Source: an uncultured Candidatus Saccharibacteria bacterium (GTDB lineage: Bacteria; Patescibacteriota; Minisyncoccia; UBA6257; 1-14-0-10-44-23). Taken from it: DNA of 64,000 bases. The position numbers and the translations under genes are program-made. How positions within the stretch are numbered: the stretch's first letter is position 1; every line of letters begins with the position of its first letter. The DNA is taken from the NCBI GenBank assembly GCA_964549935.1, contig CAZJVT010000003.1, positions 159,501-223,500 of the forward strand. Reading direction: 5' to 3'. The notes under the pieces were generated by a model, which worked only from the letters and a program-made list of their open reading frames with translations, did no database searches and was not told the origin of the DNA. Positions 1 through 64,000 of the stretch are shown in pieces.

Positions 1-1220
1 CTGATCTCGTTCTTCCGCGGCTTGCCGAGCCGGAGCGCGGTCCGGAGCTGGCGCTGCGGCTTCGCCTCGAGCTTCTCCTCGATCTCGGCGATCTCCGCGG
101 CGGACTTGCCCAGATTGCGCTTCCGGCCCCAGATGCCGTGCCGCCAGATGTGCTTGATGCCGCGCGCTTTCGCTTCGATCTCGACGAGATCCCTCCAGTC
201 GTCGACGAAGACCCCGGGTCCAAGCCGGCGGATCTTCGGGAACAGGATCGTCAGGATGCGGTTCAGCGTGCCGATCGGTGCGCCGTGGCTCACCGACCAC
301 CGGTGACCGGCGGACGGCTGCTTGCCGAAGGCGATCGCGACTTCCTTCAGGGTCAGGCTGCCGCCGATCATCCTGTTCAGCGTGTCGAAGAACTCGTTGA
401 AACTCGGCGCGATCGGGACCGCGGCGTCCTCCGGGTACTTGTTGAGCCACCGCGCCATAAGGGCGATCGATGGGTCGTAGAGCGGCTTGTCGCGCTGGTC
501 TTCCTTGACCAGCTTGGCGAAGGCGAAGCCCGAGATGCCGAGAACGAACTGAAACTCCATCGCGGTGAGACCGAGCTTCTCGCGCAGCGACAGGAGGTCG
601 TTGCCGGTGATCGGCTTGTACGCGCCGCGGAGCCTGATCGTCTTCGGGCCGCTCCCATGCCCCTTCTCGACCTGCGCGCCGGTCAGCGCCGTCTTCGCGC
701 CCTTCTTCTTGGAATAGGGCCAGTCCCCGTGGGACCAGATGTTGGGCGCCCCGCGGGCGAACGCCTCTTCCGAGACGATCCGGATCCATTCCTCGCTGAA
801 GGCCCGGTGCCCGTGCTTCTGGACCTTGCGATAGAGCATCGTGACGATGCGGCCGATGCTGAGCGTGGTCTGCCCGTAGGAGAGCTGTGCCCATCGGTAG
901 CCGGCGGAAACGTCGCAGCCGAGGGCGACCGCGAGGATGCGAGGCGTGACCTCGTCGCCCATGAGACTGCTCAGGAGATCGTGGAACTCCTGGACGCTCT
1001 TCGTAGACTCGAAGGGAACGTCTTCGGGGTACTTGTCGAGCCAGCGCGTGAGCAGGGCCAGCGCAACGTCGGACAGGGGCTCGTTCGGGTTCTTCCGGCC
1101 TTCGTAGAAGGATCCAGTCCAGGTGCCGAGGGCGAAAAGAAGGTCGTCCCGCGTAAGGCCGAGCTTTTCCTGCAGGTCCTTCACGTCGTTGATGTTTACG
1201 GGACGATCGGTCGGTATCAT
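1..1220 (-). CDS. Hypothetical protein, 3' end beyond window. It has two tandem ~190-aa paralogous modules (LGLTxxEFxFVLG ... RWLxKYPED ... GAPIGTLNRI) and a Lys-rich tail.
   Basis: Minus-strand translation from ATG (rc of cat 1218-1220) stays open to position 1. Frame verified at 359 and 119. The long + ORF 138..1319 is its antisense shadow. Not in ORF track because no stop in window. Confidence 0.6.
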   Translation of the reverse strand, partial: MIPTDRPVNINDVKDLQEKLGLTRDDLLFALGTWTGSFYEGRKNPNEPLSDVALALLTRWLDKYPEDVPFESTKSVQEFHDLLSSLMGDEVTPRILAVALGCDVSAGYRWAQLSYGQTTLSIGRIVTMLYRKVQKHGHRAFSEEWIRIVSEEAFARGAPNIWSHGDWPYSKKKGAKTALTGAQVEKGHGSGPKTIRLRGAYKPITGNDLLSLREKLGLTAMEFQFVLGISGFAFAKLVKEDQRDKPLYDPSIALMARWLNKYPEDAAVPIAPSFNEFFDTLNRMIGGSLTLKEVAIAFGKQPSAGHRWSVSHGAPIGTLNRILTILFPKIRRLGPGVFVDDWRDLVEIEAKARGIKHIWRHGIWGRKRNLGKSAAEIAEIEEKLEAKPQRQLRTALRLGKPRKNEI

Positions 1221-1343
1221 CGAGCGGTCCTAACCTTGCTGCGAACGCGATTATTGGCCCGGCAGGGCGCTTTACGATTAAAAGCAAACAGAGTATATCA
1301 TAAAGAGTTTCCCCGATGAAAGGCGCCCCAGGGCGACCACCGA

Positions 1344-2033
1344 ATGACCGAAATCGTGGTGACCGGCTACTTCGCGTACCAGGGCGACCCGCCGAAGGAG
1401 GTCGTGCTCGGAAATATCGCGTCGACGCTCGAGCTGCCGAAGTCCGGCCTCACGCTTTACTACGGCTACCAGTCGACTCTCGCGGCGATGTCCCGGGTGC
1501 GCCAGGCCGCCGAAGCGCAGAAGATGTCGGTCTGCACGGTCTCGGTGACCCTCGAGGTGCCGGAGAACGTCTATGCCCAGCGCATCTACCTCAAGCCCCG
1601 GACGGTCGAGACCAATCACGCCGGAGTGAAGAAGAAGGTGAAGGTGCCGGGCCTGGACCAGATCCAGATGGTCTTCATGGACCGCATCGGCAAGGAAGGC
1701 GTGGACGTCCTCAGCGAGCAGGCGCGGAAGATCCTCGCGCGCAGGGACATCCCCTACGAAGAGGGCTTTGCCTATTCGGGGCGCTTCATGACGGCCCATC
1801 CGTGGTTCCTGGACCAGCTGGTGAAGTCGCCTTACCTGAAGTCGGCGGAAGGCATCTTCTACTGGTCGGTCGAAGACCGGAAGCCGGTGCAGCCGGTGCA
1901 GCTGGTCACCCTGTTCTCGGATGCCTCGGTGACGAAGGTCGACACCCGCGGCGTCCGGACCGTCATCCGCTTTCCCAAGCAGATCCTCTCGAAGTCCGAC
2001 AAGGGCTGGAAGGATCCTCAGGTCTTCGGCTGA
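1344..2033 (+). CDS. Hypothetical protein (229 aa)
   Basis: ORF track. Diverse amino-acid composition, GC3-rich codons. Followed by a stem-loop terminator at 2060-2095. Confidence 0.7.
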   Translation: MTEIVVTGYFAYQGDPPKEVVLGNIASTLELPKSGLTLYYGYQSTLAAMSRVRQAAEAQKMSVCTVSVTLEVPENVYAQRIYLKPRTVETNHAGVKKKVKVPGLDQIQMVFMDRIGKEGVDVLSEQARKILARRDIPYEEGFAYSGRFMTAHPWFLDQLVKSPYLKSAEGIFYWSVEDRKPVQPVQLVTLFSDASVTKVDTRGVRTVIRFPKQILSKSDKGWKDPQVFG

Positions 2034-2059
2034 CGACCCTTACCTAGATCGGGACGATG

Positions 2060-2095
2060 AACGGCGGCACCTGACGGGCCGCCGTTTTCGTTTGC
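2060..2095 (+). terminator. Rho-independent terminator: stem AACGGCGGC / GCCGCCGTT, then T-rich TTCGTTTG
   Basis: Inverted repeat read directly, 27 nt after stop of 1344..2033. Confidence 0.5.
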
Positions 2096-2214
2096 GTCCA
2101 CGGCTTCATGGAGAGCCCCGGGCAAGGCAAATAGGAAAGGAAAGACTGCTCCTTCTTCTTCGCGCTTTCTGATTAATCGTGTACGCTTATGGGTAAGCGG
2201 AGGGAAGGAACAGG

Positions 2215-2847
2215 ATGTCCACAGCGTTCGCCAGGGTCGTTTCCCTGGATGGCAAAGCCATCCCTTCCCCGTCGGCCCCGGGCCATGACGCCAATCAGCG
2301 CTCCAATATCCCGACCCCCCGTCCTCTCACCGGCCTTTGGAGCCGACCGAGCTTCCGTGCCGCCGGCGCCCGCATGATGAACCGCCTCATAGAGCTCAAG
2401 CTGCTTTCCGAGGCAGGCATGCGCGTCCTTTCGGGCATCCTCGACGAGCAGCCTGGACCGGTTTGTCTCGAGGCACTCGACCCGACCCTCTATTTCTCGA
2501 CCGTCGGGGCAGAGGATGCGGCGATCGAGATCCAGGAATGGGTCGGTCGCCTGATCGACGACAGCCGGACCGGTATCCAGGGGGCGCCGGAGGCCGAAGC
2601 CCATGTCTGGGCGGTGCGCCTGGGGCTTCTCCCGGCGGAAACCGGTCATCCGGAGATCGTCGAGGAGCCCGGCCAGACCATGGATCTGGCCCCCGGCACG
2701 ATCGGGCTTTCAGAGATCGACGCCGACGAGATCGCCCAGGAGATCATGCGCGGGGAGCCGCCGTCGGGCGGCACCCCTTCCCCGCTCCCGTCGTCGCTGG
2801 TTCGCCCCGGTATCCCGGACGCCAAGGTTTCCGAGGTGCCGTTCTAG
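2215..2847 (+). CDS. Hypothetical protein (210 aa), Pro/Gly-rich C-terminus
   Basis: ORF track. Competing minus ORF 2173..2649 is Arg-rich junk. Confidence 0.5.
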   Translation: MSTAFARVVSLDGKAIPSPSAPGHDANQRSNIPTPRPLTGLWSRPSFRAAGARMMNRLIELKLLSEAGMRVLSGILDEQPGPVCLEALDPTLYFSTVGAEDAAIEIQEWVGRLIDDSRTGIQGAPEAEAHVWAVRLGLLPAETGHPEIVEEPGQTMDLAPGTIGLSEIDADEIAQEIMRGEPPSGGTPSPLPSSLVRPGIPDAKVSEVPF

Positions 2848-2849
2848 GT

Positions 2850-3368
2850 CTAGCCGACCAATTTCGATTTCTCAGCTCGCGCCTTTCTTCTACGTTCGGC
2901 CTTCTCCTTGACCAGCTCCGCGACAATGTCGGAAGCATCCTTGCGCGAAGCCTGGTTCAGGAAGTGAAGCCCGGCTCGGATGATCTCGCTGTCGTCGACA
3001 TTGGTGCCGATCGTACTCATGAAGTCGACACGCAGACGGTGAATCAGCTGATCGTCACCGACGGTGATGACATAGGTGTTCCGCTTGACCTGGTTCTCTT
3101 CTTCCTTCTGCTGACGCCGCGAAAGAGGACGCTGCTCGACGGCGACAGAAGGCATGACTGGAGCGCTAGGCGGTGGCGGAGCGACGGGAGGCACCAGTGC
3201 GATAGGCGGAGCGGCGGCGGGTGCTAGAGGCGGCGTAGCAGGGCTCGGCTGAGCCTCAGGTGCGGGATCCACCTTTCCCGTCTTCGCGAATTGCTCGATT
3301 TCCTCAGGGCTCACTTTCTGCTTTATGAATGAGCGCGCCGCCGGTGGCATTGAACTTACATTGGTCAT
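2850..3368 (-). CDS. Putative partition centromere-binding protein (ParG/ParB-like partner of ParA). Has a Pro/Ala-rich linker and basic Lys/Arg C-terminus.
   Basis: Immediately downstream of parA with a 2-nt gap. Size and charge pattern are typical of small type Ib partition adaptors. No motif-level proof. Confidence 0.5.
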   Translation of the reverse strand: MTNVSSMPPAARSFIKQKVSPEEIEQFAKTGKVDPAPEAQPSPATPPLAPAAAPPIALVPPVAPPPPSAPVMPSVAVEQRPLSRRQQKEEENQVKRNTYVITVGDDQLIHRLRVDFMSTIGTNVDDSEIIRAGLHFLNQASRKDASDIVAELVKEKAERRRKARAEKSKLVG

Positions 3369-3370
3369 CT

Positions 3371-4051
3371 TTATGCGGCCTTCTGCGTAAGAGGCACTCC
3401 GAGTATCTCCAGTATCTCGTCGGCAACGTCTCTGAACTGCCTGCAGGAAATCGTTCTGCTGCGCGAGTGGATCGCCTCGCCATATCCCTGGATTTGTCGA
3501 AGCACCTGCGCCTGCGAGATCTTCGTTCGAAGCATCTCGATCTCCATGACATTCACGATCTCGAGCGCTTGGGCCATGATCGTGGTCCGCGGCTGATACT
3601 CATTGAGCACAGCTCTCACCTCGACATGGGTGTTGCGATATCTGGCGGCTTCGATCATCTCCTTCATGACCTTGGTCGCGTCCAGGTCGACCCATGCTGG
3701 TTTGATCGGTACGAGTACGAAGTCGGCGGCCATTACAGCAGCCCTCGATTGGGGCGCCTCACGATCAGGTGGACAATCGACGACCACGAAGTCGTTCCGC
3801 CTTGCCTCATCCTGGATTCCGCGCCCGATTGTCTCGCCCATGGCGTAGAGGCTGGAGACCCTCACGGCTAACGGCTTGCCGTCGGGGGCATTCCCTAGCC
3901 AGAACATGGCGGATTGCTGCTTGTCGGCATCGATTAGGGTGACCTCGTATCCCCTTTGCGCAAGCTCGGCCGCCAGGTTCACCGAGACCGTTGTCTTCCC
4001 GCAGCCGCCCTTCTGGTTCGCCACGGCAATGATCTTCTGCTGCATGGCCAT
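3371..4051 (-). CDS. parA: ParA/Soj-family partition ATPase (small type Ib ParA)
   Basis: Deviant Walker A KGGCGKTT near N-terminus (MAMQQKIIAVANQKGGCGKTTVSVNLA). Start ATG verified at 4049-4051. Confidence 0.9.
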   Translation of the reverse strand: MAMQQKIIAVANQKGGCGKTTVSVNLAAELAQRGYEVTLIDADKQQSAMFWLGNAPDGKPLAVRVSSLYAMGETIGRGIQDEARRNDFVVVDCPPDREAPQSRAAVMAADFVLVPIKPAWVDLDATKVMKEMIEAARYRNTHVEVRAVLNEYQPRTTIMAQALEIVNVMEIEMLRTKISQAQVLRQIQGYGEAIHSRSRTISCRQFRDVADEILEILGVPLTQKAA

Positions 4052-4057
4052 CCTCGC

Positions 4058-4425
4058 TATGGCGCGCCATCTCGCATGGCACGCCTCATTTCACGCTCTG
4101 TTCGCCCCCCGAACCGCGCCATCCAGTATTCCTTGCCATCAGGGATGGCGCGCCGGCCGAGGCGGCATGCCATCGAGCGAGGCGTGCCACGATATCGGGC
4201 GTGTCGCCTCGGATGTCCTGGCTGCCCATATGTCATGCCGCCCAGGATGGCGCGCCCCAGATCACTACAAGACATACCGGGTGGCTATCCATATCTTGTG
4301 GATAAGGCTCGTAACTATCGCCATATACTCGTGATTCGGCGAGGTGACAAGCACCATCCCAGGAGGCGCGACGCAATTCGGATTTCGCCAGACGGGATGG
4401 CGCGCCATACAAAATGGCGCGTGAC
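4058..4425. repeat. Array of ATGGCGCGCC(AT) palindromic repeats, candidate partition centromere and/or iterons. Copies at 4058-4070, 4144-4154, 4245-4256, 4394-4410 and 4411-4425, plus degenerate copies.
   Basis: Repeats read directly in the intergenic region upstream of parA. Confidence 0.55.
4285..4306. promoter_or_regulatory. DnaA-box-like pair in inverted orientation: TGTGGATAA (rc TTATCCACA) at 4297-4305, and CTATCCATA at 4285-4293
   Basis: Exact 9/9 match to DnaA box consensus on the minus strand, sitting in the repeat region. Confidence 0.35.
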
Positions 4426-4484
4426 TTCTCAACGGTTGGTACTATCGCGTCGGCACCTTATGATGCGTGAAAGGAGCCGAGCCG

Positions 4485-5654
4485 ATGAACCTCAGAGAAG
4501 TGCTGACCCCCGCCGCCCTGGCGCCGTTGTTCGCTGCCTACGACGACAAGAACGACGGCTACGAGAACTATCGGAAGCAGGTGAAGGGGATCGTCTGGCC
4601 GGCTGTGCAGAGGCATCTCGAAGGGCTACGAGCAGCAGGGAAGCTGGCGCCGATCCCGAACTCGAAGGGACGCAGCTCCAACTTCATGGACGCATGGAAC
4701 GCCATGGTGACGGGGGAGGGGCGGCGGTACAGCGAGCCCCAGTACATGTGGCATGCCATCCTCCAAACGGTCAGCCACGGCCTGGTCTTCGATGCCCTGG
4801 ACGCCATCCGCGAGTCCGCCAAGCTGATGGGGTCCAGAACCGAAGCTGAAAAGATCGCTTGCGAACGTCTCATCGCCGCGATCGAGAAGGGTGACGCGCC
4901 GAAGTACATGAGCGGCGAACACGAATGCACCGTTACCGGAGATCGCCTCTCGCTCGTCATCAAGGATTGGCGGCCATCATTTAGCCATTACCGGGACGGC
5001 AAGCTCGTGCCCATCGAGGAAGTGCCCGAGCCCCGCATCGTCGAGCTCGAGGTCGAGCTGAAGAGCGGCAACCTGCTCATCGCCGACTGGTTCCGCATCG
5101 ACGCCTTTACCAACGCGGTGAAGCTCGAGAAGGAGAGAAGCATCAACTCGGTGCAGGGCTGCCAGGAGTTCACCGAGCGCAGCCTGGCCGAGCATGGCTT
5201 CGTCACCGTCTTCGTCGGCAATTCGAGTCCTCGCATCATCAGCAAGAACGATGCGCTGGTGCTCGGCTACTATGATGAGGACGGCGACGAGGATTTGGCC
5301 GGAAAGGAACTAGGCTCGGTCTGCACGGACCTGTGGTGGGCGACGATCATCGAGCGCGAGCACCTGGTCTCGATCGTTGCGCGGACGCACGGCGAAGAAG
5401 AGGCCGAGCGCCTGGTGGCGGCCTATCTCGTGGAGCATGCGCATGTCGTCAACGAGGTGAAGGTCTCACCCGGCAAGCACATGCTCTACTTTGCCGGCGA
5501 CCCAGAGATCATCGAGGAGAGGTTCGCCGCGAAGGACTTCCCGATGGGCCCGATCGAGCCGTATTTCGTGCTGTCGAACAGGAAGCTGGATCTCGTGGCA
5601 AAGGCACGGCATGTCCAGCCCGAACCGGATAAGCCGGCGAGTCTCGCGCTCTAG
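4485..5654 (+). CDS. Hypothetical protein (about 389 aa) downstream of the repeat array; candidate replication or plasmid-maintenance protein (speculative)
   Basis: ORF track frame 4467..5654. SD AAGGAG at 4471-4476 favours ATG 4485 (MNLREVL). Confidence 0.65.
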   Translation: MNLREVLTPAALAPLFAAYDDKNDGYENYRKQVKGIVWPAVQRHLEGLRAAGKLAPIPNSKGRSSNFMDAWNAMVTGEGRRYSEPQYMWHAILQTVSHGLVFDALDAIRESAKLMGSRTEAEKIACERLIAAIEKGDAPKYMSGEHECTVTGDRLSLVIKDWRPSFSHYRDGKLVPIEEVPEPRIVELEVELKSGNLLIADWFRIDAFTNAVKLEKERSINSVQGCQEFTERSLAEHGFVTVFVGNSSPRIISKNDALVLGYYDEDGDEDLAGKELGSVCTDLWWATIIEREHLVSIVARTHGEEEAERLVAAYLVEHAHVVNEVKVSPGKHMLYFAGDPEIIEERFAAKDFPMGPIEPYFVLSNRKLDLVAKARHVQPEPDKPASLAL

Positions 5655-6991
5655 TCGGTCGGCGTCTTGGGTCTTGCCGCAAGGACGGCCGCGATGTGCT
5701 TGTTCACCTGATCCATATTCGCGATCTCCGCGGATAGATCGATCCAGGCACGAAGCTCCTCGGTGCGAGCGGGCGATTTGGGGATCTTTGGTCGAGGGGG
5801 CCTTGCGCGTTCCTCGGCCGCCTCGTCGAGCTCCATGACGAGGAGTTCCCTTTCATCCTCTTCCGCGCCTTCTTTTTTCTGAACGGGGCGCTGCCGGCCG
5901 TCGGGATCGTCGATCACCTCGATCGCCGTGGCGTCGATCACGTCGTCCTGGTCGATCGGCTTCTGGCTTTCCTGGGCCGGCAGGGACCTCTTCGGATCCC
6001 AGTCGTCGTGGTCGTCCCGCGGCGCCTTGGGCGCGACGAAGGCCCGCCGGACCTCGATGTCTTCCTTCAGGCTGGCGAAGTCGATGCCGGCGTAGGCTTT
6101 CCATGTCCGGCGCCCGCTGATCTCCTCGAGGATCCCGAGCGCCACGAGCTCTTCAAGCATCATGTTCGCGGCACGGACGGTGCAGCCGAAGCGACGTGCA
6201 ACCCCCGCAGGCGTGAGGATGGGCGACGCGGCGGCCTGGTCGATCAGGAGAGGGAGTCGGGAATTCGACCGTCGTTCGCCGGCGCGCCCGTGCCAGGCTT
6301 TCCAGGACAGGGTCAGGGTCCGGAGAAGGCCCAGAAGCTCGACCGCGTCCGCTTCGAGAGCTTCGAGGAAGGCGGCGAGGAACAGGTCCGGCCTTTCCGA
6401 GCCGGTTCGGTGGACCTGGTCCGCGACCAGGAGGATGGGGGAGGGGACCAGGCCGTGCATCGCCAGGCTGGCCGGCAGGCGCTCATGGGCGAGGCCGGCC
6501 GTCATGAGGTTGGACCGGCCTTCATAGAGCTGGGCCGCGACCGCGAAGAGAGCAGGGCCCTTGCCCGCTGGCTGAAGGGGGAACGAGCCCATCAGAGGGG
6601 GTTTTTCATCCGTCTCGGGTGGAGTCTTCGGCCAAGGCGAGGCGGAGAGGGCGAGCAGCCGCCGAGCCCTGCCGATGGCCCGGCGCTCGGCTCCTTTGTC
6701 GGCCATGGCCGGGAGCTGGAGGAGGGCCAGGTGACCCGCGATCCGGGCCTCGTCGACCAGGATCCCGTCGATTTTCGACAGTCGGACAGCCGCATGCAGG
6801 GCTGACCGGCAGGCGAAGGCATCCGAAAGGGGGTGGTTGCGAAGGCTGGTGGAAAGCTCCGCGATCGCCCTGACGCAGGTCTCCAGGCCGCGCAGGACCC
6901 TGTCGGTTCGGACCGACGGGGACGAGAACCTGTGAGGAGGGCCCGCCGGTGCCGGCTCTTGTGCCGGAATCCGCGAAAGAAGGGAAGTCAT
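5651..6991 (-). CDS. Hypothetical protein with winged-HTH-like segment (LEELVALGILEEISGRRTWKAY)
   Basis: ORF track. Start ATG at 6991 directly abuts the palindrome TAGTATACTA. Confidence 0.65.
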   Translation of the reverse strand: MTSLLSRIPAQEPAPAGPPHRFSSPSVRTDRVLRGLETCVRAIAELSTSLRNHPLSDAFACRSALHAAVRLSKIDGILVDEARIAGHLALLQLPAMADKGAERRAIGRARRLLALSASPWPKTPPETDEKPPLMGSFPLQPAGKGPALFAVAAQLYEGRSNLMTAGLAHERLPASLAMHGLVPSPILLVADQVHRTGSERPDLFLAAFLEALEADAVELLGLLRTLTLSWKAWHGRAGERRSNSRLPLLIDQAAASPILTPAGVARRFGCTVRAANMMLEELVALGILEEISGRRTWKAYAGIDFASLKEDIEVRRAFVAPKAPRDDHDDWDPKRSLPAQESQKPIDQDDVIDATAIEVIDDPDGRQRPVQKKEGAEEDERELLVMELDEAAEERARPPRPKIPKSPARTEELRAWIDLSAEIANMDQVNKHIAAVLAARPKTPTD

Positions 6992-6996
6992 GGTTT

Positions 6997-7006
6997 AGTA
7001 TACTAT
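6997..7006. promoter_or_regulatory. Perfect 10-bp palindrome TAGTATACTA in an AT-rich divergent promoter region (6992-7086); related ATATACT at 7071
   Basis: Read directly. Confidence 0.3.
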
Positions 7007-7086
7007 AAAAAATCTCATCCGGTGACATTTTAACCTGCGAAAATGTTCCTTTACGAAGGTGCAAATCGCGTGATATACTCCACTTC

Positions 7087-7494
7087 ATGATGAGAGCCCG
7101 AATATGCAAGCTAAATCAAAGGGTTAAACAGATATTCCGTCCGCTTGCCATGAAACGGAACCTGCAAATGCAGTCTCAAGCTCCCGCCTCCTTCGATCGC
7201 AACCTGACCCTCGAGACCTACGCGCTGGCCTTCGCCGTCGGCCTCCTCGCCGGCATGGTGATCCCGGTCATGGGCTTCGGCCTTGTCGCCAAGCAGGCGT
7301 CGATCCCGGGGACGCTCGCGATGATGTTCGCTCTGTGCATCCCTGCTCCGATCATGTGCCGCCTGGTCGAGGACCGGATCCGCGCGCGTGAGATCGAGCG
7401 CAGCGCCAAGCACGGCCTCCTCTTCGCGCTCGGGTGGGTTCTCACCATGATCGGCGGCTTCTTCCTGGTGCGCTACCTGGTGCTCGGGCTGTGA
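7087..7494 (+). CDS. Small integral membrane protein (2-3 TM); start may be ATG 7150
   Basis: ORF track, hydrophobic segments. Confidence 0.55.
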   Translation: MMRARICKLNQRVKQIFRPLAMKRNLQMQSQAPASFDRNLTLETYALAFAVGLLAGMVIPVMGFGLVAKQASIPGTLAMMFALCIPAPIMCRLVEDRIRAREIERSAKHGLLFALGWVLTMIGGFFLVRYLVLGL

Positions 7495-8210
7495 CCGGCG
7501 TCGCGACAGCTCTGGCGGAAGCGGGTAGGCCCGTACGCCGTCATCCGGCGCTCGCGCTGGGCCCAATTCGCAGGTCCACGCCTACCTATCTCCGCCGGAC
7601 CGGCGAGACCCTCTGCAGCTTCTATATTCAGGTCCCCGATCTCGATGCCGAGATCCATGTCTATTCGACGCTCTATCTCTCGAAGAACGAGAAGGGTGGC
7701 TGGGACGCGCGGATCCATGTCGAGCTTCCGATCAGCGCCGAACCCAGGGCGCCGCTTGAAGAGCTCCGGGCGCGTAAGCGTCAGATCAGGGTGGAGAAGA
7801 TCCAGAAAATCGTCGACGCGCTGACCGCTGCCGGACTCGCATTCGAGGAACGTCTTGGCCCTAACGAGCGGCGCGATCTCTATGTCGGCTCAGGCAGGAC
7901 GCGCGAGCAGGCGGTGGACAGCGCCAGAGAGGCGGCCATTGTGGCTTCGATCGCGCTCCGCGGCGTCGAACCCGTCGTTTGGATCAGGGCCGAGATGGAT
8001 CGCATCCGCGCTCACAACGAGGGTCTCCGTCGACAAGCCGCCGAGCAAGAACGACAGGAAAAGCAGATCGAGGAGAATGAGCGCAGAAATGAGGCGATGC
8101 AGAAGGTGGCGACAGAAGCTCTACGCCTCGAAAACGAAGGTCTCCTCGAGGACTCGAACGTCCTGGCCAGCCTTCGCCAGCTCGTCCTCGATCTCAAGTC
8201 GGTTTCCTGA
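7491..8210 (+). CDS. Hypothetical coiled-coil protein (Glu/Arg/Gln-rich C-terminal half)
   Basis: Frame of ORF 7434..8210. GTG 7491-7493 overlaps the TGA of the upstream gene (GTGA), suggesting translational coupling. No in-frame ATG before residue ~190. Confidence 0.55.
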   Translation: MTGVATALAEAGRPVRRHPALALGPIRRSTPTYLRRTGETLCSFYIQVPDLDAEIHVYSTLYLSKNEKGGWDARIHVELPISAEPRAPLEELRARKRQIRVEKIQKIVDALTAAGLAFEERLGPNERRDLYVGSGRTREQAVDSAREAAIVASIALRGVEPVVWIRAEMDRIRAHNEGLRRQAAEQERQEKQIEENERRNEAMQKVATEALRLENEGLLEDSNVLASLRQLVLDLKSVS

Positions 8211-8212
8211 TC

Positions 8213-8494
8213 TTGCCGCTCTTCATGTGCAGGGTCTGCTTCTGCGTCGAGAACACCGCGGTCTCCGGATACAGCGCCCAGATGCGCCGGGCGATCGCCG
8301 TCGGTGAAGAGCTGAAACCACTCTGCTCCGAGCATTTCCTCGGTGCCTGGCATGGGCGCTTCGAGAAGCGATTGGCCGTTGGTCATCTCGAAGGAATTGA
8401 CGGTTTTCTCTACACGCCAGATGAGGCCGCCGGATCGATGGCAACTCAGGGGCCATTCACCAGCATTACGTTGCCGACATCGACCAGCAGATGA
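8213..8494 (+). CDS. Possible small Cys-containing protein (93 aa); weak
   Basis: ORF track. GC3 bias good in first half only. Confidence 0.25.
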   Translation: MPLFMCRVCFCVENTAVSGYSAQMRRAIAVGEELKPLCSEHFLGAWHGRFEKRLAVGHLEGIDGFLYTPDEAAGSMATQGPFTSITLPTSTSR

Positions 8495-9609
8495 GCGAAC
8501 CCGAGAATCCTGGGGGCGGTCGTCAACAGGGCGGCGCGATCGCGAAGCCCACAGGCTCGGCCGAGATGGTGCCCTACAATGTCGAGCGCCTCAGCAAGCG
8601 TGCCGGCGAGCTGGTCGGGAAGTCGCTCTCGGAATCCACCAAGTCCACCTACGGACGCGCGATCAGGGCCTTCAACGACTGGTGCCTGGAGCGCGGCGCA
8701 TCGAGCCTGCCGGCGACCGACATTACCGTCGCCGAGTTCGTCACCGAAGCGCATGACCGGAAGATCGCGGTCAGCACTCTCTACGTGACCCTGGCCGCCA
8801 TCCGGGCCCGGCACCTGGCGCATGGCCATCCATCGCCGGCCGACGGCGAGCTCATCCGGCGCGTGATGGGCGGCGCCGCGCGCGAGGATGCCGAGTACCG
8901 TGTCGACAGGAAGAAGAAGCCGCTTACCTCACAGGGTCCACTGGTCGAGGTCCTGGAAGCGATCATCGCCGGCATCGATGAGACCCGCGGCTTGCTCCAG
9001 GAGATGAAGGAGGCCGGCGTCCCGACTCGAGGGGCTAGAGCATTCGTCATCGACAAGCGAAAGCTCGAGGCACGGCTTCTTGCCGCGCTGCGCGACAAGG
9101 CTCTCCTCCTGATCGGCTTCGCCGGAGCGCTCCGCCGTTCCGAGCTCGCTGCTATCCGGATCGGTCATGTTCGAAAGGCGGAGAGAGGCATCCTTCTTAC
9201 GGTGCCGCGTTCGAAGACCGACCAGGAAGGCAAGGGACGCACGATCGCCATTCCCTTCGGCAAACGGTTCTGCCCTGTCGCGGCCTATGACGAATGGGTT
9301 GTAGCAGCCGGCCTTCACAACGGTCCGGCTTTCGTGCGGATCTACAAGGATGGCAGGATCGGCATGGAGGCGATCGCCGGCGCGACGGTGGCGGAGATCG
9401 TGAAGATGCGAGCGAAGGCAGCGGGGCTTGATCCCAAGAAATTCTCTGGCCACAGCATGCGCTCCGGTTTCCTTACCAGCGCGGGAAAGAAGGGTGCGAA
9501 CCTCTGGAAGATGATGGACCAGGCTGGCCAGAAGTCGGTGAACACGACCCGCGGCTACGTGCGCGACGAAGAGCTGTTCGAGGACAATGCCGGCGAGGAC
9601 CTCCTGTGA
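8491..9609 (+). CDS. Tyrosine site-specific recombinase / integrase; start could also be ATG 8566 (MVPYNVERL)
   Basis: C-terminal catalytic signature HSMRSGF ... KSVNTTRGYVR (R-H-R-Y). Confidence 0.85.
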   Translation: MSEPENPGGGRQQGGAIAKPTGSAEMVPYNVERLSKRAGELVGKSLSESTKSTYGRAIRAFNDWCLERGASSLPATDITVAEFVTEAHDRKIAVSTLYVTLAAIRARHLAHGHPSPADGELIRRVMGGAAREDAEYRVDRKKKPLTSQGPLVEVLEAIIAGIDETRGLLQEMKEAGVPTRGARAFVIDKRKLEARLLAALRDKALLLIGFAGALRRSELAAIRIGHVRKAERGILLTVPRSKTDQEGKGRTIAIPFGKRFCPVAAYDEWVVAAGLHNGPAFVRIYKDGRIGMEAIAGATVAEIVKMRAKAAGLDPKKFSGHSMRSGFLTSAGKKGANLWKMMDQAGQKSVNTTRGYVRDEELFEDNAGEDLL

Positions 9610-10340
9610 TCGGTCTTCTCGCTGGATTGATCGTCGCCTGGGCTTCGGCTGCGTCGGCCGACGTGCGCTACATGCCGCCTGAGCCGCGACGTGTCGGCAT
9701 CATCGAGATCTTCGGCTCGATCGAGCCGGCTGACGGCGATCGCTTCGCCGATGTCCTCGAGCTCGCCAAGACGTCGGCGAAATCTTTCTACGTCGACGGC
9801 GTGCCGCTCATCATGGTGTCCCTGAATAGCGCTGGCGGCGATGTTGCGACAGCGATGAAGATCGGACGCCTGGTCCGTGCTTCGTTCGCCAATACGAGCG
9901 TCATGACAGGCGGCAGATGCGCTTCCGCCTGCGTCTTCATTCTTGCATCGGGAGCCTTCCGCGTGGTTTCCGCGGACGGACGCGTCGGGCTCCATCGCCC
10001 TGTCTTCGCCGGTCCGGAATTCGGGAAGCTGCCGCCGGCACAAGCCCGGGATCGCTACAATCGCATGCTTCGCGAGATCCGCTCGTTTCTCGCTGGCATG
10101 GGTGCGCCGGACCAGCTCTATCTGGCGATGACGCGGGTGCCGTCGCAAGAGATCCGATGGCTGACGCGGAGGGAGGTCGCCGAGTTCGATCTGGACGGTG
10201 AGGACCCTGCGATCGCCGAATGGATCAGGGCCGCTCAGCGCAACGAGATGGGCGAGGAAATGCAGCGCAAGTTCGACGAGCACAGCCGATGCCTGCAGGA
10301 GGGCCGGGCAGAGCAGCAGTGCAGCAGGCTGCTGGACTGA
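9606..10340 (+). CDS. Secreted ClpP-fold (S14/S49-like) serine-peptidase-like protein with signal peptide
   Basis: Signal peptide MIGLLAGLIVAWASAASA. SAGGDVATAMKIGRLV and GRCASACVFILASGA resemble the ClpP SPGGSV and ASMG motifs. GTGA overlap with recombinase stop. Confidence 0.6.
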   Translation: MIGLLAGLIVAWASAASADVRYMPPEPRRVGIIEIFGSIEPADGDRFADVLELAKTSAKSFYVDGVPLIMVSLNSAGGDVATAMKIGRLVRASFANTSVMTGGRCASACVFILASGAFRVVSADGRVGLHRPVFAGPEFGKLPPAQARDRYNRMLREIRSFLAGMGAPDQLYLAMTRVPSQEIRWLTRREVAEFDLDGEDPAIAEWIRAAQRNEMGEEMQRKFDEHSRCLQEGRAEQQCSRLLD

Positions 10341-10377
10341 AATCGACGAACTCCTTTTCATGGTTCAAGGATCCCAG

Positions 10378-10650
10378 ATGTCCGCGCGTATCCATATCCT
10401 GGGCGAAGAGGGCGAGATCGAGCGCTCGATCTCGTCGATCTCCGAGCTGGCTCTCCTTTGCAAGGGACGTACGGAGCTGATCGCCCGGCGGGAGATCGCG
10501 AACGACCATCGGATGGGCCCCAAGGACCTGGTCCAGGTCGACGTCGAGAAGACGGCCCGGAATGCCGGCTACGAATGCCGGCAGGCGACGATCGCCGACC
10601 AGTTCGCACAGCTCGGCGACTGGATCTGGTGGGCTGAATTCGAGGGCTAA
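10378..10650 (+). CDS. Small hypothetical protein (90 aa)
   Basis: In-frame tail of ORF 10198..10650. SD AAGGA 7 nt before ATG 10378. Confidence 0.5.
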   Translation: MSARIHILGEEGEIERSISSISELALLCKGRTELIARREIANDHRMGPKDLVQVDVEKTARNAGYECRQATIADQFAQLGDWIWWAEFEG

Positions 10651-10681
10651 ACGGAGACTCTCGATTAGCCTTCATACATAT

Positions 10682-10718
10682 TGTGGATAACTTCTAGTCG
10701 ACCGCTACATCTTGTAGC
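10682..10718. promoter_or_regulatory. DnaA box TGTGGATAA (10682-10690) plus palindrome GCTACA-TCT-TGTAGC (10704-10718), upstream of 10757 gene
   Basis: Read directly. Confidence 0.3.
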
Positions 10719-10756
10719 GTTTAAGCTCCCTGCCAGGCAACCACAGGGAGTGCGCC

Positions 10757-11617
10757 ATGACTGCCGTCCGTGTCGCCCAGACCGTCGAAAACCCGTCCCA
10801 TTTCCCCGACCCCACCCGCCAGGCGGTCCCGCTCCTCGATTCCCTGACCGTCGACCACGGCCCGGCGCGCCTCATCACGGAGTTCTTCGCCAGGGCCGAG
10901 GGCCTCATGCGCTCGCACGGCATCCACCTCTGGTTCTCGAACGACTTCCGCGTCCTCGAGCAGATCAACGCCGTGAACGTCGGCAGCTGGTACCGGCTGT
11001 GGCCGGCCTTCACGGCGGAGGGCGGCGCCGGCGCCGACAATGCCTACTTCTTCTTCGGCACCCTCGACGGCCAGGTCGTGGCGACGCAGGTCGGCCGCGT
11101 CTACCGGATGCCCGAGGGGCTGACCGAAAGCTGCAGGTCGCTCCGCTTCATGTATAGCGACCCCGCGACCATGGCGACGCCGGAGGATCGATGCGAGCTC
11201 CTCGGCGAGGCGGCCCTTCATGGAGAGGAGATCCGCGGGACCGTCGTGCAGAGCGGCGGCACCTGGTTCCATACCGAGCACGCCCGCGGCCGCGGCTTCG
11301 CACATGTCTTTCCCAGGCTGTCGCGGGCCTTCGCGCTTGCCCGCTGGGGAACGGACTGGACCGTATCGACCGTCCGCCAGAGCCTGGCCGACATCGGCGT
11401 CGGCAACGCCTATGGCTACAAGAAGCTCTATCCGGAGCTGATCTGGAAGGCGCCGGCCTCGCGCGCCGGCTACACCAAGGACGATCCCCTCAACCTGGTG
11501 AGCCTGGCGCGCGCCGAGACGATCGCGGATCTCGAGGCGGCGGTGGAGTCCCAGCGGTTCGCGGGGTTCGGACCCCGGCGTCCGGACGCTACGCCGCGAA
11601 TGCGGGCGGCGGAGTGA
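10757..11617 (+). CDS. Hypothetical protein (286 aa)
   Basis: ORF track; protein-like composition. Confidence 0.55.
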   Translation: MTAVRVAQTVENPSHFPDPTRQAVPLLDSLTVDHGPARLITEFFARAEGLMRSHGIHLWFSNDFRVLEQINAVNVGSWYRLWPAFTAEGGAGADNAYFFFGTLDGQVVATQVGRVYRMPEGLTESCRSLRFMYSDPATMATPEDRCELLGEAALHGEEIRGTVVQSGGTWFHTEHARGRGFAHVFPRLSRAFALARWGTDWTVSTVRQSLADIGVGNAYGYKKLYPELIWKAPASRAGYTKDDPLNLVSLARAETIADLEAAVESQRFAGFGPRRPDATPRMRAAE

Positions 11618-13151
11618 GCGAGGAGACCGTCACCACGCGCCTGGCGTCGATCGGCACGACCAGGCGGCCGTACCTGGCGATGCGGACGACGCCGGGCGTG
11701 CCGTCGTCGGCGTGCTCGCGGATGCGCGCGCTCACGCGCTCGAAATAGGGCTGCGAGAAGGTCGACGCCTCGACCAGGGCCTTCTCGACCTCGGCGCCAT
11801 AGGCGCTGTCGGGCTGGTCGGAGACGCGCCGGCCGATGGCGTCGAAGGCGAAGCTGGGGCCGTAGTAGTCGGGACCGCCGGGAACGAACTTGAAGGTGGC
11901 GCGACCGTCGTCGATGCCGACGACCCAGAGCCGGTGCGCCAGCCGCCGGTCGATGAGCTCGTTGAAGATGTGCTGGTTCAGGCCGCGGGAGAGGATGTTG
12001 AGCATGGGGCCCAACGGCTCCATCTCGCGCGCCGGAAGGTCGTCGAGGGCGATGCGCTGCGAGCGGTACAGCGGCACGCCGGAACCGGTCTTCTCGAGAT
12101 GGACGAGCTGCACGAGGCGCGCCGCGGCCGTGCTTCCGGTCGGCGCCGGCTCGGAGATCCAGCCTTCGCCCCAATGGATCCGAAGGCGGGCGGGGCCGGT
12201 CTGGCACGCGAGCCACGCGCGGGCATGGATGACGGCGCGCGAGATCGATCCGCGGGCCCGGGCCAGGACATCGATCCGGCCGGCGACGGGCTGGAAGACG
12301 ACGACGTCGAGGTTGCGTGCGAGATAGCGGGCGACGTCGCAGGTGGACTCGGGCGAGATCCCGTACTCGTCCAGCACCTGCTCGTTCAGCTCGCGGATGC
12401 CGTTCTCGTCGGCGATCATCGCCGTTCCCTCGACGAGGCTCCTGAACCGGCCCTGCGTCTCCTTCATCATCCCTTCGATGACGTCGAGCGCGGAGAGGGA
12501 GTTCGACGAGGTCGAGAGCACCGACCGGTCGAGGTCGACGATGCGGAAGTCGCGCCGGTCGGACATCATGGAGAGAAGCCAGTTGCGCAGCGTCCCGAGC
12601 CCGCCGGCGCTCACCGTGCTGGCCTTGAGCTCGACGGTGACGAGATCCCGGCCGAAGCCGACCGTCACCGGATGGGTCGAGGCCGTCCCGTCGATCCGTG
12701 CCCTGACATGCCCCTCGACGTCGATGACGAATCCGTCCTGGCGCCTGGGCTCGCACACGGCGCGGATGTGGTCGGCGAGATGGGCCGCGACCTCGTTGAC
12801 CTCGCCGTACCACATGCGCTTGACGACGCTGAAGGTCAGGTGCGGATGCGCGAGGTGCCGGGTCACGCGCAGGATCTGGCTCTTGACGTTCTCGCCGGCG
12901 CGCGGAACTCCGGCGAGCGCGCGAAGCCGCATCGAGATCTCGCTCCGGACAGCCTGGGCCCCGCTGTCGGGAGCCGATCCTGGGGTCCGCTTCATGGCGC
13001 GCGGCCGCTCCCGTCGGCGGTTGGGATCCGCGGCATCGCAAATTCCCTGAACCCAGCGAGGATCATCGCCCCAAGTTCTCCAGTCCATCCCGTCGGCCGG
13101 TAACTTTAGCGTTAGTCCTGCATTCAGAACAACCTGGAAGCGCTGGCTCAC
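11589..13151 (-). CDS. Hypothetical protein (up to 520 aa; alternative starts at 13088 or 12995)
   Basis: This frame has diverse residues (W, Y, F, H, N, Q). The two overlapping ORFs (11470..13041 - and 11712..13103 +) are Arg-rich or antisense-like. Confidence 0.55.
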   Translation of the reverse strand: MSQRFQVVLNAGLTLKLPADGMDWRTWGDDPRWVQGICDAADPNRRRERPRAMKRTPGSAPDSGAQAVRSEISMRLRALAGVPRAGENVKSQILRVTRHLAHPHLTFSVVKRMWYGEVNEVAAHLADHIRAVCEPRRQDGFVIDVEGHVRARIDGTASTHPVTVGFGRDLVTVELKASTVSAGGLGTLRNWLLSMMSDRRDFRIVDLDRSVLSTSSNSLSALDVIEGMMKETQGRFRSLVEGTAMIADENGIRELNEQVLDEYGISPESTCDVARYLARNLDVVVFQPVAGRIDVLARARGSISRAVIHARAWLACQTGPARLRIHWGEGWISEPAPTGSTAAARLVQLVHLEKTGSGVPLYRSQRIALDDLPAREMEPLGPMLNILSRGLNQHIFNELIDRRLAHRLWVVGIDDGRATFKFVPGGPDYYGPSFAFDAIGRRVSDQPDSAYGAEVEKALVEASTFSQPYFERVSARIREHADDGTPGVVRIARYGRLVVPIDARRVVTVSSLTPPPAFAA

Positions 13152-13353
13152 CGAAAACGTAAGGCGGATCGCCTTGCGAGGGCGGTGGCACCCCGAAAAT
13201 CGGGATGCCGGACGACTTTTCCGGGAAACCGGAATCGGTTACTAGATCATAGGTTTAGAAGCGCTTCTGGACTGCACCGAGGTCGCGGGCGGGCCTCCTC
13301 GGATTTCCCGGGCGATCTCGATCCCCGGCGGCGAGGCCGGCCACGGCGCCCAC

Positions 13354-13710
13354 TTATCCTTGCACGGATCTCACGCGGGCGACATGCGAGCAGGCTTCGA
13401 TCCAATCCTCGTGCTCCTTGCCGGGCATGAATGCGCCGTACTCGATCGCGTGCCTCTCCTTCGTCAGCGCCTCGTGCTGCCCGCGCCAGAAGCGGCGGCC
13501 GTGAAGAATGGAGCTCGCCTCGGAGAGAAAGTCGTCCGGCCTGCAGTCCTGGTCGAGGGCGACGATGTCAGGCGGCCAGGTCAGGTAGGCGGCGAGGGAC
13601 AGGAGAGCCAGGACTGCCTTGATCCTCTGCCCATCGCGATACAGCGAGCGCGCCGTGAATGCCGCCAGCACCAGGAGGATGGAGAGGCCGGCGAACTTGA
13701 GGATGGTCAT
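13354..13710 (-). CDS. Small membrane-anchored hypothetical protein
   Basis: N-terminal hydrophobic helix ILKFAGLSILLVLAAF. Confidence 0.45.
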   Translation of the reverse strand: MTILKFAGLSILLVLAAFTARSLYRDGQRIKAVLALLSLAAYLTWPPDIVALDQDCRPDDFLSEASSILHGRRFWRGQHEALTKERHAIEYGAFMPGKEHEDWIEACSHVARVRSVQG

Positions 13711-13782
13711 CGGGCGATCCGAGCGTTCAGTCGAGAGCGGCTTGCATCCGTCGATCCAGGTCTTCCGCGCCGGTTCAGCGCA

Positions 13783-14562
13783 TCACCCCCGATAATCGTG
13801 CGGCCTCAGCCCCTCCGGCTTCCTCGCGATATCCTCGATCCCGATCTCCACCATCCCGGCCTTCCGCGCCCGCTCCTCGATCTCCCCGAGCTCGGCGCCC
13901 TCCTTGAGCCAGCCGACGCGGACGTCCTTCTCACCGAACCCGAGATCCTCGACCGCCTTCAGCCAGGCGGCATGGACCTCGCCATTGCCGGCGACGTGCT
14001 TCGCCTTCTCGGTGAAACCCCAGCACTTCACCGCGGGGAATCCCAGCAGGCTGTAGGTGCGGCGCTCCCTCAAGGGGCAGTTCCACATGTCGGAGCGCTG
14101 CAGCTTGATGCGGCCGGTCCTGTTCTCGACGAAGGCCCACAGCAGCTGGCGGTACTTCGTCGCCTTCTCGATGTGCTTCGGGCTCCGGAAGTCGCAGTAG
14201 GTCGTCTTCGGCACCAGCATGATCCACGTCGCCTCGGGCTTCGCCCCCAGAGCCGCCGAGACGCCCTCGATCGCCTCGTCGGCCGTCGCGTCGACCCATT
14301 CGTCGCCGCCATCCGCGGTCTCGAGGCGACGGAGCCGGCTGCGGGCCTTGACCTCGATCGCCGCGAAGACGCTGTCGTCGCTTCCGGACTTGGGCGCATC
14401 CACATGCCAGAGCGCGACCAGATCGATGCCGCGCGGTGAGTAGCATTGCGAGATCTTGAAGCGGTCGGTGCGATTGCGATCGCGGCCGATCTTGATGCCG
14501 CGATCGAAGCCGGCGTCCTTGAAGGCGTAGATCCAGCCGGAGCTGGGGGCGTGAGCTGTCAT
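13783..14562 (-). CDS. GIY-YIG-like / T5orf172-type domain protein (N-terminal GWIYAF ... KIGRDRNRTDR)
   Basis: Motif GxIYxF ... KIGRxxN characteristic of the T5orf172/GIY-YIG-like family. Start taken at MTAHAPS (ATG 14562) to avoid 5' overlap with the HNH gene. Confidence 0.55.
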   Translation of the reverse strand: MTAHAPSSGWIYAFKDAGFDRGIKIGRDRNRTDRFKISQCYSPRGIDLVALWHVDAPKSGSDDSVFAAIEVKARSRLRRLETADGGDEWVDATADEAIEGVSAALGAKPEATWIMLVPKTTYCDFRSPKHIEKATKYRQLLWAFVENRTGRIKLQRSDMWNCPLRERRTYSLLGFPAVKCWGFTEKAKHVAGNGEVHAAWLKAVEDLGFGEKDVRVGWLKEGAELGEIEERARKAGMVEIGIEDIARKPEGLRPHDYRG

Positions 14563-14681
14563 GGGACCTTTGGCGACATGGAGAAGGACTGCGTGGACGA
14601 CGCGCGACGGAAAGAATCCTAGCCAATCTCGAATCCGCGATACAACCTTCGATCCCGGTGCCACGGAGTAGGATCGCCTCG

Positions 14682-15092
14682 ATGCCGGATGCGACGGCGA
14701 CGCCCGATCGCGATCTGCCTGACCCCATGTCCGCCTGCTGCCTCTGCGGCCTCGACATCCCCTGCCTCGTCGAGGGCGCCCATGTCCCTGACCGCGCGAC
14801 GGCGCCCGACGACATCGCCCGCCTCTGCCTCCTCTGCCACCGGGCCTACGATCTCGGCCTGATGACCGACGACGAGATCCGCGCCGCGCGCAGCGCCTGC
14901 GACGCCGGCGGCCAGGCGCCGTTCGCCGGCAGGGCCGAGGATCTCCATGCGCTGTGGCGCGGGCGCGATCCCGACTGGTCGCGGCTGCAAAAGGGCGCGC
15001 AGGCGAGGGCAGGGAAGACGATCAGGCGGCGGTCGGCGGCCAGGCGCGCGGCGAGGACGCGATCGGCGAACCGGTCGCCGGCCACGGATTAG
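14682..15092 (+). CDS. HNH endonuclease-family protein (CxxC ... H ... N ... LCxxCH)
   Basis: MSACCLCGLDIPCLVEGAHVPD ... LCLLCHRAYD; start uncertain (GTG 14658 / ATG 14682 / ATG 14724). Confidence 0.6.
   Translation: MPDATATPDRDLPDPMSACCLCGLDIPCLVEGAHVPDRATAPDDIARLCLLCHRAYDLGLMTDDEIRAARSACDAGGQAPFAGRAEDLHALWRGRDPDWSRLQKGAQARAGKTIRRRSAARRAARTRSANRSPATD
14944..15017. repeat. Direct repeat copy A: TCCATGCGCTGTGGCGCGGGCGCGATCCC ... AAGGGCGCGCAGGCGAGGGCAGGGAA, inside the 3' end of the HNH gene
   Basis: Near-identical copy at 19400-19456 (copy B lacks 17 nt). Confidence 0.8.
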
Positions 15093-15133
15093 TCGGATCG
15101 AAGCTCATGCCCAATCCCTGGAAGGAGGCGCTC

Positions 15134-15499
15134 ATGCGGAGCTTGACAGTCTCGGCCCTGATTGCAGCCGCTCTTGCTGCGGTCGCCGCGCCGGCCGTGG
15201 CCCAGGCGATCGTCTGCACGCCTGCCGAGAAGCATTTCTGCCAGCCCGGGTCCGGGTGCCAGCCGGCACAGCTTGGATCCTGGCTGGCGCTCGATCCCGC
15301 GAAGAAGAGCTACGAACGCTGCGACGCCAAGGGGTGCGACAAGTACCAGGCCGACGTGTCGACGTCGGGCGCCTATCTCACCCTCGAGCTTCCGGGCCGC
15401 GCCGCCTTTGCGCGGATCGGCGCCGGCGGCGAGTTCGTGGAGACGGCCTCGCTGGGCCTGGCGACCGTCATCAGCTTCGGCAGCTGCAGGCCGAGCTAG
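15134..15499 (+). CDS. Secreted cysteine-rich small protein (signal peptide MRSLTVSALIAAALAAVAAPAVAQA)
   Basis: SD GAAGGAGG immediately upstream of ATG 15134. Confidence 0.65.
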   Translation: MRSLTVSALIAAALAAVAAPAVAQAIVCTPAEKHFCQPGSGCQPAQLGSWLALDPAKKSYERCDAKGCDKYQADVSTSGAYLTLELPGRAAFARIGAGGEFVETASLGLATVISFGSCRPS

Positions 15500-15552
15500 C
15501 AGGGTCCTGTCATCCGGCTTTCTTCATCCCCGATCCGCGCTATCCTCGCCCC

Positions 15553-16266
15553 ATGTGCGGCCGCTTCTCCAACCGTCTCACCTGGCAAGAGATCCACGAC
15601 CTCTACGCCATCCACGACGACTTCCCGGCGCCGAACCTCCAGCCGCGCTCGAACATCTCGCCGACCCAGGCCGCGCTCGTCGTCCGCCGCGACGCCGACA
15701 CCGGCCGGCGCACCGCCGCCTTCCTCCGCTGGGGGCTGGTGCCCTTCTGGGCCAAGTCCCCGAAGGACGTGAAGATGACCACCATCAACGCGCGCGGCGA
15801 GACCATCGCCTCCAAGCCCGCCTATCGCGAGGCGGTGCGGAAGCGGCGCGCGATCGTGCCGGCCTGCGGCTGGTACGAGTGGACCGGGGAACCTGGCTCT
15901 AAACAACCTTGGCGCTTCGTCCGCACCGACGGCGATCCGCTGAGCCTGGCCGCGGTGTGGGAGCGGTGGTCGCCGAAGCCGGGCGTGCCGGAGGCGGAGG
16001 GGCTGGACCCGGTCGAGAGCTTTGCGATCGCGACGACCGCGGCCTCGCCTGATACAGCCCAGATTCACGATCGCATGCCGGTGGTGCTGGAAAAGCAGGA
16101 CCTCGATCTCTGGCTCGATCCGGATCCGAAGCAACTCGAGCGCCAGTTGGCGCTGATCCGGCCGGCGCCGGCGAAGTCGATCCGGTACTTCCCGGTGTCG
16201 ACGAAGGTCAGCAGCTCAAGGAACGAGGGGCCTGAGCTGGTGGAGGAGATCAGGCTCGAGGCGTGA
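15553..16266 (+). CDS. yedK: SOS response-associated peptidase (SRAP/YedK/HMCES family), abasic-site DNA-protein crosslink enzyme
   Basis: Begins MCGRFS with catalytic Cys2. The SRAP domain spans the whole protein (LRWGLVPFWAK, PACGWYEW). The upstream 200 aa of ORF 14947..16266 is Arg-rich readthrough, not coding. Confidence 0.9.
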   Translation: MCGRFSNRLTWQEIHDLYAIHDDFPAPNLQPRSNISPTQAALVVRRDADTGRRTAAFLRWGLVPFWAKSPKDVKMTTINARGETIASKPAYREAVRKRRAIVPACGWYEWTGEPGSKQPWRFVRTDGDPLSLAAVWERWSPKPGVPEAEGLDPVESFAIATTAASPDTAQIHDRMPVVLEKQDLDLWLDPDPKQLERQLALIRPAPAKSIRYFPVSTKVSSSRNEGPELVEEIRLEA

Positions 16267-16304
16267 TGCAGAGCGACTGTCGCTTTCGAGTCACTGCTCC
16301 TTGC

Positions 16305-17459
16305 TCAGCCCTGGCCTTCCTTCATCGTTTCGTACCATGCGGCGAAGTCCGCCTCTTCGAGCGCATAGGCGCCGCGCGCCGACTGCCAGACGATGCCCTT
16401 TTCGCGCAAAGCCGAGAGCGCGCTTTGCGCGGAAGCAGCGGTGACCTCCTCGCCCATCGCTTTCGAGTATGCGTCGAGCGCGTCCTTGGCAAATGGCTGG
16501 AAACCGTCGCCCTCTTCCGCTAACCGGCCGAGGACCGCCTGCTGCGTCGGCGTCAGGCTCTCCCAGGTCTGGCGATGAGTGTCCCAAATGCGCTTCCGGA
16601 CGATCTCGGCATTGCCGCGAAGCAGCGCGCCCAGACGGTCGGCCGCGTGCTCGCCCAATGCCACATCCTTCAGGAGGTCGACGAGGAATTCCGGCCGGCG
16701 GCCGATGAGCTCGAATGCGATGGCGACGTCGTCCTTGTCGAAGCGATTGCCCTCCGCCAGCCTCTCGTTGAGCCAGTCGGCATAGGCGTTCGTGAAGCTG
16801 CGATCGAGAAGCGGGAAGGGCGTGACCTGGAGGCCGAAGAAGGGCTGGGTACGCTTGTTGACCAGCTGCGCCAGCTTGTCGCGATGGGAGCCGGTCAGCA
16901 CCAGCATCAGGTTCGGCCCGTCATGGGCGTCGTCGCGCTGGTTGAGCGCATCGCGCGCCGCCTTGAGCGCGAACATCGTGGTCGTGCCTGCCTCGGTCGT
17001 CAGCGCATGCTGAGCCTCGTCGACGATCAGGCAGATCCGCTTCCCGGTTCTTTCGAGAAGAGCCTGAAGAGCGTCTGTCAGCGTGGTCCCGTCGACCGCG
17101 CCGATCTTGTCGACGTCGATCGAAGCCCACGAGCCGCCGAGCTTGCTCAAGCCCACCTTACGCGCCAGCTTCTCAGGCATGCCTGCAGCCGCCTTGAACG
17201 TGGCCTTGATGGCGTCAGCGATCAGCCGGGCAGGGTCCTCCTTCTGGTTGGACCAGAGGTCGACGTAGATCGGGAGGATGTTCCGGTTCTCGAGCTCGGG
17301 CACCAGGTCTCGCCGGAGGAAGGTCGATTTGCCGGTCCGCCTCGGGCCGGCAAGGACCAGCGTCCCGCCCGCGGAGAACGGCGTGGATCCTTCGAGCGCG
17401 TCAGCCAAGCTGGTGGCCAGCTTTGGGCGGGAGAAGTGGAAAGGCGCCGATCCAGCCAT
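16305..17459 (-). CDS. AAA-family ATPase (archaeal-type ATPase / DUF4143-like with C-terminal wHTH)
   Basis: Walker A GPRRTGKST, Walker B LIVDEAQ. Confidence 0.85.
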   Translation of the reverse strand: MAGSAPFHFSRPKLATSLADALEGSTPFSAGGTLVLAGPRRTGKSTFLRRDLVPELENRNILPIYVDLWSNQKEDPARLIADAIKATFKAAAGMPEKLARKVGLSKLGGSWASIDVDKIGAVDGTTLTDALQALLERTGKRICLIVDEAQHALTTEAGTTTMFALKAARDALNQRDDAHDGPNLMLVLTGSHRDKLAQLVNKRTQPFFGLQVTPFPLLDRSFTNAYADWLNERLAEGNRFDKDDVAIAFELIGRRPEFLVDLLKDVALGEHAADRLGALLRGNAEIVRKRIWDTHRQTWESLTPTQQAVLGRLAEEGDGFQPFAKDALDAYSKAMGEEVTAASAQSALSALREKGIVWQSARGAYALEEADFAAWYETMKEGQG

Positions 17460-17643
17460 GGGTTATGGTCAATTATGATATCGTCAATAATTTATTGAAT
17501 ACAAACATAATTGTCAATAGAGCACCCAGTCGAGAGAGCCGGAAGATCGTCTTCGACTAAGGCCGCTACGCCGCGGTAAGCGCCTTCATCGACCTGGGCT
17601 CCGACCTGACATTCAATCGGACATTTTCAAGTTCGACATCCTC

Positions 17644-18945
17644 CTAAACCGGCGCCCGGTTGAAGCCCGGGTAGACGAACGCGCCGCGGATCCGCTCGCA
17701 ATCCTGTTCGGACATCCCCTCGGCCCTGGCGAGCTGGTACCACTCGGATGCCACGAGCCGCTGCATCTCGTCGACGATGCGCTCGGCCTCCGCAGGCTCG
17801 AGCGTGAAGCGCCGGCACTGGCTCACCAGGTTCGTCGCATTCGCGATGCGGCCGAGATCGCCGATCTCCATGGCGAGATCGCGCCGGTCGAGCGAGACCG
17901 GCATCGAGGGCGTCAGGTCGTAGGCAGGCGAAATCTGCCACGTCCCGTCCCAGGCGATCACGGCATGGTTGCGCGGATGATCGTCGATGTTGGAGATGAG
18001 CGCATTGAAGCACATCCGTCGGAACAGCTCCTTCGCGTCGGCCGCGGACGTGGCCGAGATGCGGCGGAGCTCCTCGGCCAGAAGCACGTATGACCAGAGA
18101 TGCCGGTCCAGGGGGCCTTCATCGGCCCTGAGCAGGGTGAAGGCGCTCACCATGCGCGCACGGCGCCAGCCTTCGCCCTCGCGCTGGCGATCGAACCGCT
18201 TCACCAGCAGGGCATCGCGGCCGCCGACGTCGACGATGCGGCTGTCGGCGACCGTGATGCCGGCCAGCCGCGCGAGAGCGAGCATCGTCCTTTCCGCGCG
18301 GGCATTGTTGAAGCGATCGTCCGGTCGGTTGAACTTGGCGATCCAGAGCGCTCCATCGTCTTCCACGACTGCCTTCGGCCTGGCACCGCCCATCGAGGTG
18401 CCCAGCAGCAGGAGATCGCCGATCTGCGGCGCGGCGTCGGCCGATGACGCAGGAATGTCCTCGTCGGCGACGACCGCATCGGCTGCGGCCTGCAGCGCTG
18501 CGAGGTCGATCGTCCGGTTGAAGCGGGTCCGCGGAGCAGGAGGCTCGACGTTCCGTCCGAAGCCGAGGGCGCCGGCACGATCGTCGGGCGATTGCAGGAG
18601 ATAGTCGAGCTCGGAGGGCTGGGCGATCCCGGAATGCTTCTCGATCACCCGTCGGCCCCAGTAGTCGGGGCTCGCGTCCCGGATCGCGCCGAACACGCCC
18701 TTGAGCCTGACCGTATCGTAAGCCGTCGCCGCGAGCTTCAGCTCGACGGGATCGAGTTCGACGGCGTCCGGGCGCGCCAGATAGCTCCGTCCGTACACGA
18801 ACCGTCCGCGCGGGATGCCGAGCCCGTCGACCTCGAGGCGGTAGCGAGCGGCCGTTACGCTCGAGGTGGCGCCGGGGAGCGTGATGTAGACGAAGCACTC
18901 GTCGGCGGCGCGGCCAGCTCTGGAGGCCCCGGTCCTAGAAGTCAT
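17644..18945 (-). CDS. hipA: HipA-family Ser/Thr kinase toxin
   Basis: GGARPK P-loop-like motif and catalytic IDDHPRNHA motif. Confidence 0.85.
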   Translation of the reverse strand: MTSRTGASRAGRAADECFVYITLPGATSSVTAARYRLEVDGLGIPRGRFVYGRSYLARPDAVELDPVELKLAATAYDTVRLKGVFGAIRDASPDYWGRRVIEKHSGIAQPSELDYLLQSPDDRAGALGFGRNVEPPAPRTRFNRTIDLAALQAAADAVVADEDIPASSADAAPQIGDLLLLGTSMGGARPKAVVEDDGALWIAKFNRPDDRFNNARAERTMLALARLAGITVADSRIVDVGGRDALLVKRFDRQREGEGWRRARMVSAFTLLRADEGPLDRHLWSYVLLAEELRRISATSAADAKELFRRMCFNALISNIDDHPRNHAVIAWDGTWQISPAYDLTPSMPVSLDRRDLAMEIGDLGRIANATNLVSQCRRFTLEPAEAERIVDEMQRLVASEWYQLARAEGMSEQDCERIRGAFVYPGFNRAPV

Positions 18946-19273
18946 TGCTCATTCCCGAAGAGCGGGCGCGCTTGCGCGTGCGGCCGAGCTCGAGCGCCAT
19001 GCCTTCCTTGTCGAGGTCGGGGGCGGCGACCTCGGCCAGCTGCTGCGAGAGTCCGTAGGCCCAGAGCAGCGCTGCATAGACCGCAATGCCGGTCGAGGGC
19101 TTCCCGTCCTCGGCGTCTGCGATCACGAAGCGGCTGGTCCCGATCTTCTCCGCGACGACTTCCTGGCTAAGCCCGCGGCGGAGCCTGGCCGTGCGCAGGC
19201 TGGCGCCGAGGGTCTTCAGCGTGCGCTCGACCTCGAAGGGCGGGGCGGCAAGGAGCTGGTTGCGGGCGGACAT
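18935..19273 (-). CDS. hipB: HipB-like XRE-family HTH antitoxin
   Basis: HTH LSQEVVAEKIGTSRFVIADAE; overlaps hipA1 start by 11 nt. Confidence 0.8.
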   Translation of the reverse strand: MSARNQLLAAPPFEVERTLKTLGASLRTARLRRGLSQEVVAEKIGTSRFVIADAEDGKPSTGIAVYAALLWAYGLSQQLAEVAAPDLDKEGMALELGRTRKRARSSGMSNDF

Positions 19274-19399
19274 GGTCCGAATATAGGGGGCGGGTACGGA
19301 AATGTCACGATAAGACGTTAGTTCAAGACAACATAAGTGGATTTATTGAGATCTTGAAATAACAAATCTAAAGCCGAACCGGTGCAGCCAGCGGACATT

Positions 19400-19456
19400 T
19401 CCATGCGCTGTGGCGCGGGCGCGATCCCATAAGGGCGCGCAGGCGAGGGGAGGGAA
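19400..19456 (+). pseudogene. Remnant of HNH gene 3' end (direct repeat copy B); reading frame destroyed after HALWRGRDP
   Basis: Sequence identity to 14944-15017. Confidence 0.45.
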
Positions 19457-19508
19457 ACACGTCCGCTCGAGGATCGCCGCGGCCGCTGCCTTCTTCCAGC
19501 GCCTTCGG

Positions 19509-20945
19509 TCACGACGGGAGCCGCCAGCCGCCGGGCTTGTCCTCGAAGCCGAGCACGTCGACCTCGATGCCGAAGCCGAAGGCGTCGTTGAGCAGCTCCA
19601 CCTGGCGTCCGATCGCCGACATGACCCTCAAGGCGACGGGGCCGTATTTCGGCTTGGCGCTTCGCACCTTCTCGGCGACGCCGAGGATCATGGCCGCCGC
19701 CACCCGGAGCCGGCCGAGGATGACGGAGGGGCGGATCCCCATCCGGTTTGCGGCGCGCTCGATCGCCTGCATGTCCAGGTCCTCGAAGCCCTGGTCGTCC
19801 TGGCCCTCCTCGGCGCCGAAGGTGAGCGCCATGCGCTGGCGGTACTGCGGGTAGAGCGCGATCGAAAGCACGTCGTAGAGCGGCGCCAGTCCGGCACGGA
19901 ACGCCCGCCCGTGCAGGAGCGCGTAGTTCTTGGCGTGCGCATCGGCATTGGCGACGAGGAAGTTGAAGATCATCGCGTCCAGCAGGTTGATGCGGAAGAG
20001 CGCGAAGGCGTCGACCTTCTCGAGGGCGAGGAGGTCATCGGCCCGCGGTCCGCCGCGATGGGTGTACTTGCGATCGGACGTGAAGCCGAGCGCCTGGCAG
20101 AAATCCTCCTGGTGGACGCGCCTGACGATGCAGGGACCGGAGATGCCGGCCGCGGCGGGCATGATCGCCCCACGGGGGGATCGTGCAGGCAGGAGACCTT
20201 CGATCTCGCGATCGTATCGAGGCACGACGAGGACCTCGCGGCCCGGCGCGAGCTCGACGATCCGCGGCTCGACGGCATCGAGGCCCATCGCCCGGGCGAG
20301 GTCCAGGCAGAAGGATTCGTTCGCGACCATGCCGGCGAAGGCGGGATCGGGAAGCTTGGCGATATGCGTCGAGGGCGCGCCGCCGCGGGCGCGATGGAAG
20401 CGGCCGTCGGCATCCATGACCACGGCGGCCTTGCCCTGGACGCCCGCGAGCGAGAACTCCTGCCCCTCGCCGGCGGCTCTCGTCCGGTCGATGCCTTTCT
20501 CCATCTGGTCGAGGAGATCGGCGGGGTCGAGGACGTCGTAGTCTTGAGGGAATTCGCCCGGCGTCTTCGCCGGATGCTCTCCGGCGGGCACGATCGAGAC
20601 GGCTCCCGGGCAGTCGCGGCCGACATGCTCGAGGATGCCCATGAGGTCGCGCTCGTCGAGTCCGAGCTGGAGCGCCAGGACCGACAGCCGCTTTCCTTCG
20701 GGCAGGAGGTTCTCGAAGAAGGGGAGGACGTCGCGCGGCCCGTAGACGCGGTTCTGCACCGGCAGCGAGATCGAGAGCGCGGCGCGCGGATAGCTGCCTA
20801 CATAGGCCGGGTCGTAGGCGAAGGTGGTCTCGAGGCCGGTATGCACGAGCCGGCCGGCGACGCCGGTCTGCCCGTCGAGGAAGACGTCGAGGGCGAGCTT
20901 CCGGTCGGACGAGGCTATGGCCTTGCCGGGCAGGCCGCCGGTCAT
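19509..20945 (-). CDS. hipA: HipA-family kinase toxin, second copy (478 aa)
   Basis: FSLAGVQGKA and LVANADAHAKNYAL motifs. Confidence 0.85.
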   Translation of the reverse strand: MTGGLPGKAIASSDRKLALDVFLDGQTGVAGRLVHTGLETTFAYDPAYVGSYPRAALSISLPVQNRVYGPRDVLPFFENLLPEGKRLSVLALQLGLDERDLMGILEHVGRDCPGAVSIVPAGEHPAKTPGEFPQDYDVLDPADLLDQMEKGIDRTRAAGEGQEFSLAGVQGKAAVVMDADGRFHRARGGAPSTHIAKLPDPAFAGMVANESFCLDLARAMGLDAVEPRIVELAPGREVLVVPRYDREIEGLLPARSPRGAIMPAAAGISGPCIVRRVHQEDFCQALGFTSDRKYTHRGGPRADDLLALEKVDAFALFRINLLDAMIFNFLVANADAHAKNYALLHGRAFRAGLAPLYDVLSIALYPQYRQRMALTFGAEEGQDDQGFEDLDMQAIERAANRMGIRPSVILGRLRVAAAMILGVAEKVRSAKPKYGPVALRVMSAIGRQVELLNDAFGFGIEVDVLGFEDKPGGWRLPS

Positions 20946-21289
20946 GACGCGCGTCCTCTCAGAGAGCTGCGGGCGCTTCGGAAGGCGCCGGCCGGCTTGC
21001 CGACGCGATGGCGCCGGCGGACGCCGGCATCGGGCTCGGCGAGGATCTCGTCCGCTTTCCGCAGCGTCTCCTCGGTGACGTCGAAGCGGAGCCGGATCCC
21101 GAGCGCGGCCAGGACATGGATGGCCTTGCCCAGGGCCGCCGTCGGCTTGCCTGCCTCCAGCTCGACCAGGAATCGCGTCCCGACATCGGCGAGGCCCGCG
21201 AGCTCGTGCTGGGCGAGGCCCTGGCGGAGCCGCTCCGCGGCAATCAGGGCGCCGATGGCGCGGGGAGATTGGAGACTGAAATCGGGCAT
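20942..21289 (-). CDS. hipB: HipB-like XRE HTH antitoxin, second copy
   Basis: HTH LAQHELAGLADVGTRFLVELE; ATGA overlap with hipA2. Confidence 0.8.
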   Translation of the reverse strand: MPDFSLQSPRAIGALIAAERLRQGLAQHELAGLADVGTRFLVELEAGKPTAALGKAIHVLAALGIRLRFDVTEETLRKADEILAEPDAGVRRRHRVGKPAGAFRSARSSLRGRAS

Positions 21290-21295
21290 GATGAA

Positions 21296-21449
21296 TTCCC
21301 GAGCGGGAATATATGATCGAGTTACATCGACGTCAATGGTGATAAGTTCCCGCTTGGGATTTTATCAAAGAGGAGTGATGGATTGGAGGGTATAAAATAC
21401 CGAGCGGGAATATATAAGGTGATTATGGTCAATTATCCCGCTGACCATA
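21296..21449. promoter_or_regulatory. Candidate hipB2A2 operator/promoter region. IR TTCCCG-AG-CGGGAA at 21296-21309. A 15-bp exact direct repeat CGAGCGGGAATATAT at 21300-21314 and 21401-21415. IR TCCCGCTTGGGA at 21348-21359. IR TTATGGTCA-N9-TGACCATAA at 21423-21449.
   Basis: Read directly; AT-rich relative to surroundings. Confidence 0.45.
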
Positions 21450-21479
21450 ATTTATCCCGCGGACCATGATGCGCCCCAT

Positions 21480-21941
21480 CTAGAACGACCGGATGGAGCG
21501 GGTGACGACCCCCCAGATCTCGAACCTACGCTCTTCGGTGATCTCGATGTCGGCATAATGCGGGTTCTCGGCGCGGAGGATCAGGCGACCGCCGGATCTC
21601 ACCAGGCGCTTGAGAACGAACTCCCCGTCGAGCACGGCGATGCAGATCGCCCCGTTCACGGGCCGCCTTGCCCGGTTGACCACGACGAGATCTCCATCGA
21701 ACAGGCCAGCTCCCTCCATGCTGTCGCCCTTGATGCGCGCGACGAAGGTCGCGGCGGCGTCCTCGATCAGGAGCTCGTTGAAGTCGATCGGCGCCGCGGT
21801 GAAGTCCTCTGCCGGGGACGGGAACCCGGCTGGAGCCGGAACCAGGAGGAGGGGGATCGCGGCAGGTCTCGAAGCGACGCATGGCGAGAACCCAGCTGAC
21901 GCCAAGTCGCCGATATGCGATTCGGGGATATTGTTCAGCAT
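21480..21941 (-). CDS. umuD: UmuD-like S24 LexA-type autopeptidase (error-prone polymerase accessory subunit); no umuC adjacent
   Basis: GDSMEG (Ser nucleophile) and VLKRL (Lys) motifs. Start MLNNIPE at rc 21939-21941. Confidence 0.8.
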   Translation of the reverse strand: MLNNIPESHIGDLASAGFSPCVASRPAAIPLLLVPAPAGFPSPAEDFTAAPIDFNELLIEDAAATFVARIKGDSMEGAGLFDGDLVVVNRARRPVNGAICIAVLDGEFVLKRLVRSGGRLILRAENPHYADIEITEERRFEIWGVVTRSIRSF

Positions 21942-21947
21942 TTGTTC
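21933..21947. promoter_or_regulatory. Alphaproteobacterial-type LexA box GTTCagcatttGTTC overlapping the umuD start codon
   Basis: Perfect GTTC-N7-GTTC direct repeat read directly. Confidence 0.6.
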
Positions 21948-22046
21948 CGATGATAGGGTGACGGCGCGTCCCTTCGTCAAGCTGCTTTCCGGCGCGTTTC
22001 GGCGCGCGGAACGCGATCGCAGGCAGAGACACGCGAGGAGAGCCCT

Positions 22047-22730
22047 GTGACCGTCCTGGCGCGGCCCGATTTCAGGATCCTGCCGAACGGATACCTGCGC
22101 GACCTCGTCGCGCGACACCGCCGGGAACGCGCCGGCTACGTGGCCGTCGATCTCTACGAGGTCGTCTATGACGTGCCGGTTCTAGGATGGGCGGCGACTC
22201 GCGATGCGGCGCTCCTGGCCGCGCTCGAGCTCCGGCCCGATCGCCGCAATGTCGGTGTCTTCGCCTGCCGGCCCGAGCTCAAGGCGCAGATAGAGGCCGC
22301 GGGCTATGACTTCCAGACGACGAGCATCATGGCGCAGATCGCCGACGGCATCGCCTACGACGTTTCGGAGCTTTACCCGCCGCATGCCGCGCTCGAGTGG
22401 GCGGGCGACGTGGCGTCGTCGAACCGGCGCCTCGAAACGGGCGAAACGGACTGGCCAGCCATGCGGGACCTGCTTGTCCGCATGGGGCTCGCGCACCTCA
22501 GGGGCAGCATGATGGTCGACCTTGCGGAAAGCGGAATGATCGGGTGGACGGAAGAGGCGCCACTTCGGGGGATGGGCATTGCCAGCGCAGGCGGCCTGGC
22601 CCCCTTGTCCTCGCTACTCTTGCAGGCCGAGCGCGAGACGGCAGCAAACCTGAACGCATGGGAAATCGAGACGCAGGTCGGCAATTTTCTCGATGGTCGG
22701 GCCGAGAGCGCCTGGCTCAGGCGCGCCTGA
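22047..22730 (+). CDS. Hypothetical protein (227 aa), divergent from umuD and sharing the LexA-box intergenic region
   Basis: ORF track (GTG start). Confidence 0.5.
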   Translation: MTVLARPDFRILPNGYLRDLVARHRRERAGYVAVDLYEVVYDVPVLGWAATRDAALLAALELRPDRRNVGVFACRPELKAQIEAAGYDFQTTSIMAQIADGIAYDVSELYPPHAALEWAGDVASSNRRLETGETDWPAMRDLLVRMGLAHLRGSMMVDLAESGMIGWTEEAPLRGMGIASAGGLAPLSSLLLQAERETAANLNAWEIETQVGNFLDGRAESAWLRRA

Positions 22731-22817
22731 CGGCTTGTGGCCTGGACACCCCTCCCCTAGGCTGATTTCGTCAGGTTTCGGGGGCGCAGATCACCAAGCG
22801 AGCAGCCGGCTGTTCAT

Positions 22818-22855
22818 CCCATATGGCGCGCCATATGTCGCGACGCGCCATATGG
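22818..22855. repeat. Compound palindrome CCATATGGCGCGCCATATG-TCGCGA-CGCGCCATATGG (three CATATG half-sites). It contains the same ATGGCGCGCCAT core as the parA-proximal repeats.
   Basis: Read directly, between convergent genes. Confidence 0.5.
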
Positions 22856-22858
22856 GTC

Positions 22859-23371
22859 TCAGGCCATCGCCATTTCCTGCCGGGACCGCGGCGGAGGCGC
22901 CAGGTCGCCGAGACGATCCCGGGCATCGCGCATGAGTTCCGGCCTGACCTCGTCGAGATAGGCCATCATGTCGGCCGGGGATACCCAGCATTCGTGCCAT
23001 CGGCCCGGCGTGCCGGCGCAGATGTGCCAGCGTCCGGCATCGCCGCCGCTTCCGTCGGTGACGGCCTTGAACAGGGTCTTGAGGCAGTCCTCGTCGATCT
23101 GGAAGGCTTCGAAGCCGGTCGGTCCGCCGATGATGCGGAGGATCTCGTAGTCGCGGCAGCCGGCGATGGCGGGCTCCACTCGGATCTTGAGTTCGCGCTC
23201 GAAGCTGTCGATCACCGTCTTTCGGGAATCGCGGTAGGTCCAGTGGGACGCAATTGGCCGCTCGAGCCGCTCGAGCGCCGCCTCGGCGGCGAGGCGGCTG
23301 TCGTAGCGCGCCCGCTCCTCCGGGCTCATCGCGGCTATGCGATCGGCGAGCAACTTGGCGAAGTCGACCAT
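22859..23371 (-). CDS. Hypothetical protein (170 aa; start MVDFAKLL)
   Basis: Inner start of ORF 22859..23557 verified at rc 23369-23371. The upstream part of the ORF is low-complexity. Confidence 0.5.
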   Translation of the reverse strand: MVDFAKLLADRIAAMSPEERARYDSRLAAEAALERLERPIASHWTYRDSRKTVIDSFERELKIRVEPAIAGCRDYEILRIIGGPTGFEAFQIDEDCLKTLFKAVTDGSGGDAGRWHICAGTPGRWHECWVSPADMMAYLDEVRPELMRDARDRLGDLAPPPRSRQEMAMA

Positions 23372-23444
23372 CTGACACTCCGACTGAGAATGGCCATCGG
23401 ATGATACAGTGCCGAAGCGATAATACAAAGCCCGACGGGTCCTT

Positions 23445-24203
23445 GTGCCGGGCCATCGAGGCGCCATGAAGCCCCGGGACACCCCGAGTGCGGACGAGAC
23501 GATGGCGGTCCTCCTCTTTCTCCATGAAAGAGGTGGTTCGGTCGCGGAGAAGGGCATGCCTCGTCGCCTGTCCAGGATAGCGTTCGCCCTGTCCTATGGA
23601 GACCTGGTGCAATACCGGGGAGGCAATAGCTTCCGGCTCACGAAGAAGGGAGCCGAGGCTGCCGCCAGGGGCTCTCTCGAACCGGTGCCGGCCGAGCGGC
23701 CGAGGCGCCGTGGCAGGCCGCCGGGCGGCGGCAAGCCCAGGTCCGGCGACGCGGACTGGATGAAGCCGCAATCCAGCCGGTCGACCACCGACGTCGATCG
23801 CGTGGTGGGAAGCAATATCCGCGAGCTTCGTTCGGCTCGGGGCATGTCGCAGACGAGCCTCGGCGAGCTCCTTCACGGGATCACCTTCCAGCAGATCCAG
23901 AAATACGAACGGGGCGACAACCGCATCTCGGCGACGAGGCTATGGCAGCTCGCGAAGGTCTTCGGCATCGACGTCGAGATGCTCTTCGCAGGTCTGGAGC
24001 CCGGCGAGACGGCAATAGACGAGGAGATGCTGACGATCATGGAGAACGCCGAGACGAAAGAGCTCGCGACGAACTTCCATAGGCTGGACCCGATGACGAG
24101 GGGATGCATCCGGAACCTCGTTCGGGAGCTTGGACCTCCTGAAAGGAAAACGAGACGGGCCAGGCGCGGCCGCAGGAGGGCGGATCTGGCGCTGCAGGAC
24201 TAG
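23445..24203 (+). CDS. XRE-family HTH transcriptional regulator (HTH in C-terminal half)
   Basis: VGSNIRELRSARGMSQTSLGELLHGITFQQIQKYERGDNRISATRLWQLAKVFGIDVEMLF. Confidence 0.75.
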   Translation: MPGHRGAMKPRDTPSADETMAVLLFLHERGGSVAEKGMPRRLSRIAFALSYGDLVQYRGGNSFRLTKKGAEAAARGSLEPVPAERPRRRGRPPGGGKPRSGDADWMKPQSSRSTTDVDRVVGSNIRELRSARGMSQTSLGELLHGITFQQIQKYERGDNRISATRLWQLAKVFGIDVEMLFAGLEPGETAIDEEMLTIMENAETKELATNFHRLDPMTRGCIRNLVRELGPPERKTRRARRGRRRADLALQD

Positions 24204-24291
24204 GAGCATCCGGAATCGAGGTAACGGCTCGCTTCCAAGGGGGTGTTTAATCCTGTAGGCTAGGTACCAAAGGCAAATCGAGGAGCCGGCC

Positions 24292-24867
24292 ATGGACGGA
24301 GGCGTCGGGATTCCGCGGCGGATGACGGAAGGCGCGATGCCTGAGGTCGGCTCAAGTCCTCTTCGGATTGGACTGCTGCTCGAGGAAGCGGACCGTCCCG
24401 TGGTCGGCTTGCTCGCGGCTGCGGCCTGGGTGTCGTCGGCCGGCCTCGGCTATCGTACCGTCAACGATCCCGAAACCACCGGCTGCACCGCCATCATGGG
24501 GAGGAAGCCATACGAAGACCTGGATCGGGCCGTGTACGAGGCCGCACTCCACCAGGTCGCGTTCATGACGGAAAAGGTCCGATCGGCACTCGAGGTCGAG
24601 CCATTCAGGGAGGCTTTCGACCGTCTCGTCGAGGTTGCGCGTTCAGCCTGCAGCGAAAGCGGCCTTCATGCCAGTCGCTTCGCAGAAGCCCTCAGGATCA
24701 AGGCGGAGACACATCGGGCCCTCTACGAAGCGGTGACCTCCGTCGGCTTCTTCCTTCCGGCGCCGGTGCGCGAGGCCGCCTGGATGGGAAATGCACAGGC
24801 AGCACTGCTCGAAGCGCTGGAGCCAAGGCCGGAATCGGCCGCCCGGGCTCCGGGTCTCGTCCCATGA
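24292..24867 (+). CDS. Hypothetical protein
   Basis: ORF track. Confidence 0.45.
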   Translation: MDGGVGIPRRMTEGAMPEVGSSPLRIGLLLEEADRPVVGLLAAAAWVSSAGLGYRTVNDPETTGCTAIMGRKPYEDLDRAVYEAALHQVAFMTEKVRSALEVEPFREAFDRLVEVARSACSESGLHASRFAEALRIKAETHRALYEAVTSVGFFLPAPVREAAWMGNAQAALLEALEPRPESAARAPGLVP

Positions 24868-25100
24868 CGATCGACGAGGCCGTCTCCTTCGCCTACTGGG
24901 ACGCCAAGAAGAAGGGGCGCCTCGAGCACGAGGCGATCGAAGCCGCGGTGAAGGTCATCGAGGAGCGCAGCCCGACCACCCCCTTGCCCTACGTCGAGGC
25001 GTTGAGGATCGTCGACTCGGTGGATCCGCCGCCGATCGAGATCGTCGCCCATGCGGACAAGCCGGTCAGCAAGGAGATCCTCGTCGAGCCGGCGACCTAG
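24864..25100 (+). CDS. Small hypothetical protein (78 aa), ATGA-coupled to upstream gene
   Basis: ORF track. Confidence 0.4.
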   Translation: MTIDEAVSFAYWDAKKKGRLEHEAIEAAVKVIEERSPTTPLPYVEALRIVDSVDPPPIEIVAHADKPVSKEILVEPAT

Positions 25101-25115
25101 AAGGAGAGGCGCAGC

Positions 25116-25760
25116 TCAAGCCATCGCTGGCTGCTTGCCGTAGCTGTTGTCGATCATCGCCTCGATGTCGGCGTCCGACATGGGCTCTTCATTGGCCGCC
25201 GCAGGGAGCGGCCGGGTGATTGCGCCGGCGTACTTGTTGGTGAGCTTCGACCATTCCGGCAGGACCGTGTCCATCCCGACGATGCTCTTCTTGGGCTCCT
25301 TGAGAGGCGGCCCGATATAATCGCCCTGCCGCACGATCTCACGGGTCTTGCCCATGGCGTCGACCATGGCGTCGATGACGACGCTGGTCGAGAAGGGCTT
25401 CACGAGCGTCCTGTCCACGCCGGCAAGGCGTGCATGGAAAACGGCTTCCGGGGTCGAGCTTCCGGTAATGCCGATGACTTTCATGCCTTCGCGTCCGCGC
25501 AGGTTGCGCCTGACATGGCGGATTACCTGGAACCCGTTCATCGGCGTCATGAAGAGGTCGGTGATCAGAAGGTCGATGTCTTGGCGCTGCCCCAGGATCT
25601 CGATGGCCTGCTCCCCGTTCTGGGCCTCGTACACCGTGCCGACTTCGGCTTGCCGCACGATCTGGCAAAGGAGCCGGCGGATATAGCTCTGGTCGTCGAC
25701 GACCAGGACCCCCATCGGGCGCGTCTCTTTGGTAAACGAGCGAAGGCGGCCGTCGGTCAT
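25116..25760 (-). CDS. Response regulator with N-terminal CheY-like receiver and uncharacterised C-terminal domain; divergent from the pilus operon
   Basis: VLVVDDQSYIRRL ... DLLITDLFMTPMNGFQV ... KVIGITG; start MTDGRL (or MGVLVV at 25715). Confidence 0.8.
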   Translation of the reverse strand: MTDGRLRSFTKETRPMGVLVVDDQSYIRRLLCQIVRQAEVGTVYEAQNGEQAIEILGQRQDIDLLITDLFMTPMNGFQVIRHVRRNLRGREGMKVIGITGSSTPEAVFHARLAGVDRTLVKPFSTSVVIDAMVDAMGKTREIVRQGDYIGPPLKEPKKSIVGMDTVLPEWSKLTNKYAGAITRPLPAAANEEPMSDADIEAMIDNSYGKQPAMA

Positions 25761-25935
25761 GGTGCCGGTGCAGGTAGTGTGCCGGCGATCACTATAAGCG
25801 TGTAGGCCGCACAGTGTCCACAGAAAGAGCACGATAGGAGAACATCGCCGATCCGGCATGATTTGACCCGAGAAATCAAAGGACTGGAACCTAATTGCCA
25901 TTATCGAGTGTCAGCATGATGTATAGAGAACAGGC

Positions 25936-25965
25936 TTGACGTAAATGCGGGGCCGGCTGGATAAT
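25936..25965 (+). promoter_or_regulatory. Sigma70-like promoter TTGACG-N18-GATAAT upstream of the pilus operon. An IR CCCGCT ... AGCGGG lies at 25980-26002 in the leader.
   Basis: Read directly. Confidence 0.4.
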
Positions 25966-26038
25966 CATTGGGTACGCATCCCGCTTTCATTCTAGGAGCG
26001 GGAAGGTCCGTCGTCAGGGAAGGCAGGATCCTCAGGAC

Positions 26039-27433
26039 ATGAACAAGACCCAGCACGTCCTCCTCGGCGTAGCTCTCGCCGGCATCCTTCTCGGAAGCGG
26101 CTGCACCTCCCTCGGCCTGCCGCGGGAGGCGACGAAGCCCGCGCCGGTGACCTCGGTGAGCGACGCCACCCCGCCTGGGCCCGACAAGACGATCGGAATG
26201 GACCAGACGGCCCTCGTCGACCTCCAGCTCCCGCCTGCCTCCCTCGTTCCCAGGCCCGTCGAGCCCTCGGACAGGGTGCCGGACATCGACGTCCGGAACT
26301 TCAGCGCCTCCGAGGCGAGCTTGATCGAGGCTCTCCAGCTGCTCCTCGGCCGGACCGGCATCCCCGTGACGGTCGAGACCGGTCTCGACACCACGCGCAT
26401 CTCCGCGTTCGGGCTGTCGGGGAAGCTCTCGGACGTTCTCGACCGGCTTTCCGAAGGGGCAGGCGTCTTCTGGCGCTACCGCAACGGCTCTCTTGTCGTC
26501 TCCGGCGATCGGCCCTTCACCGTCGAGATCCCGCCGGTGATGGGCGACGTGGCCGCCGAGGAGATCGTCCGCGGAATCGAAAGCATGGGCGCGCTCCGCG
26601 TTCGCCTCGACCGGACCGCGAGCCTCATCAGCTATCGCGCCGAGCGTCGTGTCCACGACGTCGTCGTCGACTATCTCGAGAAAATCCGGAAATCCAAGTC
26701 GTTGATCGTGTTCCAGGCTTGGCTCCTGGAGGTCACCCTCAACGACCAGCGCCAGCTCGGCATCAACTGGAACGAGCTCGGCTGGAAGTCGGGCGGCGTG
26801 GCCCTCAGCCTGGCCGGGGGCAGCTCCGTCGTCGGCGGCACCACCTTCGGGGCCGTCTATGGCGGCAACCGCTTCTCCATCGACGGCCTGGTCAGCTTCC
26901 TGCAGACGCAGGGCACTCTTTCGACAGTGTCGAAGCCGTCACTCACCATGATCTCGGGCGGCAAGGCCAAGTTCGAGGTCGGCTCGATCGCCCGCTACGT
27001 CAGCAAGGCCGGTTCCAGCACGACGGGATCGACGGTCACCGGAACGACGGAGACCGAGTCCCTCAAGGTCGGCCTGCAGATGGCCATGACCGGCGACTAC
27101 AGCCAGGGCACGGTCTTCTTCAAGGTGGGCCTCGAGATCTCGGACATCACCCGCTTCGATCAGTACGAAGCCTTCGGGCAGCAGCTGAAGCTCCCCCAGA
27201 CGACCAATCGCCTCCTCGAGACGACGGACCGGGCCCGCCCGGGCGACGTGATCCTCCTCGGCGGCATCGTCAGCACACGCGACCAGGTCGACCGGGACGG
27301 CGTCCCGAGCGGCCTTGGGTTCCTTTTTCCCAGGCTCTTCAACGACCAGACCCAGCGTACCGAGCTGGTCGTCGTCTTGATGCCGAAGGTCATCCGTTTC
27401 GTGGACGCCGCGTCCCAGGAGGCCGCACGATGA
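26039..27433 (+). CDS. Lipoprotein secretin of the type IV pilus/T2SS family (BfpB/PilN(R64)/TcpC-like)
   Basis: Lipobox LLGSGC. Secretin C-domain blocks: LIVFQAWLLEVTLND, PSLTMISGGKAKFEVG, VILLGGIVSTRDQVDRDGVPSGLGFLFP. Confidence 0.9.
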   Translation: MNKTQHVLLGVALAGILLGSGCTSLGLPREATKPAPVTSVSDATPPGPDKTIGMDQTALVDLQLPPASLVPRPVEPSDRVPDIDVRNFSASEASLIEALQLLLGRTGIPVTVETGLDTTRISAFGLSGKLSDVLDRLSEGAGVFWRYRNGSLVVSGDRPFTVEIPPVMGDVAAEEIVRGIESMGALRVRLDRTASLISYRAERRVHDVVVDYLEKIRKSKSLIVFQAWLLEVTLNDQRQLGINWNELGWKSGGVALSLAGGSSVVGGTTFGAVYGGNRFSIDGLVSFLQTQGTLSTVSKPSLTMISGGKAKFEVGSIARYVSKAGSSTTGSTVTGTTETESLKVGLQMAMTGDYSQGTVFFKVGLEISDITRFDQYEAFGQQLKLPQTTNRLLETTDRARPGDVILLGGIVSTRDQVDRDGVPSGLGFLFPRLFNDQTQRTELVVVLMPKVIRFVDAASQEAAR

Positions 27434-28068
27434 GGGTCCGTCATTTCTTCCTTGCCGTCGGCGGGCTCGCTGCCATGACCGGTGTCGCGGTGGCCCAGGC
27501 CCCATCGATCCCGATGGCATCGCCACAGGCCGTGACCTCGTTGCCCCAGTCCGGGCCGCAGCCCGGGCCGCTCTCCCTGACGGTGCCGGCGAGCTCTCCG
27601 GGCTCCCTCAACCCCCTGCAGCCTCGTCCCACTCCGCAGGCCATGACGGCCGCGCCGGCCGCGGGCGCCCAGCCCCCGGCAATCGGTGGCCAGGCGCCGC
27701 CTTTCGGACAGACGCTGCCTGCGCCGCCGGCGCTCAACACGCCGGCCCAGGAGGTGAGCTCGAGCGACCTGTCGACGGTCACGATCACCGCGATCATGGA
27801 CGGCGCGGCGGTCCTACGCACCGCCAACAACTCCTACCAGGTCGCGGACAAGGGCATGCTCAGCCACAACGGGCGGCTTTACGGCGTTCGCGTGAAGGAC
27901 GGCGTGGTCACCCTGTTCGACCGCAACCAGCGGCCGGTCTTCGAGGCGACGGTCGGTTCCGGCGTATCGCCCGAACAGCGGTTCTCGTGGACGCGTGCCC
28001 AGTCGTCGTCGGGCAGCGCAACCGGAGCCCCGCCGGCCCCCGCGCCGGCCCCGCTCAAGACGCCCTGA
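27430..28068 (+). CDS. Secreted pilus-assembly accessory protein (Pro/Ala-rich; pilotin or PilP-like?)
   Basis: Signal peptide MRVRHFFLAVGGLAAMTGVAVAQA; ATGA overlap with secretin stop. Confidence 0.6.
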   Translation: MRVRHFFLAVGGLAAMTGVAVAQAPSIPMASPQAVTSLPQSGPQPGPLSLTVPASSPGSLNPLQPRPTPQAMTAAPAAGAQPPAIGGQAPPFGQTLPAPPALNTPAQEVSSSDLSTVTITAIMDGAAVLRTANNSYQVADKGMLSHNGRLYGVRVKDGVVTLFDRNQRPVFEATVGSGVSPEQRFSWTRAQSSSGSATGAPPAPAPAPLKTP

Positions 28069-28070
28069 CC

Positions 28071-29960
28071 ATGCCGGACGACATCCAGCCGACCGAAGGC
28101 CACCAGGCAACCTCCGAACGGCTTGCGCCCGGCCAGCTCGTGGTCTCCGTGACCATGGGGGACGGGACACGGGTCCAGCGGACCGTCATCGGCGGCGAGG
28201 ACCGGACAGTCCATGCCAGGCCGGCGGAACCGGCCAAGGTCAAGCCATCGCAGCTCGCCGTGGCGACGAAGCAGCAGCGGGTCCTTCATGCCGCCGGCGT
28301 CGACAAGGCGATCACCGAGATCCTGATCTCGATGGGCTTCCTGCCGCCGTCCCAGGCGGAGGCCGGATCGGGCCTGTCGAGGCGGAAGCAGGATCCGGGC
28401 GACCTGGTGAGCCTCCGGCTCCAGCAGAACCTTGGCATGAAGATCATGGGCGTCGAACGCGACGTCATATCGGTCGCCCTGACGAAGGCGGCGGACGACT
28501 TCAAGCGGCAGTTGCTCCTCCTCGAAGCCAGGCGTGCCGGCATCGAGGCGAGCCGGATCGAGATCCTTCCGATCGACCGCATGTCGGCGATCGCGCTGCT
28601 CGGCCAGACCCGCGTCGTGCATCGGGACGTGATCGAGAAGCGGATCCAGCGCCTCACCCGCGATCCGGGAGAGGGCTCCCTGCTGCAGCTCATCATCCAG
28701 GAGATCTTCTCCTACGCGGTGCAGATCGATGCCTCGGACATTTCGGTCAAGGTCGAGCCGAGGCATCTGGAGCAGTCGAACGTCGCCTTTCGCGTCGACG
28801 GCACGATGCAGTACGAGTTCTTCCTTCACCCCGACGTCGCCAAGCCGCTCGCGACCAGGCTGAAGGCGATGGCGAACATCGACTTTTCCGACCGCTCGCG
28901 CCCTCACGACAACCGCATCACCCTGCAGGTGGCCGGCCGCGACATCGACGTCCGCGTCGGCGTCGTCCCCACCGATCCAGGGGAGCTCATCACGATGCGC
29001 CTCCTGGACCCCAGGAAGGTTCTCCATATCGGTGATCTGTTCGGATCGATGCCGGCAACCGTCGCCTATATCCGGAGCTTCAATTCCCAGCCGACGAAGT
29101 CGGGCGGCGTCCTGCTGCTTTCGGGCCCCACGGGCTCAGGCAAGACGACGACCCAGAACGCCATCCTCCTCGACGTCGATCGCACCAAGAAAAAGGTCGT
29201 CACGATCGAGAATCCGGTCGAGTACACGATCCCGATGGCGCATCAGATCCAGGTTCAGACCGACGACCAGTGGGCCGAGGCGATGCGCGCCGTTCTTCGC
29301 CACGATCCCGACGTGATCGCGCTCGGCGAGATGCGCGATCGCCGGACGGCCGAGGCATGCAACTCCATGGCCGAGTCCGGGCACAAGGTCACCGTTACCG
29401 TTCATGCCGACGACGGCCCGCAGACGATCAACCGCTTCGCGGACTTCTTCGACGAGAGCAATCGCAAGCATCAGCTGAGCACTCTCGGCTCGCACATCTT
29501 CGGCGTCGTGAACCAGCGGCTTCTCTCGGCGGTGTGCCCTCATTGCTCGAGCAGCGTCGAGGTAGGCGACGAGGGAGCGCACACCACCCGCGAGATCCAG
29601 ATCGCGACGGAGATCCTCAGGATCCCGTCCCGGATGCAGGTGCGCCGGCCGAACCTCGAGGGCTGCGGCCACTGCAACCATACCGGCTACTTCCGGCGGG
29701 TGCTCTCCGTCGAGCAGATCTTCATCCCGCGCGATCATGGCGTCCGGCGCCAGGTGGTCGAGCGCCTGACCGGCGACCTCGTCCATGAGATCGTGGACAT
29801 CGAAGGGGTCTATTTCAGGAGCCACTCGGACCGGATCGTGGAGCTCCTGCAGCAGGGCTACCTCGACCTTTCGATCGCCGCCGGCGTGGTGGAGGCCACG
29901 GGATACGGCTACCGCCGACGAGGGGAGGCGGCCATCGACGTCCGCCAGATTCTCGTATGA
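28071..29960 (+). CDS. GspE/PilB-family pilus assembly ATPase (BfpD/PilQ(R64)/TcpT-like)
   Basis: Walker A GPTGSGKTT. Tetracysteine CPHC ... CGHC zinc motif. Start ATG 28071 just after stop of upstream gene. Confidence 0.9.
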   Translation: MPDDIQPTEGHQATSERLAPGQLVVSVTMGDGTRVQRTVIGGEDRTVHARPAEPAKVKPSQLAVATKQQRVLHAAGVDKAITEILISMGFLPPSQAEAGSGLSRRKQDPGDLVSLRLQQNLGMKIMGVERDVISVALTKAADDFKRQLLLLEARRAGIEASRIEILPIDRMSAIALLGQTRVVHRDVIEKRIQRLTRDPGEGSLLQLIIQEIFSYAVQIDASDISVKVEPRHLEQSNVAFRVDGTMQYEFFLHPDVAKPLATRLKAMANIDFSDRSRPHDNRITLQVAGRDIDVRVGVVPTDPGELITMRLLDPRKVLHIGDLFGSMPATVAYIRSFNSQPTKSGGVLLLSGPTGSGKTTTQNAILLDVDRTKKKVVTIENPVEYTIPMAHQIQVQTDDQWAEAMRAVLRHDPDVIALGEMRDRRTAEACNSMAESGHKVTVTVHADDGPQTINRFADFFDESNRKHQLSTLGSHIFGVVNQRLLSAVCPHCSSSVEVGDEGAHTTREIQIATEILRIPSRMQVRRPNLEGCGHCNHTGYFRRVLSVEQIFIPRDHGVRRQVVERLTGDLVHEIVDIEGVYFRSHSDRIVELLQQGYLDLSIAAGVVEATGYGYRRRGEAAIDVRQILV

Positions 29961-31186
29961 GCAGGTTCTGGCGAACCTCCTTCATGACTGCCGACCGGCC
30001 GGGCATGCCTGCTCGGCGCCTGGAGAAGGAGTTCTTTCTCCCCGACCAGGGTTCGGTACGCCTCGCGGTCGAGCAGATCGGCGGCCGGGTGATCTCCATC
30101 CGGGAGCGGCGCCTTCGGTGGTGGGACGGCGAGATCTTCACCAAGAGCTATCGGCTTCGGTTCCTCCGGACCCTCGGCTTCTTCGTCACCTCGAATTCGC
30201 CCGGCGTCGCCCTGGTGCGAGTCATCGAGACCGAGGAGGACATGCGAAAGCGCGCTCACCTGAACTCGGCCATCGAAGTGATCAACCGAGGCGGGGACTT
30301 CACCCAGGCGGTCCGCTCCATCAAGCTGTTCGACCGCTCGGTGATCGCAATCCTCGAGGCCGGGGAAAGGGTAGGGCGCCTCAGGGAAGCCATCGCCGCC
30401 GCCACCAGCCATGTCGAGAAGCGCGGCAAGAGCCTGAAGATGGTCATGTCTGCGATGGCCTGGTTCTGGATCGACGTCATCTCGACTGTTGCGACCGTGT
30501 TCGAGGTTCATTTCCACGCTCTTCCCTGGATCCGGGAAAACGCCTTCGACGGCGTCAGCGCCGCGAAGAAGGCCGAGATCATGGCTGCCCTCGACCGCGC
30601 GCAGGCGATCAACCTCGGTTTCATGGGGGTGGTCGCGGCCGTCGGCGTCCTGGCGCTTGCGGTCCTGTGGTCGACCTTCCTCGGTCGCGGGCGCGACGAC
30701 AGCGGAAAGCGCAACGTGATGAGCCTGATCCCAGGTCTCAGCACGATGGTCGTTTCCGCCGGCATCGCCGAGACCTTCTCGATCGTCTCACGGATGGTGG
30801 CTGGCTCCGCGCCCTTCTCGGAAGCGGTACGTGCCGCGGAACAGGCGACGATCGTCGGCAGCGTCTCCGGGTTCTGGAAGCGCGTCGGCGAGATGATCGG
30901 GAACGGCTGGGGCATCGACAAGGCGATGGCCAGGCATCCGCTGAGCCATGCCGAACGGATGGAGATCTCCGGCCACCGCAACCTGAGCCAGCTCGTCGAC
31001 GTGATGTCCTCCATCGCCGAGACCCGGGAGCAGACGGCCGAGCGTTACCTCAAGATGATCTCGAGCCTGTCCATCCTGGGGGTCCTGCTGTTCGGAGCCG
31101 GGGTCACCCTCAACGTCCTCTACGTCGTGTGGGTCCAGAACGAAGGCTTCACCAGCTCGATGCAGTCGATCATGGGCGGCGGCTGA
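29957..31186 (+). CDS. GspF/PilC-family inner-membrane platform protein (BfpE/PilR(R64)/TcpE-like)
   Basis: ~409 aa polytopic. Duplicated T2SS-F-like halves. ATGA overlap with ATPase. Confidence 0.85.
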   Translation: MSRFWRTSFMTADRPGMPARRLEKEFFLPDQGSVRLAVEQIGGRVISIRERRLRWWDGEIFTKSYRLRFLRTLGFFVTSNSPGVALVRVIETEEDMRKRAHLNSAIEVINRGGDFTQAVRSIKLFDRSVIAILEAGERVGRLREAIAAATSHVEKRGKSLKMVMSAMAWFWIDVISTVATVFEVHFHALPWIRENAFDGVSAAKKAEIMAALDRAQAINLGFMGVVAAVGVLALAVLWSTFLGRGRDDSGKRNVMSLIPGLSTMVVSAGIAETFSIVSRMVAGSAPFSEAVRAAEQATIVGSVSGFWKRVGEMIGNGWGIDKAMARHPLSHAERMEISGHRNLSQLVDVMSSIAETREQTAERYLKMISSLSILGVLLFGAGVTLNVLYVVWVQNEGFTSSMQSIMGGG

Positions 31187-31277
31187 AGCGGGGTAATCCC
31201 GATTTCCTCGGCATATGGGCCTGCCGGCGCCGAATGTTTCTTTGTATAAGCAGGTGCAAACAGTATAATAGACCGCC

Positions 31278-32132
31278 ATGGCCAGACCGCCCGACAGCTT
31301 CACCCCGGATTCGATCGTCATCGGACACGTACCCCTGGGTGCGGGCTCGGAAGCCCGGGATGCCGCCTACTGGGAGGCGCAGAGGGCCCTGGACGAGGAA
31401 GCGCTCCATCTCCTGCTGGTCGAAGGCCAGGACGAGGTCCGTTTCATGGCGGCGCCCAGTAGGGATTTCGTCGGCGCGCCCTTCGGGGCCACCTCGATCC
31501 TGGCCGCGGCCTTTCCCGGTCATCCAGGGCATGTCGGCGACGGCGCCTATCTCGCGGACGCGCCGACCGGCGTCGCCTGTATCGTCTGCAAGCATGGCGA
31601 GCTTCTTCTTTTCGTGGGCGATCGGAATGCCGTGGAGGCGTTCGCCAGGCATAACGAAGCCGACATCGTAGAGCCGTCGAGCGGTGCCGGACCGGCCTGG
31701 GAAGGCTTCCGCATCGGGTCGCTCCGACGTCATGGCCGGATGGCGATGACCGCGCTTCTTGCCGCCGCCGCCGTCAGTATCGTCATGGCCGTGGTCTGGG
31801 TGGCATCGGCGCTGACCCTTTCCGGATCGGCCGAGGTCGAGGCGCAGATCAGGTCCACCGCGGATGCGGGCATGCGCGCCGCCGCCCAGGAGCTGACCAA
31901 GGCCGTACGCCAGCCCCTGGCCGACGACCTTTCATACTTCCAGCAGATCGCCGCGATCACCGCCGGGACGGGTGGCTGGATCAAGGAATTCAAGATCACG
32001 AACGGCCAGGCCACCTGGTCGGCCGAGTTCCCTATGTGGGTGACCGCCGATCAGCTCCAGGCTCTCGGCCGCAACCTGAAGACCCGGGCCGACGACGCCA
32101 AGGGTGTCGTGATCGTCGAGGGATCGCGCTGA
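31278..32132 (+). CDS. Bitopic inner-membrane pilus biogenesis protein (BfpC/PilM-like candidate)
   Basis: Central TM ALLAAAAVSIVMAVVWVASAL; operon context. Confidence 0.6.
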   Translation: MARPPDSFTPDSIVIGHVPLGAGSEARDAAYWEAQRALDEEALHLLLVEGQDEVRFMAAPSRDFVGAPFGATSILAAAFPGHPGHVGDGAYLADAPTGVACIVCKHGELLLFVGDRNAVEAFARHNEADIVEPSSGAGPAWEGFRIGSLRRHGRMAMTALLAAAAVSIVMAVVWVASALTLSGSAEVEAQIRSTADAGMRAAAQELTKAVRQPLADDLSYFQQIAAITAGTGGWIKEFKITNGQATWSAEFPMWVTADQLQALGRNLKTRADDAKGVVIVEGSR

Positions 32133-32254
32133 TGTCCATGAACCCGAGGACAGTTATCAATGCCGGCAGGGTCGCGGCCGCGATCAGTGTCGCGATGGCG
32201 ACGGTGTGGCTGATCTACCTACTGAAATTGCTGGTCAAGAGCGCCCCGCTATGA
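32132..32254 (+). CDS. 40-aa single-TM peptide (pilus operon small subunit)
   Basis: ATGA overlaps at both ends (32130-32134 and 32251-32254). Confidence 0.4.
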   Translation: MSMNPRTVINAGRVAAAISVAMATVWLIYLLKLLVKSAPL

Positions 32255-32742
32255 ATCCTCTCGTCCGCATCCGGTCCGCTCTCGTCCGCTTCCTGGACGG
32301 TCTCGACGAAACCCGCGGGACGGCCCTTGTCTCCCTCGCTTGGGTCGTCGCCCTGGTCTTTACCGTGGGCGCCGGCTGGCAGGTCCTCGAAGTACGCCGG
32401 ACCTCCGAGCAGATGAAGGTCCTCCAGGTCGGCGCTACCGTGAAGCTGGCTGTGGGCGAGGCTCCGGTCACGGCCGAGGAGATGGGCCGGGTCGCGGCGC
32501 AGGTGAAGCTCATGCATCCCTCGCTGAACGTCGCTTCGGACCCTGAGGGGATCCGCATCACGGCACAGGGGGAAGAGCGCTTCTTCGATTTCCGCTACGC
32601 GATCGCCACCGCGATGAACGCCCTTCCGGACGCCCGATGGAAAGCCCAGACGCTCATGCTCTGCGGCGGAGCGGGATGCCAGGGCTCCAACTACCTCGGC
32701 GTCCTCAAGGCGACCCGCGTGAAGGTGAACGTCACGGGGTAG
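32251..32742 (+). CDS. Bitopic membrane pilus-assembly protein (PilN/PilO/BfpL-like candidate)
   Basis: N-terminal TM ALVSLAWVVALVFTVGAGW; C-terminal Cys pair. Confidence 0.55.
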   Translation: MNPLVRIRSALVRFLDGLDETRGTALVSLAWVVALVFTVGAGWQVLEVRRTSEQMKVLQVGATVKLAVGEAPVTAEEMGRVAAQVKLMHPSLNVASDPEGIRITAQGEERFFDFRYAIATAMNALPDARWKAQTLMLCGGAGCQGSNYLGVLKATRVKVNVTG

Positions 32743-32784
32743 ACGGCACCTCCGACGGCAGTGGCGGGCCCTGCATCGCCGCGC

Positions 32785-32811
32785 TTGAACAGAGGCCGAC
32801 AGGCTTATACT
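32785..32811 (+). promoter_or_regulatory. Possible internal promoter (TTGAAC ... TATACT) ahead of the major pilin gene
   Basis: Read directly; spacer about 15 nt (suboptimal). Confidence 0.3.
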
Positions 32812-32835
32812 ATGGTCAACCAGGAGAATGAACCC

Positions 32836-33570
32836 ATGCGTGCCCAGATGACGAACCTCCTTTCCGGTCTCGGCGTTGCCGGTTTGCCGATCAGGTCCGT
32901 GTCGGCCCGGACTTCCGCGAATGCCGGCTTCGGCACCTCCGCGGTCCTCCTCGTCGTCGTTCTCATCGCAGCGATCGGCGCCTTCTTCGCCTACTCGACC
33001 CGCGGCAGCAACGTGACCTCCGCCCAGTCGACGAATTCCATCGGGGCGACCACGATCATCGACCAGGGCACCCAGATGCGCTCCGGCTTCGAGCGCATGC
33101 TGGCGAACGGCTCGGCCGCGAGCCAGGTGACCTTCGACACGGCGGCGACTACCGGCCTGTTCAATCCGACGACCGGTGGCACGGGCGACCAGCCGCCGCC
33201 GCAGCGGAACCTGACGGACGAGGCGATCGCGGGCTCGGCCCCCTTCGCGGCGGCCGTCACGACCTACAGCTACAAGACGGGCGTGACCGGTCCCGCGAAC
33301 GTCGGCACCGCTGCCGGCCTCAAGTACGGCGTGTTCCTCCCGGGCGTGAAGCTGGCCGTCTGCCAGGCGATCAACAACCAGCTCTACTCGGATTCGCTGA
33401 GCGCGACGCCGGTGGCGAGCGGTCTTGCCGTCACGGCCTTCGTCGGCGGCGCGGCTGTCGACCTGACCGCCGGCGCCATGGCCGCCGGCCTCAGCCAGCG
33501 CTCCGAGGGCTGCATCGGCACCACCAGCGCCAACCAGTACGTCTACTACAAGGTCATGTACGTGCAGTAA
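32836..33570 (+). CDS. Type IVb major prepilin (long leader, about 30 aa, ending ...SANAG|FGTSAVLLVVVLIAAIGAFFAY; C-terminal Cys pair)
   Basis: SD AGGAGA 9 nt upstream of ATG 32836. Hydrophobic alpha1-N after G|F. C...C disulfide region LAVCQ ... EGCIG. Confidence 0.7.
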   Translation: MRAQMTNLLSGLGVAGLPIRSVSARTSANAGFGTSAVLLVVVLIAAIGAFFAYSTRGSNVTSAQSTNSIGATTIIDQGTQMRSGFERMLANGSAASQVTFDTAATTGLFNPTTGGTGDQPPPQRNLTDEAIAGSAPFAAAVTTYSYKTGVTGPANVGTAAGLKYGVFLPGVKLAVCQAINNQLYSDSLSATPVASGLAVTAFVGGAAVDLTAGAMAAGLSQRSEGCIGTTSANQYVYYKVMYVQ

Positions 33571-33572
33571 CG

Positions 33573-34076
33573 ATGGGCTGGATCAGCGCACTCATCGCCG
33601 CGATCGTCCTGAGCGGCGTCGTCGCCGCCTCCCAGGCGCGGAGCGGATCGACGGCCGCGAAGGTCCAGCGCATCGACACGGCTGTCGCCTCGCTCAATGC
33701 GCAGGCGAACATGACCCGTCAGGTGCTGACGCAATGCGCGCTCGACTATCCGTCGGGCGACAACGGCACCGGCTTCACCATCGCCTACCCGGCAGCGACG
33801 GCCGCAACGGCGCTCACCGGGCTGCAGTGCCCGGGGGCGCCTGCCGGCTTCAAGGACTTCTGGGGTGGCCGCAACGGCGTTTTCGAACCCGTGGCGCCAT
33901 CGGGCTTCGGCGCCTGGACCTACCTGAACAATGCCACCGGCGTCAGCCTGACGATCACGGCGGCGAGCGCCGATGCGGCTCTCGTCGCCGCCATGGACCG
34001 GGTGGCAGCGGCTTATTCGGCCACCGAGGCCACCCGCAGCGGGCTTTCACTCACCGTCTGGATCATCCGGCTATGA
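33573..34076 (+). CDS. Minor pilin-like protein
   Basis: N-terminal hydrophobic helix MGWISALIAAIVLSGVVAAS; Cys pair. Confidence 0.55.
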   Translation: MGWISALIAAIVLSGVVAASQARSGSTAAKVQRIDTAVASLNAQANMTRQVLTQCALDYPSGDNGTGFTIAYPAATAATALTGLQCPGAPAGFKDFWGGRNGVFEPVAPSGFGAWTYLNNATGVSLTITAASADAALVAAMDRVAAAYSATEATRSGLSLTVWIIRL

Positions 34077-34732
34077 GCAACGCGCGCAATCGCCAGGGCG
34101 GTTTCGCCCAGACCATCGCCATCGTCGCGATCGGCCTCGCGGCCGCCATCGGTCTTTCGGCTTCCTTCGCCTTCCGTCAGGCCAACGCCACCTCGCGCGG
34201 CCTCCAGAAGGAGCAGGTGAGGGGAGACCTCAGCCAGCTCGCCAAGCAGCTGGCGCTGATGTCGACGCCGGATTCTTCCGGGATCCTGACCGCCCCGGCC
34301 TTCGTCACGCCGACCTCGGGGACGCCGCCGACGAACGGCGGCAAGCTCCCGTCTTCCATCGCGACACGCACGACGACGCCCCAGGGAACCCCGTTCGGCT
34401 ACTGCCCGGTCAAGCTCGGCGATACCGCGGGCGCGGGGAACCGGATCGCCACCGGCGGAACGCCGGGTAGCTCGACGATCCTGTTCGCCCTGATCTCTCC
34501 CGGCGCCGACAGGGTCTTCCAGACCACATGCCCCGATGCGATCGCCGGCACCAGCTTAGGCGACGACGCGATCTTTCGAGCCCGCCACAGCGACGTGCAG
34601 CGCGTGGTCTACGAGGCGGCTGCCGACCGGCTGGGCCATAGCAGCTTCCAGGCCGCGGAGATGCGTTGCGCCGTCGACGGCAAGCTTTTCCAGCCATTCG
34701 CCACGGGCAAGGACGCCCGCGGCTGCAAATAG
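34073..34732 (+). CDS. Minor pilin-like protein (class III signal-like QGG|FAQTIAIVAIGLAAAIG)
   Basis: ATGA overlap with upstream pilin. G|FA motif shared with 32836 and 35271 genes. Confidence 0.6.
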   Translation: MSNARNRQGGFAQTIAIVAIGLAAAIGLSASFAFRQANATSRGLQKEQVRGDLSQLAKQLALMSTPDSSGILTAPAFVTPTSGTPPTNGGKLPSSIATRTTTPQGTPFGYCPVKLGDTAGAGNRIATGGTPGSSTILFALISPGADRVFQTTCPDAIAGTSLGDDAIFRARHSDVQRVVYEAAADRLGHSSFQAAEMRCAVDGKLFQPFATGKDARGCK

Positions 34733-34741
34733 GACCAGCAG

Positions 34742-35212
34742 ATGACCAATCGCATTCCCGTGAAGATCTCGCTCTCGCCCGAATACGACCGCTCCTGGGG
34801 CCCGCCGGGCTACGCCAAGCCCGGCGACGCTGGGTTCGATCTCCGCGCCCTCATCAAGGCGCCGATCGAGATCCGCGCCGAAGAGCAGCACCTGATCCCG
34901 ACCGGCCTCCGCATCGCCGTGCCGCCGGGGTTCGAGCTGCAGGTCCGGCCGCGGTCGGGCCTGGCGCTCAAGCACGGCCTGACGATCGTCAACTCGCCGG
35001 GCACGGTCGATTCCGGCTATCGCGGCGAGGTCGTCATCATCGCCTATCGCCTCAAGGGGCTCGGCGACGACAGCAAGCTCGTCGTCAAGCCAGGCGACCG
35101 CATCGCCCAGGGCGTCATCGCGCCGGTCTACCAGGCCGACTTCGATGTTGTCGACGAGCTCGACGAGACCGAGCGCGGGAGCAGCGGCTTCGGCTCCAGC
35201 GGCAGCAACTGA
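34742..35212 (+). CDS. dut: dUTP diphosphatase (trimeric dUTPase) embedded in the pilus operon
   Basis: All five dUTPase motifs present: GDAGFDL, RPRSGLALKHG, GTVDSGYRGEV, GDRIAQG, RGSSGFGSSG. 10-nt gap to upstream pilin gene, 59 nt to downstream pilin gene. Confidence 0.9.
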   Translation: MTNRIPVKISLSPEYDRSWGPPGYAKPGDAGFDLRALIKAPIEIRAEEQHLIPTGLRIAVPPGFELQVRPRSGLALKHGLTIVNSPGTVDSGYRGEVVIIAYRLKGLGDDSKLVVKPGDRIAQGVIAPVYQADFDVVDELDETERGSSGFGSSGSN

Positions 35213-35270
35213 TCCTTCGACCGGAAGCGCGGCCGGCATGGGTGCCGCGATCATGCAGAAGAGGTGTGCG

Positions 35271-37541
35271 ATGTTCAGCTTCATCAAGACCGGCTTCGGG
35301 ACCCGAGAAAGCCAGCGGGGTTTCGCCGCCGCGACCGTCCTGAGCGGGATCCTCCTCGCCGGCCTCGCCGCCGGCGTCATGTATTCGGGCTGGTCGTCGA
35401 CTCAGCGCACCACCGCCTCCCTGACCAAGTCGTCCAACAACGACTCGCTGATGTCGCAGGTCCGGGCGGCGATCATCTCGGAGCACGCCGATCTCGACGG
35501 CGACGGCACGCCGGAAGGTCCGGCGCCGCTGACCGGGGTCACGCCCATCCCGACTGGCGGCGGGCAGATCCCGGCGAGCTCGAAGGCGCCGAAGACCGAT
35601 GGCTGGGGCACCGCCTTCGGCTATTGCGCCTTCAAGAACGGCTCCGGCGCCGATCGCGCCGGATACATCCGGAACACGGCGACCTCGACCGGCGGCGAGA
35701 TCAGCTTCGCGATCATCTCCGCCGGCTCCGACAAGACGATCCAGACCACCTGCGCGCAGGCACTGACCCAGTCGGCGCAGGGCGACGACAAGCTCGCCAC
35801 ATACTCGCTCGCCGACGTGACGCTGTCTGGCGTCACCTTCAGCGGGGCCGGCTCGGGCACCAACTCCACCGACGTCCAGAACAAGCAGGTCGCCTGCGTC
35901 GCGAGCGGGAAGCTCTACGCAGGCGTCGGCGCGACCGGAGCGGATGCGAACGGCTGCATCGCGCCGGCCGGTTCCGGCGGCGGCATCGTCACCGACGCGC
36001 AGGGCCGCCTGGCGGTCTCCTGCACGCATATCTCGCAGCTCGTGACCAATCCGAGCGACGGCGAGTACATGCTCCTCGGCGTTCCGACCGACGGGTCGCT
36101 GCCGGCGATGTATCCGACGGAATGCGACTTCACCACCTGGGGTGGGAAGTGGACGATGGTCGCGAAGTACGACCCGACAGCGGCCTGCCCGGCCACGATG
36201 AAGGCTGGCGGCGTCTGCTCGGCGCCGTCGGACGGCATCGACCTGATGAACATGAGCCGGATCTCGAACGACATGACGTCGGTCCGGGCTCTCACGAACG
36301 CGCTTCGCTACCTGAAGCCGTTCAGCGAGATCATGATGAAGGACGCGAACGGGTCCTTCATCGTCTGGAACTGCGGCGGGAACCAGAGCCGGTCATGGTA
36401 CGAGCGCTACCTCGTCTATGGCGGAGCCGAGACCTGCTCGATCAGCAGCTCGACCTTCCATAATGGCGGGACCAAGTCGCTCAACACGCTGACGCCGAGG
36501 TTCCAGGTCAACCTGACCGGATTCCGGGAGCTGACTTCGACGCCGTTTTCCTGGTGGTCCTGTCCCGCCTACTCGAATTGCGACGGCGACTGGACCATCC
36601 GGACGACGGTGCAGCGCGACTATCCGGGATATTCGGGCAACTACTATTTCAATGCCGGCTATGTCTACATGCCGGCGCGCGGGACCAACGGCGTGGCCGA
36701 CTGGTACCTCAAGGTCTGCGATCTCTCGACGCTTGAGACGCGTGACGTCGTCTCGCCGATCGGCGGCACCTACGCGAATGGGTGCCAGGCGAGCTGGATC
36801 AGCACCTTCCGGGGACCGTGGAGCTTCACGTCCGGCCCGCGTCACGACTGGAGCTACGCCGTCGACTATCCCGGCGACGAAAACAACATCCTTCCCAGCC
36901 TGGCGCATCTCGCCACGCAGCCGCGGCCGAACCAGAACTGGGCACCGGACTATCAGCTCACGATTGTCTCGCCCGCGGCCATCAACGGCACCGGCTGGCA
37001 TCAGCGACTGAACTTTTCGGCACCGAATCCGTCCGACAGCAACAACGTCTGCAATTTCGGCTATGGCCAGTACGACGCCTACTGGGGCAACGGCGCCGCT
37101 GCCGCGGGAGTCTTCTTCCGACCTACCAGCTATCTCGTCTACGGCAACGGCACGCTCTCGAGCGTCCAGATGGGCTACGCCGGTCCGTGGCAGGATGCCT
37201 ATGCCTACTGGGAGTTCACCGGCGGCACCGGACAGAACTTCGCCATCCCCGGCTATGTCGACCTCAAGTATTCGATGATCAACGGCTCGGGCAACGGGCG
37301 GTCGATCTGTGCCGGTACCCGCAAGCTCTACTGGGGGTACCTGCATCAGGATGGCTACTGCGTCTTCCAGCAATACAAGGACTTCCATGCTTCCGGATAC
37401 TGGATGTGGCAGGACGGATGCCAGGCCCAGCAGGCTTTCAACAAGACCGAGACCGCGTTCAACGCGCTGCCGGGAAGCGTGCCCCTGGGGTTCGTGAAGT
37501 CCTTCATGCCGACGGACATCCGGAAGATCTATATCCGGTGA
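35271..37541 (+). CDS. Large pilin-like protein (756 aa): N-terminal prepilin-type segment RG|FAAATVLSGILLAGLAAGVMY, Cys-rich middle, Trp/Tyr-rich C-terminal domain. Putative tip adhesin / initiator minor pilin (PilV/TcpB/CofB analogue).
   Basis: SD AAGAGG 7 nt before ATG 35271. Multiple Cys pairs. Aromatic-rich C-terminus suggests carbohydrate binding. Confidence 0.65.
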   Translation: MFSFIKTGFGTRESQRGFAAATVLSGILLAGLAAGVMYSGWSSTQRTTASLTKSSNNDSLMSQVRAAIISEHADLDGDGTPEGPAPLTGVTPIPTGGGQIPASSKAPKTDGWGTAFGYCAFKNGSGADRAGYIRNTATSTGGEISFAIISAGSDKTIQTTCAQALTQSAQGDDKLATYSLADVTLSGVTFSGAGSGTNSTDVQNKQVACVASGKLYAGVGATGADANGCIAPAGSGGGIVTDAQGRLAVSCTHISQLVTNPSDGEYMLLGVPTDGSLPAMYPTECDFTTWGGKWTMVAKYDPTAACPATMKAGGVCSAPSDGIDLMNMSRISNDMTSVRALTNALRYLKPFSEIMMKDANGSFIVWNCGGNQSRSWYERYLVYGGAETCSISSSTFHNGGTKSLNTLTPRFQVNLTGFRELTSTPFSWWSCPAYSNCDGDWTIRTTVQRDYPGYSGNYYFNAGYVYMPARGTNGVADWYLKVCDLSTLETRDVVSPIGGTYANGCQASWISTFRGPWSFTSGPRHDWSYAVDYPGDENNILPSLAHLATQPRPNQNWAPDYQLTIVSPAAINGTGWHQRLNFSAPNPSDSNNVCNFGYGQYDAYWGNGAAAAGVFFRPTSYLVYGNGTLSSVQMGYAGPWQDAYAYWEFTGGTGQNFAIPGYVDLKYSMINGSGNGRSICAGTRKLYWGYLHQDGYCVFQQYKDFHASGYWMWQDGCQAQQAFNKTETAFNALPGSVPLGFVKSFMPTDIRKIYIR

Positions 37542-37677
37542 CAGACCGGCCGGCCGGTTCCACCGCTCTTGAACCGGCCGGCTGACGTCGAAAAGGCTTG
37601 ACACCGTCGTTTCTTCCTTGCCCCGTGTAAAACTGTCCGCTATATGCTTTAGGCGACAGAATCATACGGAGCAGACG

Positions 37678-38451
37678 ATGACCACGCATCCCAGCACCCC
37701 GGAGGCTCAAGCCCAGGTGGCTCGGACCTGCGTCGTTCGCTTCTTCCAGACTTTGAAGCCCGAAAACGGACCGCTGAACGAGCTGCCGCCGGTCCTGGCT
37801 AAGCTTCGGACCGCCGCGTTGGCCGCTGGGCTCCTGGGCGCTCTCGGCGCCCATCCGGGTCCCGCGCATGCCGGCGATCCCGCCTCGCAGCTCCGGCTGA
37901 GGGTTGTCGCCGCTGCCGCGATGCAGGGTCTCGTCGCCGACCGGTCCGGACTTCTGCTCGATCTCGAGCTCGCCGAGGCGGCCGGGCGAGCTCAGGCGGC
38001 GCTCCTGGACAAGGGCCCGGGCTCCAGCTCCGGCTGGGCGTCCCGAGACCGCGCGATCGAGGCCAAGACCGGCTACGTGGCGTCGGCGCGGATGCCTGTC
38101 GTGACCTGGCGGAAGGAGTTTCGCGAGTCAGCCGTGCCGGACGCGCGACCGGGCGAGGAATGCGCGGTTCTGGTCACTGCATTCACCGGCTTCCCTGGCG
38201 GCAAGCCCGCCGACATCGCGACGCTGTTCTGCCGGGGGCGCGAAGGCTGGCGCCTGGTGGACATGGGCGACTGGGCGAGGGTCTACGAGTCCCTCCGGGA
38301 TGCGGGGGCCGAGATGCGGAATGCCGCTGCTTCGCCGGCGCCGGTCCATACCGGCGAAAGCGGGGAGCCCTGCCTGGAGACCTCCGAGGAGATCCAGGTC
38401 GGCGGCCGCACGGAGACCGCGTTCGGCATCGCCTGCCGCATGCCGTCGTAA
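37678..38451 (+). CDS. Secreted hypothetical protein, paralog of 39652..40360
   Basis: N-terminal VVRFFQTLKP motif then hydrophobic AALAAGLLGALGA; C-terminal block GEECAVLVTAFTGFPGG ... GWRLVDMG. Confidence 0.6.
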   Translation: MTTHPSTPEAQAQVARTCVVRFFQTLKPENGPLNELPPVLAKLRTAALAAGLLGALGAHPGPAHAGDPASQLRLRVVAAAAMQGLVADRSGLLLDLELAEAAGRAQAALLDKGPGSSSGWASRDRAIEAKTGYVASARMPVVTWRKEFRESAVPDARPGEECAVLVTAFTGFPGGKPADIATLFCRGREGWRLVDMGDWARVYESLRDAGAEMRNAAASPAPVHTGESGEPCLETSEEIQVGGRTETAFGIACRMPS

Positions 38452-38477
38452 CAGCGAAGTTCCTGGAAAATGCCTGA

Positions 38478-38508
38478 GGGCGGCGGATCGATCCGCCGCC
38501 CTTCTTCA
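38478..38508 (+). terminator. Rho-independent terminator: perfect 24-bp palindrome GGGCGGCGGATCGATCCGCCGCCC followed by TTCTTC
   Basis: Read directly, 27 nt after stop of 37678..38451. Confidence 0.6.
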
Positions 38509-38602
38509 TGCCGGCGCGCAGCCCCATGCAAGGGGCTTTGGCGCTTTCTTGGAACGCATGATAAACTGTATTCGCACTTATATTCACCAGGAGCCGTTCG
38601 TC

Positions 38603-38935
38603 ATGACCCTGCACAACGCCAACGCCCTGCCGATGAAAGGCACCTATCGCTCGGTGCCCCTGGCTCTCGGCTGCGCGCTCGCGATCAGCGCCGAGGCCGG
38701 CGCGGCCGTCCTGGGCTACGAGGACGAGCGGTTCAAGGATACGACCCGGGTCCTGCTCTATACCGCGAGCAACAAGATGGTGGCGCAGCTGAAATCGGGC
38801 CGCGCGATCGATCTGGGCGAGGTCGATGTCCAGACCGCGGAGGACATCAAGGGCCTTCGCACCCTCGTCATCTCCCGTCCAGGCGAGAACGCCGGCGAGC
38901 TCGACAGCCAGTTCGTCAGCATCCGACGCATCTAG
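38603..38935 (+). CDS. Small secreted protein (110 aa)
   Basis: SD AGGAG 8 nt before ATG; signal peptide LALGCALAISAEAGAA. Confidence 0.55.
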   Translation: MTLHNANALPMKGTYRSVPLALGCALAISAEAGAAVLGYEDERFKDTTRVLLYTASNKMVAQLKSGRAIDLGEVDVQTAEDIKGLRTLVISRPGENAGELDSQFVSIRRI

Positions 38936-38966
38936 GCCGTTTCCCCAGGTCCAAAGGAGACCTCCG

Positions 38967-39641
38967 ATGAGCACCGCCAACGCCTTCGTCGCCAGCTTCT
39001 TCGCCGGACTCCGTGCCGAGCCCCTCAAGGCTGCCGACAGGGAGTCCGAGAGCCGCACGCCGATCCTCGATCGCCTGCGCGGCGTGGTCGCCGTGGCCAT
39101 CGTCGCCGCGGTCCTGGCACCGACCGGTGCCCAGGCCCAGTCCCTCGGCATCAATACCCCGACGATCATGGGCATCCTCGGCGCCGCCGGCGGCGCATGG
39201 GGCGGCAGCCAGATCGGCCGCGGCGCCGGCAAGACCGCGGCGATCGCCGTCGGCACGCTGCTCGGTAGCGGCCTCGGATGGGAGGCTGGGAAGTACCTGG
39301 ACTCCCAGGGCGAGGCGGCGAAGGTCGCCCTTTCCCAGGCTCAGCTCGGTCAGCGCGTCGCCTGGCAGGACCAGGGCGCGTCCGGCTACTTCATGCCGAT
39401 CCGCGAAGGCGTCTCGATGCAGACCGGGCTGCAGTGCCGCGAGTACCAGACCGAGATCGTCGTGGGCGGGCAGCGCCAGGCCGGCTACGGAACCGCCTGC
39501 CTGCAGCCGGACGGCCACTGGCAGATCGTTTCCTCGGGCCAGGCTCGCCAGGGCGCCCAGTACAATCCGGCGCCGGCCTACGGACAGCCGATGCCTACCT
39601 ATGCCGGCCAGACCGGAATGAGCTACGGCTCGCGCTACTAG
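38967..39641 (+). CDS. Glycine-zipper membrane/surface protein (17-kDa-antigen / SlyB-like Gly-zipper) with Gln/Tyr-rich C-terminus
   Basis: GILGAAGGAWGGSQIGRGAGKTAAIAVGTLLGSGLGW; SD AAAGGAGA; N-terminal FVASFFAGLR motif. Confidence 0.6.
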   Translation: MSTANAFVASFFAGLRAEPLKAADRESESRTPILDRLRGVVAVAIVAAVLAPTGAQAQSLGINTPTIMGILGAAGGAWGGSQIGRGAGKTAAIAVGTLLGSGLGWEAGKYLDSQGEAAKVALSQAQLGQRVAWQDQGASGYFMPIREGVSMQTGLQCREYQTEIVVGGQRQAGYGTACLQPDGHWQIVSSGQARQGAQYNPAPAYGQPMPTYAGQTGMSYGSRY

Positions 39642-39651
39642 GTCCTCGAGA

Positions 39652-40360
39652 GATGACCGAAGCGGTACGCGATCGAACCTCCGCGAGCGACCGGGGAGCC
39701 GCAAGCGCCCTGGTCGCTTCCTTCTTCCGGCACCTGCGACCTGTTGACGATGCTCTCCCGCGGGTCCTGCGCCGGCTCCGCATCGCCGCTCTCGCGATCG
39801 GCCTGCTGTCGACCACGGCCTTCTCGACGTCATCCGTGGCGGATGCCGGGCCCGGCGACGGGCTCAGGCTCGCGACCGCGGCCGCCCTCCAGGCCGTCAC
39901 CGGCGAGCGGGACGGCATGACCTTCGACCTCGATGCCCTCGACGCAGCAAGCCGGGCGCATATGGCTCTCCTCGAAACGGTGTCGAGCGGCCGGACCGGT
40001 GCCGCAAGGGCCTGGACAGGCGACGACGGCCGGACCAGCGGCAAGACGCTGCTCGCGTCCGTGTCTCGTATCGGACAGGGCAAGAGCTTCGAGGACGGGA
40101 AGGACAGAAGCGGCGCGGAATGCGCGGCCTTGATATCGGCGGCCAGCTTCAGCGGCCGTGGCCCCATGGTCTCGGCGACACTCGTCTTTTGCAGGGCGTC
40201 GGGCGAAAGATGGGAGCTCGTGGATGCGGGCTCCAATGTCTCGACTCTTCAGGAGCTGCACAAGAAGCTCGCCGATGCTCTCGCGCGCCCGGACCTGCCG
40301 CGTGCGAGTGCCGAGGCGACCAGCCAGTCCGGCATGTCCGGCATCGGCAGCAGTCTCTGA
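39652..40360 (+). CDS. Secreted hypothetical protein, paralog of 37678..38451
   Basis: LVASFFRHLRP motif then LRIAALAIGLLS; C-terminal GAECAALISAASFSGRG ... RWELVDAG. Confidence 0.6.
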
Positions 40361-40402
40361 AATCGAAGTCGTAGCTTTCGGTCAGCCGCTTCGCCGCAAG
40401 CG

Positions 40403-42127
40403 TCAGCCGGCGAGGCCACCGGCCAACTCGGCATCGACGACGGGCGCCGACCCGGTGCTCTCGATCATGGCGAGCGTTCTCCTGCCGGCCGGATCCATCG
40501 CTGCCAGCAGATCCTCGGCCAGGTTCCTTGCCGTCGAATTCCGGAGATGATCGACCAGCGTCCTGCCCGCCGCGACGACGGCGCGATCGATGTCAGAAAT
40601 CGACAGCCGGTCCGCGTGCGGGACCCGAAGCATGGCAATCCTGGCGGCCGCCTCGAGATCCTCGGAATGGCGCCAGGACCGCTCGACGTCCAGAAGCTCC
40701 CTCGGCGACAGCGCGTGCCAGCTCCGGCCCTTCGCCGTGAGCCTCATGCTCTCGTCGACGAGACGGAGCTCGGCGAAGCGTTCCGCGTGGTCGACCCAGG
40801 TGCTCGGCGAACCCAGCCTCATCGGCGGGCCCTGGAGCCGTTCGAGGCAGGGGCCTCTGGTCAGGGCGACGAAGACCGACTCCTGGATATCGTAGCCACG
40901 GAACCCAGGAGCGATCGCGAGCTGGCTCTGAACCTGCGATCTCGTTCCAGCGGGCGTGACCTGGCGCTTCAGCGGGATCTCTCCCGATGAGCCGAGGGCC
41001 GCTGGCCAGGGAACCCGAATGACGGCGACCTCCTGGACATGAGCCGCGATCGCGTCATAGGCGAGGCGATAGACGATCGAATGGCATTTGCGGCGGAGAT
41101 CGGCGCCGATTTCAGGAATGAAAGGTGCCGGGGCGATCGGATGGAGGGCCTCATGGACCTGGAGGCGATCCATGGGAAGGAATGCGCCTCCCCGAAGCTG
41201 CATCATGTCGCAAAGCCGGTCGAAGGTGTCTTCCGCGAGCTGGCTCGACATCGTCCTTGGATAGGAGATGAGGCCGTCCTGATACAGCTCCTGAAGGGAA
41301 GCCATGATCGACGGATGCGGTGCGAACGTCTCTCGCTTGATCGCGTCGATCGCCGAATCCAGCGCCGGCATGGGCGAGGGGTTTGGAGATCTCTCTCCTT
41401 CCAACGGAGGCATTGCGCTGCCGTCGGCGATCGCCAGCAGCCTGGTCGCCCTGTCGCGGCCGGCAACGGGAATGGTGGCGGAAAAGTCAGGACCTCCGGA
41501 GGCAGATCTCCTCCGTATCGTCACCTCGCCTATCGGGAGCCTTTCGTCATGGGCGGCACCAAGCAAGGCGGTAAGGACCCGGCCGACGGCAATGCCGCGT
41601 CCCGTGCTCCTGTGACGGCTGGAATAGGTCGCCCCGAGGAGGCGGTCGTGCGCGCTCCTGGCAAACCCAGGTATGGCTGCGCCAGGATTGAAGATCTCGG
41701 CGACCTCTAGGGCTCGCCTGATGGACCGCGTATCGATCGAGGAGGGCCGGACCCGGTAGATCGGGCCCCGGAACCCCGATTGAAGCAAGGACCTGGCGGC
41801 GTCCGCGGCGATGACCTCTCCCTCGTCGTCAGCGTCCGTCATCAGCAGGACGGCATGACGATTGACCGCGGCCGATACGATCGCATCGAGCCGATCCTGC
41901 TTGCGCGGCGACCTCGCATGCTCGATGCCCTCGGCGTCGATGCCGACGAGCGACAGGTCGCGGGGACTCGCCATGAGATGGCCCATGGTCGCGACGATCC
42001 ACGGCAGCGTTCCGCCCCAGAGTTCGTTCGCGATTGTCCGGAAGGCGTTTCTCATGGCCTGGAGCTGCCCGAACGACTCGATGACCACGAGCGGAGAGAC
42101 CGGTCCCCGCAGATCGTGAAGCCTCAC
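40403..42127 (-). CDS. Topoisomerase IA-like Toprim-domain protein (short, divergent)
   Basis: LVVIESFGQ ... ATMGH ... LMTDADDEGE (Toprim DxD) and active-site-like GLISYPRT (compare GxITYxRTD). Confidence 0.65.
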   Translation of the reverse strand: MRLHDLRGPVSPLVVIESFGQLQAMRNAFRTIANELWGGTLPWIVATMGHLMASPRDLSLVGIDAEGIEHARSPRKQDRLDAIVSAAVNRHAVLLMTDADDEGEVIAADAARSLLQSGFRGPIYRVRPSSIDTRSIRRALEVAEIFNPGAAIPGFARSAHDRLLGATYSSRHRSTGRGIAVGRVLTALLGAAHDERLPIGEVTIRRRSASGGPDFSATIPVAGRDRATRLLAIADGSAMPPLEGERSPNPSPMPALDSAIDAIKRETFAPHPSIMASLQELYQDGLISYPRTMSSQLAEDTFDRLCDMMQLRGGAFLPMDRLQVHEALHPIAPAPFIPEIGADLRRKCHSIVYRLAYDAIAAHVQEVAVIRVPWPAALGSSGEIPLKRQVTPAGTRSQVQSQLAIAPGFRGYDIQESVFVALTRGPCLERLQGPPMRLGSPSTWVDHAERFAELRLVDESMRLTAKGRSWHALSPRELLDVERSWRHSEDLEAAARIAMLRVPHADRLSISDIDRAVVAAGRTLVDHLRNSTARNLAEDLLAAMDPAGRRTLAMIESTGSAPVVDAELAGGLAG

Positions 42128-42134
42128 GCGCCCC

Positions 42135-45062
42135 TCATCGCGCCATGCTGAGCTGAAGCCCGCCGATCGCAGCGTCCAGGTCGTCGGTATTAGCCGGCAT
42201 GGGAAGGTGGCCGGGCGGGGCCTTGACGCCCGCCATGATCTGGCTCATGGGCGGGATCTGCGGGATGTCGGCAAGGCGTCCGGCTTGCTGCAGGCTCGCC
42301 TTCAGCTGCTCGTGGTTCTGCCTCAGCCGCGCGGGGAGCTGGGTGCAGCGGAGGTCGGCATCGATCCGGCTGACCGCGATCTTGAGCGCGCGCATCGAGC
42401 CGACGACGTAGCAGCGCTGCTTGCCCCGGCTGATGCCGGTGCGAAGGATCGTCCGCTGCAGCAGCGGGTAGTGGCAGGTGTGGAGGGGGATGATGCAGAC
42501 CGGATACTCGGCGCCCTGGCTCTTGTGCAGGCTGATGGCGTTGGCCTGCTCGAGCATCGAGAGGTCCTTCTTGCGATAGCGGACCAGGCCCGAGTCGCCG
42601 TAGTCGACCTCCAGGCCGTATGCGACTTCCTGCCCCATCCCGTTGGGGCTGGTGAAGACGCGGGTGATGAGCCCGACCTCGCCGTTGGCGACGATGCGAT
42701 CCTGCTCGATCTCGAAGCCGTCGAGCATCTCGTAGGCGACCTGCTCGTCCGCGGTGAGCCGCCGGCTCTGGTTCAGTTTTTCGCGGATGCCGGAAAGCAG
42801 CTTCTGGACTTCGCTGTGGTACTTCCAGTTCTCGACGTGGATGACCTTGTCCTGGCGGGAAAAGGTGAGACCTTCGCGCTTGTCGTCGCAGATGTAGGAA
42901 TGGACCGCGTTCAGGTTGATCGGATTGAGGATCTCCTTCAGCGAGATGTTCATCTGGTCGACGCCGATCTTGTTGGCGTAGCCCGGCGACAGGACCTGGA
43001 TGTCCTGCATGGGGTCGTATCCGAGCTGCGGCAGGTCGCGGCTGACCAGGTCGACGACGGCGTCGTGGATCTGCTCCGGATCGTTGATCTCGATGAAGTT
43101 GAACTCGAAGCCGGTTGAGTCCTCGATGCGGCCGATCTGGCGCCCGGGCACCTTGCCTTCGTCGATGGCCTCGACGGCGATCGGAATGCCGGAGCCCTTC
43201 TTCTGGCGATGGATCTTGGTGAGGTGGGCGATGGGAACCGTCCTCGAGTCGATCAGGTCGGCAAGGATCCGTCCTGCACCGACCGAGGGGATCTGCTTGT
43301 GGTCGCCGACGATGATGAGGCGCGTCCGCCGGAAATCGATGGCGCGCAGGGTCGAGAGGAACAGCTTGGCGGCATAGAGGCTCGCCTCGTCGATCACGAC
43401 GACGTCGACGTCCAGCGGATTGTTCTGGTTGTAGGTGAAGCCGCCGCTGCGGCTGAGGTCGTCGTCGGCGTCGCCGAGAGAGCTCGGAACCGCCGCGCTG
43501 CGGTCGCTGTCGGCCTGCGTATAGGGCGTCCAGGCAAGGCCGCGATGGGCAGTGAAGGCAGGAAGGCCGATGCTCTGCGTCATTCGCTTGGCTGCGTTCG
43601 CGGTCGGGGAGATCGGCAGGACCATGGTCCGGCCGGTCTCCGCCAGGGCCTTGATGACCAGGTTGAGGATGGTCGTCTTGCCTCGGCCGGGGCCGCCGGT
43701 GAGGACGGAGACGCGGCTGTTGAGGATGGTGCGCAGCGCCTCGGTCTGGCTCTCGTCCGGGATGAACCCGTCGGCGATCGCCTCGGTCAGGACCTTGCGG
43801 AGACCCTTCCCGATGGCATCGACGTACTGGGCTCGATCGTCGAGGGCGCCTTCGGCCTCGAACATGCCGGCGATCAGCCTCTGGGCGATCTCCTTCTCCA
43901 TCTCGAGCGACGCGTGGGTCCGGACGAGCTTCGGCTCGACCTCGCCCGAGTAGGCGAGGCGGCCGGACTTGACCAGGTCGATCATGCGGGTCTTAACGGA
44001 CTGGCCGTCGAGATCGAGGATCTTCGTGGCGTTCACGATCAGCTGGTGCGCCGGCAGGCCGCAATGCCCCTCCGTCTCCGCTTCGTACAGGGCATGCTTG
44101 ATGCCGGCGGTGATGCGACCCTCGTGGCTGGGATCGATCTTCATGCGCTTGCCGATGTCGTCGGCCTTGAGGAAGCCGATGCCCTGGATCTCGAAGGCGA
44201 GGGCCCAGGGATCGCTCTCGACCTGGTGGCGGCTCTTCGCGCCGTAGCGCTCGACGATCTTGTCGATGGTGCGGGCACCGAGGCCGAGGCCGGAAAGAAA
44301 CATCCGGACATTCTGGAGAGGGTTGTCGAGGTTCCTGGTGTAGCTCTCGACGATGGCGCGGGCTTGCCGCTCGCCGATGCCGGCGCGGACGAGCTCTACC
44401 GGATCCTTCAGGGCCTCGGGCAGCCGATCTCCGAAATAGGCGAAGAGCTTCTCCGCCGTTGCCGGACCGGTACCGGGGACGCCTCCGTTCGAGCCCCGTG
44501 ACAGCCACTTGACCACGCCTTCGACGCCGATCGGCGGAAGGATGCTGATGTCGGCCGCCTTCCAGCGACGGCCCCACTTGGGGTCGTCGTTCTCCTTGAG
44601 GTTGGCGGCCTGGTAACGATCGCCGGCGCCGACCGGCTGGTCGTCGCCCTTCTTCAGGAAGGCGGTGATGGTCTTGACCTGCCCGTCGCGGTTCCGGCCT
44701 TCGAACAGAAGCCAGCCGGAGTCGATGTTGCGCTTGATGACCCGGATGACCTCGCCATCCTCGAGATTGGACGGGGTTCGGGACCGGCGGCGCTCGGTCG
44801 ATTCCAGCCGCTGACCGTCCCCGGCTTCGCCGGCGCGGCCGGCGGCAGCGAGGCCGTCGTCGGCTCCGGCGCCAGAACCCTCCGTACCGTTGGCTGCAAG
44901 CCGGGCGAAACCACCGCGGCGAACCTGCGCCGCCGCCCCGGCCTGCTCGCCCTGGGCGGCGACCGTCTCGGAAACCTGGTCGGCGACGTCGTCGGTAACG
45001 TCGCGAGGTTCCTCGACCATCAACCTGCGGAAACCACGGCCTTCGCTGGCGGCGCTTGGCAT
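42135..45062 (-). CDS. RecD2-like SF1B DNA helicase (975 aa) with extended low-complexity N-terminus and SH3/OB-like N-domain
   Basis: Walker A GGPGRGKTT, DEAS box VVVIDEASLY, motif VI AISLHKSQGAEYP. Confidence 0.85.
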   Translation of the reverse strand: MPSAASEGRGFRRLMVEEPRDVTDDVADQVSETVAAQGEQAGAAAQVRRGGFARLAANGTEGSGAGADDGLAAAGRAGEAGDGQRLESTERRRSRTPSNLEDGEVIRVIKRNIDSGWLLFEGRNRDGQVKTITAFLKKGDDQPVGAGDRYQAANLKENDDPKWGRRWKAADISILPPIGVEGVVKWLSRGSNGGVPGTGPATAEKLFAYFGDRLPEALKDPVELVRAGIGERQARAIVESYTRNLDNPLQNVRMFLSGLGLGARTIDKIVERYGAKSRHQVESDPWALAFEIQGIGFLKADDIGKRMKIDPSHEGRITAGIKHALYEAETEGHCGLPAHQLIVNATKILDLDGQSVKTRMIDLVKSGRLAYSGEVEPKLVRTHASLEMEKEIAQRLIAGMFEAEGALDDRAQYVDAIGKGLRKVLTEAIADGFIPDESQTEALRTILNSRVSVLTGGPGRGKTTILNLVIKALAETGRTMVLPISPTANAAKRMTQSIGLPAFTAHRGLAWTPYTQADSDRSAAVPSSLGDADDDLSRSGGFTYNQNNPLDVDVVVIDEASLYAAKLFLSTLRAIDFRRTRLIIVGDHKQIPSVGAGRILADLIDSRTVPIAHLTKIHRQKKGSGIPIAVEAIDEGKVPGRQIGRIEDSTGFEFNFIEINDPEQIHDAVVDLVSRDLPQLGYDPMQDIQVLSPGYANKIGVDQMNISLKEILNPINLNAVHSYICDDKREGLTFSRQDKVIHVENWKYHSEVQKLLSGIREKLNQSRRLTADEQVAYEMLDGFEIEQDRIVANGEVGLITRVFTSPNGMGQEVAYGLEVDYGDSGLVRYRKKDLSMLEQANAISLHKSQGAEYPVCIIPLHTCHYPLLQRTILRTGISRGKQRCYVVGSMRALKIAVSRIDADLRCTQLPARLRQNHEQLKASLQQAGRLADIPQIPPMSQIMAGVKAPPGHLPMPANTDDLDAAIGGLQLSMAR

Positions 45063-45160
45063 CAGACCCTCCGGGGAGCGTCACGCCCCTATTCCGGGAT
45101 CGCGAACGCATGGTATCATAATGTGACTTCAAGATTATAGCGGACTGCGGAGAAAGCACG

Positions 45161-46054
45161 ATGTCGAAATTTCGGTTCCTGGCGACGCTGTCGCTCCTGG
45201 CGATCGCCATGCTCCCCGTGGCCGTCCGCGCCCAGCCCTCCCAGGGCGAAGCCATTCCCGCCGCCCTGGCTCCGCTTGCTCGGGACGGGGCCCGTCTTGC
45301 ACCGATCGGGAAGCTGGGAGGGCTCGATGGATGGCTCGCCAAGAAGGGCGACATGGTCCAGACGGTCTACCTGACACCGGACGGCAGGCACTACATCGCC
45401 GGCATCGGCTTCTCCCAGGATGGCCGAAACGCCACCGCCGAAAGCCTCGATGCCGCGATGAAGAAGGGGGATCTGGCCGCGCTCGGCATCGAGCCGAGGG
45501 CTACCTCCCAGGCGGCCCTGCCTCAGGTCCCGTCCCAGCAGTCGTCGGTGACGAAGACCGCAGGCGATGTGCGCATGCCCTCCCAGGCAGGCGACCAGAT
45601 CCTTGCCGCGATCGAGGCCGATGCCGCCCTGCCGCCCGAGAAGCGGGTGCTGACCTGGCTCAGCTTCGGCAGGGTCGGCGCGCCGGTCGTCTACATGGCG
45701 GCCGATCTCTCCTGTCCCTATTGCAAGCGCGCCTGGACCCAGCTCTCGCCCGAGGTGGATGCAGGGCGCATCGAGCTCCGCATCATCCCCGTCGCGCTGA
45801 TCTCGCCCGCCAGCAAGGGGCAGGCGATGGCTCTGTTCGACGCCGAGGATCCACGCAAGCTGTGGATCGACAACGTCAGGTCCAGCATCCCTCCGGCGCA
45901 GGTCGGCTCGGAAGCGGCGATGGCCGCGATCGAGGCGAACAACGCCTTCTTCGGTCAGTCCTTGAAGGGCACGCCGAGCTTCTGGCTGCGAAAGAGCGGA
46001 CGGCCACAGGCGGTGGCGGGCCTGCCGCACGACCTGGGCTCGATCCTGCCGTGA
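45161..46054 (+). CDS. DsbC/DsbG-like periplasmic thiol:disulfide isomerase (TrbB-like)
   Basis: Signal peptide; thioredoxin CPYC active site. Confidence 0.8.
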   Translation: MSKFRFLATLSLLAIAMLPVAVRAQPSQGEAIPAALAPLARDGARLAPIGKLGGLDGWLAKKGDMVQTVYLTPDGRHYIAGIGFSQDGRNATAESLDAAMKKGDLAALGIEPRATSQAALPQVPSQQSSVTKTAGDVRMPSQAGDQILAAIEADAALPPEKRVLTWLSFGRVGAPVVYMAADLSCPYCKRAWTQLSPEVDAGRIELRIIPVALISPASKGQAMALFDAEDPRKLWIDNVRSSIPPAQVGSEAAMAAIEANNAFFGQSLKGTPSFWLRKSGRPQAVAGLPHDLGSILP

Positions 46055-46434
46055 TGTGGATGAAGCCGACGACCGTGCGAAGGGCAATGGGACGACCGAC
46101 GCCGAATGTCCACCTCTCGATCGACTACGACGAAGACCCGAAGCGGCCGTCCTATCGGTCGGTGGTCGTCAGGGGTCCTGGCAGATTCGAAAGCCGCTAT
46201 GCCTCGAATGATCCGGTGACGGACTTCAGGAAGGGCCTGGTCCTCGCCCGGCGGAAGGCCCGGGTGGGCCGCTGCCGCCTGCTCGCCAGCTCGAGCCTCA
46301 CCCATTTCGTCTTCGACGTGCCGGGCTACCGGTTCGTCGGGCATCCCGTCTTCGGCGAGTTGCTCGCCAGGGACCCACGCGACGGACGGCGTCGCTTCAA
46401 GCCACGGAAAGGTCCATCCCATCATGAGCGCTGA
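46054..46434 (+). CDS. Small basic hypothetical protein (126 aa)
   Basis: ATG overlaps the upstream TGA (TGATG). Reading frame is the tail of ORF 45331..46434. Confidence 0.4.
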   Translation: MWMKPTTVRRAMGRPTPNVHLSIDYDEDPKRPSYRSVVVRGPGRFESRYASNDPVTDFRKGLVLARRKARVGRCRLLASSSLTHFVFDVPGYRFVGHPVFGELLARDPRDGRRRFKPRKGPSHHER

Positions 46435-47578
46435 GACGTCCCCGGCCGCGGCCCCGAAGCAGGCTTCGCTCTATTTCACCGATGGTCGGTCCGACAAGGA
46501 GTACCACGCGAAGCTCGAGACGTCGGGCGGCGGCTGGGTGGTGAACTTCGCCTATGGACGGCGAGGCGCGTCGCTGACCACCGGAACCAAGACGTCATCC
46601 CCCGTCTCCTACGAAAAGGCCCTCAAGGTCTTCGACGGCCTGGTGAAGGAAAAGACGGCGAAGGGCTATGTTCCCGATGAGGCCGGCCGGCCGTTCTCGG
46701 TCGGAGATGCGTCCGGACGGAAGTCCGATTTTCTGCCCCAGCTCTCGAATCCCATCGACATCGAGGGGCATGCCCTCGACGCGGTGATCGACGGCATGAT
46801 CGCATCCGACGAATGGTACGCCCAGCAGAAGCACGACGGCGTCCGGATGGCCATCGAGATCTTCGATGACGGCGCCCGCGGCATCAACCGCCGGGGGCTG
46901 TTCGTTGACCTCCCTCCGGCCGTCGCCGCGGCCTATGCGCTCCATCCGGTCGGCACGCTCGTCGACGGCGAGCTGGTCGGCGACGTCCATCATGCGTTCG
47001 ACGTCGTCAGGATCGGTGCCCGCTCCCTGATGGACCTGCCTTTCAGGAATCGCATCGTCGAGCTCGATCGGGCCCTGCGCCAGCATTCTGTCGACGACGC
47101 CGGCGCCGTCCGCTTCGTGCCCGCGATGTCCAGCTTCGCCGAGAAGCGCGAACTCCGCCGAAACGTCGAGGGGAGCAATGGCGAGGGTCTCGTCTTCAAG
47201 CGGGCCAGCGCGGTCTACCGACCCGGCCGGCCCGCGCGCGGCGGCGACTCGATCAAGCTCAAGTTCTGGGAGAGCGCGACCGTCCGCGTCGCCGGCGTCA
47301 ATGCCGGCAAGCGCTCCGTCTCCATGGAGATGCTCGACGGCAAGGGCTGGTCGACGGTCGGGAACGTAACTGTTCCGAGCAACCAGGAGATCCCGGCCGA
47401 AGGATCGTTGATCGAGGTCCGGTATCTCTACGCCATGCTGCCGAGCAAGGCGCTGTTCCAGCCCGTCCTCCTCGGATCTCGCGCGGACATGGAGCTCGCC
47501 GACTGCAGCGTCTCGCAGCTGAAGTTCAAGGCCGAGCCCGAGATCGCCTCCACATCCCTCGGTCCTTCCATGGGCTGA
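46424..47578 (+). CDS. ATP-dependent DNA ligase with N-terminal WGR domain
   Basis: WGR signature KEYHAKLETSGGGWVVNFAYGRRG. Ligase motif I QQKHDGVR (KxDG). OB-fold C-terminus. Confidence 0.85.
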   Translation: MSAETSPAAAPKQASLYFTDGRSDKEYHAKLETSGGGWVVNFAYGRRGASLTTGTKTSSPVSYEKALKVFDGLVKEKTAKGYVPDEAGRPFSVGDASGRKSDFLPQLSNPIDIEGHALDAVIDGMIASDEWYAQQKHDGVRMAIEIFDDGARGINRRGLFVDLPPAVAAAYALHPVGTLVDGELVGDVHHAFDVVRIGARSLMDLPFRNRIVELDRALRQHSVDDAGAVRFVPAMSSFAEKRELRRNVEGSNGEGLVFKRASAVYRPGRPARGGDSIKLKFWESATVRVAGVNAGKRSVSMEMLDGKGWSTVGNVTVPSNQEIPAEGSLIEVRYLYAMLPSKALFQPVLLGSRADMELADCSVSQLKFKAEPEIASTSLGPSMG

Positions 47579-47665
47579 TCGTTGACGCGGCTCGCCGGCA
47601 GGGATTTCATCTTCCTCCCTAAGTAGCAGAGGGCCGACGACGGCCCCAACCGGGAGGACGGAACC

Positions 47666-47860
47666 ATGGCGGCCAAGAAGACGACGGGCGGCAACAGGAA
47701 GACCCTGACGTCGAAGAACGATGTCGAGAAGAAGCCCATCGATACGGGTGGAAGTCCGAAGAAAGGGCGCCAGGTCGTGAAGACCAAGCCGAAGGCCGGG
47801 AGGAAGCCGATCGACGAACGGCCCAGGATGCCGCCCGGCAAGACGCTCCTGAAGGGCTAG
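47666..47860 (+). CDS. Small Lys-rich basic protein (64 aa), possible nucleic-acid-binding
   Basis: SD GGGAGG 8 nt before ATG. Confidence 0.45.
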   Translation: MAAKKTTGGNRKTLTSKNDVEKKPIDTGGSPKKGRQVVKTKPKAGRKPIDERPRMPPGKTLLKG

Positions 47861-48573
47861 GCTTTAAGCTGCCTGCGAAGCCTGACGCTGGGCATCGTCG
47901 CCTGCGTCAGCTTCCAGCCACTACCGCGGCGCTCGAAGAAGAGGGTGTCCTGACGCGATCCGGGTCCCTCGAATTCCGGGAACACCCGGGCATTGAACAA
48001 TTCCTCCGCCCAGCGCGGGGCCAGGCCGGAAGGCCAGTCGGGAATCGACTGAATGAGGCAGCAGCAGCCGGCCGCATCCTCGGTCACCCGCGCGTCATGG
48101 ATCTGGGTCAGCTTGCGGCCGACCGACTGGAAGATGCCCGTTTCCGCATCGTAGCTGAGGCCATGACCGTTGAGCGAGACCGTGATCGAGCCGTCGAAGG
48201 AGGCCGCCGACGTCTTCAGGAGCCCGGCGTCGACGAGGGCACGGAGCTTCACCACTTGCTGGGGACCTAGGTCGCCCAGGCCGGACATCTTGATCTTCAG
48301 GGGAAACCTGATCGGTTTTCCCATCGCGAGGGACAGCCGGATCTCCTTGAGCTCGCCGGCGGCTGCCAGCCGGACCGCATCGAGCTCGTCGCCCGCCACC
48401 GGCCGGCCTGCGGGAAGTCCTTCGAGGGTTCCGGATTTCTCATCTTCGGCGTTCGCGATCGCGCCGGCCCCCGACCTTGCGACGACCGGCGCGACCAGTG
48501 CGACCGATCCCACGATGCCGAGGGCGGAAAGCATGACCGATCTGCGGGTGAGCATCGTCATGTGGCGCCTCAT
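47857..48573 (-). CDS. Periplasmic hypothetical protein with Tat-like signal (MRRHMTMLTRRSVMLSALGIVGSVALVA); contains CCC motif
   Basis: ATGA overlap with recJ stop. Confidence 0.5.
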   Translation of the reverse strand: MRRHMTMLTRRSVMLSALGIVGSVALVAPVVARSGAGAIANAEDEKSGTLEGLPAGRPVAGDELDAVRLAAAGELKEIRLSLAMGKPIRFPLKIKMSGLGDLGPQQVVKLRALVDAGLLKTSAASFDGSITVSLNGHGLSYDAETGIFQSVGRKLTQIHDARVTEDAAGCCCLIQSIPDWPSGLAPRWAEELFNARVFPEFEGPGSRQDTLFFERRGSGWKLTQATMPSVRLRRQLKA

Positions 48574-50480
48574 GGTTCCGACGGCTCGTGCTTGGCGTAG
48601 GACTTCGCCTCGCCGGGTGCGCTTCGGCCCGGCTGCGAGCCGATCTCGAAGCTCGGCGAAGATTCGCGCGCGTCCTCGAGGAGCATCTCGACGTTGACGT
48701 AGCCGTTCCACTCGTTGACCCGGAGCTTGCCGGCGACGTCGAGACGACCGCCTTCGGCCGCGAGGAGAGCGTCTCCCAGGGGTGTGCCGACGGCTCCGAA
48801 GGCCATCGCCTTGGTCCTGGAGCGGCGGCCGTCGCCGCTGACCAGGTCGAGACGGATATGACGGTCCTTGAGCACCTTGACGGCGGAGACGGTGACGTTG
48901 GTGAGAGCGACCCTGGGTTCGGGGTTGCCCTGGCCGAAGGGCTCGAGGACCTTCATGTCCTCGAGATCGGCGACGTCGATCTCGCCGGGCGAGACCGCGA
49001 GGTCGATGGAGTAGGAGCGGGCATCTCCATGCTCGAAGACCGGGGCCGCGGCGTCCTCGAGATAGCGGGAGAGCTCGGGAAGCCGGTTACTTGCGATGCT
49101 CAGGCCGGCCGCCATCGGATGGCCGCCGCCATGGCTGAGGATGCCTTGCTGGCGAGCAGCGATCACGGCGCGGCCGAGATCGAAGCCGGTGACGCTCCGG
49201 GCGGATCCCTTCCATGAGGTGGCGGCGCCGTCGCTCGCACCGAGCACCAGTGCCGGACGGTCGTAGCGCTCCTTGAGGCGTGAGGCGACGACGCCGACGA
49301 TGCCCGGATGCCAGGACGGCTTGCCGACCACGAGGAAGGCGTCGCCGGCATGAGCCCACACCTCGTCGCCATTCGGTTCGCCGGCCGTACCGCCCGCCTC
49401 GATCGCCTGGACCGCCTCATCGAGGGTCTCGTCGCACAGGCGGCGACGCTCCTCGTTGATGCGATCGAGGGACTCGGCGATCGCCTTGGCCTCCGCCGGA
49501 TCGTCGGTGGTGAGAAGGCGAGATCCGAGGCCGCAGTCGTCGATGCGCCCGGACGCGTTGACCCGCGGCCCGAGAACGAAGCCCAGATGCCACGCCTTGA
49601 TCTCGGACTCTTCGACGTAGCGCAGAAGCGCGGCGATGCCGGCATTCTGGCGCCTTTCCATGACCTGCAGGCCGAGGGCGACGAGAGGTCGGTTGAAGCC
49701 GATCAGCGGCACGACATCGGCGACTGTGCCGAGCGCCACCAGGTCGAGGAGGGACGAGAGCCTCGGGCGATCGCGATTGGCGAAGACGCCGGCGTCGCCG
49801 AGGGCCTTGTCGAGCGCGACGCAGAACAGCCAGGCGATCCCGGCCGTACACATGTAGCCGTGGTCGCCGGCTTCCCTGGGCTGGTCCGGGCGGTTGGGAT
49901 TGACGATCGCTGTCGCGGGCGGCAGCGCGTGCTCGGCGACGTGGTGGTCGACCACGACGATATCGAGGCCGGCATCGGCTGCGGCGGCGAGGGGTGCATG
50001 GGCCGTGGTCCCGGAATCCAGGCAAAGGACCAGGTCGATGCCTTCGTTCTTGAGCTTGAGGAGGGCAGGGGCGTTCGGCCCGTAGCCTTCCTTCATGCGG
50101 TCGGGAATGTAGATGAGGGGTTCCGGCGCATCGGGGCATGCCATGCGCACGTAGCGCTGCACGATGGCGCTCGAGGTGGCTCCGTCGACGTCGTAGTCGC
50201 CGAAGAGGGCGATGCGCCCGCGCTTCGCGAGCAGGTCGGCAACGCGATCGACGGCCTTCCCCATGTCGATGAAGGAAAGCGGGTTCGGCATGCCTTGCAG
50301 GGTGTGCCTGAGGAAGCCCGGCCTGGCCTCGTCGTCGATGCCGCGCTGGCGCAGCACTTCGTCGAGGGTCCAGGCTCCGCGGCGTGCCGAGCCCGGAGCT
50401 TCCCGGAAACGCCATCCGAGGCCGCGGTAGGAGCGGTGGGGCTTCTTGTCGTCGGCTTGCGAAAGGGCGGCGGTGCTCAA
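48570..50480 (-). CDS. recJ: Single-stranded-DNA-specific 5'-3' exonuclease RecJ
   Basis: DHH motifs FGDYDVDGATS and VVDHH; DHHA1 GGGH. Start codon is TTG at the ORF edge. Confidence 0.9.
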   Translation of the reverse strand: MSTAALSQADDKKPHRSYRGLGWRFREAPGSARRGAWTLDEVLRQRGIDDEARPGFLRHTLQGMPNPLSFIDMGKAVDRVADLLAKRGRIALFGDYDVDGATSSAIVQRYVRMACPDAPEPLIYIPDRMKEGYGPNAPALLKLKNEGIDLVLCLDSGTTAHAPLAAAADAGLDIVVVDHHVAEHALPPATAIVNPNRPDQPREAGDHGYMCTAGIAWLFCVALDKALGDAGVFANRDRPRLSSLLDLVALGTVADVVPLIGFNRPLVALGLQVMERRQNAGIAALLRYVEESEIKAWHLGFVLGPRVNASGRIDDCGLGSRLLTTDDPAEAKAIAESLDRINEERRRLCDETLDEAVQAIEAGGTAGEPNGDEVWAHAGDAFLVVGKPSWHPGIVGVVASRLKERYDRPALVLGASDGAATSWKGSARSVTGFDLGRAVIAARQQGILSHGGGHPMAAGLSIASNRLPELSRYLEDAAAPVFEHGDARSYSIDLAVSPGEIDVADLEDMKVLEPFGQGNPEPRVALTNVTVSAVKVLKDRHIRLDLVSGDGRRSRTKAMAFGAVGTPLGDALLAAEGGRLDVAGKLRVNEWNGYVNVEMLLEDARESSPSFEIGSQPGRSAPGEAKSYAKHEPSEP

Positions 50481-50609
50481 CGGAAGATCCCGGTTCCGGT
50501 TCGTTCCGTTCGATGATACCGGCCGGGGGCGAAAGTTACAATCGTGTCGGCATCATGCTAAACATAACCCGCCGCGGGCGTGCTTGCCGGAACAGCCTGG
50601 ACCGGCAGC

Positions 50610-50870
50610 TCATTCTCTCGGCAGCTTGGGAAGCCTGCCTTCGGCCTCGGCGGGGACGGTCGATTGAACGACGACGTATCGGGCTCCGATGCGCCGCCTG
50701 GCGGTCGCGCGCCTGAGCAGCCGGGAGCGGACGATGCCGATGGCCCCGGTTTCGTCCGGAGACGACAGCCTGACGGTTCTATTCCATCCGCCTATGCGGC
50801 CATAGGTAAGGTCGATCGTATGGTGGCCGAACAGGTCCGGGGCAACCTCGACATTGTACCGGCGGGCCAT
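50610..50870 (-). CDS. Standalone WGR-domain protein (86 aa)
   Basis: HTIDLTYGRIGGWNRT WGR signature. Inner ATG verified at rc 50868-50870. Upstream part of ORF 50610..51434 looks non-coding. Confidence 0.6.
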   Translation of the reverse strand: MARRYNVEVAPDLFGHHTIDLTYGRIGGWNRTVRLSSPDETGAIGIVRSRLLRRATARRRIGARYVVVQSTVPAEAEGRLPKLPRE

Positions 50871-51029
50871 GTTTCGCTCGGTGTCGACGGCTTTCAGATC
50901 GATCGCGATGTCCAAGCCTGGCCTCCGTGAGAACAAACGGAGAATACCATGAGGATTCCAGGTCTCGCCAGAGTCCCCTCTATATGCAGGGTGCAAAAGA
51001 CCGTCTATATTGGTCCACCGCACAGAACG

Positions 51030-51521
51030 ATGGCGCATCCGGGGCGCCTCTTGATCTCGAACCAGACAAGATCCCTCGCAGAGCTCTTCGAGACCGTCCA
51101 CCGTCATATCTACGGCTGGGACGTCCGAGAGGGCTTGACCTGGTTCCAGTGGAGCTGCCTCCGGTACTTCGATCGCGTTGCGCCGGAGCAGCGCTCGATC
51201 GCGGGCTATCACAATGCCTTCCAGGTCGCGAGCTCCACGGCATCGCGAATGGTCAACGGACTGGCCAGCAAGGGCTATCTCAAGCTGACTCGCCCAAGCG
51301 GACCGAGGTCCTCCAAGGTCGAGCTGACCGCCCGCGGTCGTGACAAGCTGAAGAAAGATCCCCTGATCCCGCTGGGCAAGGAAATCGACAAGCTGCCGGA
51401 AACCCAGCGCAACGCGATACGCGCGGGGCTGCATACGCTGCTCAAGGCAGCGGTCCTGCTCGATGCGGGACTGGATATCGACGAGACCGCAATCGGGAAG
51501 AAGACCCGCGGCCGGAGATGA
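51030..51521 (+). CDS. MarR-family transcriptional regulator
   Basis: wHTH IAGYHNAFQVASSTASRMVNGLASKGYLKL. Confidence 0.75.
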   Translation: MAHPGRLLISNQTRSLAELFETVHRHIYGWDVREGLTWFQWSCLRYFDRVAPEQRSIAGYHNAFQVASSTASRMVNGLASKGYLKLTRPSGPRSSKVELTARGRDKLKKDPLIPLGKEIDKLPETQRNAIRAGLHTLLKAAVLLDAGLDIDETAIGKKTRGRR

Positions 51522-51530
51522 TCGTCCGCC

Positions 51531-51914
51531 TCAGGCGGCCAGGATCTCGTTGACCTTCTGGAGCAGCGCTTCGTTGGCGAAAGGCTTGTGGAGGACCGCG
51601 TCCGCTCCATACGCCTCCGCCAGCACCAGCGAGGAATGCGACGGCATGTGCGGCCGCCCCCCGGAGATCAGGAGGCAGCGCTGACCGGGCTTGTCCACCC
51701 TGATCCGCTTCATCATCTCGATCCCGTCAAGCTCGGGCATCCAGACGTCGGTGACGATCAGGTCGAAGCTCTGGGAAAGCGCCGCGGCGAGACCTTCCGC
51801 TCCGTTGGTTTCCAGCTGGACGTCGTAACCTGCCGAGGTCAGCTGGATGCGCAGCGACTCCCGGATGGCCGGCTTGTCGTCGACGACGAGGACCTTCTTG
51901 CGGCCCGCGCTCAT
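51531..51914 (-). CDS. Single-domain CheY-like response regulator receiver
   Basis: VLVVDDKPAIRESL ... DLIVTDVWMPELDG ... LISGG. ATGA-coupled to the kinase gene. It is the 3' end of the otherwise Arg-rich ORF 51531..54212. Confidence 0.85.
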   Translation of the reverse strand: MSAGRKKVLVVDDKPAIRESLRIQLTSAGYDVQLETNGAEGLAAALSQSFDLIVTDVWMPELDGIEMMKRIRVDKPGQRCLLISGGRPHMPSHSSLVLAEAYGADAVLHKPFANEALLQKVNEILAA

Positions 51915-54901
51915 GGAGAGGACTCCTCGGCCTCGCTGTAGAACGGCAGGTAGATACGGAAAATTGTACCGACGCCCAGTTGCGTGGCAACCTCGATTGC
52001 ACCCTTCATGGACTTCACGATCTCGTAGACGATCGGCAGGCCGAGGCCGGTCCCCAGGTGGCCCTTGGTCGTGAAGAACTGCTCGAAGATGCGCTTCCGG
52101 ATATCTTCGGCCATGCCCTCTCCGTTGTCCTGGATCGTCATCCGGACATAGCGGCCGGGTGGCGCCGGTGCCACGTCGGGAGCCGGCTGCGGTATCTCGG
52201 TCGCGGTCGTCACGTCCTCGAGCACGACTGAGATGATGCCGCCGGCCTTGGTGGCGTGGTTCGCATTGATCGTCAGGTTGGAAACGATCCTGTTGACCTC
52301 TTCCGGCGAGATCTTCACCCGCGCACCCGGGGGCAGGTCGTTGGTGTACCTGATCTCCCTGTCGATCATCGAGTTCATCTGTACGTCCATGAGGCCCCTG
52401 ACCTCGTTCGCGATGTCGAGGGGTATGCGGGTGGCCATGTCCGCCCTCGACGAGGCCAGCACGCGGTTGGCGACGACGCTCGCCTCTCCGGTGGCCCTGA
52501 GGACGAACCGGTTCCATGCGATGAGATCCGGATCTCCCTTGTCCTTGATCCGGTCGCGGATGAATTCCGAGAAGCTCTGGATCGCCTGGAGCTGGTTGTT
52601 GAATTCGTGCGCGATCATGCCGACCCTGTTTCCAAGGACGATGAAGCGCTCGATCTCCTGCCGCCTTGCGCTGTCCGCGACCTCGGCGGTGATGTCGGTG
52701 CTGGCACCTCGATAGCCCTTGAGCTTTCCCTCTGAAATGAAGGGCGTGCCGTTGGAGCGCACAATCCGCTTCTTGCCGTCGGGAAGAAGGATCGTATGGA
52801 CATGACCGCGAAACGGCTGTCCGTCGCGAAGGGCCTTGAACGTCTTTGCGATCTGTTCCCGGCCGGCACCGCTGGCGAACATCTTCAGGATCGATGCACC
52901 AACGAACAGCGAGGGATCGACGTCGAAGACGTCCCTGACCCTGTCGGCAACCTCGGAGATACGGAAATCGCGATCGATTTCCCAGTGGAAGTCGGTGGCG
53001 CAGGCGGTGATGTCGCGGAACTTGCTCTCGCTCCGCTGCAGCCGGAAATGCGCATAGACGCGTTCGGTGATGTCGATGATCGCCGTCATCGTCGCAGACT
53101 TGCCCAGCCAGTCGATCGGCAGGGACCGGTAGTCGACGCAGATCCTGCGGCCGCCGGCATTCTTCACCCAGCGCTCCTCGCCGGAAACTGGCGCGCTGCC
53201 TTCCCCCAGGTCGCCGAACAGGCTCGGCTCGCTGCCGTCGGGAGACGCGGGCTGCTCGAGGAGTCCGTCGGCGTCGCTGTAGCTCCACAGGTCGCGGAAG
53301 GCGCTGTTGCAGAAAAGGACCTTTCCCTCGAGGTGGATCACCGTCGCCTGAAGCGAGCCGTCGACGATGGTCTTCAGGCTCGCTTCGGATCGCCGGAGCT
53401 TGTCCTCCGCTTCCTTGTCCTTGGTGATGTCGGTGATGAGCGTCGCGATCCCGCCGGAGCGCGTACGCTGGTCGCGGAAGGACAGCAGGCGACCGTCCGG
53501 CATCGAGACCTCTACGGGGTCGTCGTTGCCTTCGCTGCGGCCGCGGCGCCGGCTTTCGCTCCACACCTTGGACTTGCCGGCGGCCTGCCGCCTGAGGGCG
53601 AGGGCGATCTCGGCCGTGCTCCGACCGACGAGGGACCTGCCCCGAAGGGACTCGAACATCTCCAGGTATCGCCCGTTGTGGGCGATGATCCGGTCGTCCG
53701 GCCCCGAGAGGACGAAGCCGTCGCCGAAGCTCTCGATCGCTTCCCGGAGAGCATCCTCTGTCCGTCTGACCGTGGTGACGTCGGTACAGATCGCGGCGCG
53801 CCCGCCCCCTCTGGTGCGCAGGCACCGGACCCCGATCACGCGGCCGTCGACCAGCTTGAGCTCGCGCGAGTAGTTCTGGTCCGAGCGCCAGATCTCGATC
53901 GAGCGCCTGAAGGCGGCGGCATACTCCTCGATATCGGTCGGGGCCTCGTAGACCGCCCCCATGACCTGCTTCAGCATGTCCTCGAAAGCGAGGCCGCGAA
54001 AATCCGTGGCTTGCCTTCCTGGAAAATGGAGGTCGGCATAGCGCGAATTGTAGAGGATGAGACGATCGTTCTCGTCCCACAGCGACAAGGCTTCGCCGAT
54101 ATGCTCGATCGAGTCCGAGAGCATGGACTCGGCGCGCTTCTGCGCGGTGATGTCGAGGCGGATCGTGGCGAGGCCGCCATCCGGCGTGCGACGTTCGTAG
54201 ACGGCCGCCCATTGGCCGTTCGGCCTGCGATAGACATGAGGCTCCGCCGGCGGATTGATCCGGCGCGCGAGGCGGCGGGCGATGAAGGTCTCGGTGTCCT
54301 CGTGAGACCCGCTTTGCGCCAGTCCCGCCCGTATCGAAGCCGCGATGAGGTCGGCCCCCTTGGCGCCGATCGGATTGCCGCCCGAGCGAAAGCTGTCGCT
54401 GTACTCCCTGAGGTAGGTCTGGTTCGCGAGGATCAGCCTGTCGCTCGGATCGAACAGGGTGAATCCGCCCGGGATGCTTTCGATGGCGCCAAGGATCCGT
54501 CGCTCCCGTGCAAAGCGTTCGGTCGTCTCCGACAGGCGGAGAAGCCGCAGGTCCTCGGTCACGATCTCCGACAGGTCGAAAGCCAGATCCCCGAGCCGGA
54601 CGGTCCTCCCGGAGAGGGAATAAGACTCGCCCGCGATCCGCCGCAGGTCATCCAGGCCGCCGTCCCTGTCCATGACGACGATCGATGGCATGGCGACGCC
54701 GGGTTCGATCGAGGAAAGCTCGGGGAAAAGGGAGGCGGCCCTGGGATTCGCGGCCTGGATACGCCATTCGTGATCGACGAGGATGAGGGCATCGTCGGCA
54801 AGCTCGAAGAGCAGCCGGCGCAGATCGCTTCGATCGCCGGACGTATCCGGCTTCTGCCAGGCACGCGGGAAGGCGCTGATATGCTTTCGATCGGCGGTCA
54901 C
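51911..54901 (-). CDS. Multi-PAS/PAC sensor histidine kinase (996 aa)
   Basis: HisKA H-box IAHEFNNQL; HATPase_c GTGLGLPIVYEIV; several PAS-like repeats. Confidence 0.9.
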   Translation of the reverse strand: MTADRKHISAFPRAWQKPDTSGDRSDLRRLLFELADDALILVDHEWRIQAANPRAASLFPELSSIEPGVAMPSIVVMDRDGGLDDLRRIAGESYSLSGRTVRLGDLAFDLSEIVTEDLRLLRLSETTERFARERRILGAIESIPGGFTLFDPSDRLILANQTYLREYSDSFRSGGNPIGAKGADLIAASIRAGLAQSGSHEDTETFIARRLARRINPPAEPHVYRRPNGQWAAVYERRTPDGGLATIRLDITAQKRAESMLSDSIEHIGEALSLWDENDRLILYNSRYADLHFPGRQATDFRGLAFEDMLKQVMGAVYEAPTDIEEYAAAFRRSIEIWRSDQNYSRELKLVDGRVIGVRCLRTRGGGRAAICTDVTTVRRTEDALREAIESFGDGFVLSGPDDRIIAHNGRYLEMFESLRGRSLVGRSTAEIALALRRQAAGKSKVWSESRRRGRSEGNDDPVEVSMPDGRLLSFRDQRTRSGGIATLITDITKDKEAEDKLRRSEASLKTIVDGSLQATVIHLEGKVLFCNSAFRDLWSYSDADGLLEQPASPDGSEPSLFGDLGEGSAPVSGEERWVKNAGGRRICVDYRSLPIDWLGKSATMTAIIDITERVYAHFRLQRSESKFRDITACATDFHWEIDRDFRISEVADRVRDVFDVDPSLFVGASILKMFASGAGREQIAKTFKALRDGQPFRGHVHTILLPDGKKRIVRSNGTPFISEGKLKGYRGASTDITAEVADSARRQEIERFIVLGNRVGMIAHEFNNQLQAIQSFSEFIRDRIKDKGDPDLIAWNRFVLRATGEASVVANRVLASSRADMATRIPLDIANEVRGLMDVQMNSMIDREIRYTNDLPPGARVKISPEEVNRIVSNLTINANHATKAGGIISVVLEDVTTATEIPQPAPDVAPAPPGRYVRMTIQDNGEGMAEDIRKRIFEQFFTTKGHLGTGLGLPIVYEIVKSMKGAIEVATQLGVGTIFRIYLPFYSEAEESSP

Positions 54902-54988
54902 CGGGGGATCATTCCCTCAATTACCGCGGGTTGCAAACTTTCCATGTAGTTAGAGGTTGTTGCTGGCATCGCGGACGGCGGCCGGGGT

Positions 54989-55678
54989 CTAGACCGCGAT
55001 CTCCCTGATCCGATGCCCTTCGCGCCTCGGCAGCACGCGTTCGCCGGTGCGGACGCGGCGCGTCCGGAACATGTCGCGGCGATGCGGATTGTTGTGGAGC
55101 CAGAGGCGGGCATAGTAGGCGACGAAGTTGTTGTTGACCTTGAAGCCGCGGCCGCCGCGGGTCACGACATCGCACTCCCACCGGATCCGGTGCATGACCT
55201 GGTCCGCGGAGATCCGCTCAAGACCCCGGTCGATGACCTCTCGCATGAAGGTCGTGAAGAGTTCGTAAATGGCCGGGTTCTCCTCATGGAAAGCCCAGAA
55301 GGCACGTTCGAGGTCCGTCACGTTGCCCGGAAGGGGGCAGGGCCCTGCCCCTTCGGTCGCGCCAACCGGTTCCAGGAGAGGATCCGGCGCTCCGGCTCCA
55401 GCCTCCATTCCCGCTGCGGGCGGCGTCACATCCATGTCGGCGTCGGACGTCGCCGTCGCCGCGCGATCCTCGAAAGCGCGTCGAAGGACTGGCCCGAGGA
55501 CCGGACGTTCCATCCGCACGGGAAATTCGTTGGAGCCGTGGGCCGGCGGAGCCGGGGCGGGTGCCGGCGCGGCTGGGCCTCGATCTTCGCCAGGCGGCCT
55601 TAACGCCTGAAGACCCTCGCCCTCGAGGGCATGGCGAGGGGGCCGGGTATCGCGATCGAGGGGGATGGCAGTGGTCAT
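54989..55678 (-). CDS. Hypothetical protein (conserved-looking C-terminal 100 aa; real start possibly MERPVL near 55519)
   Basis: ORF track. Confidence 0.45.
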   Translation of the reverse strand: MTTAIPLDRDTRPPRHALEGEGLQALRPPGEDRGPAAPAPAPAPPAHGSNEFPVRMERPVLGPVLRRAFEDRAATATSDADMDVTPPAAGMEAGAGAPDPLLEPVGATEGAGPCPLPGNVTDLERAFWAFHEENPAIYELFTTFMREVIDRGLERISADQVMHRIRWECDVVTRGGRGFKVNNNFVAYYARLWLHNNPHRRDMFRTRRVRTGERVLPRREGHRIREIAV

Positions 55679-55788
55679 GCGCGGTCCGTCGTCCAGGAAT
55701 ATAAAAGCATATACTATATGCGATAGACGAGAAACCGCTTTGTGCTTTCTCTTCCATTTGCTCTAGTGGGGGGAGGAGGTGCATCCAC

Positions 55789-56103
55789 ATGAACGCTGTC
55801 AGAACCAGTCATTCCCAGGCTGCCGGCAAGATCGTGCCGGTCGCGGTCACCGGCTTCGCGCAGGTTGCCGCTGCGCTTGCTTCCGCGAGCGGAAACGAGA
55901 CTATTGCGGCTCGCCTGGCCTACATCACGGAGTTCGAGAAGGACGGGGCGAAGGCTCTCGTGACCTCGTTCGGTTTCGAAGGCGGCGAGTCGGCGACCTT
56001 CGCCTGGCCTGACCGCCAGACTTTCGAGAACTTCCTCGGGTCACCGGAATTCACGGGCCGACCGGCTTCGGTATCCGCCCCCGGCCAGGCCGCCAGGACC
56101 TGA
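55789..56103 (+). CDS. Hypothetical protein (104 aa)
   Basis: SD GGAGGAGG before ATG. Confidence 0.55.
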   Translation: MNAVRTSHSQAAGKIVPVAVTGFAQVAAALASASGNETIAARLAYITEFEKDGAKALVTSFGFEGGESATFAWPDRQTFENFLGSPEFTGRPASVSAPGQAART

Positions 56104-56106
56104 GCC

Positions 56107-56706
56107 ATGGCCATCGAGCGACCGCACATCTGGCAGCTGCAGCGGGACACCGTCATCACGAACCTGCTGAACGTCAACGTCCGGCCGGACCTGCTCGTAG
56201 CGCTCTATCCCGACTACAAGCGCGGACCGAAGCCGCTCCCTCCGCCGGACCATGCTCCCATCGTCTGGGATACGGTGCGGAGCCTCGGTGCCAAGATCGA
56301 GATCCCCGATCCCTTCCTCTCCGCGGCCTTCCGCCAGGACATCACCGCCCGCTGGCTTCGTTCGGTCGAGGCGGCGATGGAAGCGCGCATGCCGGTGCCT
56401 CCGGCGATCATCAAGGAAGCCGCCGGCGCCTCGCCTTCGATCCGCAACATGCAGACCCAGAAGATCGCCAGGGAGCTCCAGGGGGCCGTCGAGGACCTCG
56501 GTTCCAGCATGAAGGCGATGGACACCGACGCTTTGGCGGAAGACCTCACGCGGATTCGCTCCAAGCTCGCGTCGCTTGCCGACATCGCAACGCCCGAGAT
56601 GAGCCGCGGCATCAAGGAAGTCATCGAGCTCGTCGACCAGTCGGCGAAGAAGCATGGCATCCGCCTCGAGCAGGGCGGCGGCCGCGGCCCTTCACCGGGC
56701 TTCTGA
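56107..56706 (+). CDS. Hypothetical protein (199 aa)
   Basis: ORF track, 3-nt gap to upstream gene. Confidence 0.55.
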   Translation: MAIERPHIWQLQRDTVITNLLNVNVRPDLLVALYPDYKRGPKPLPPPDHAPIVWDTVRSLGAKIEIPDPFLSAAFRQDITARWLRSVEAAMEARMPVPPAIIKEAAGASPSIRNMQTQKIARELQGAVEDLGSSMKAMDTDALAEDLTRIRSKLASLADIATPEMSRGIKEVIELVDQSAKKHGIRLEQGGGRGPSPGF

Positions 56707-56715
56707 GGCCGTAAA

Positions 56716-57225
56716 GTGTCGACGAAGCTCCCGCAATTCGCGCTGCAGCTCAGCGTGTGGCATCTGGGCGAGGAGGCGATCAGGCAGATCGCCTCCGATG
56801 CCCCGGAAGCCGATCCGACCTTCCCCTGGTCCTTCGACGGCACCGGCGACGAACAAAAGATCGGCCGCATCGTCGATCTCATGGCGAAGGGCCTCTATGT
56901 CAAGGCGGCCAGCCTCCACCTGCCTGACATGCCGCTCTCGGAGGCCCTGGGCTTCGCCTACATGGCGACGATGAGCATCCAGGCGCCCTGGTACGGGCCG
57001 TCGCGGCAGTCGAAGGGCTACATCGTCGAGCCCAGCGGCTGGTCGAACAGGAACACCTCGATCGGCGACGTCATCATGGCGTCGGACCGTATGGTCCATG
57101 CCTGCTGCTCGACCGGGTGGCGAGACGTCGGTCCGGCGCCCGAGATCATGCTGGATCTGGATTCCGCGGTCGGCATCGATGTCGCGCGCGCCGGGAAATC
57201 CCTACTGGCGGGAATGTCGCCCTAG
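56716..57225 (+). CDS. Hypothetical protein (169 aa, GTG start)
   Basis: ORF track. Confidence 0.5.
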   Translation: MSTKLPQFALQLSVWHLGEEAIRQIASDAPEADPTFPWSFDGTGDEQKIGRIVDLMAKGLYVKAASLHLPDMPLSEALGFAYMATMSIQAPWYGPSRQSKGYIVEPSGWSNRNTSIGDVIMASDRMVHACCSTGWRDVGPAPEIMLDLDSAVGIDVARAGKSLLAGMSP

Positions 57226-58550
57226 CTCGGCATCTTCGTATTGAAGAGCGTCGCACCTGACAGCAGCGCGCCCTGCAGGCTGGCCGCCGTCAGGTCGCTG
57301 AAGCTGAGGTCGGCGCGTGTCAGGTCGGCGCCACGAAGGTCCGCGCCAACGAGGTTGGCGTAGCGGAGCTTGGCGCCGACGAGCCTCGCCGGAAGCGTCT
57401 TGTTGCCCTGAAGCGGCAAGGGCGAAAGCATCGCCGAGCTCAGGTCGGCATGGTCGAGGCGCGCATTGGTGAGATTGATGCCTCGACAATCGGCCCCGCG
57501 CAGCGCGAGCTCCCGCGCGTCGACGTTGGCGAAGGTCGCCGCCTGGAGCTGCGACCCGGAAAAGTCGATCTTGTAGAGATTGGCGCCCTCCGCCTTGATC
57601 GCGACCAGGACCCTTTCCTTGAACGGGCCTTCCGCCCTGAGATCGAATCCGGTGAGATCGAGCGCGCTCCCCTGGGATCCCCGGGAGGAGACGAATAGCT
57701 CATGGGCTTCGACGAGTTGGGCGAGCGGCTTGCCGAGCTCGGAGATCTTCCGGCCCGTCGCGCTGTCCGTCAGGGCACCGGACATGTTGGCATTGTCGAG
57801 GTGCGCGATCTTGAGATCGACGCCTACCAGGATCGCGTCCTTGAGAACCGCTCCTCGCAGATCGGCGTTTGCGACCTTGGCTCCCTCGAGGTTGGCGCGC
57901 GTCAGGTCCGCGCCCTTCAGGTTGGCGCGCGTCAGGTCCGCGCCTTTCAGGTTGGCGTCGGTGAAATCGGTGTGAGAGACGACGGAGCCGCCCAGCTTCG
58001 CGCCGCTCAGGTCGCTCTTGGCGAAGTTCGCGGCGGTGCCATCGTCCTTGTCGTCCATGCTGCGAACCTGGATGTCGCGTCCCTGGGTGCGGTCGGCGAC
58101 GGCGCCGTCCCGGAGGTCGGCGCCCATGAGCTTCGCGTTCTGGAGATTGGCTCCGCGGAGCCGCGAGCCGCGGAGATCGGATTTCGACAGATTGGCGCCG
58201 ACGAACGACGCACGCCTGAGGTCGCAGGCGAAGAGGGTCGCTCCCTCCAGCGAGCAGCCATCGAGGACCGCCCCCTCGAGCGAGGCGCTCGAGAACGTCG
58301 CCTGGTTCAGGTTGCGCCCGGTGAGAACCAGGCCGCGAAGGTTCGCATTGGTGAAGTCGGCGCGGATGCCGCCGGGGATGCCGTTCAGGAACATCTCGTG
58401 GCGAAGGACGATGTTGTTCACGTCCGACTGGCTGAGATCGACTCGGGCGAAGCCTGCGGGCCTGCCGGCGCCGTTCGACTGCACGGACCCCACGGGACCG
58501 AGACGCGGCGACTCGCTCGTCGGCTGCGGGAATACCAGGGCGCTGCTCAT
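57222..58550 (-). CDS. Pentapeptide-repeat protein (443 aa)
   Basis: Runs of A(D/N)L(S/T/R)xA-type pentapeptides. Inner ATG MSSALVF at rc 58548-58550. The upstream part of the ORF overlaps dnaQ in another frame. Confidence 0.8.
   Translation of the reverse strand: MSSALVFPQPTSESPRLGPVGSVQSNGAGRPAGFARVDLSQSDVNNIVLRHEMFLNGIPGGIRADFTNANLRGLVLTGRNLNQATFSSASLEGAVLDGCSLEGATLFACDLRRASFVGANLSKSDLRGSRLRGANLQNAKLMGADLRDGAVADRTQGRDIQVRSMDDKDDGTAANFAKSDLSGAKLGGSVVSHTDFTDANLKGADLTRANLKGADLTRANLEGAKVANADLRGAVLKDAILVGVDLKIAHLDNANMSGALTDSATGRKISELGKPLAQLVEAHELFVSSRGSQGSALDLTGFDLRAEGPFKERVLVAIKAEGANLYKIDFSGSQLQAATFANVDARELALRGADCRGINLTNARLDHADLSSAMLSPLPLQGNKTLPARLVGAKLRYANLVGADLRGADLTRADLSFSDLTAASLQGALLSGATLFNTKMPS
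57891..57960. repeat. 30-bp tandem DNA repeat (about 2.3 copies) GTTGGCGCGCGTCAGGTCCGCGCC(C/T)TTCAG inside the pentapeptide gene
   Basis: Read directly. Confidence 0.7.
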
Positions 58551-58578
58551 GGAGTGCTTCCTCTCTGCTGACCTGATG

Positions 58579-59415
58579 TCACGGGCCCGGCGTCCCGCCT
58601 GCATCGCTTTCGGGCTTCTTGCCGTCGGCGACCTTGTCCCACAGCGGATTCTTGATCTCCGACCGGACATGGTTCCTATGCGCTTCCGTCTCGGCGGGAT
58701 CGAACTTGAAGACCCGTGCCGGACGGATGCCGGCGGCCCCGGTCTTCGCAGGGGCGCCGGCGGGACCGTCGACGCGGCCGTCTGCGGCGACCGGTCCCGT
58801 GGTTGCGCTTCCTTGCTGGGCATCGCCCGATTTCACCGCCGAAATTCCGAAGAGATCCCTCGGATCGGCACCAGCCAGGCAGGCGAAGACCTGCGCGAGG
58901 ATCTGGGCGTCGATCAGGCCGCCGTGCAGCGTCCGCCCTTCGGTCGAGACTCCATATCGCCTTGCGACCCGAGAGAGGTTCACCTGGGTTCCGGGGAACT
59001 TTTCCTTCACCATCGGGATCGTGTCATGGACCCGTTCGTGCGCGATTCCGGGCCTGCCGATACGTGCGAGCTCCTCGTCGAGGAAGCCGACGTCGAAGGG
59101 CGCGTTGTGGATGACGAGCCTGGCATCGCCGAGGAAATCGACGAACCCGGAGGCGACCTCCTGAAACCGCGGGAAGTTGAGAAGGAACTGCCTCGAGAGG
59201 CCGTGGACCTGAAACGCCTCCCTGGGGACCGCTCGATCGGGGTTGATGTAGGTGTGGTAGGTGCGCCCCGTGATCTTGCCGTCGATGAGCTCGACGCCGC
59301 CGATCTCGATCACGCGATCGTTCTTCGGATCGAGTCCGGTCGTCTCGGTATCGAGCGCGACAAACCGTCCCGAAAGGGAGATGTCGAGCGCCGATGGGCG
59401 GCCGTTGCCGCTCAC
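58579..59415 (-). CDS. dnaQ: DnaQ-like 3'-5' exonuclease (DNA polymerase III epsilon family)
   Basis: Exo I FVALDTETTGLDP, Exo II HNAPFDVGFL, Exo III HGGLIDAQILAQVF. GTG start at rc 59413-59415 overlaps the upstream TGA (GTGA). Confidence 0.8.
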   Translation of the reverse strand: MSGNGRPSALDISLSGRFVALDTETTGLDPKNDRVIEIGGVELIDGKITGRTYHTYINPDRAVPREAFQVHGLSRQFLLNFPRFQEVASGFVDFLGDARLVIHNAPFDVGFLDEELARIGRPGIAHERVHDTIPMVKEKFPGTQVNLSRVARRYGVSTEGRTLHGGLIDAQILAQVFACLAGADPRDLFGISAVKSGDAQQGSATTGPVAADGRVDGPAGAPAKTGAAGIRPARVFKFDPAETEAHRNHVRSEIKNPLWDKVADGKKPESDAGGTPGP

Positions 59416-60806
59416 GACCGATGATCCTCGGGAAAGAAGCGCACGACGATGCGGCCGGGAGCGCCCATCCATCTCGGGTCCGGATCCTCGATCCACAGCG
59501 GCATCGTCATGACACCGAAATCCGTGACGGCCAAAACCCGAAGGACGAACTCCTCGCTGGATGACGGCCTGGACTGGCTGCCGAGAAGGAAGCTGCGGCC
59601 GCCGATGATCACCCGCTGCGAACCGATGGGCGAGGACGCCTCGCCCCCGATGCCGGCGTAGCCGTTCCAGTCCGGATCGCGGGTGCCGCCGGGCAGCCTG
59701 CCGAGACCGCGATCGCCATGGCGGAGCGCGGCCGAGATGTCGACGAAGCTCGAGCTGCCGCCGCCGCCACCACCGCCGCCGACCCTGCAGTCTCCAGGGC
59801 CGTCGCGAGTGGTTTCGCAGGCGATCAGGCCGGCGCTTCCCCCGCCCGCGCCAGCAAGACCGGAGCCGCCGGGTCCGCCATGGCCGATCGGAGCCAGGTT
59901 GAAGGCAAGCCGGTCGACCTGCGGACGGATCGCGGATCGGATCCCCGCGAAGGTTGGGTTGTCGTCGATCGAGGCGAAGGTCCTGACGATCCGCCAGGGA
60001 ACGCCGCCGCGGCCGCCGCAGAAATTGGTCCCGCGCTCGCCTGCCTCGCCTTGCTCGAACTCGCCTTCCGGGTTCGGGTATCCGCCACGGCCTGGATTGT
60101 TGCCGCGCGACGCAGCGCCGCCCTGTCCGGCGAGAGGACCGCTTCCGTTGCGCCCGGGCTCGCCGATGTTTCCCGGGGACGGCGCGGCGCGCGTCGAGAT
60201 CGCGTCAGGCGAGGGCGGCAGGATGTCGTTGCCGCCTGCCGCTCCGCCATCGCCGCCGTCGGTGACGGTGCCGGCCGCTCCGCCGGCGCCGCCGCTTCCG
60301 GCCGTGGCGACGTTCCTGCCTGCGATCGAGAGGAAGGTCTCGCCGCCGCCTTGCATGAGGCTCCCGCCGCAGCCGGCGACGATGGCGATCTCGTCGCCCG
60401 CACGAACCAGGTGCCTGAAGAACAGGAACTCGCCGCCGCCGCCGCGGCCGCCGCGTGCGAGATAGCTTGGATGGCCGGCGCCGGCGCCAGCCCCCCAGAG
60501 CTTGGCTTCCATCCAGCCGCAACCCGGCGGAACGACAAGCCGCCGGCTGTCGGGACCGTCTACGACGATGGCTCCGGACGGACACCCGTCGGCGCTACGG
60601 AAGGGTTGGCCGCCGGTACCGGTAGCAGGCGGCAGGGCAGGGGATGCAGGTGTGGCCGCGGGTCTCGCCGCGTCGGTCGCCGTCGATGACTTCGGCGCCG
60701 GCGGCGCGGGCTGCGGCACCCAGATCTGCTGGCCCTGCGCACCGGATCCTGCAAGGAGCAGGAAGCCGCAGAAGAGAAGCGAGCCGAGGCGCGAAGCGTA
60801 GATCAC
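59412..60806 (-). CDS. Secreted glycine-rich protein (GGxGG/GxGxG repeats), signal peptide IYASRLGSLLFCGFLLLAGSGAQG
   Basis: Long ORF 59412..60845. GTG at rc 60804-60806 with SD GAGG lies downstream of the peptidase stop. The other frames are Arg-rich. Confidence 0.5.
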   Translation of the reverse strand: MIYASRLGSLLFCGFLLLAGSGAQGQQIWVPQPAPPAPKSSTATDAARPAATPASPALPPATGTGGQPFRSADGCPSGAIVVDGPDSRRLVVPPGCGWMEAKLWGAGAGAGHPSYLARGGRGGGGEFLFFRHLVRAGDEIAIVAGCGGSLMQGGGETFLSIAGRNVATAGSGGAGGAAGTVTDGGDGGAAGGNDILPPSPDAISTRAAPSPGNIGEPGRNGSGPLAGQGGAASRGNNPGRGGYPNPEGEFEQGEAGERGTNFCGGRGGVPWRIVRTFASIDDNPTFAGIRSAIRPQVDRLAFNLAPIGHGGPGGSGLAGAGGGSAGLIACETTRDGPGDCRVGGGGGGGGSSSFVDISAALRHGDRGLGRLPGGTRDPDWNGYAGIGGEASSPIGSQRVIIGGRSFLLGSQSRPSSSEEFVLRVLAVTDFGVMTMPLWIEDPDPRWMGAPGRIVVRFFPEDHRS

Positions 60807-60813
60807 CGATGCC

Positions 60814-61560
60814 TCAGGAGATGAGGCCGGCGACGTCCGCCGCATGAGCGATCAGCGCTGCGATGCCAAGGAATGGCGCGAGCCGAAGTCTCCAGGACGA
60901 GCGTTCGTCCGCCTTCAGCATGAAGAAGGGAGCGAGCGCGAGGGCGGAAGCGACCGAGACGGCGATCAGCACCGGCGCCATGCCCAGCAGGGCGCCCATC
61001 CCGAGAACCATCTTGGCGTCTCCGCCGCCGATGAGATCGCGCATGGAGATCTCCTCGCCGAGCCTTTGGCGCGCCATCGCCAGGAAGAAAGCCGACCCCT
61101 CGACCGTGAGCCATCCAACGGCAGCGCCGAGGATCGCATCGCTCGGGAAGAGGGGCCAGAAGGCGTCGAGCCACGGAACGGCGACCGGCGCCAGGAGGCC
61201 GAGCCAGAGAAGGGAGCCGGTCAATGCCGGAGGAAGCTGTCCGGTCCTTGCGTCGGCGATCATGAGCATGGCGACGAGCGCGAAGGCGGCGGCATGGACG
61301 GCGCCGACGACCGTAGCTCCATGGATCATCACCGGCATCGCCACGATCGCGGAGAGCATGAGCCTGAGGGCGAGGTCCTCGCCGAGGCCCGATCGCACGC
61401 AGGCTCGGACGACGTCACCGATCTCGTGGCCCTCGATATGACGGTCGCGCTCGATGCAGTCGGCGAGGGTCGAGCTCAGCCTGATCGAGCCGGGGCAGGC
61501 AACGAAGGCCAGGGCACCGGCGGCGGCGGCGGCGCCGAGGGTCTGGAGGATCATTGTCAT
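60814..61560 (-). CDS. Prepilin peptidase (A24 family, short form without N-terminal Zn/methyltransferase domain)
   Basis: Catalytic Asp motif GGGDAKM and polytopic TM profile. Inner ATG MTMILQTLG verified at rc 61558-61560. The upstream part of ORF 60814..61944 is Arg/Pro junk. Confidence 0.85.
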   Translation of the reverse strand: MTMILQTLGAAAAAGALAFVACPGSIRLSSTLADCIERDRHIEGHEIGDVVRACVRSGLGEDLALRLMLSAIVAMPVMIHGATVVGAVHAAAFALVAMLMIADARTGQLPPALTGSLLWLGLLAPVAVPWLDAFWPLFPSDAILGAAVGWLTVEGSAFFLAMARQRLGEEISMRDLIGGGDAKMVLGMGALLGMAPVLIAVSVASALALAPFFMLKADERSSWRLRLAPFLGIAALIAHAADVAGLIS

Positions 61561-61582
61561 GATGCTTGCGGCCGTGCCGTAG

Positions 61583-62644
61583 TCAGGTGAGCGCCGGGCC
61601 GGCGTAGGCGGGGACCCTGGCCTTGCCCGCATCTTCGGATGCGGGTCCCGGCGATGCCGTGTCGGGCTCGGCGTCGGGCGCCGGCACCTGGCGCAGGCCC
61701 TCGGCTTCCGTCTCGTCGAGCCCGATGTCAGAGGTTCCGGCGGCGGGAGGAACCTTGGGTTCGGGTCCGCGCGGAGCGACAAGGGGCGAGGCCGGCATCG
61801 TCCGGAAGGAGATTGACCTGGTGCCTTCCGGGGCGGCGGTCGCGTCGGCTGCCGGAGCGGAGGGTTTCTGGACGGACGGCGGCGGCGGGATCTCCAGGGT
61901 CCGATCGACCTTGGAAGCGGCGCCCTCCGGCGCGGGCTCCACAACGCGCTCGCCGGGCAGGTCGATGAGCGGAGCTTCGCGCGCCCTGGCCTTTTCCCTG
62001 CTCAGGCGGCTGACTTCCGCGGTGTCCTTCGGCGTCGGCTCGTATCCGGTCGTCTGGATGCCCGCCTGCTGGAGGGCGATCCATGCCTTCCGGCGGAACT
62101 CGTCGGTCCCATCCAGCTTCACGGCTTCCCAGTCATGGGCCTGAACCATGGCCAGCATCACCTCGATCGCCTCGTCGGTGGCTTTCGAGACGTCGATGCG
62201 GCTGGCGAAGTCGTCGACATTCGCACCGTCCCGGGTGCTGATGCGTCGCATGTCGAGATCGATCGACGACACCATGGAGAAGAGATCGGAATCGATGCCG
62301 GAGCCGGGGAAGAGCTTCGACCACTTGGCCTTGATGACCTCCTCCTCGTCTCCCGGCACCCGCTGCTTCTTCCGGAAGATGCGAAACCTGTGCGCGAGAC
62401 GGGTCAGCAGCCCGTCGTCCGGATCGGCGGAAGCGACCCTGGCCGGCCTGCGGGGCTCCTCCATCCGATCGAAGACGGTCGCCGCGGCCTGGTCGCCGGC
62501 GTCGGCGTCGTCGATGTTCTTTCGGTCTTCGGGATCGCCGGCGGCCTTGGAAGCGATCGGCGGGGCGGCGCGGCCGCCAAGGTCTTCTCCGGCAGGCGAG
62601 GGCTTCGCCTCGAGGCCGACTGGGGTAATTGTGCCGACCGGCAT
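61583..62644 (-). CDS. Hypothetical protein with LPD7-like (relaxase/primase-associated) central domain; Pro/Ala-rich termini
   Basis: DWEAVKLDGTDEFRRKAWIALQQAGIQTTGYEPTPKD resembles the LPD7 GY-P motif region; tentative. Confidence 0.45.
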   Translation of the reverse strand: MPVGTITPVGLEAKPSPAGEDLGGRAAPPIASKAAGDPEDRKNIDDADAGDQAAATVFDRMEEPRRPARVASADPDDGLLTRLAHRFRIFRKKQRVPGDEEEVIKAKWSKLFPGSGIDSDLFSMVSSIDLDMRRISTRDGANVDDFASRIDVSKATDEAIEVMLAMVQAHDWEAVKLDGTDEFRRKAWIALQQAGIQTTGYEPTPKDTAEVSRLSREKARAREAPLIDLPGERVVEPAPEGAASKVDRTLEIPPPPSVQKPSAPAADATAAPEGTRSISFRTMPASPLVAPRGPEPKVPPAAGTSDIGLDETEAEGLRQVPAPDAEPDTASPGPASEDAGKARVPAYAGPALT

Positions 62645-62728
62645 TTATCTACCTTTCATAAGAAGCCGACACGATATTATAGGATGATGCCCAGGAAGCG
62701 GGAAGCCCGATCTGGCCGCATTCGCGAA

Positions 62729-62743
62729 TATCGCATAATGCGA
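62729..62743. promoter_or_regulatory. Perfect 15-bp palindrome ATCGCATAATGCGAT (plus TTCGCGAA at 62720-62727) in the divergent promoter region 62645-62846
   Basis: Read directly. Confidence 0.35.
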
Positions 62744-62846
62744 TTTATGGAAAATTTCCCGCAGGAGACGGTTTGCGGATCGTCTTGGCGGCAGGAGCGC
62801 TGAAGGAAGTTGCCGGCCCGATTATTTATCGTGCATACTATAGCTT

Positions 62847-63368
62847 ATGCTGATGAAAGCCGCCCGCGACGCCTCCGAACCCCAGACGCTGCCGGTCCTG
62901 TCGGCCGGCGTGAGGGCCCTGATCGATCGCCGCGGCGTCACGTTCGCTTCCGGGACGCTGATCCTCACGAGCCAGGAAGTGGGCGATCCGTTGGGCCTTC
63001 TTCCCTACCTGATGCTCGATGCCGCGAAGATCTGGTCCGAAGCCACGGGTACGCGGCTCGGCGTCCGCGTCTTCGAGGATCCGGAAGCAGGCTTCAACCT
63101 CCGATGCGGCGAACCGCTCTGCCCGGCGACGATCGCGTTGCTCGCCCTCGACATGTCCATCGAGGAAGCGATCGCGGTGCAGGGCTTCGAGAACGCGATG
63201 TTCGCGGCCGGTCATGCAGAAGCGGCCAGCCCGCATCGAAGGATCATCCGCTACGGCAGCCGTCTTGCCTCATGGGCTCGCGCCGTGCATCGCGCCCGGA
63301 CGCTTCGGCTCGAGGCGGACGTTGCCGCCGCCGAGATGGGCCGGCGCGGTTCCTCCGGAGAAACCTGA
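62847..63368 (+). CDS. Hypothetical protein (173 aa), first gene of + strand transfer-like operon
   Basis: ORF track. Confidence 0.5.
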   Translation: MLMKAARDASEPQTLPVLSAGVRALIDRRGVTFASGTLILTSQEVGDPLGLLPYLMLDAAKIWSEATGTRLGVRVFEDPEAGFNLRCGEPLCPATIALLALDMSIEEAIAVQGFENAMFAAGHAEAASPHRRIIRYGSRLASWARAVHRARTLRLEADVAAAEMGRRGSSGET

Positions 63369-63877
63369 TGGGTTACGTGCTCTCCGCCCTCGCCGCCGCC
63401 TGTGCGTCCGCAGCGGCGAACCTCTACCAGCTGCCGCAGCCGATCCTGCCGATCCTCCTCGATCTCGAGGGCGGCACCGTCGGCGCCGTCTCCCGCAACA
63501 CGAACGGTACCGTCGACATCGGCCCGATGCAGGTCAACTCGCACTGGGTCCCGAAGCTCGCGAGGCGTTACGGCGTCGCTCCAGATGTCGTCTATTCGAA
63601 GCTCCTCAACGACGAGTGCTACAACATCCATGTCGGCGCCTGGATACTGAAGACCGAGATCGAGCTCGCCCAGGGCGATTTCTGGGAGGGTGTCGGCCAC
63701 TACCACTCCCGCTCACCGGTCCATAAGCGCCGCTACATGCAGAATGCGGTCAGGGCCGCGGTAAAGAGGTTCGGGGACGGGATCTTCCAGTCGACCCGTC
63801 CGGTGCGGACGGCGATGGCCGATGCTCCGCCCGGTCCCGCTGTGCCGCAGGCCGCCTCGCCCGCGAGGAGCCGCTGA
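63368..63877 (+). CDS. VirB1/TrbN-like lytic transglycosylase (SLT domain)
   Basis: GPMQVNSHW and HYHS motifs. ATG overlaps the upstream TGA. Confidence 0.8.
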   Translation: MGYVLSALAAACASAAANLYQLPQPILPILLDLEGGTVGAVSRNTNGTVDIGPMQVNSHWVPKLARRYGVAPDVVYSKLLNDECYNIHVGAWILKTEIELAQGDFWEGVGHYHSRSPVHKRRYMQNAVRAAVKRFGDGIFQSTRPVRTAMADAPPGPAVPQAASPARSR

Positions 63878-64000
63878 TGTCGGGCTCGCAGAAGGGCCAG
63901 GGCCAAGGAGGCGAAGATCCGCTCTTCTACATGGCGCTGTTCGGAATTCTTGCCGTCGTCGTTTCCCTCCTCGTCTGGAAATACGAAAGCAGCGTCCACT
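63877..64000 (+). CDS. Membrane protein, 5' part only (MSGSQKGQGQGGEDPLFYMALFGILAVVVSLLVWKYE...). Likely next T4SS component (VirB2/VirB3/TrbC-like).
   Basis: ATG overlaps the upstream TGA; hydrophobic helix; runs off the window. Confidence 0.4.
   Translation, partial: MSGSQKGQGQGGEDPLFYMALFGILAVVVSLLVWKYESSVH

What the first reader, a model, noticed from the sequence alone, without database searches (positions are those of the whole stretch)
4052..5654. Centromere/iteron-like ATGGCGCGCCAT array with inverted DnaA boxes next to parA: candidate replication/partition control region
Five or more copies of a GC-rich 12-bp palindrome core, plus an AT-richer stretch carrying TGTGGATAA (a perfect DnaA box) and a second DnaA-like box in inverted orientation, lie between parA and the 389-aa hypothetical gene 4485-5654.

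This layout (Rep gene, iterons, DnaA boxes, parAB) is typical of iteron plasmids. If that holds, the hypothetical protein is a candidate novel initiator. A second perfect DnaA box sits at 10682-10690.
Basis: partly seen in the sequence, partly recalled or inferred. Interest (0 to 1): 0.55.

Follow-up and report, generated by a model that had tools for sequence, protein, structure and literature searches.

The report
Plasmid partition centromere, not an origin
The GC-rich repeat cluster is most likely the centromere and operator of an ordinary small ParA-type DNA partition module on a conjugative element. Nothing supports a replication origin here or an initiator role for the neighbouring 389-aa gene.

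Summary
The repeat array is real. ATGGCGCG occurs 8 times in 4059-4421, against 0.08 expected. Two copies are perfect ATGGCGCGCCAT palindromes and two match 10 of 12 bases.

The array lies upstream of a two-gene operon. This encodes a small Walker-type ParA (3371-4045, -) and a translationally coupled 172-aa protein (2850-3368, -) with a probable ribbon-helix-helix (RHH) C-terminal domain.

The decisive evidence is a syntenic relative, L036. Both flanking genes are conserved at about 75% nucleotide identity, including the 389-aa gene (72% amino-acid identity). The 1.59-kb segment parA + adaptor + array (window 2846-4435) is replaced there by an unrelated par cassette with its own, different hexamer array. 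So the repeats travel with the par genes, not with the 389-aa gene.

The 389-aa protein folds confidently but matches no solved structure, only uncharacterised phage proteins. Seven other homologues sit in contexts without parA.

The perfect DnaA box at 4297-4305 is real. Two perfect boxes in the window exceed chance. The "second inverted box" has two mismatches, which is chance level.

Verdict: a new member of the type Ib partition systems. The origin and initiator reading is unsupported.

The parts
2850..3368 (-). 172-aa centromere-binding adaptor candidate ('ParB/ParG-like'). It has an N-terminal tail, a Pro/Ala-rich linker of about 55 aa and a C-terminal domain with an RHH-like pattern (RNTYVITVG...G-TNVDD-SEIIRAGL).
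   Evidence: Its ATG lies 2 nt after the parA stop. Its only relatives are P0021, P0022 and P0023, each directly downstream of a related small ParA where the context is visible. A profile of the C-domain hits only three ParD RHH antitoxins in the PDB, weakly (E 0.4-1). There is no Pfam or NCBIfam hit. The single-sequence AF2 model is poor.
3371..4045 (-). parA: a 224-aa Walker-type partition ATPase with deviant Walker A (KGGCGKTT) and no N-terminal HTH extension.
   Evidence: Pfam AAA_31, CbiA and MipZ. NCBIfam NF041546 'ParA family partition ATPase', E 1.8e-47, 161.6 bits (cut-off 180), protein residues 5-196 on profile positions 1-188 of 203. It is at most 37% identical to any PLSDB plasmid ParA.
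4059..4421 (.). Repeat array, the proposed centromere and operator. The four GGCGCGCC cores sit in ATGGCGCGCC sites at 4059-4070 (A, perfect 12-mer), 4145-4156 (B), 4247-4258 (C) and 4397-4408 (D, perfect 12-mer). Half-sites lie at 4076, 4115, 4166 and 4414. Most cores are preceded by GCCAT-like plus N5.
   Evidence: Site A lies 14 nt upstream of the parA ATG and abuts the GAGGA SD. A relative (L043) has the analogous palindrome GTTATAAC abutting the SD of its parA.
2846..4435 (.). The exchangeable par cassette (adaptor + parA + array), delimited by loss of homology to L036.
   Evidence: blastn of L036 against the window finds homology only at window 1548-2845 and 4436-5596. The 1590 bp between them correspond to 1591 unrelated bp in L036.
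4260..4350 (.). AT-richer core of the intergenic region (45-47% GC). It carries the perfect DnaA-box sequence at 4297-4305 (- strand, TTATCCACA).
   Evidence: Its function was not established. It lies inside the swapped cassette.
4436..4464 (+). Sigma-70-like promoter TTGGTA-17-TATGAT for the 389-aa gene. It lies 14 bp downstream of the last repeat.
   Evidence: The -10 hexamer and the downstream leader are conserved in L036, and homology starts exactly at the -35 hexamer.
4485..5654 (+). 389-aa protein of unknown function, a neighbour and not part of the par module. It belongs to a rare family with conserved motifs GNLLIADWFRI, VGNTSP and CTDLWW.
   Evidence: 16 family members. AF2 pLDDT 88.8. 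No PDB fold match. Three uncharacterised phage proteins in BFVD match at E 1e-11 to 1e-13. PHROG 33592, unknown function.
22820..22855 (.). Distant site with the same motif: the perfect 18-bp palindrome CATATGGCGCGCCATATG followed by CGCGCCATATGG. It lies between convergent ORFs.
   Evidence: This is the third perfect 12-mer in the window (expected 0.01 per shuffle). Binding by the adaptor is inferred only.

Best explanation
Window 2846-4435 is a self-contained type Ib-like partition module of a conjugative element.

Proposed mechanism:
- The 172-aa adaptor dimerises through a C-terminal, probably ribbon-helix-helix, domain.
- It binds the ATGGCGCG half-sites and ATGGCGCGCCAT palindromes spread over about 360 bp upstream of parA, forming the partition complex.
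- Its flexible N-terminal tail then stimulates the small Walker ATPase ParA on the nucleoid to segregate copies of the element.
- Site A abuts the parA ribosome-binding site, and site D lies just upstream of the divergent promoter. The same binding therefore probably autoregulates parA-adaptor expression and may also affect the 389-aa gene.

Shown here: the anatomy, the statistics, the ParA identity, and the co-inheritance of array and par genes as one swapped cassette.

Inferred: the adaptor's fold, that the adaptor is the binder, autoregulation and the stabilisation function.
For: 1. The array is highly non-random and confined to the parA upstream region.
2. ParA is a small partition ATPase without an HTH extension.
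3. The adaptor gene is translationally coupled to parA. It belongs to a small family always found just downstream of a co-varying small ParA: L042 has ParA 50% and adaptor 37% identity; L043 has ParA 35% and adaptor 36% identity.
4. In L043 the parA upstream region again carries a repeated palindrome (GTTATAAC, 3 copies) with one copy abutting the SD, as site A does here.
5. In the syntenic relative L036 both flanks are conserved. ParA (29% identity), the adaptor (no similarity) and the array (about 35 phased TA[CT]CG[GCA] hexamers) are all replaced together.
6. The only PDB sequence hits of the adaptor C-domain profile are RHH ParD antitoxins, aligned on the SE(I/V)IRAGL helix.
7. This layout matches the published definition of type Ib systems: the centromere is upstream of the operon, and a small RHH centromere-binding protein with a flexible N-terminal tail represses transcription (PMC3074162; PMC9499535).
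Against: - The RHH fold is not demonstrated. The Pfam and NCBIfam searches found no hit, the PDB hits have E about 0.5, and the single-sequence AF2 model is low-confidence and all-helical.
- Characterised type Ib centromeres are contiguous short repeats. pCXC100 has 9-nt repeats. pSM19035 has 7-bp repeats and needs at least 4 contiguous copies for full ParA-ATPase activation. Here the sites are discrete palindromes and half-sites 17-150 bp apart.
- No binding or stability data exist.
- It is unknown whether the element is a plasmid or an integrated element.
- The perfect DnaA box inside the array is unexplained.
Confidence: 0.75

Rival explanations
1. One reading: the intergenic region is an iteron-type vegetative origin. 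The ATGGCGCGCCAT repeats are iterons for the 389-aa protein acting as a novel Rep, and DnaA boxes plus an AT-rich stretch serve for unwinding.
For: There is one perfect DnaA box in an AT-richer 90-bp stretch. Two perfect boxes in 64 kb exceed chance. No recognisable Rep gene was found elsewhere in the roughly 82 kb examined, so the origin is unlocated.
Against: - The 389-aa protein has no Rep or winged-helix signature and no PDB fold match. Its only structural relatives are uncharacterised phage proteins.
- Seven other family members lie in contexts without parA or repeats.
- The 72%-identical orthologue in L036 faces a completely different array.
- The repeats are in both orientations, irregularly spaced and not tandem.
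- The second 'box' is chance level.
- There is no GC-skew inflection at this position.
Confidence: 0.05
2. The repeats are purely transcriptional operators. The adaptor, or another repressor encoded within the cassette, binds them to control the divergent parA and 389-aa promoters. The true centromere lies elsewhere, for example at the 22820-22855 palindrome.
For: The sites are discrete palindromes positioned at the parA SD (site A) and next to the divergent -35 hexamer (site D), like classical operators. A further perfect palindrome lies 18.5 kb away.
Against: In type Ib systems operator and centromere functions normally coincide in the same upstream repeats (PMC3074162; PMC9499535). At least ten half-sites over 360 bp is more than operator control needs. 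L036 has a dense array over the same interval.
Confidence: 0.13
3. The CGCGCCAT-N5-ATGGCGCG units are REP-like extragenic hairpin repeats of the host genome, with no link to partition.
For: The unit can form an 8-bp stem with a 5-nt loop. A metagenomic contig (L050) carries the same hairpin as a 34-bp tandem repeat upstream of polA. The 22820 site lies between convergent genes.
Against: There are only two loci in about 82 kb examined. Most units have degenerate left arms. The array lies in a divergent promoter region and is swapped with the par genes in L036.
Confidence: 0.03

Closest known systems
TP228 ParF-ParG-parH and pCXC100 ParA-ParB-parS (type Ib partition systems with RHH centromere-binding proteins)
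   Same: Both have a small Walker ParA without an HTH, followed by a small adaptor with a flexible N-terminal tail and a C-terminal dimeric DNA-binding domain. The repeat-containing centromere lies upstream of the operon and doubles as operator (PMC3074162). The adaptors of this class are too divergent for sequence recognition, as is the case here.
   Different: There is no detectable sequence similarity of the adaptor to any characterised centromere-binding protein. The adaptor is longer, at 172 aa, with a Pro/Ala linker of about 55 aa. The sites are GC-rich 12-bp palindromes and 8-bp half-sites dispersed over 360 bp, not contiguous 4-9-bp repeats.
pSM19035 delta-omega with dispersed parS sites
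   Same: An RHH ParB binds direct or inverted short repeats that overlap several promoters at different places on the replicon, so it is both centromere protein and global regulator (PMC9499535). The extra site at 22820-22855 here would fit such a role.
   Different: The omega sites are arrays of 7-10 contiguous heptads at promoters. The distant site here is a single palindrome plus a half-site between convergent genes. There is no sequence relationship.
Iteron plasmid origins (own knowledge: RK2 oriV, pSC101, P1 oriR, F oriS)
   Same: Repeated sites and a DnaA box lie in an intergenic region next to par genes.
   Different: There is no Rep gene. The repeats are not tandem, phased or uniformly oriented. 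There is a single credible DnaA box and only a modest AT-rich stretch. The repeats co-vary with the par genes, not with the neighbouring gene.

Membership tests
Type Ib ParA partition system | Small Walker-type ParA lacking the N-terminal HTH domain of type Ia | tested here: met
   224 aa. NF041546 ParA_partition covers residues 5-196 on profile positions 1-188 of 203, at 161.6 bits (below the equivalog cut-off of 180). Pfam AAA_31, CbiA and MipZ.
Type Ib ParA partition system | Small centromere-binding protein gene immediately downstream of parA in the same operon | tested here: met
   The 172-aa ORF starts 2 nt after the parA stop. Homologues P0021 and P0022 lie in the same position behind related ParAs.
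Type Ib ParA partition system | [quoted passage not shown] | tested here: inconclusive
   The sequence pattern is beta (RNTYVITVG), helix, G-x-x, SEIIRAGL helix. The only PDB profile hits are three ParD RHH antitoxins at E 0.4-1. There is no Pfam hit. AF2 without an alignment gave pLDDT 57.
Type Ib ParA partition system | Repeat-containing centromere located upstream of the operon and overlapping its promoter or operator | tested here: met
   8 perfect half-sites lie in 4059-4421, upstream of parA, with site A abutting the SD. The array co-varies with the par genes in L036. Protein binding itself is not testable here.
Type Ib ParA partition system | Confers segregational stability and partition incompatibility | not testable with these tools
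   This needs plasmid-stability assays.
Iteron-type plasmid origin (oriV) | Adjacent gene encodes a Rep initiator (winged-helix Rep family) | tested here: not met
   The 389-aa protein has no Pfam, NCBIfam or PDB match to Rep proteins. Its fold matches only uncharacterised phage proteins. The 446-aa neighbour has only a weak C-terminal HTH match to the RHE_PE00001 family.
Iteron-type plasmid origin (oriV) | Tandem, same-orientation, helically phased 17-22-bp iterons | tested here: not met
   Start-to-start spacings of the units are 69, 34, 68, 150 and 17 bp (one search gives the first four; the 17-bp step is between the last two starts, 4384 and 4401, re-registered by eye). Half-sites lie on both strands. 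TRF finds only a 2.2-copy 17-bp row at 4047-4085.
Iteron-type plasmid origin (oriV) | Cluster of DnaA boxes next to an AT-rich unwinding element | tested here: inconclusive
   One perfect box lies at 4297-4305. The neighbouring 'box' has 2 mismatches, a class at chance frequency. About 90 bp are at 45-47% GC.
Iteron-type plasmid origin (oriV) | Repeats conserved together with the initiator gene in relatives | tested here: not met
   In L036 the 389-aa orthologue is 72% identical, but the array is replaced by unrelated hexamers together with parA and the adaptor.

The most novel reading that the evidence does not exclude
The 172-aa protein founds a very rare family of centromere-binding adaptors; only 3 relatives were found among 1.8 billion representative proteins. 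It would recognise dispersed GC-rich 12-bp palindromes rather than contiguous short repeats. It would also occupy at least one distant site (22820-22855), acting like omega or KorB as both centromere protein and element-wide regulator. The par module would be a replaceable cassette exchanged at fixed breakpoints between related conjugative elements, perhaps to escape partition incompatibility.
Probability: 0.25. Interest if true: 0.4.

Novelty: new member of a known kind. Interest (0 to 1): 0.25.

Why it matters
The finding adds a divergent and rare adaptor-plus-centromere pair to the type Ib partition systems. It also gives a clean natural example of whole par-cassette replacement between related elements. 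This is useful for annotation and for plasmid-incompatibility thinking, but it does not change the picture of how partition works. It also removes a tempting but unsupported annotation of the 389-aa gene as a replication initiator. That protein remains a confidently folded family of unknown function, shared with phages.

Tried and rejected
- megablast of 2800-5700 against PLSDB found no match.
- ParA-based locus search in GTDB genomes found only distant ParAs, 34% identity or less, so it gave no organism and no comparative upstream regions.
- The four Logan contigs carrying the locus are 100% identical to the window, so they give no comparative signal. The '101-aa' adaptor call in L002 is only a different start-codon choice.
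- Adaptor searches gave the following. The word-index search found only itself. The exhaustive HMMER search found 2 relatives. The profile search found one more. PLSDB tblastn found nothing.
- A motif scan (ATGGCGCGCCAT-N5-ATGGCRCG) found 11 hits in metagenome contigs and none in viral contigs. None had par or 389-aa homologues. L050 is an unrelated tandem hairpin repeat upstream of polA.
- Walking about 8.6 kb left and about 9 kb right of the window found no extra motif sites, DnaA boxes or Rep gene.
- L036 has a one-mismatch DnaA-like box (TTCTCCACA). I considered it as evidence of a conserved box and rejected it, because its orientation and distance differ and the chance probability is about 0.1 (sequence reading).
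- GC skew shows no informative inflection. There are no Rfam hits.

Full report
**The observation**

The intergenic region 4046-4484 lies between a leftward parA and the rightward 389-aa ORF. The perfect palindrome ATGGCGCGCCAT occurs at 4059-4070 and 4397-4408, and 10-of-12 copies occur at 4145-4156 and 4247-4258.

The better descriptor is the 8-bp half-site ATGGCGCG. Eight of its 19 occurrences in the 64-kb window fall within 4059-4421, where 0.08 are expected (Poisson P about 3e-14). Two variant half-sites lie at 4076 and 4166. The perfect 12-mer occurs three times in the window, against 0.01 per dinucleotide shuffle.

The repeat finder groups the sites into six copies of a 21-nt unit, yGCCAT-N5-ATGGCGCG(CC). 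The spacings are irregular (69, 34, 68, 150 and 17 bp) and the half-sites lie on both strands.

The DnaA-box sequence TGTGGATAA is perfect at 4297-4305 and again at 10682-10690. Two perfect boxes exceed chance: the shuffle mean is 0.043, and 0 of 300 shuffles reached 2. The "second, inverted DnaA-like box" is CTATCCATA, with two mismatches. That class is at chance frequency, 48 observed against 50 expected. The "AT-richer stretch" is about 90 bp at 45-47% GC.

**The genes**

The ORF at 3371-4045 (-) is a 224-aa Walker ATPase. Pfam gives AAA_31, CbiA and MipZ. NCBIfam NF041546 "ParA family partition ATPase" matches at E 1.8e-47 and spans the whole protein with no N-terminal extension. The GAGGA-N5-ATG spacing and independent gene calls favour the start at 4045.

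Two nucleotides after its stop begins a 172-aa ORF (2850-3368, -). It has a short N-terminal segment, a Pro/Ala-rich linker of about 55 aa and a C-terminal domain reading RNTYVITVGDDQLIHRLRVDFMSTIGTNVDDSEIIRAGLHFL. This pattern (strand, helix, G-x-x, SE-IR-AG-L helix) is typical of ribbon-helix-helix proteins, on my reading.

The 172-aa protein has no Pfam or NCBIfam hit. It is nearly an orphan. An exhaustive HMMER search of 1.84 billion representatives found only P0021 (37% identity, full length) and P0022 (36%, C-domain). A profile search added P0023.

A profile of the C-domain hits only three PDB sequences, all ParD antitoxins. These are RHH proteins, and the alignment is on the SE(V/I)IRAGL helix, at E 0.4-1. 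This is consistent with RHH but weak. The single-sequence AlphaFold model was unusable (pLDDT 57).

Where context is visible, the relatives sit directly behind a co-varying small ParA:
- L042 has ParA at 50% identity.
- L043, a phage-like contig with capsid genes, has ParA at 35% identity.

In L043 the parA upstream region carries three copies of the palindrome GTTATAAC, plus one more after the operon. The last copy abuts the Shine-Dalgarno sequence, exactly as site A (4059-4070) abuts GAGGA here.

**The decisive comparison**

The closest homologue of the 389-aa protein is P0002, at 72% identity. It lies on contig L036 in the same gene order: 216-aa gene, small gene (-), parA (-), a 481-bp intergenic region, then the 389-aa-family gene (+).

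blastn shows about 75% nucleotide homology for window 1548-2845 and 4436-5596 only. The 1590 bp between them (window 2846-4435) correspond to 1591 non-homologous bp in L036 (alignments). Within that segment:
- L036 ParA is only 29% identical.
- Its 146-aa adaptor is unrelated in sequence. It has the same build on my reading: an N-terminal tail, a Pro-rich linker and an RHH-like C-terminus.
- The intergenic region carries a wholly different array of about 35 TA[CT]CG[GCA] hexamers, many in 6-bp phase.

Homology resumes exactly at the -35 hexamer of the predicted promoter of the 389-aa gene (TTGGTA-17-TATGAT, 4436-4464).

The repeats are therefore inherited with parA and the adaptor, not with either conserved neighbour. 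The binder must be encoded inside the cassette. Because a type Ib ParA has no specific DNA-binding domain, the adaptor is the obvious candidate. This last step is an inference.

**The 389-aa protein**

- It belongs to a family of 16 proteins with strongly conserved motifs: GNLLIADWFRI, INS..G, VGNTSP and CTDLWW.
- With that alignment AlphaFold gives a confident model (pLDDT 88.8, pTM 0.84) with an N-terminal helical domain and a beta-rich domain.
- Foldseek finds nothing in the PDB at E below 0.2. It finds three uncharacterised phage proteins in BFVD at E 1e-11 to 1e-13.
- PHROGs gives family 33592, of unknown function.
- Other family members lie in contexts without parA or repeat arrays: a 572-kb phage-like contig (P0011), a Leisingera contig beside RNA-ligase and HD/AAA_33 genes (P0016), a Sphingosinicella plasmid region of hypothetical genes (H1), and P0004, P0005, P0006 and P0009.

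Nothing suggests a replication initiator.

**Origin features**

- No tandem iteron array exists here or elsewhere in the window.
- There is no GC-skew inflection at 4 kb.
- No Rep-like protein was found among the ORFs scanned in the window or in about 17 kb of flanks.
- The one perfect DnaA box inside the cassette and the one at 10682 remain unexplained. They may be DnaA-responsive promoter elements or coincidental -35-like TTGTGG sequences.

An origin cannot be formally excluded, but no defining feature of an iteron origin is met.

**Context**

The window and its flanks carry several gene sets that point to a conjugative element:
- secretin, PilB-like ATPase, PilC-like protein and prepilin peptidase genes;
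- a DotM-like gene just beyond the right end;
- a topoisomerase, a RecD2-like helicase, a DNA ligase and RecJ;
- two HipA kinases and a tyrosine recombinase.

On my reading of this gene set, this is a conjugative plasmid or integrative element with an R64-like thin pilus and Dot/Icm-type transfer genes. Such elements commonly carry type I par modules.

**A further site**

The 18-bp perfect palindrome CATATGGCGCGCCATATG, followed by CGCGCCATATGG, lies at 22820-22855 between convergent ORFs. It is far beyond chance and suggests the same binder has a second target, as omega has in pSM19035 (PMC9499535). No further sites occur in about 82 kb examined.

**Comparison with known systems**

The published definition of type Ib has three parts: a small ParA without an HTH; a small, sequence-divergent RHH centromere-binding protein with a flexible N-terminal tail; and a centromere upstream of the operon that also serves as operator (PMC3074162). 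The locus fits on all points that can be tested in silico, except that the RHH fold is only weakly supported.

It differs from TP228, pCXC100 and pSM19035 in three ways:
- the adaptor is longer and has a long linker;
- the motif is GC-rich and palindromic;
- the sites are dispersed rather than contiguous. pSM19035 needs at least 4 contiguous heptads for full ParA-ATPase activation.

**Verdict**

This is a new, divergent member of a known kind of system. The origin and initiator half does not.

Noticed in passing
window 22820-22855: A perfect 18-bp palindrome CATATGGCGCGCCATATG plus the half-site CGCGCCATATGG, the same motif as the par array. It lies between convergent ORFs 22047-22730(+) and 22859-23557(-). 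It could be a second binding site for the adaptor or a hairpin.
   Followed up: partly
window 10682-10690 and 10702-10719: A second perfect DnaA-box sequence lies in the intergenic region upstream of the 286-aa gene (10757-11617). It is followed by the inverted repeat GCTACA-TCT-TGTAGC. Both perfect boxes are preceded by CATAT within 0-2 nt.
   Followed up: partly
window 4485-5654; loci L007, L040, L038: The 389-aa protein belongs to a rare family (16 proteins) that is confidently folded and has no PDB match. It is shared with phages (BFVD hits, PHROG 33592), including a 572-kb phage-like contig. Its neighbours often include RNA-repair or nucleotide-metabolism genes (RNA ligase, HD/AAA_33, Thg1, NAPRTase).
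   Followed up: partly
L036 2474-2908 and 1351-1366: The replacement par cassette in the relative carries about 35 hexamers TA[CT]CG[GCA], many in exact 6-bp phase. A small cluster of the same hexamers also lies just downstream of its adaptor gene.
   Followed up: partly
window 17644-18945 and 19509-20945 (both -): Two HipA-family kinase genes (HipA_C plus Couple_hipA) lie close together, each preceded by a small ORF. These are probably two HipBA-type toxin-antitoxin modules.
   Followed up: no
window 26039-31186, 60814-61944; L058 7533-8768: Secretin, T2SSE ATPase, T2SSF and prepilin peptidase genes, plus a DotM_C-domain gene just right of the window. The gene set looks like an R64-type thin pilus with Dot/Icm-like (MPF-I) conjugation genes.
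   Followed up: no
window 40403-50480: A cluster of DNA-processing genes: a Toprim/topoisomerase-like protein (574 aa), a RecD2-like helicase (975 aa), a WGR-domain ATP-dependent DNA ligase (384 aa) and RecJ (636 aa).
   Followed up: no
window 9606-10340: The 244-aa ORF directly downstream of the tyrosine recombinase (8491-9609) has weak ClpP-like / phage head-maturation-protease matches (E 4e-5 to 4e-6).
   Followed up: no
L050 5916-6030: An unrelated metagenomic contig carries a 34-bp tandem repeat upstream of polA, with the hairpin CGCGCCAT-CAGA-ATGGCG. It was found only because it shares the motif and is probably a REP-like element.
   Followed up: partly
L043 5343-6339: The adaptor's relative P0022 and its ParA lie on a 44.8-kb contig with capsid, cement-protein and lysozyme genes. 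This suggests the ParA/adaptor family also serves phage-plasmids.
   Followed up: partly

Follow-up and report, generated by a model that had tools for sequence, protein, structure and literature searches.

The window, by which we mean the whole 64-kb stretch of DNA that was analysed, carries a umuD gene whose product is predicted to be the self-cleaving protease subunit of DNA polymerase V (Table 1). The gene name, which a preliminary description of this DNA had assigned, is well founded. The 153-residue protein exceeds the 110-bit cutoff of the NCBIfam model NF007621, 'DNA polymerase V autoproteolytic subunit', with a score of 140.6 bits and matches the Peptidase_S24 family of Pfam (PF00717; E 1.4e-27, 96.1 bits against a cutoff of 23.3), and its top match in the PDB is E. 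coli UmuD (8gmt, E 1.2e-20), with LexA behind at 1.1e-13. The predicted cleavage site, Ala38-Gly39, aligns with C24-G25 of E. coli UmuD, and the serine of the GDSM motif and the lysine of the VLKRL motif align with S60 and K97, such that the catalytic dyad is intact. The protein is complete at its C-terminus, like its orthologs, whereas the N-terminal arm, which is poorly conserved among the orthologs, comprises 38 residues as compared to 24 in known UmuD proteins. As judged from these alignments, the protein can be expected to cleave itself at Ala38-Gly39 via its Ser/Lys dyad to yield UmuD'. A longer, GTG-started open reading frame (21480-22118, 212 residues) was rejected as the true umuD gene, as it overlaps the divergent gene and its additional residues are translated conserved promoter. 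When UmuD was searched against genome contigs, the best match was 58% identical, and its nearest relatives are Alphaproteobacteria, including Reyranella, Hyphomicrobiaceae, Pseudorhodoplanes and Terrihabitans. Only from these relatives, the type of SOS box and a GC content of 66%, we infer that the host is an alphaproteobacterium. UmuD is the only S24 protein within the window, which contains no lexA gene, and the regulator of the SOS box must therefore be encoded by the host.

Table 1. Features of the umuD locus and repair genes elsewhere in the window (coordinates are positions in the window).
Feature	Coordinates	Strand	Description
SRAP gene	15553-16266		Pfam
Second hipBA-like module	17644-19273	-	hipB-like 18935-19273 and hipA-like 17644-18945 (Pfam, gene calls)
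hipBA module	19509-21289	-	Toxin-antitoxin module; hipB 20942-21289 (HTH) and hipA 19509-20945; co-directional with umuD
hipBA control region	21290-21470	-	AT-rich (52-56% GC), in place of umuC
umuC 5' remnant	21471-21479	-	ATGGGGCGC, directly after the umuD stop codon
umuD	21480-21941	-	Pol V subunit, a self-cleaving S24 protease, 153 aa
Predicted SOS (LexA) box	21933-21947	-	GAACAAATGCTGAAC; direct repeat of the alphaproteobacterial type, exact match
Divergent intergenic region	21942-22046	.	105 bp, common to umuD and the 227-aa gene
umuD promoter-like element	21950-21980	-	TTGACG (21980-21975), 19-nt spacer, TATCAT (21955-21950)
Divergent partner gene	22047-22730	+	227 aa; very rare uncharacterised family linked to umuD-umuC
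RecD2-like helicase gene	42135-45062		Pfam
WGR and ATP-dependent ligase gene	46424-47578		Pfam
RecJ gene	48570-50480		Pfam
RNase_T/DnaQ-like exonuclease gene	58579-59496		Pfam

A perfect GTTC-N7-GTTC motif had been described over the start of umuD, and it is present and exact. On the plus strand it reads GTTCAGCATTTGTTC and in the direction of umuD it reads GAACAAATGCTGAAC, a direct repeat as in the GTTCN7GTTC box of Caulobacter (PMC9578287, Table 1), whereas the box of E. coli is a palindrome. The motif contains the umuD ATG (21941-21939) and starts two bases past the TATCAT -10-like hexamer, and it probably also overlaps the transcription start of the gene. As the ATG is located 8 nt past this hexamer, the umuD message probably has little or no leader. 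The 19-nt spacer between the -35 and -10 elements is long for a sigma-70 promoter, and a consensus promoter scan omits the element because the spacer exceeds 18 nt. The bare box pattern occurs in the window at chance level (2 matches as compared to 1.36 expected, a count of 2 being reached in 40 of 100 shuffles), so the box on its own would not be evidence, and its support comes from conservation. An exact GAAC-N7-GAAC is found at the umuD promoter in all eight related loci that were examined from the same clade or partner family (the window, L005, L007, L009, L011, L093, L095 and L097), against a background rate of 0.025 per kb in 1.3 Mb of related loci, and it is positioned two bases after a TATCA[T/C] element in 7 of the 7 loci checked in register. 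The GAAC tetrads are invariant while the spacers between them vary (AAATGCT, AAATGAC, ATATGAA, AAAGACG, ATAACGG and GAAATGA). The promoter-like element is kept in L005, L007, L009 and L011, and takes the form TTGC(G/A)-..-TATCA(C/A) in L093, L095 and L097. Further loci assigned to Alphaproteobacteria or Rhodospirillales (L019, L048, L061, L064 and L076) likewise have an exact box 5' of umuD. On the strength of this conservation, we regard the motif as a genuine SOS box of the alphaproteobacterial type that is placed to repress umuD. The locus is modestly useful as a clean, phylogenetically footprinted box of this type over a probably leaderless start codon.

Neither umuC nor dinB lies beside umuD, as the preliminary description had remarked, and the 64 kb encode no Y-family polymerase; a tblastn search with four UmuC orthologs returned nothing in the whole window at E <= 10, a result that covers 64 kb of a contig whose length is at least 224 kb. 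Every close ortholog of umuD is followed directly by umuC, as a gene with IMS, IMS_C and DUF4113 domains abuts umuD in the four closest ortholog clusters (66-75% identity, 8 contigs) and likewise in the eight closest genome loci (L013-L020). The umuC genes of the orthologs begin with ATGCGGCGC or GTGCCCCGC, and homology to them ends about 9 nt into umuC in the window (junction alignment; blastn end points 21471-21480). Four contigs (L001-L004) that were assembled independently and stem from different runs share the junction between umuD and hipB, which rules out an assembly chimera. Since the orthologs all have umuC and a remnant of about 9 nt persists here, the orphan state of umuD is, as read from these alignments, a derived one that arose by recent deletion or replacement of umuC. 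By the same evidence, the idea that the solitary umuD is a designed feature finds no support, as close orthologs keep umuC and about 9 nt of it are left before hipBA.

The position of umuC is occupied by the control region of a hipBA toxin-antitoxin module, where the GC content falls to 52-56% (21150-21600). A palindromic 24-nt unit (core TTCCCGAGCGGGAA) occurs three times in this region at a spacing of 50-51 bp, and these repeats are probably HipB operators. The region also contains a promoter of the form TTGACG-17-TATATT (21336..21308). The downstream genes have the make-up of a HipBA module, i.e. kinase domains preceded by an HTH antitoxin: hipA matches HipA_C (E 3.8e-42) and Couple_hipA (E 1.3e-21) in Pfam, hipB matches HTH_3, and the end of hipB overlaps hipA by 4 nt. 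A second module of this kind follows, and the two-module block is flanked by copies of the 14-mer TTATGGTCAATTAT at 17463 and 21423, which occurs exactly twice in the window as compared to 0.01 occurrences expected. Exchange of such cargo is apparent among the relatives, in which shared backbone genes flank different cargo (positions 13793-14549 of the window match 17562-18318 of L005, and positions 12277-12970 match L009); a megablast search of the 19-25 kb region against plasmids returned no match. In L011, the divergent partner gene has lost its 5' half to an MqsA-like antitoxin gene while umuDC is kept, and this erosion, together with the loss of umuC in the window, indicates that toxin-antitoxin cargo repeatedly erodes the umuDC module.

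Taken together, these features make it likely that what survives here is the left half of a umuD-umuC (Pol V) operon under repression by LexA, the operon being part of a family of mobile-element islands of Alphaproteobacteria. As reconstructed from the relatives, the ancestral module is shown to consist of a gene of about 225 codons and the umuD-umuC operon, which diverge from a shared promoter region with one GAAC-N7-GAAC box; the lineages of GCA_041906305.1 and GCA_964482145.1 are examples in which the module is complete. At the junction, the alignments show that a cargo replacement removed umuC from about 9 nt past its start codon and inserted hipBA with its own operator and promoter region. 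For the most part, this is a routine event, in which the turnover of accessory genes on a mobile element halved an SOS-regulated umuDC operon. The remaining half resembles known umuDC operons, including their mobile copies (mucAB, impCAB and rumAB/rulAB), in its S24 subunit, Ala/Cys-Gly cleavage site, Ser/Lys dyad, SOS box that overlaps the promoter and placement in an island among toxin-antitoxin and accessory genes; in the leading regions of plasmids, accessory islands are often bordered by umuDC homologues (PMC11541004). It differs from them in that umuC is gone, and in that a conserved uncharacterised gene of 225 residues is divergent to the operon in the window and its relatives, whereas impC is small and runs in the same direction.

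In the proposed mechanism, LexA from the host would bind the box, which begins two bases past the -10 hexamer and covers the start codon, and RNA polymerase would thus be blocked. After DNA damage, RecA* would trigger the cleavage of LexA, umuD would then be transcribed, probably as a leaderless message and probably along with the divergent gene, and self-cleavage at Ala38-Gly39 would give UmuD'. As there is no UmuC in cis, UmuD' could aid translesion synthesis only with a UmuC supplied in trans by the chromosome or another element; otherwise, umuD would be a recently orphaned gene that is yet to decay. The state of the gene bears on both outcomes. We saw no frameshifts, stop codons or lost catalytic residues in umuD, its dN/dS relative to the orthologs is 0.21-0.23, and its branch is no longer than those of orthologs that retain umuC, so neither an acceleration of rate nor a raised dN/dS is evident. 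However, these values largely record the history that preceded the loss of umuC and cannot resolve the time since then, and the low dN/dS therefore does not prove a present function. That umuD is a non-functional leftover caught before disabling mutations, such that the promoter and box, and possibly the partner gene, would be all that still counts, is a reading that we entertain tentatively: the breakpoint lies 9 nt into a umuC gene that every close relative keeps, the module of L011 was eroded on its opposite side by toxin-antitoxin cargo, and every copy of the arrangement was recovered from a single set of related samples, consistent with a recent event, but the intact frame and catalytic residues and the unaccelerated evolution of the gene speak against it.

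It is rather unlikely, although far from negligible, that UmuD has instead been kept as a functional orphan to serve UmuC or another Y-family polymerase encoded elsewhere, be it on the chromosome, the replicon or a co-resident element. The intact frame, cleavage site and dyad are compatible with such a role, and adjacent umuC is also missing in about 10 of 80 related genome loci. Solitary umuD homologs are moreover known on phages and plasmid-prophages: N15 encodes gp26, which was among the UmuD-like matches in our phage search, and P1 encodes HumD, which is functional and is mentioned in one study as working with the UmuC of the host in SOS mutagenesis (PMC11541004). Against this stand the lack of a UmuC partner within the 64-kb window and the resemblance of the umuC loss to collateral damage of a cargo exchange. 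HumD, in addition, resembles processed UmuD', whereas UmuD in the window is not pre-truncated in this manner but is full length with an arm that is predicted to be cleavable, and it fails the HumD equivalog model (NF051876, 61.9 bits against a cutoff of 120). HumD is also an orphan by long-standing design, whereas UmuD here is one by a visible recent deletion.

The preliminary description had raised the alternative that UmuD acts as a LexA-like regulator partner. A precedent is the UmuDAb-DdrR system of Acinetobacter, which superficially has the same layout, with a umuD-family gene that is divergent to a lineage-restricted partner and shares a DNA-damage operator with it (PMC4807011; PMC11332147); in A. 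baylyi ADP1, umuC is even truncated (PMC4807011). UmuDAb is a 203-residue protein with an extra HTH-like N-terminal domain of about 59 residues that is needed for repression, is cleaved at about residue 83, and replaces LexA in a genus without LexA, acting at a large palindromic operator (PMC4807011). UmuD in the window has 153 residues, of which 38 precede the cleavage site at 38/39 as compared to 83 in UmuDAb, its arm is not conserved, and its box is a direct repeat, i.e. a standard LexA box of Alphaproteobacteria, which have LexA. The protein falls below the cutoff of the LexA equivalog model (TIGR00498, 64.9 bits against 110.95), to which only its C-terminal domain aligns, and since it has no DNA-binding N-terminal domain, a role like that of UmuDAb or LexA is unlikely. 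The divergent partner matched no described family in the libraries searched, which, as far as these libraries reach, sets it apart from DdrR. We therefore consider it highly improbable that UmuD represses the shared promoter with the divergent gene product as a DdrR-like co-factor.

The SRAP, DnaQ-like, RecJ, ligase and helicase genes that had been noted elsewhere in the replicon are all recognised by Pfam (Table 1), whereas the SOS, mutagenesis or repair toolkit that had been proposed from them did not find support. No boxes with up to one mismatch were found upstream of the SRAP, RecJ, ligase and RecD2-helicase genes, and the DnaQ-like gene has a single one-mismatch match 175 bp upstream that lies inside another coding sequence and is not credible. 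As the box count of the window equals that expected by chance and the other repair genes have no credible boxes, they do not appear to be part of a common SOS regulon. A search for further boxes, which had been suggested as a check for the full replicon, returned one other exact match in the 64-kb window, as chance predicts; it is located at 55791-55805, does not have the GAACA extension found at umuD promoters and, with one chance match expected, is at most a candidate for a second SOS gene. An orphan umuD plus nearby repair genes should thus not be equated with a designed toolkit.

The likely remnant of the umuDC operon retains its divergent partner gene. The 105-bp divergent region was described correctly, as it extends from umuD up to the GTG start codon of the 227-aa gene. 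It also holds an imperfect palindrome, CGCGTTCCG-N5-CGAAACGCG (about 21986-22008), and the Shine-Dalgarno sequence of the partner gene, GAGGAGAG. By its geometry, the box plausibly represses the partner gene as well. The partner family is not matched in Pfam, NCBIfam, PHROGs, PADLOC or the PDB sequences, and PDB profile matches to designed armadillo repeats were dismissed as spurious. A tblastn search of plasmids and a search of viral contigs with the partner protein, as well as two metagenome scans, one with a protein pattern and one with a DNA pattern of the promoter and box, returned no matches. An AlphaFold model of the partner that was built from four sequences has a pLDDT of 32.7 and is unusable. 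The gene is under purifying selection, with a dN/dS of 0.16-0.27, and the start of the protein, MTVL(S/A)RPDF, is conserved.

The persistence of this pair raises the possibility that UmuD and its partner act together as a separate SOS-induced unit. The UmuD protein of E. coli interacts with DinB, the beta clamp and Pol III alpha independently of UmuC. An example of such a role, though an improbable one, is a regulator or checkpoint that acts on RecA, the replisome or DinB, which would account for the retention of the pair after umuC was lost. The partner family occurs almost only beside umuD(C), divergent across the box, down to about 30% identity, and both genes are under purifying selection. 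Since every other family member has umuC, however, the family is linked to umuDC rather than to umuD by itself; L011, which has umuDC with a truncated partner, shows that the partner is dispensable for the operon, and neither homology nor the structural model (pLDDT 33) hints at what it does. In a variant of this proposal, SOS-induced read-through would drive hipBA. We found no canonical terminator between umuD and hipB, the genes are all co-directional, and SOS-controlled toxin-antitoxin modules are known, as is mentioned for higBA of Caulobacter (PMC13384398). Like these modules, which also include tisB and dinJ-yafQ of E. coli, hipBA lies directly 3' of a LexA-type promoter in the same direction, but an AU-rich 11-bp hairpin follows just 3' of the umuD stop codon, and hipBA is equipped with a promoter of its own and with three palindromic operators, such that SOS control by read-through is only possible. 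We regard both forms of the UmuC-independent proposal as quite improbable.

It is also unlikely, though worth stating, that the partner of about 225 residues is a previously unrecognised SOS-co-regulated accessory factor or regulator of UmuD or Pol V on alphaproteobacterial mobile elements. Were this so, the window would present a natural 'umuC-minus' state, with UmuD and the partner still in place, which would imply either that the pair is active without UmuC or that the SOS promoter has been rewired to feed a hipBA persistence module. If the partner modulates Pol V or UmuD, a mutagenesis pathway that has been studied very well would gain a new component. Whatever its role, the locus exposes a tiny unannotated family, as a word search of 5.8 billion proteins returned 4 homologs and a full HMM scan of 1.84 billion representatives returned 9, and its members are almost exclusively arranged back-to-back with umuDC, with seven of them located divergently upstream of umuD(C) across an SOS box.

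The umuD of this locus is intact and carries a conserved SOS (LexA) box across its start; a conserved partner gene diverges from it, and umuC has been lost precisely, with hipBA cargo in its place. The locus is best read as a mobile-element umuD(C) under LexA control, a known type, here caught truncated. The UmuD product scores 140.6 bits against NCBIfam NF007621 ('translesion error-prone DNA polymerase V autoproteolytic subunit'; curated cutoff 110), and falls below the cutoffs of the LexA (64.9 vs 110.95 bits) and HumD (61.9 vs 120 bits) equivalog models. Its top solved-structure match is E. coli UmuD (8gmt, E 1.2e-20; best LexA 1.1e-13), and in this alignment Ala38-Gly39 pairs with the Cys24-Gly25 cleavage site, the GDSM serine with Ser60 and the VLKRL lysine with Lys97. 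At its C-terminus (…SIRSF) the protein is as complete as its orthologs; the N-terminal arm of 38 residues varies among relatives. Family scores, aligned cleavage and catalytic residues and the complete C-terminus thus indicate a bona fide, intact umuD, in agreement with the preliminary description. The next-closest alphaproteobacterial UmuD homologs (loci L013, L014, L016-L018 and L022) are 185-198 aa long, with a conserved N-terminal extension (…VVRLP.…A.LAR…) where others have a non-coding promoter; they are a longer UmuD subclass for which DNA binding is conceivable.

Features of the umuD locus and of the repair genes in the window
Feature	Position	Strand	Remarks
umuD	21480-21941	-	153 aa; Peptidase_S24 match, E 1.4e-27
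SOS box	21933-21947		GTTCAGCATTTGTTC; in umuD direction GAACAAATGCTGAAC; ATG within spacer
Partner gene	22047-22730	+	227 aa; conserved GTG start (MTVL(S/A)RPDF); good Shine-Dalgarno; dN/dS 0.16-0.27
Palindromic units upstream of hipB	21291-21415		three copies of 24 nt, core TTCCCGAGCGGGAA, 50-51-bp spacing
hipB	20942-21289		
hipA	19509-20945		
Second hipB-like	18935-19273		
Second hipA-like	17644-18945		
SRAP	15553-16266		
RecD2-like helicase	42135-45062		
WGR + ATP-dependent ligase	46424-47578		
RecJ	48570-50480		
RNase_T/DnaQ-like exonuclease	58579-59496		
Second exact box	55791-55805		overlaps start codon (ATGAACGCTGTCAGAAC) of 104-aa ORF 55789-56103 (+)

The GTTC-N7-GTTC motif reported at the umuD start is exact and, by comparison across loci, conserved. 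The 64-kb window holds two exact matches vs 1.36 expected, a count that taken alone carries no evidential weight; the weight of the umuD box comes from its conservation. Upstream regions were compared in umuD orientation among the closest orthologs (L005, L007, L009, L011) and far more distant loci of the partner family (L093, L095, L097). All share a TTGAC/TTGC -35-like element, a TATCA(T/C) -10-like element, two bases and GAAC-N7-GAAC, in which the tetrads are invariant and the spacers vary (AAATGCT, AAATGAC, ATATGAA, AAAGACG, ATAACGG and GAAATGA, window included); the background of the pattern is 0.025 per kb in 1.3 Mb of related loci. Exact boxes also lie 5' of umuD in other alphaproteobacterial/Rhodospirillales genome loci (L019, L048, L061, L064, L076), and none was found upstream of umuD in beta-proteobacterial and Bacteroidota relatives, whose SOS boxes are of other types. 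The Caulobacter crescentus SOS box is GTTCN7GTTC (PMC9578287, Table 1). As the last base of the -10 hexamer (21955-21950) lies 8 nt before the ATG, which no Shine-Dalgarno sequence precedes, the umuD mRNA probably has little or no leader, and box-bound LexA would sit over the transcription start. The window encodes no S24 protein other than UmuD, so the repressor of the box must be host-encoded.

An earlier suggestion was that UmuD may act as a LexA-like regulator partner. In the known UmuD-turned-repressor, Acinetobacter UmuDAb, repression depends on an additional N-terminal domain of 59 aa, and cleavage falls at Ala83-Gly84; the gene stands divergent to ddrR, in a genus that lacks LexA, and in A. 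baylyi ADP1 a truncated umuC follows it (PMC4807011; PMC11332147). The divergent pairing of umuD with the partner gene resembles this system in architecture only; unlike UmuDAb, the window UmuD lacks the extra domain and its operator is an ordinary host-type LexA box, which together make a UmuDAb-like repressor unlikely.

The reported lack of an adjoining umuC holds for the whole window, as tblastn with four UmuC orthologs returned no match in 64 kb even at E 10. In all four closest ortholog clusters (P0002, P0003, P0006, P0007; 66-75% identity; eight contigs) an IMS/IMS_C/DUF4113 gene, umuC, abuts or overlaps the umuD stop. Among 80 genome loci with UmuD relatives, umuC lies immediately downstream in 63, just upstream in 6 and nowhere within 10 kb in ~10, the contig end being too near to judge in one; all eight closest loci (L013-L020), seven of them alphaproteobacterial, have it. 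Nucleotide homology between window and orthologs continues past the umuD stop and breaks off at 21471-21480: the window reads ATGGGGCGC after the TAG, the ortholog umuC starts read ATGCGGCGC or GTGCCCCGC, and divergence is complete beyond. The umuD-hipB junction is real, since four independently assembled contigs contain it, and the loss of umuC to hipBA cargo is precise. The replacing stretch has a GC content of 52-56%, vs 66% overall. The palindromic units upstream of hipB overlap a TTGACG-17-TATATT promoter that reads into the gene and are probably HipB operators, with sequences unlike the E. coli sites (TATCC-N8-GGATA).

Backbone homology returns farther along (window 13793-14549 vs L005 17562-18318, 84% identity; 12277-12970 matches L009), while the intervening cargo is different in each element, which argues for a variable cargo slot downstream of umuD, where an exchange in the window lineage removed umuC too. 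L011 (2221-3064) provides a mirror image: an MqsA-like antitoxin gene has taken the place of the partner's 5' half; residues 119-227 (the C-terminal 109) of the partner remain, and umuDC is intact. This is a second, independent case of toxin-antitoxin (TA) cargo eroding the umuDC/partner module.

Two repeats were observed in the cargo. A 33-nt direct repeat (17463-17495 and 21423-21455) brackets a ~4-kb block with both hipBA modules; its 14-mer TTATGGTCAATTAT has exactly two copies in the window vs 0.01 expected, and directly 3' of the umuD stop the 21423 copy folds into an 11-bp hairpin. The repeat could be a shared operator or a scar left by recombination or insertion. A ~76-nt stretch at 14941-15016, the 3' part of a Cys-rich HNH-like ORF (136 aa, 14682-15092), recurs with ~85% identity at 19397-19456 in the hipA-1/hipB-2 spacer and points to a cargo mosaic built by recombination among related cassettes.

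The window umuD shows no sign of decay in its reading frame or catalytic residues. Its core identity to the outgroup P0007 is 71% (68-73% for orthologs keeping umuC) and its pairwise dN/dS of 0.21-0.23 is not above that of umuC-bearing orthologs (0.30-0.43), values that average over pre-loss history and cannot separate a recent relic from a still useful umuD. LexA would repress the umuD promoter, DNA damage would induce umuD and probably the partner gene, and RecA* would promote UmuD cleavage, after which UmuD' would either meet UmuC in trans, like P1 HumD, or do nothing; HumD working with UmuC supplied in trans is described in a title cited in PMC11541004. Both hipBA modules and the gene after them read in the direction of umuD, with no canonical terminator found between umuD and hipB. 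The umuD stop is, however, followed by an AU-rich hairpin, which has no U-tract. Partial SOS-driven read-through into hipBA is conceivable.

The conserved start, Shine-Dalgarno sequence and dN/dS of the partner indicate a real gene. Pfam, NCBIfam, PHROGs, PADLOC and PDB sequences offer no match to its protein; a 5.8-billion-protein search found only 4 homologs, and scanning 1.84 billion representatives exhaustively with an HMM found 9. P0121-P0124, P0125 (L093), P0128 (L095) and P0130 (L097) are all divergent, upstream of umuD-umuC and across the box. P0129 lies in tandem behind P0130 as a paralog, P0131 is a paralog 4.7 kb off in the L005 island, and P0132 (the weakest match, E 6e-4) is the only member located elsewhere. 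The distant members are ~30% identical to the window protein and their UmuDs 57-63%, so the pairing has persisted through considerable divergence. The gene is missing from all 80 genome loci with UmuD relatives; it is a rare element-specific companion rather than a general Pol V factor. An AlphaFold model from four sequences only was unusable (pLDDT 33). Box and partner start are 67-105 bp apart in 6/7 loci (~180 bp in L009), making LexA co-repression geometrically plausible. The partner-proximal half of the intergenic region contains an imperfect palindrome, CGCGTTCCG-N5-CGAAACGCG (~21986-22008), amplified in L009 (~2040-2190) to three ~40-bp tandem copies ending GCGAGAGG; it might serve as a second operator or form a structure in the partner's 5'-UTR.

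The window also holds ParA, a tyrosine integrase, a secretin/T2SS-ATPase pilus cluster, a Toprim topoisomerase, an LPD7 domain and several TA modules, and looks like a mobile replicon or island. The SRAP, DnaQ-like, RecJ, ligase and helicase genes listed in the preliminary description are present; the plasmid-borne SOS, mutagenesis or repair toolkit proposed from them is not supported. No box with ≤1 mismatch was found upstream of SRAP, RecJ, ligase or helicase, and the sole match near the DnaQ-like gene has one mismatch and lies 175 bp upstream within another CDS. The only further exact box in the window overlaps the start of an unannotated ORF that has a strong GGGAGGAGG Shine-Dalgarno ahead of its start and no NCBIfam match; this box may be a chance match, as it lacks the GAACA extension common to umuD-promoter boxes and chance alone predicts one match. 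With the repair genes lacking a credible box, a coordinated SOS regulon on the replicon is not supported. Two WGR-domain proteins, the ligase fusion and 50610-51434, flank RecJ, and these genes adjoin the RecD2-like helicase and the Toprim topoisomerase in a compact DNA-processing cluster without an SOS box.

Follow-up and report, generated by a model that had tools for sequence, protein, structure and literature searches.

An operon of co-directional genes at 26039-37541 (+ strand) of the window, the whole 64,000-nucleotide stretch analysed here, is a type IV pilus gene cluster, and its gene content supports the earlier note's description of a type IV pilus system that is complete within one locus and follows a type IVb-style architecture. 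The reading that we favour, with moderate confidence, is that a full type IV pilus machine is encoded here, that it belongs to a small, uncharacterised clade within the type IV filament superfamily and that its role is most likely donor-recipient contact, with general adhesion or aggregation as the fallback; put simply, the pilus most likely helps donor cells to grab partner cells. The conserved gene order is found again in about 12 independent loci (the family), carried by two betaproteobacterial conjugative megaplasmids, by Micavibrio chromosomes and by metagenomes, so that the system is not unique to GC-rich alphaproteobacterial replicons, the type to which it had been tied.

That the operon is real was confirmed by GC3 frame analysis, the list of open reading frames (ORFs) and independent gene calls on public contigs of 100% identity (L089-L091), which gave an identical string of + strand genes, and the coordinates place ATGA overlaps at 27430-27433, 29957-29960 and 34073-34076, in line with the ATGA couplings reported previously. 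The layout, comprising a lipoprotein secretin, a long leader, a large pilin, a large pilin-like tip protein and a peptidase encoded elsewhere, is type IVb-like. The extent first proposed, 25116-40360, held for 26039-37541 but not for 37678-40360 (+), where the co-directional genes have no demonstrated part in the pilus. Gene calls on L089 place three paralogues (37678-38451, 38967-39641 and 39653-40360) and a 110-aa ORF (38603-38935) there; the paralogues G12 and G14 share 35% identity (E 5e-22), the region has a weak 17kDa_Anti_2 match, and L092 retains G12 and the 110-aa ORF, while none of these genes was found in distant family loci. The gene list given earlier stood from secretin to adhesin but omitted a dUTPase embedded in the operon (34742-35212, +; Pfam dUTPase 84.8 bits, phrog_135 177.6 bits), which in the relative L092 comes after the adhesin gene, not before it as here.

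Divergent from the operon, the gene at 25116-25760 (- strand) encodes, as previously proposed, a response regulator (Pfam Response_reg 73.8 bits) composed of a receiver domain and a C-terminal region of ~80 aa, and a receiver-domain gene also lies directly upstream of the secretin gene in L001, L003-L005, L008, L009 and L012. A sigma-70-like promoter, TTGACG-18-GATAAT, is predicted at 25936-25965 (+) by consensus match only (10/12 in the scan). Both of its hexamers fall inside a block conserved in the alignment with the relative L001, but the leader inverted repeat that had been described with them (25980-26003) is not conserved in that alignment.

The outer-membrane secretin (26039-27433, +; Pfam Secretin 74.5 bits) is a probable lipoprotein, with a signal peptide ending in LLGSGC|TS and a lipobox-like Cys present in seven of the eight family secretins. 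It lies nearest to BfpB and PilN, both lipoprotein secretins: its best solved relative is BfpB (50.7 bits, vs 28 for GspD), and the family secretin HMM matches R64 PilN at 65.8 bits. These scores bear out the BfpB/PilN style assigned to it earlier, but the protein fell below every NCBIfam equivalog cut-off (56.7 against 287.65 for the PilN-family equivalog, 64 against 351 for the GspD model), and it alone among the operon's proteins points to BfpB/PilN. The secreted accessory protein (27430-28068, +) has a signal-peptide-like N-terminus, one hydrophobic segment, a Pro-rich linker and a C-terminal domain of ~90 aa. Its position is filled by a gene in every family locus, with sequence conserved in close relatives only, and no Pfam, NCBIfam or hhalign match was obtained for it.

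The assembly ATPase (28071-29960, +) belongs to the GspE/PilB class (T2SSE 228 bits) and couples a family-specific N-terminal region of ~200 aa to a tetracysteine motif, C489, C492, C532 and C535, that is invariant in 16 family members (alignment A1), in agreement with the original description. Among curated models it scored 236 bits with GspE (cut-off 630), 196 with PilB (cut-off 676) and only 39 with TadA-type models; the solved structures ranked EpsE (161 bits), PilB (159) and BfpD (72), and overall the scores were 161-175 bits to GspE and 64-78 bits to PilQ, CofH and BfpD. In an unrooted neighbour-joining tree with few references, and without MSH, Com or Tad sequences, the family was monophyletic in 100/100 bootstraps and stood apart from GspE/PilB and from CofH plus PilQ; a split of the family, CofH and PilQ from GspE/PilB appeared in 77/100 replicates and may reflect long-branch attraction. 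Neither a second such ATPase nor a retraction ATPase (PilT) was present in the window or in its 8.6-kb extension.

The gene for the inner-membrane platform protein of GspF/PilC type (29957-31186, +) follows, as previously annotated; T2SSF matches in two stretches (43.2 bits), and the family HMM gives GspF, PilR and CofI equal scores of about 24 bits. Two of the three bitopic or small membrane proteins listed before are conserved, while the third, a 40-aa ORF at 32132-32254, lies in a segment of ~119 bp that the relative L001, at 81% identity, lacks. The first (31278-32132, +) has one transmembrane segment at residues 153-185 between a cytoplasmic N-domain and a periplasmic C-domain, and would be an ATPase-anchoring or alignment component. 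It is conserved in L001, L006, L007, L008 and L010 (tblastn), the gene at its position in L004/L005 is only 18% identical (alignment A4), and it matched neither GspL, PilO and CofE/F nor any PDB sequence. The second (32251-32742, +) has one N-terminal transmembrane segment, a similarly sized gene at its position in family loci and no match to GspM, PilP or CofG.

The presumed major prepilin (32836-33570, +; identical at 100% to the called protein P0121, 244 aa) has the long leader and G|F context noted from the first: a 31-aa leader is followed by cleavage at G31|F32 (...SANAG|FGTSAVLLVVVLIAAIG), giving a mature protein of 213 aa with a C-terminal Cys pair. Across 12 family pilins Gly-1 and the two Cys never vary, with a hydrophobic stretch after Gly-1, and a motif scan ranked this N-terminus as the top class-III-like one in the window. 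A low-confidence AF2 model (pLDDT 41) shows a helix at 34-90 and then strands. The prepilin matched nothing in Pfam or PDB, the family pilins matched no Pfam, NCBIfam or PDB pilin, and none of the pilins has Glu5, which PilS, CofA, CofB and GspG all carry. Both minor pilins of the earlier account are pilin-like. G8 (33573-34076, +) has a vestigial 'MG' leader and represents the most conserved pilin-like member of the family, a search of 1.84 billion proteins giving 213 cluster representatives at E<=1e-3; a hydrophobic N-terminus of KxG|F type was seen in 120/150, with Tyr at position +5 in 45 and Glu in 0. G9 (34073-34732, +; RQGG|FAQTIAIV...) is a paralogue of the N-terminal module of the adhesin (33% identity over adhesin residues 12-229, E 9e-22), and L008, L010 and L093 have homologous modules.

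The prepilin peptidase lies, as had been noted, outside the operon, at 60814-61560 (- strand). This A24 enzyme of 248 aa (Peptidase_A24 41.9 bits, cut-off 26.5; motifs IADARTGQLP and GGGDAK), in which no methyltransferase domain was detected, is the only A24 protein in the set of window ORFs that was scanned; L003-L005 carry a 170-aa A24 gene divergent from the operon. A secreted glycine-rich protein is encoded beside the peptidase.

The putative tip adhesin (35271-37541, +; 756 aa) has a class-III-like N-terminus, SQRG|FAAATVL (motif scan), which with the paralogy to G9 supports the pilin-like character claimed for it; its role as an adhesin is putative. A G9-like module (~1-230) precedes a unique C-terminal domain of ~525 aa, and the protein has a weak fibrinogen-like GGGWT match (20 bits, cut-off 30); its AF2 model (pLDDT 32), like that of the prepilin, was too poor to support a fold. 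The protein diverges much faster than the machine, with 55-58% identity in relatives whose ATPase and platform proteins share 84-92%. In L093, L008 and L006, homologous modules occur as fusions with tail-fibre or Peptidase_S74 domains. The tip proteins of relatives, up to more than 2783 aa long, carry phage tail-fibre or tailspike domains (phrog_4492, with E values as low as 8e-55) or else Peptidase_S74 or a gene for tail-fibre assembly. Since the N-terminus in L006, L008 and L010 resembles an ordinary Sec signal peptide, the pilin-like nature of the module is lineage-dependent.

What surrounds the operon bears on its function. An MPF_I (Dot/Icm/R64-type) type IV secretion cluster starts at the right edge of the window (62847-64000, +) with a 173-aa ORF, a TrbN-like lytic transglycosylase (63368-63877, +; TrbN 85.8 bits) and the start of DotM/IcmP. 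The contig L099, 100% identical to window positions 51583-64000, extends 8.6 kb further, and on this extension DotM_C matches at 136 bits, a TrbC/DotL-like coupling protein at 337 bits and DotA/TraY at 106.3 bits (cut-off 100), which places all three within 9 kb of the peptidase gene on one contig. The pilus cluster itself lies among transfer-associated and DNA-processing genes, 22 kb from the MPF_I cluster, which the peptidase gene adjoins. In the IncI plasmid R64, too, a type IV pilus accompanies an MPF_I T4SS, and there the pilus is needed for liquid mating (PMC10286972, PMC4027160). Because the cluster adjoins MPF_I on a mobile element, pairing as in R64, a mating-contact pilus is the most likely role, and the analogy to the R64 'thin pilus' drawn in the earlier note gains support.

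In such a machine the major prepilin and the minor ones (33573-34076, 34073-34732 and 35271-37541) would be inserted in the inner membrane and cut by the A24 peptidase after the invariant Gly, probably without N-methylation. A zinc-type hexameric ATPase, held in place by the two bitopic proteins, would drive subunit polymerisation through the platform protein, and the filament would exit through a self-piloting lipoprotein secretin. Together with its short paralogue and the pilin of G8 type, the 756-aa protein may prime assembly and end at the tip, where the fast-evolving C-terminal domain of the adhesin would bind a surface receptor; the pilus would then make and hold donor-recipient contact, stabilising mating pairs especially in liquid.

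A less likely, though possible, alternative is that the same machine serves host or surface adhesion, aggregation, biofilm formation or, in Micavibrio, prey attachment, the T4SS neighbourhood being coincidental cargo. Members in chromosomal surroundings where no transfer genes are visible fit this idea, the Micavibrio loci being apparently chromosomal, non-conjugative and next to plsY-dprA-topA; because of such settings the family does not serve conjugation exclusively. The recurrent linkage to a response regulator suggests control by the environment, and the weak lectin-like adhesin motif would suit binding to many kinds of surface. Against it stand the transfer-associated surroundings described above, two further members on conjugative plasmids, of Methylibium petroleiphilum RPME01 and Rhodoferax ferrireducens T118, and the tail-fibre-type tips, which are known above all for recognising the surfaces of bacterial cells. 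Against the favoured reading, in turn, count the chromosomal members, the MPF_F and MPF_T rather than MPF_I systems that accompany the two plasmid-borne relatives, the missing retraction ATPase, the lack of database matches for the pilins and the Sec-like N-termini of some adhesin relatives.

As to classification, we consider it improbable that the locus is an ordinary type IVb member (R64 thin pilus, Bfp, Tcp or Cof) that diverged in a GC-rich alphaproteobacterial setting, as the earlier note held. The single-locus layout, the lipoprotein secretin with its BfpB and PilN matches, the 31-aa leader, the 213-aa mature pilin, the large pilin-like tip protein, the MPF_I neighbourhood and the split uniting the family with CofH and PilQ are all shared ground, but that split is the one open to long-branch attraction, and the ATPase, whose scores with GspE/PilB are two to three times those with PilQ, CofH or BfpD, forms a separate clade. 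All curated equivalog cut-offs, that of the PilN family included, were missed by a wide margin, the Glu5 of PilS, CofA and CofB is missing from every pilin, and no type IVb accessory protein was recognisable, homologues of PilL/M/O/P/T or CofC/E/F/G being undetectable. Membership of the R64/Bfp/Tcp/Cof clade is thus not demonstrable.

Less probable still is a T2SS-like system, in which a short periplasmic pseudopilus pushes proteins through the secretin. The best curated and solved matches of the ATPase are GspE and EpsE, there is one ATPase and no PilT, a secreted protein is encoded beside the peptidase, and the 'functional T2SS' lacking GspC/G/H/K in the Micavibrio aeruginosavorus genome paper (PMC3189940) may belong to this family. 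However, the GspE and GspD cut-offs were far from reached, the secretin is short and lipidated with no long N0-N3 periplasmic region recognised, no homologue of GspC/H/I/J/K/L/M was detectable by sequence or profile, the mature pilin has 213 aa where the full-length GspG precursor has 144 aa, and tips of 756 aa here and more than 2783 aa in relatives are hard to fit in a periplasmic pseudopilus. A Tad/Flp (type IVc) pilus, the usual type of Alphaproteobacteria and the other assignment that the earlier note had named as telling against its own, would suit the high-GC background and the small A24 peptidase, but can be dismissed given the TadA-type score beside that of GspE, the tetracysteine motif, a single platform gene in which T2SSF matches two stretches, in place of a TadB/TadC pair, pilins of 167-756 aa rather than Flp subunits of ~60 aa, and no reported RcpA/CpaC-type match.

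Finally, the carrier is probably an alphaproteobacterial mobile element, the origin proposed earlier being plausible: HipA shows 57-63% identity to alphaproteobacterial plasmids only.

The operon observed in the earlier note is real. The G+C content of the window (61-71%) makes raw ORF lists noisy; third-position GC frame analysis resolved one coherent string of genes on the + strand at 26039-40360 with a divergent gene at 25116-25760, and the same genes were called independently on L089-L091, public contigs that match the window at 100% identity. Profile searches bore out the core components: the secretin (26039-27433, +) matched Pfam Secretin with 74.5 bits, the ATPase (28071-29960, +) T2SSE with 228 bits, the platform protein (29957-31186, +) T2SSF over two stretches, and the divergent response regulator (25116-25760, -) Response_reg with 73.8 bits. 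The ten pilus-related genes are contiguous at 26039-37541, and the A24 prepilin peptidase alone (60814-61560, -; 41.9 bits against a cutoff of 26.5, with the motifs IADARTGQLP and GGGDAK) lies 23 kb off.

The gene list drawn up earlier needed correction in three places. It had omitted a dUTPase (34742-35212, +; 84.8 bits) inside the pilus operon; in L092, a locus about 80% identical, the dUTPase (5003-5479) follows the adhesin gene, whereas in the window it precedes it, and in both the two genes stay within the operon. The product listed as a third small membrane protein is a 40-aa hydrophobic ORF (32132-32254), called as a gene on the identical contigs and sitting in a segment of about 119 bp that is missing from the closest relative (L001, 81% identical); it is either a lineage-specific insertion or no gene at all. 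Finally, the last 2.7 kb of the span claimed for the pilus (37678-40360) holds three paralogues of unassigned role (37678-38451, 38967-39641 and 39653-40360) together with a 110-aa ORF (38603-38935) with a lipobox-like LALGC. The first and third paralogues are 35% identical (E 5e-22), all three have in common an N-terminal FVxxFFxxLRP-like motif followed by a hydrophobic stretch, which exceeds the TM threshold in the second only, and one of the three has a weak 17-kDa-antigen-like domain. L092 keeps the first paralogue and the 110-aa ORF, both of which are absent from the distant family loci.

Upstream of the operon, a block of about 65 bp (window 25900-25965, L001 ~2940-3010) is near-invariant while the rest of the intergenic region has diverged. 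This block lies upstream of and includes the promoter-like hexamers (ATCGAGTGTCA..ATGATG.ATAGAGAACAGGCTTGAC), and is a candidate regulator-binding site. Of the promoter with a leader inverted repeat proposed earlier, the hexamers are kept in L001, the inverted repeat is not.

The earlier note had classified the machine as type IVb. As regards layout the classification holds, and the analogy with the thin pilus of R64 (IncI1, pilI-pilV) is apt: in both cases a pilus cluster is accompanied by a Dot/Icm-related T4SS (MPF_I in R64, probably so in the window) on a conjugative element (PMC10286972, PMC4027160), the secretin is a lipoprotein (a probable one in the window), with PilN as the best profile match of the family secretin, and the genes run in the order secretin-...-ATPase-platform-pilin-...-large tip pilin. 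The Bfp, Tcp and Cof-Longus systems likewise have few components in a single operon, and BfpB is the nearest solved secretin. The large minor pilin CofB/TcpB, which forms the tip and initiates assembly (PMC10191384), would be the analogue of the 756-aa tip protein of the window (35271-37541). Of the traits by which type IVb systems are recognised (Denise et al. 2019, Pelicic 2023), we found clustering in one locus, which is not discriminatory for these pili (PMC10191384), and a long leader with a large mature pilin; the ATPase, however, scores low against PilQ of R64, BfpD and CofH and does not group with PilQ and CofH in the tree, and no match to the accessory proteins of R64 and Cof was detected.

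Each of these systems also differs from the window in its parts. The window ATPase is only 27% identical to R64-type PilQ (78-92 bits), no PilL, PilM, PilO, PilP or PilT homologues were detected, the peptidase lies outside the operon and a dUTPase inside it. Against BfpD and CofH the ATPase scored 72 and 64 bits, compared with 161-175 for GspE; there is no similarity to CofC, CofE, CofF, CofG or CofJ, and the window lacks the pathogenicity-island context of Bfp, Tcp and Cof. Membership of the R64/Bfp/Tcp/Cof family is the part of the classification that is not supported.

The ATPase was compared in several searches. Four Cys residues (C489, C492, C532 and C535) are invariant in 16 family members. 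The solved structures nearest the ATPase were EpsE/GspE (161 bits) and PilB/PilF (~158), with BfpD far behind, and among reference operons from plasmids GspE scored 175 bits, R64-type PilQ 78 and CofH 64. When 5.8 billion proteins were searched, one close homologue (84% identity) and about 14 further full-length relatives at roughly 30-35% identity were recovered, all other matches being to the C-terminal core only; in a scan of GTDB genomes with the ATPase alignment, the matches listed were mostly generic GspE/PilB. The N-terminal 200 aa matched no known N1E or MshEN domain and gave no T2SSE_N hit in Pfam. Neighbour joining of 37 ATPases gave a monophyletic family in 100 of 100 bootstraps; CofH and PilQ formed a separate clade (99/100), and the GspE/PilB sequences made up a third group. 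A separate clade is thus well indicated but short of proof, because the reference set was small and included no MSH, Com or Tad sequences; the family may be sister to the type IVb ATPases. The platform protein was equidistant from GspF, PilR and CofI in searches with the family HMM, and no retraction ATPase is encoded nearby. Taken on its sequences, the machine probably belongs to a poorly known lineage of its own and not to the R64/Bfp/Tcp/Cof family.

Assignment by profile to a T2SS or to a Tad/Flp system, which the earlier note had named as grounds for abandoning the type IVb reading, was borne out in neither case; every curated equivalog cutoff was missed by a wide margin. With the T2SS and the type IVa PilB machinery the window has in common a platform of the GspF/PilC type, and in its core and tetracysteine motif the ATPase resembles GspE/EpsE and PilB/PilF most; however, the thresholds were missed more than 2.5-fold (GspE 236 bits against a cutoff of 630, PilB 196 against 676, GspD 64 against 351, GspF 32.5 against 424), no similarity to GspC, GspH, GspI, GspJ, GspK, GspL or GspM and no pseudopilin set was found, the matches to GspG obtained with hhalign were at the level of the N-terminal helix only (26-44% probability), and the window secretin is short and probably lipidated and its pilins large and without Glu5. 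An MSHA pilus is not supported either: MshL, although the best secretin model, scored 101.6 bits against a cutoff of 250.2, the ATPase has no T2SSE_N hit and a single 212-aa secreted protein lies between secretin and ATPase. A Tad/Flp (type IVc) system can be dismissed on a TadA-type score of 39.4 against 373, the four invariant Cys, the single platform gene and pilins of at least 167 aa.

In its placement the secretin points the opposite way to the ATPase, toward BfpB/PilN. Of the solved secretins the lipoprotein BfpB is nearest, with 50.7 bits where GspD scores 28, the family secretin HMM found R64 PilN with 65.8 bits, and seven of the eight family secretins have a Cys in a lipobox-like setting at the end of the signal peptide; yet the PilN-IVB equivalog scored only 56.7 bits against a cutoff of 287.65, below MshL. 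The accessory protein (27430-28068) and the two bitopic proteins (31278-32132 and 32251-32742) had no match in R64, Cof, T2SS or PDB. Comparison with the R64 and Cof proteins by phmmer, family HMMs and hhalign revealed no significant match to a type IVb accessory protein, family alignments compared by hhalign with single GspC/L/M, PilM/O/P and CofC/E/F/G sequences gave probabilities below 2% throughout, and a PDB profile search with the bitopic-protein family returned nothing meaningful. Non-homologous bitopic proteins are known to stand in for PilMNOP in type IVb pili (PMC10191384).

The pilins set the family apart further. The prepilin (32836-33570, +) reads MRAQMTNLLSGLGVAGLPIRSVSARTSANAG/FGTSAVLLVVVLIAAIGAFF, where the slash marks the predicted cleavage site, with a 31-aa leader and a 213-aa mature protein; Gly-1 followed by a hydrophobic stretch makes up a class III signal, which the encoded A24 peptidase would be expected to cleave. 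Twelve family pilins have in common the invariant Gly-1, the hydrophobic stretch and two invariant C-terminal Cys, with leaders ranging from about 8 to 45 aa. Position +5 of the major pilin is Ala, and Glu was found there in none of the 12 family pilins and in none of 120 proteins of the type of the second pilin-like product, G8 (33573-34076). R64 PilS (G/MTLLEV), CofA, CofB and GspG all carry it. Type IV pilins carry Glu5 "often, but not always", and its proposed partner is the N-terminal amine of the next subunit (PMC10191384). The lack of Glu5 throughout the family, the presumed major subunit included, is therefore a distinguishing trait. This absence fits an A24 peptidase in which no methyltransferase domain was detected.

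Searching 1.84 billion proteins for the G8-type pilin at E<=1e-3 gave 213 cluster representatives; the family is real but rare. Among 150 representatives, 120 had a KxG/F-type N-terminus; +1 was mostly Phe, and Tyr was the commonest residue at +5 (45 sequences). The window G8 has only "MG" ahead of its hydrophobic stretch, where most of the 150 have a basic leader of 6-20 aa and a minority are likewise leaderless. The pilins found no pilin match in Pfam, NCBIfam or PDB, the PDB profile search giving only PilE (3soj, E 0.047), and an AF2 model of the major pilin from a 4-sequence alignment showed a helix at 34-90 followed by strands, with a mean pLDDT of only 41.5.

About a dozen loci have a like gene order: (response regulator)-lipoprotein secretin-accessory-ATPase-platform-bitopic protein of ~300 aa-bitopic protein of ~170 aa-pilin(s)-G8-type pilin-large tip protein(s). 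The close relatives (L001, L002 and L092) come from two Logan runs. More distant members include a 375-kb metagenomic contig (L006), a Rubrivivax MAG (L010), an alphaproteobacterial MAG (L011), and Micavibrio-like chromosomal loci (L003-L005, L009 and L012) adjoining a 170-aa A24 peptidase and plsY-dprA-topA. A megablast search of 72,556 plasmids with 25000-41000 gave no match. The family is present on two sequenced conjugative megaplasmids, Methylibium petroleiphilum PM1 RPME01 (362302-370107; MOBP/MPF_F) and Rhodoferax ferrireducens T118 (NC_007901.1, ~156-172 kb; MOBH/MPF_T), both with the gene order of the window and with homologous secretin, ATPase, bitopic protein and G8-type protein at 25-36% identity. 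Homologues of the platform, the major pilin and the N-terminal module of the adhesin were found in Rhodoferax, whereas tblastn matched none in Methylibium; the Rhodoferax locus also has a response regulator upstream, as in the window. Unlike the window, both loci are betaproteobacterial and stand beside MPF_F and MPF_T rather than MPF_I, and in Rhodoferax the secretin and the pilin are each present twice, a PPIase is added, and the tip protein, of 1049 aa, has a tail-fibre domain and is encoded next to a tail-fibre assembly gene.

The genes of these two plasmid clusters are mostly annotated "hypothetical protein", and our literature search found no published description of them or of the pilus family. 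The genome paper of Micavibrio aeruginosavorus reports an incomplete "T2SS lacking GspCGHK" (PMC3189940), which may be the pilus system of this family. The Micavibrio-type loci have no large adhesin; their accessory protein has 545 aa and Ig-like (ASH/HYDIN) domains, their response regulator is co-transcribed, and a hybrid histidine kinase is present in addition to the adjacent 170-aa A24 peptidase.

The tip protein is a fast-varying part of the system. The 219-aa product G9 (34073-34732) has a paralogue within the 756-aa protein, at residues 12-229 (33% identity, E 9e-22), so the adhesin consists of a G9-like module and an extension of about 525 aa. The module is kept across the family and the extension is not: three tip paralogues of L093 (5105-10153) have a C-terminal phage tail-fibre domain (phrog_4492, E 3.5e-29 to 7.7e-55), the Rhodoferax plasmid protein (L008 15825-20457) carries a tail-fibre/decoration domain, and the tip protein of L006 (17230-21830), longer than 2783 aa, carries a Peptidase_S74 (tailspike-chaperone) domain. 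The window extension matched only a fibrinogen-like GGGWT motif, and this below threshold (20 bits, cutoff 30). With its closest relatives the window shares 55-58% identity in the adhesin but 92% in the platform, 89% in the secretin and 84% in the ATPase, and a fast-diverging protein beside a conserved machine is typical of receptor-binding proteins. R64 also has a fast-varying tip protein, PilV, which is varied by a shufflon. No shufflon-like repeats were found near the window adhesin, where the repeats detected were weak GC-rich chance matches only, and inversion in the manner of R64 was rejected.

In L093 five pilin and three adhesin paralogues stand in tandem. In L006 (17185-17300), L008 (15825-15900) and L010 (~12020-12250) the module is preceded by an ordinary-looking Sec signal peptide, not by a class III (G/F) one, and the description "pilin-like" therefore holds for the lineage of the window and for L093 but not for the whole family; going by these signals, the conserved module may in some lineages reach the tip as something other than a true pilin. 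An AF2 model of the adhesin from 5 sequences reached a pLDDT of only 31.6, and a PDB sequence search with its C-terminal half gave nothing meaningful, the pentatricopeptide matches being low-complexity artefacts.

A set of transfer genes starts at 62847-64000 and includes a TrbN-like lytic transglycosylase (63368-63877, +). L099, which is 100% identical to window 51583-64000, runs 8.6 kb further (L099 1-8644) into three more genes: DotM/IcmP (DotM_C 136 bits against 27), DotA/TraY (TIGR04346, 106.3 bits, cutoff 100) and a 912-aa TrbC/DotL-type coupling protein (337 bits, below the equivalog cutoff of 800). Judged by these profile matches, the transfer system is probably of the MPF_I (R64/Dot-Icm) type; no TraU/VirB4, TraJ or relaxase appeared in the 8.6 kb read past the window. 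MPF_I systems are rare, and no other transfer type is known to work alongside a type IV pilus in liquid mating (PMC4027160, PMC10286972). The best matches of the coupling protein were mostly to alphaproteobacterial plasmids, the closest (34-39% identity) being from Rhizobium, Bosea, Thalassospira, Roseomonas, Methylorubrum and Piscirickettsia. Two HipA-like kinases (17644-18945 and 19509-20945) are encoded within 16305-21289 (-), each followed by a small overlapping ORF (18935-19273 and 20942-21289) and adjoined by an AAA ATPase (16305-17459); the first is 57-63% identical to plasmid proteins of Rhodopseudomonas, Bradyrhizobium, Methylobacterium and Rhizobium. From the coupling-protein and HipA matches we infer an alphaproteobacterial origin of the element.

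The system most likely works by the standard type IV pilus cycle. Prepilins would be trimmed by the A24 peptidase and polymerised by the single zinc-type ATPase with the platform protein, two bitopic proteins would anchor the motor, a self-piloting lipoprotein secretin would form the exit pore, and the tip complex would bear a variable receptor-binding domain. Because of the MPF_I neighbour and the plasmid-borne relatives we favour a role in mating contact. Since the family also has chromosomal members, adhesion unrelated to transfer must be taken seriously as an alternative; the same MPF_I neighbour and plasmid-borne relatives weigh on the other side. A competence (DNA-uptake) pilus was considered because of the RecJ, ligase, helicase, topoisomerase and dUTPase genes nearby, which are typical cargo of conjugative elements, and was rejected as the main reading since no ComEA, ComEC or DprA was found among the window ORFs scanned.

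The interest of the proposed mating-contact pilus rests mainly on its Glu5-less pilins, its modular tips of tail-fibre type and the appearance of a "two-pilus" design like that of R64 in environmental Alpha- and Betaproteobacteria. If true, conjugation-linked thin type IV pili would reach past enteric IncI plasmids and gammaproteobacterial islands into GC-rich Alpha- and Betaproteobacteria through a separate machine lineage, offering a way to study how environmental megaplasmids and ICEs locate their recipients in liquid. The Glu5-less family would challenge the usual model, in which a salt bridge from Glu5 to the N-terminus drives subunit docking, and would offer a natural test case; phage tail-fibre modules in the tips would link the evolution of pilus adhesins with that of phage receptor-binding proteins, and with modular tips it might become possible to predict or re-engineer the recipient range. 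As the clusters are now annotated as hypothetical proteins or partial T2SS, they would have been missed or misclassified in pilus and T2SS censuses. A bolder proposal, which we put forward tentatively and lean slightly against, is that the family constitutes a seventh lineage of bacterial type IV filaments, a new pilus subtype in the lettering of Pelicic: it would combine Glu5-less, probably non-methylated pilins (and hence a different subunit-docking chemistry in the filament core) with a dedicated ATPase clade and a modular tip made of a conserved module, pilin-like or adaptor, joined to exchangeable receptor-binding domains of phage tail-fibre type, and would be used by mobile elements of Alpha- and Betaproteobacteria as a recipient-selecting "grappling hook".

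Rfam and tRNA scans of the whole window revealed no tRNA or rRNA, nor were housekeeping genes present. To the left of the operon lie genes for a ParA/MipZ-type ATPase (3371-4051), for a tyrosine recombinase with a ClpP-like protease fragment directly behind it (8491-10340) and for a LexA-like S24 peptidase (repressor) beside a divergent HTH protein (21480-24203); ParA, recombinase and repressor genes form a maintenance and regulation set typical of mobile elements. A DNA-processing block at 40403-50480 encodes a short (574-aa) Toprim/topoisomerase-IA-like protein, below all topoisomerase cutoffs, a 975-aa RecD2-like helicase, a DsbG-like disulphide isomerase (129 bits, cutoff 124), an ATP-dependent DNA ligase with an N-terminal WGR domain, and RecJ. 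The A24 peptidase itself belongs to a co-directional string at 57222-62644 (-), together with an LPD7 protein, an RNase_T/DnaQ-like exonuclease, a pentapeptide-repeat protein and a secreted Gly_rich_2 protein, and this glycine-rich product could be pilus-associated or a secreted factor.
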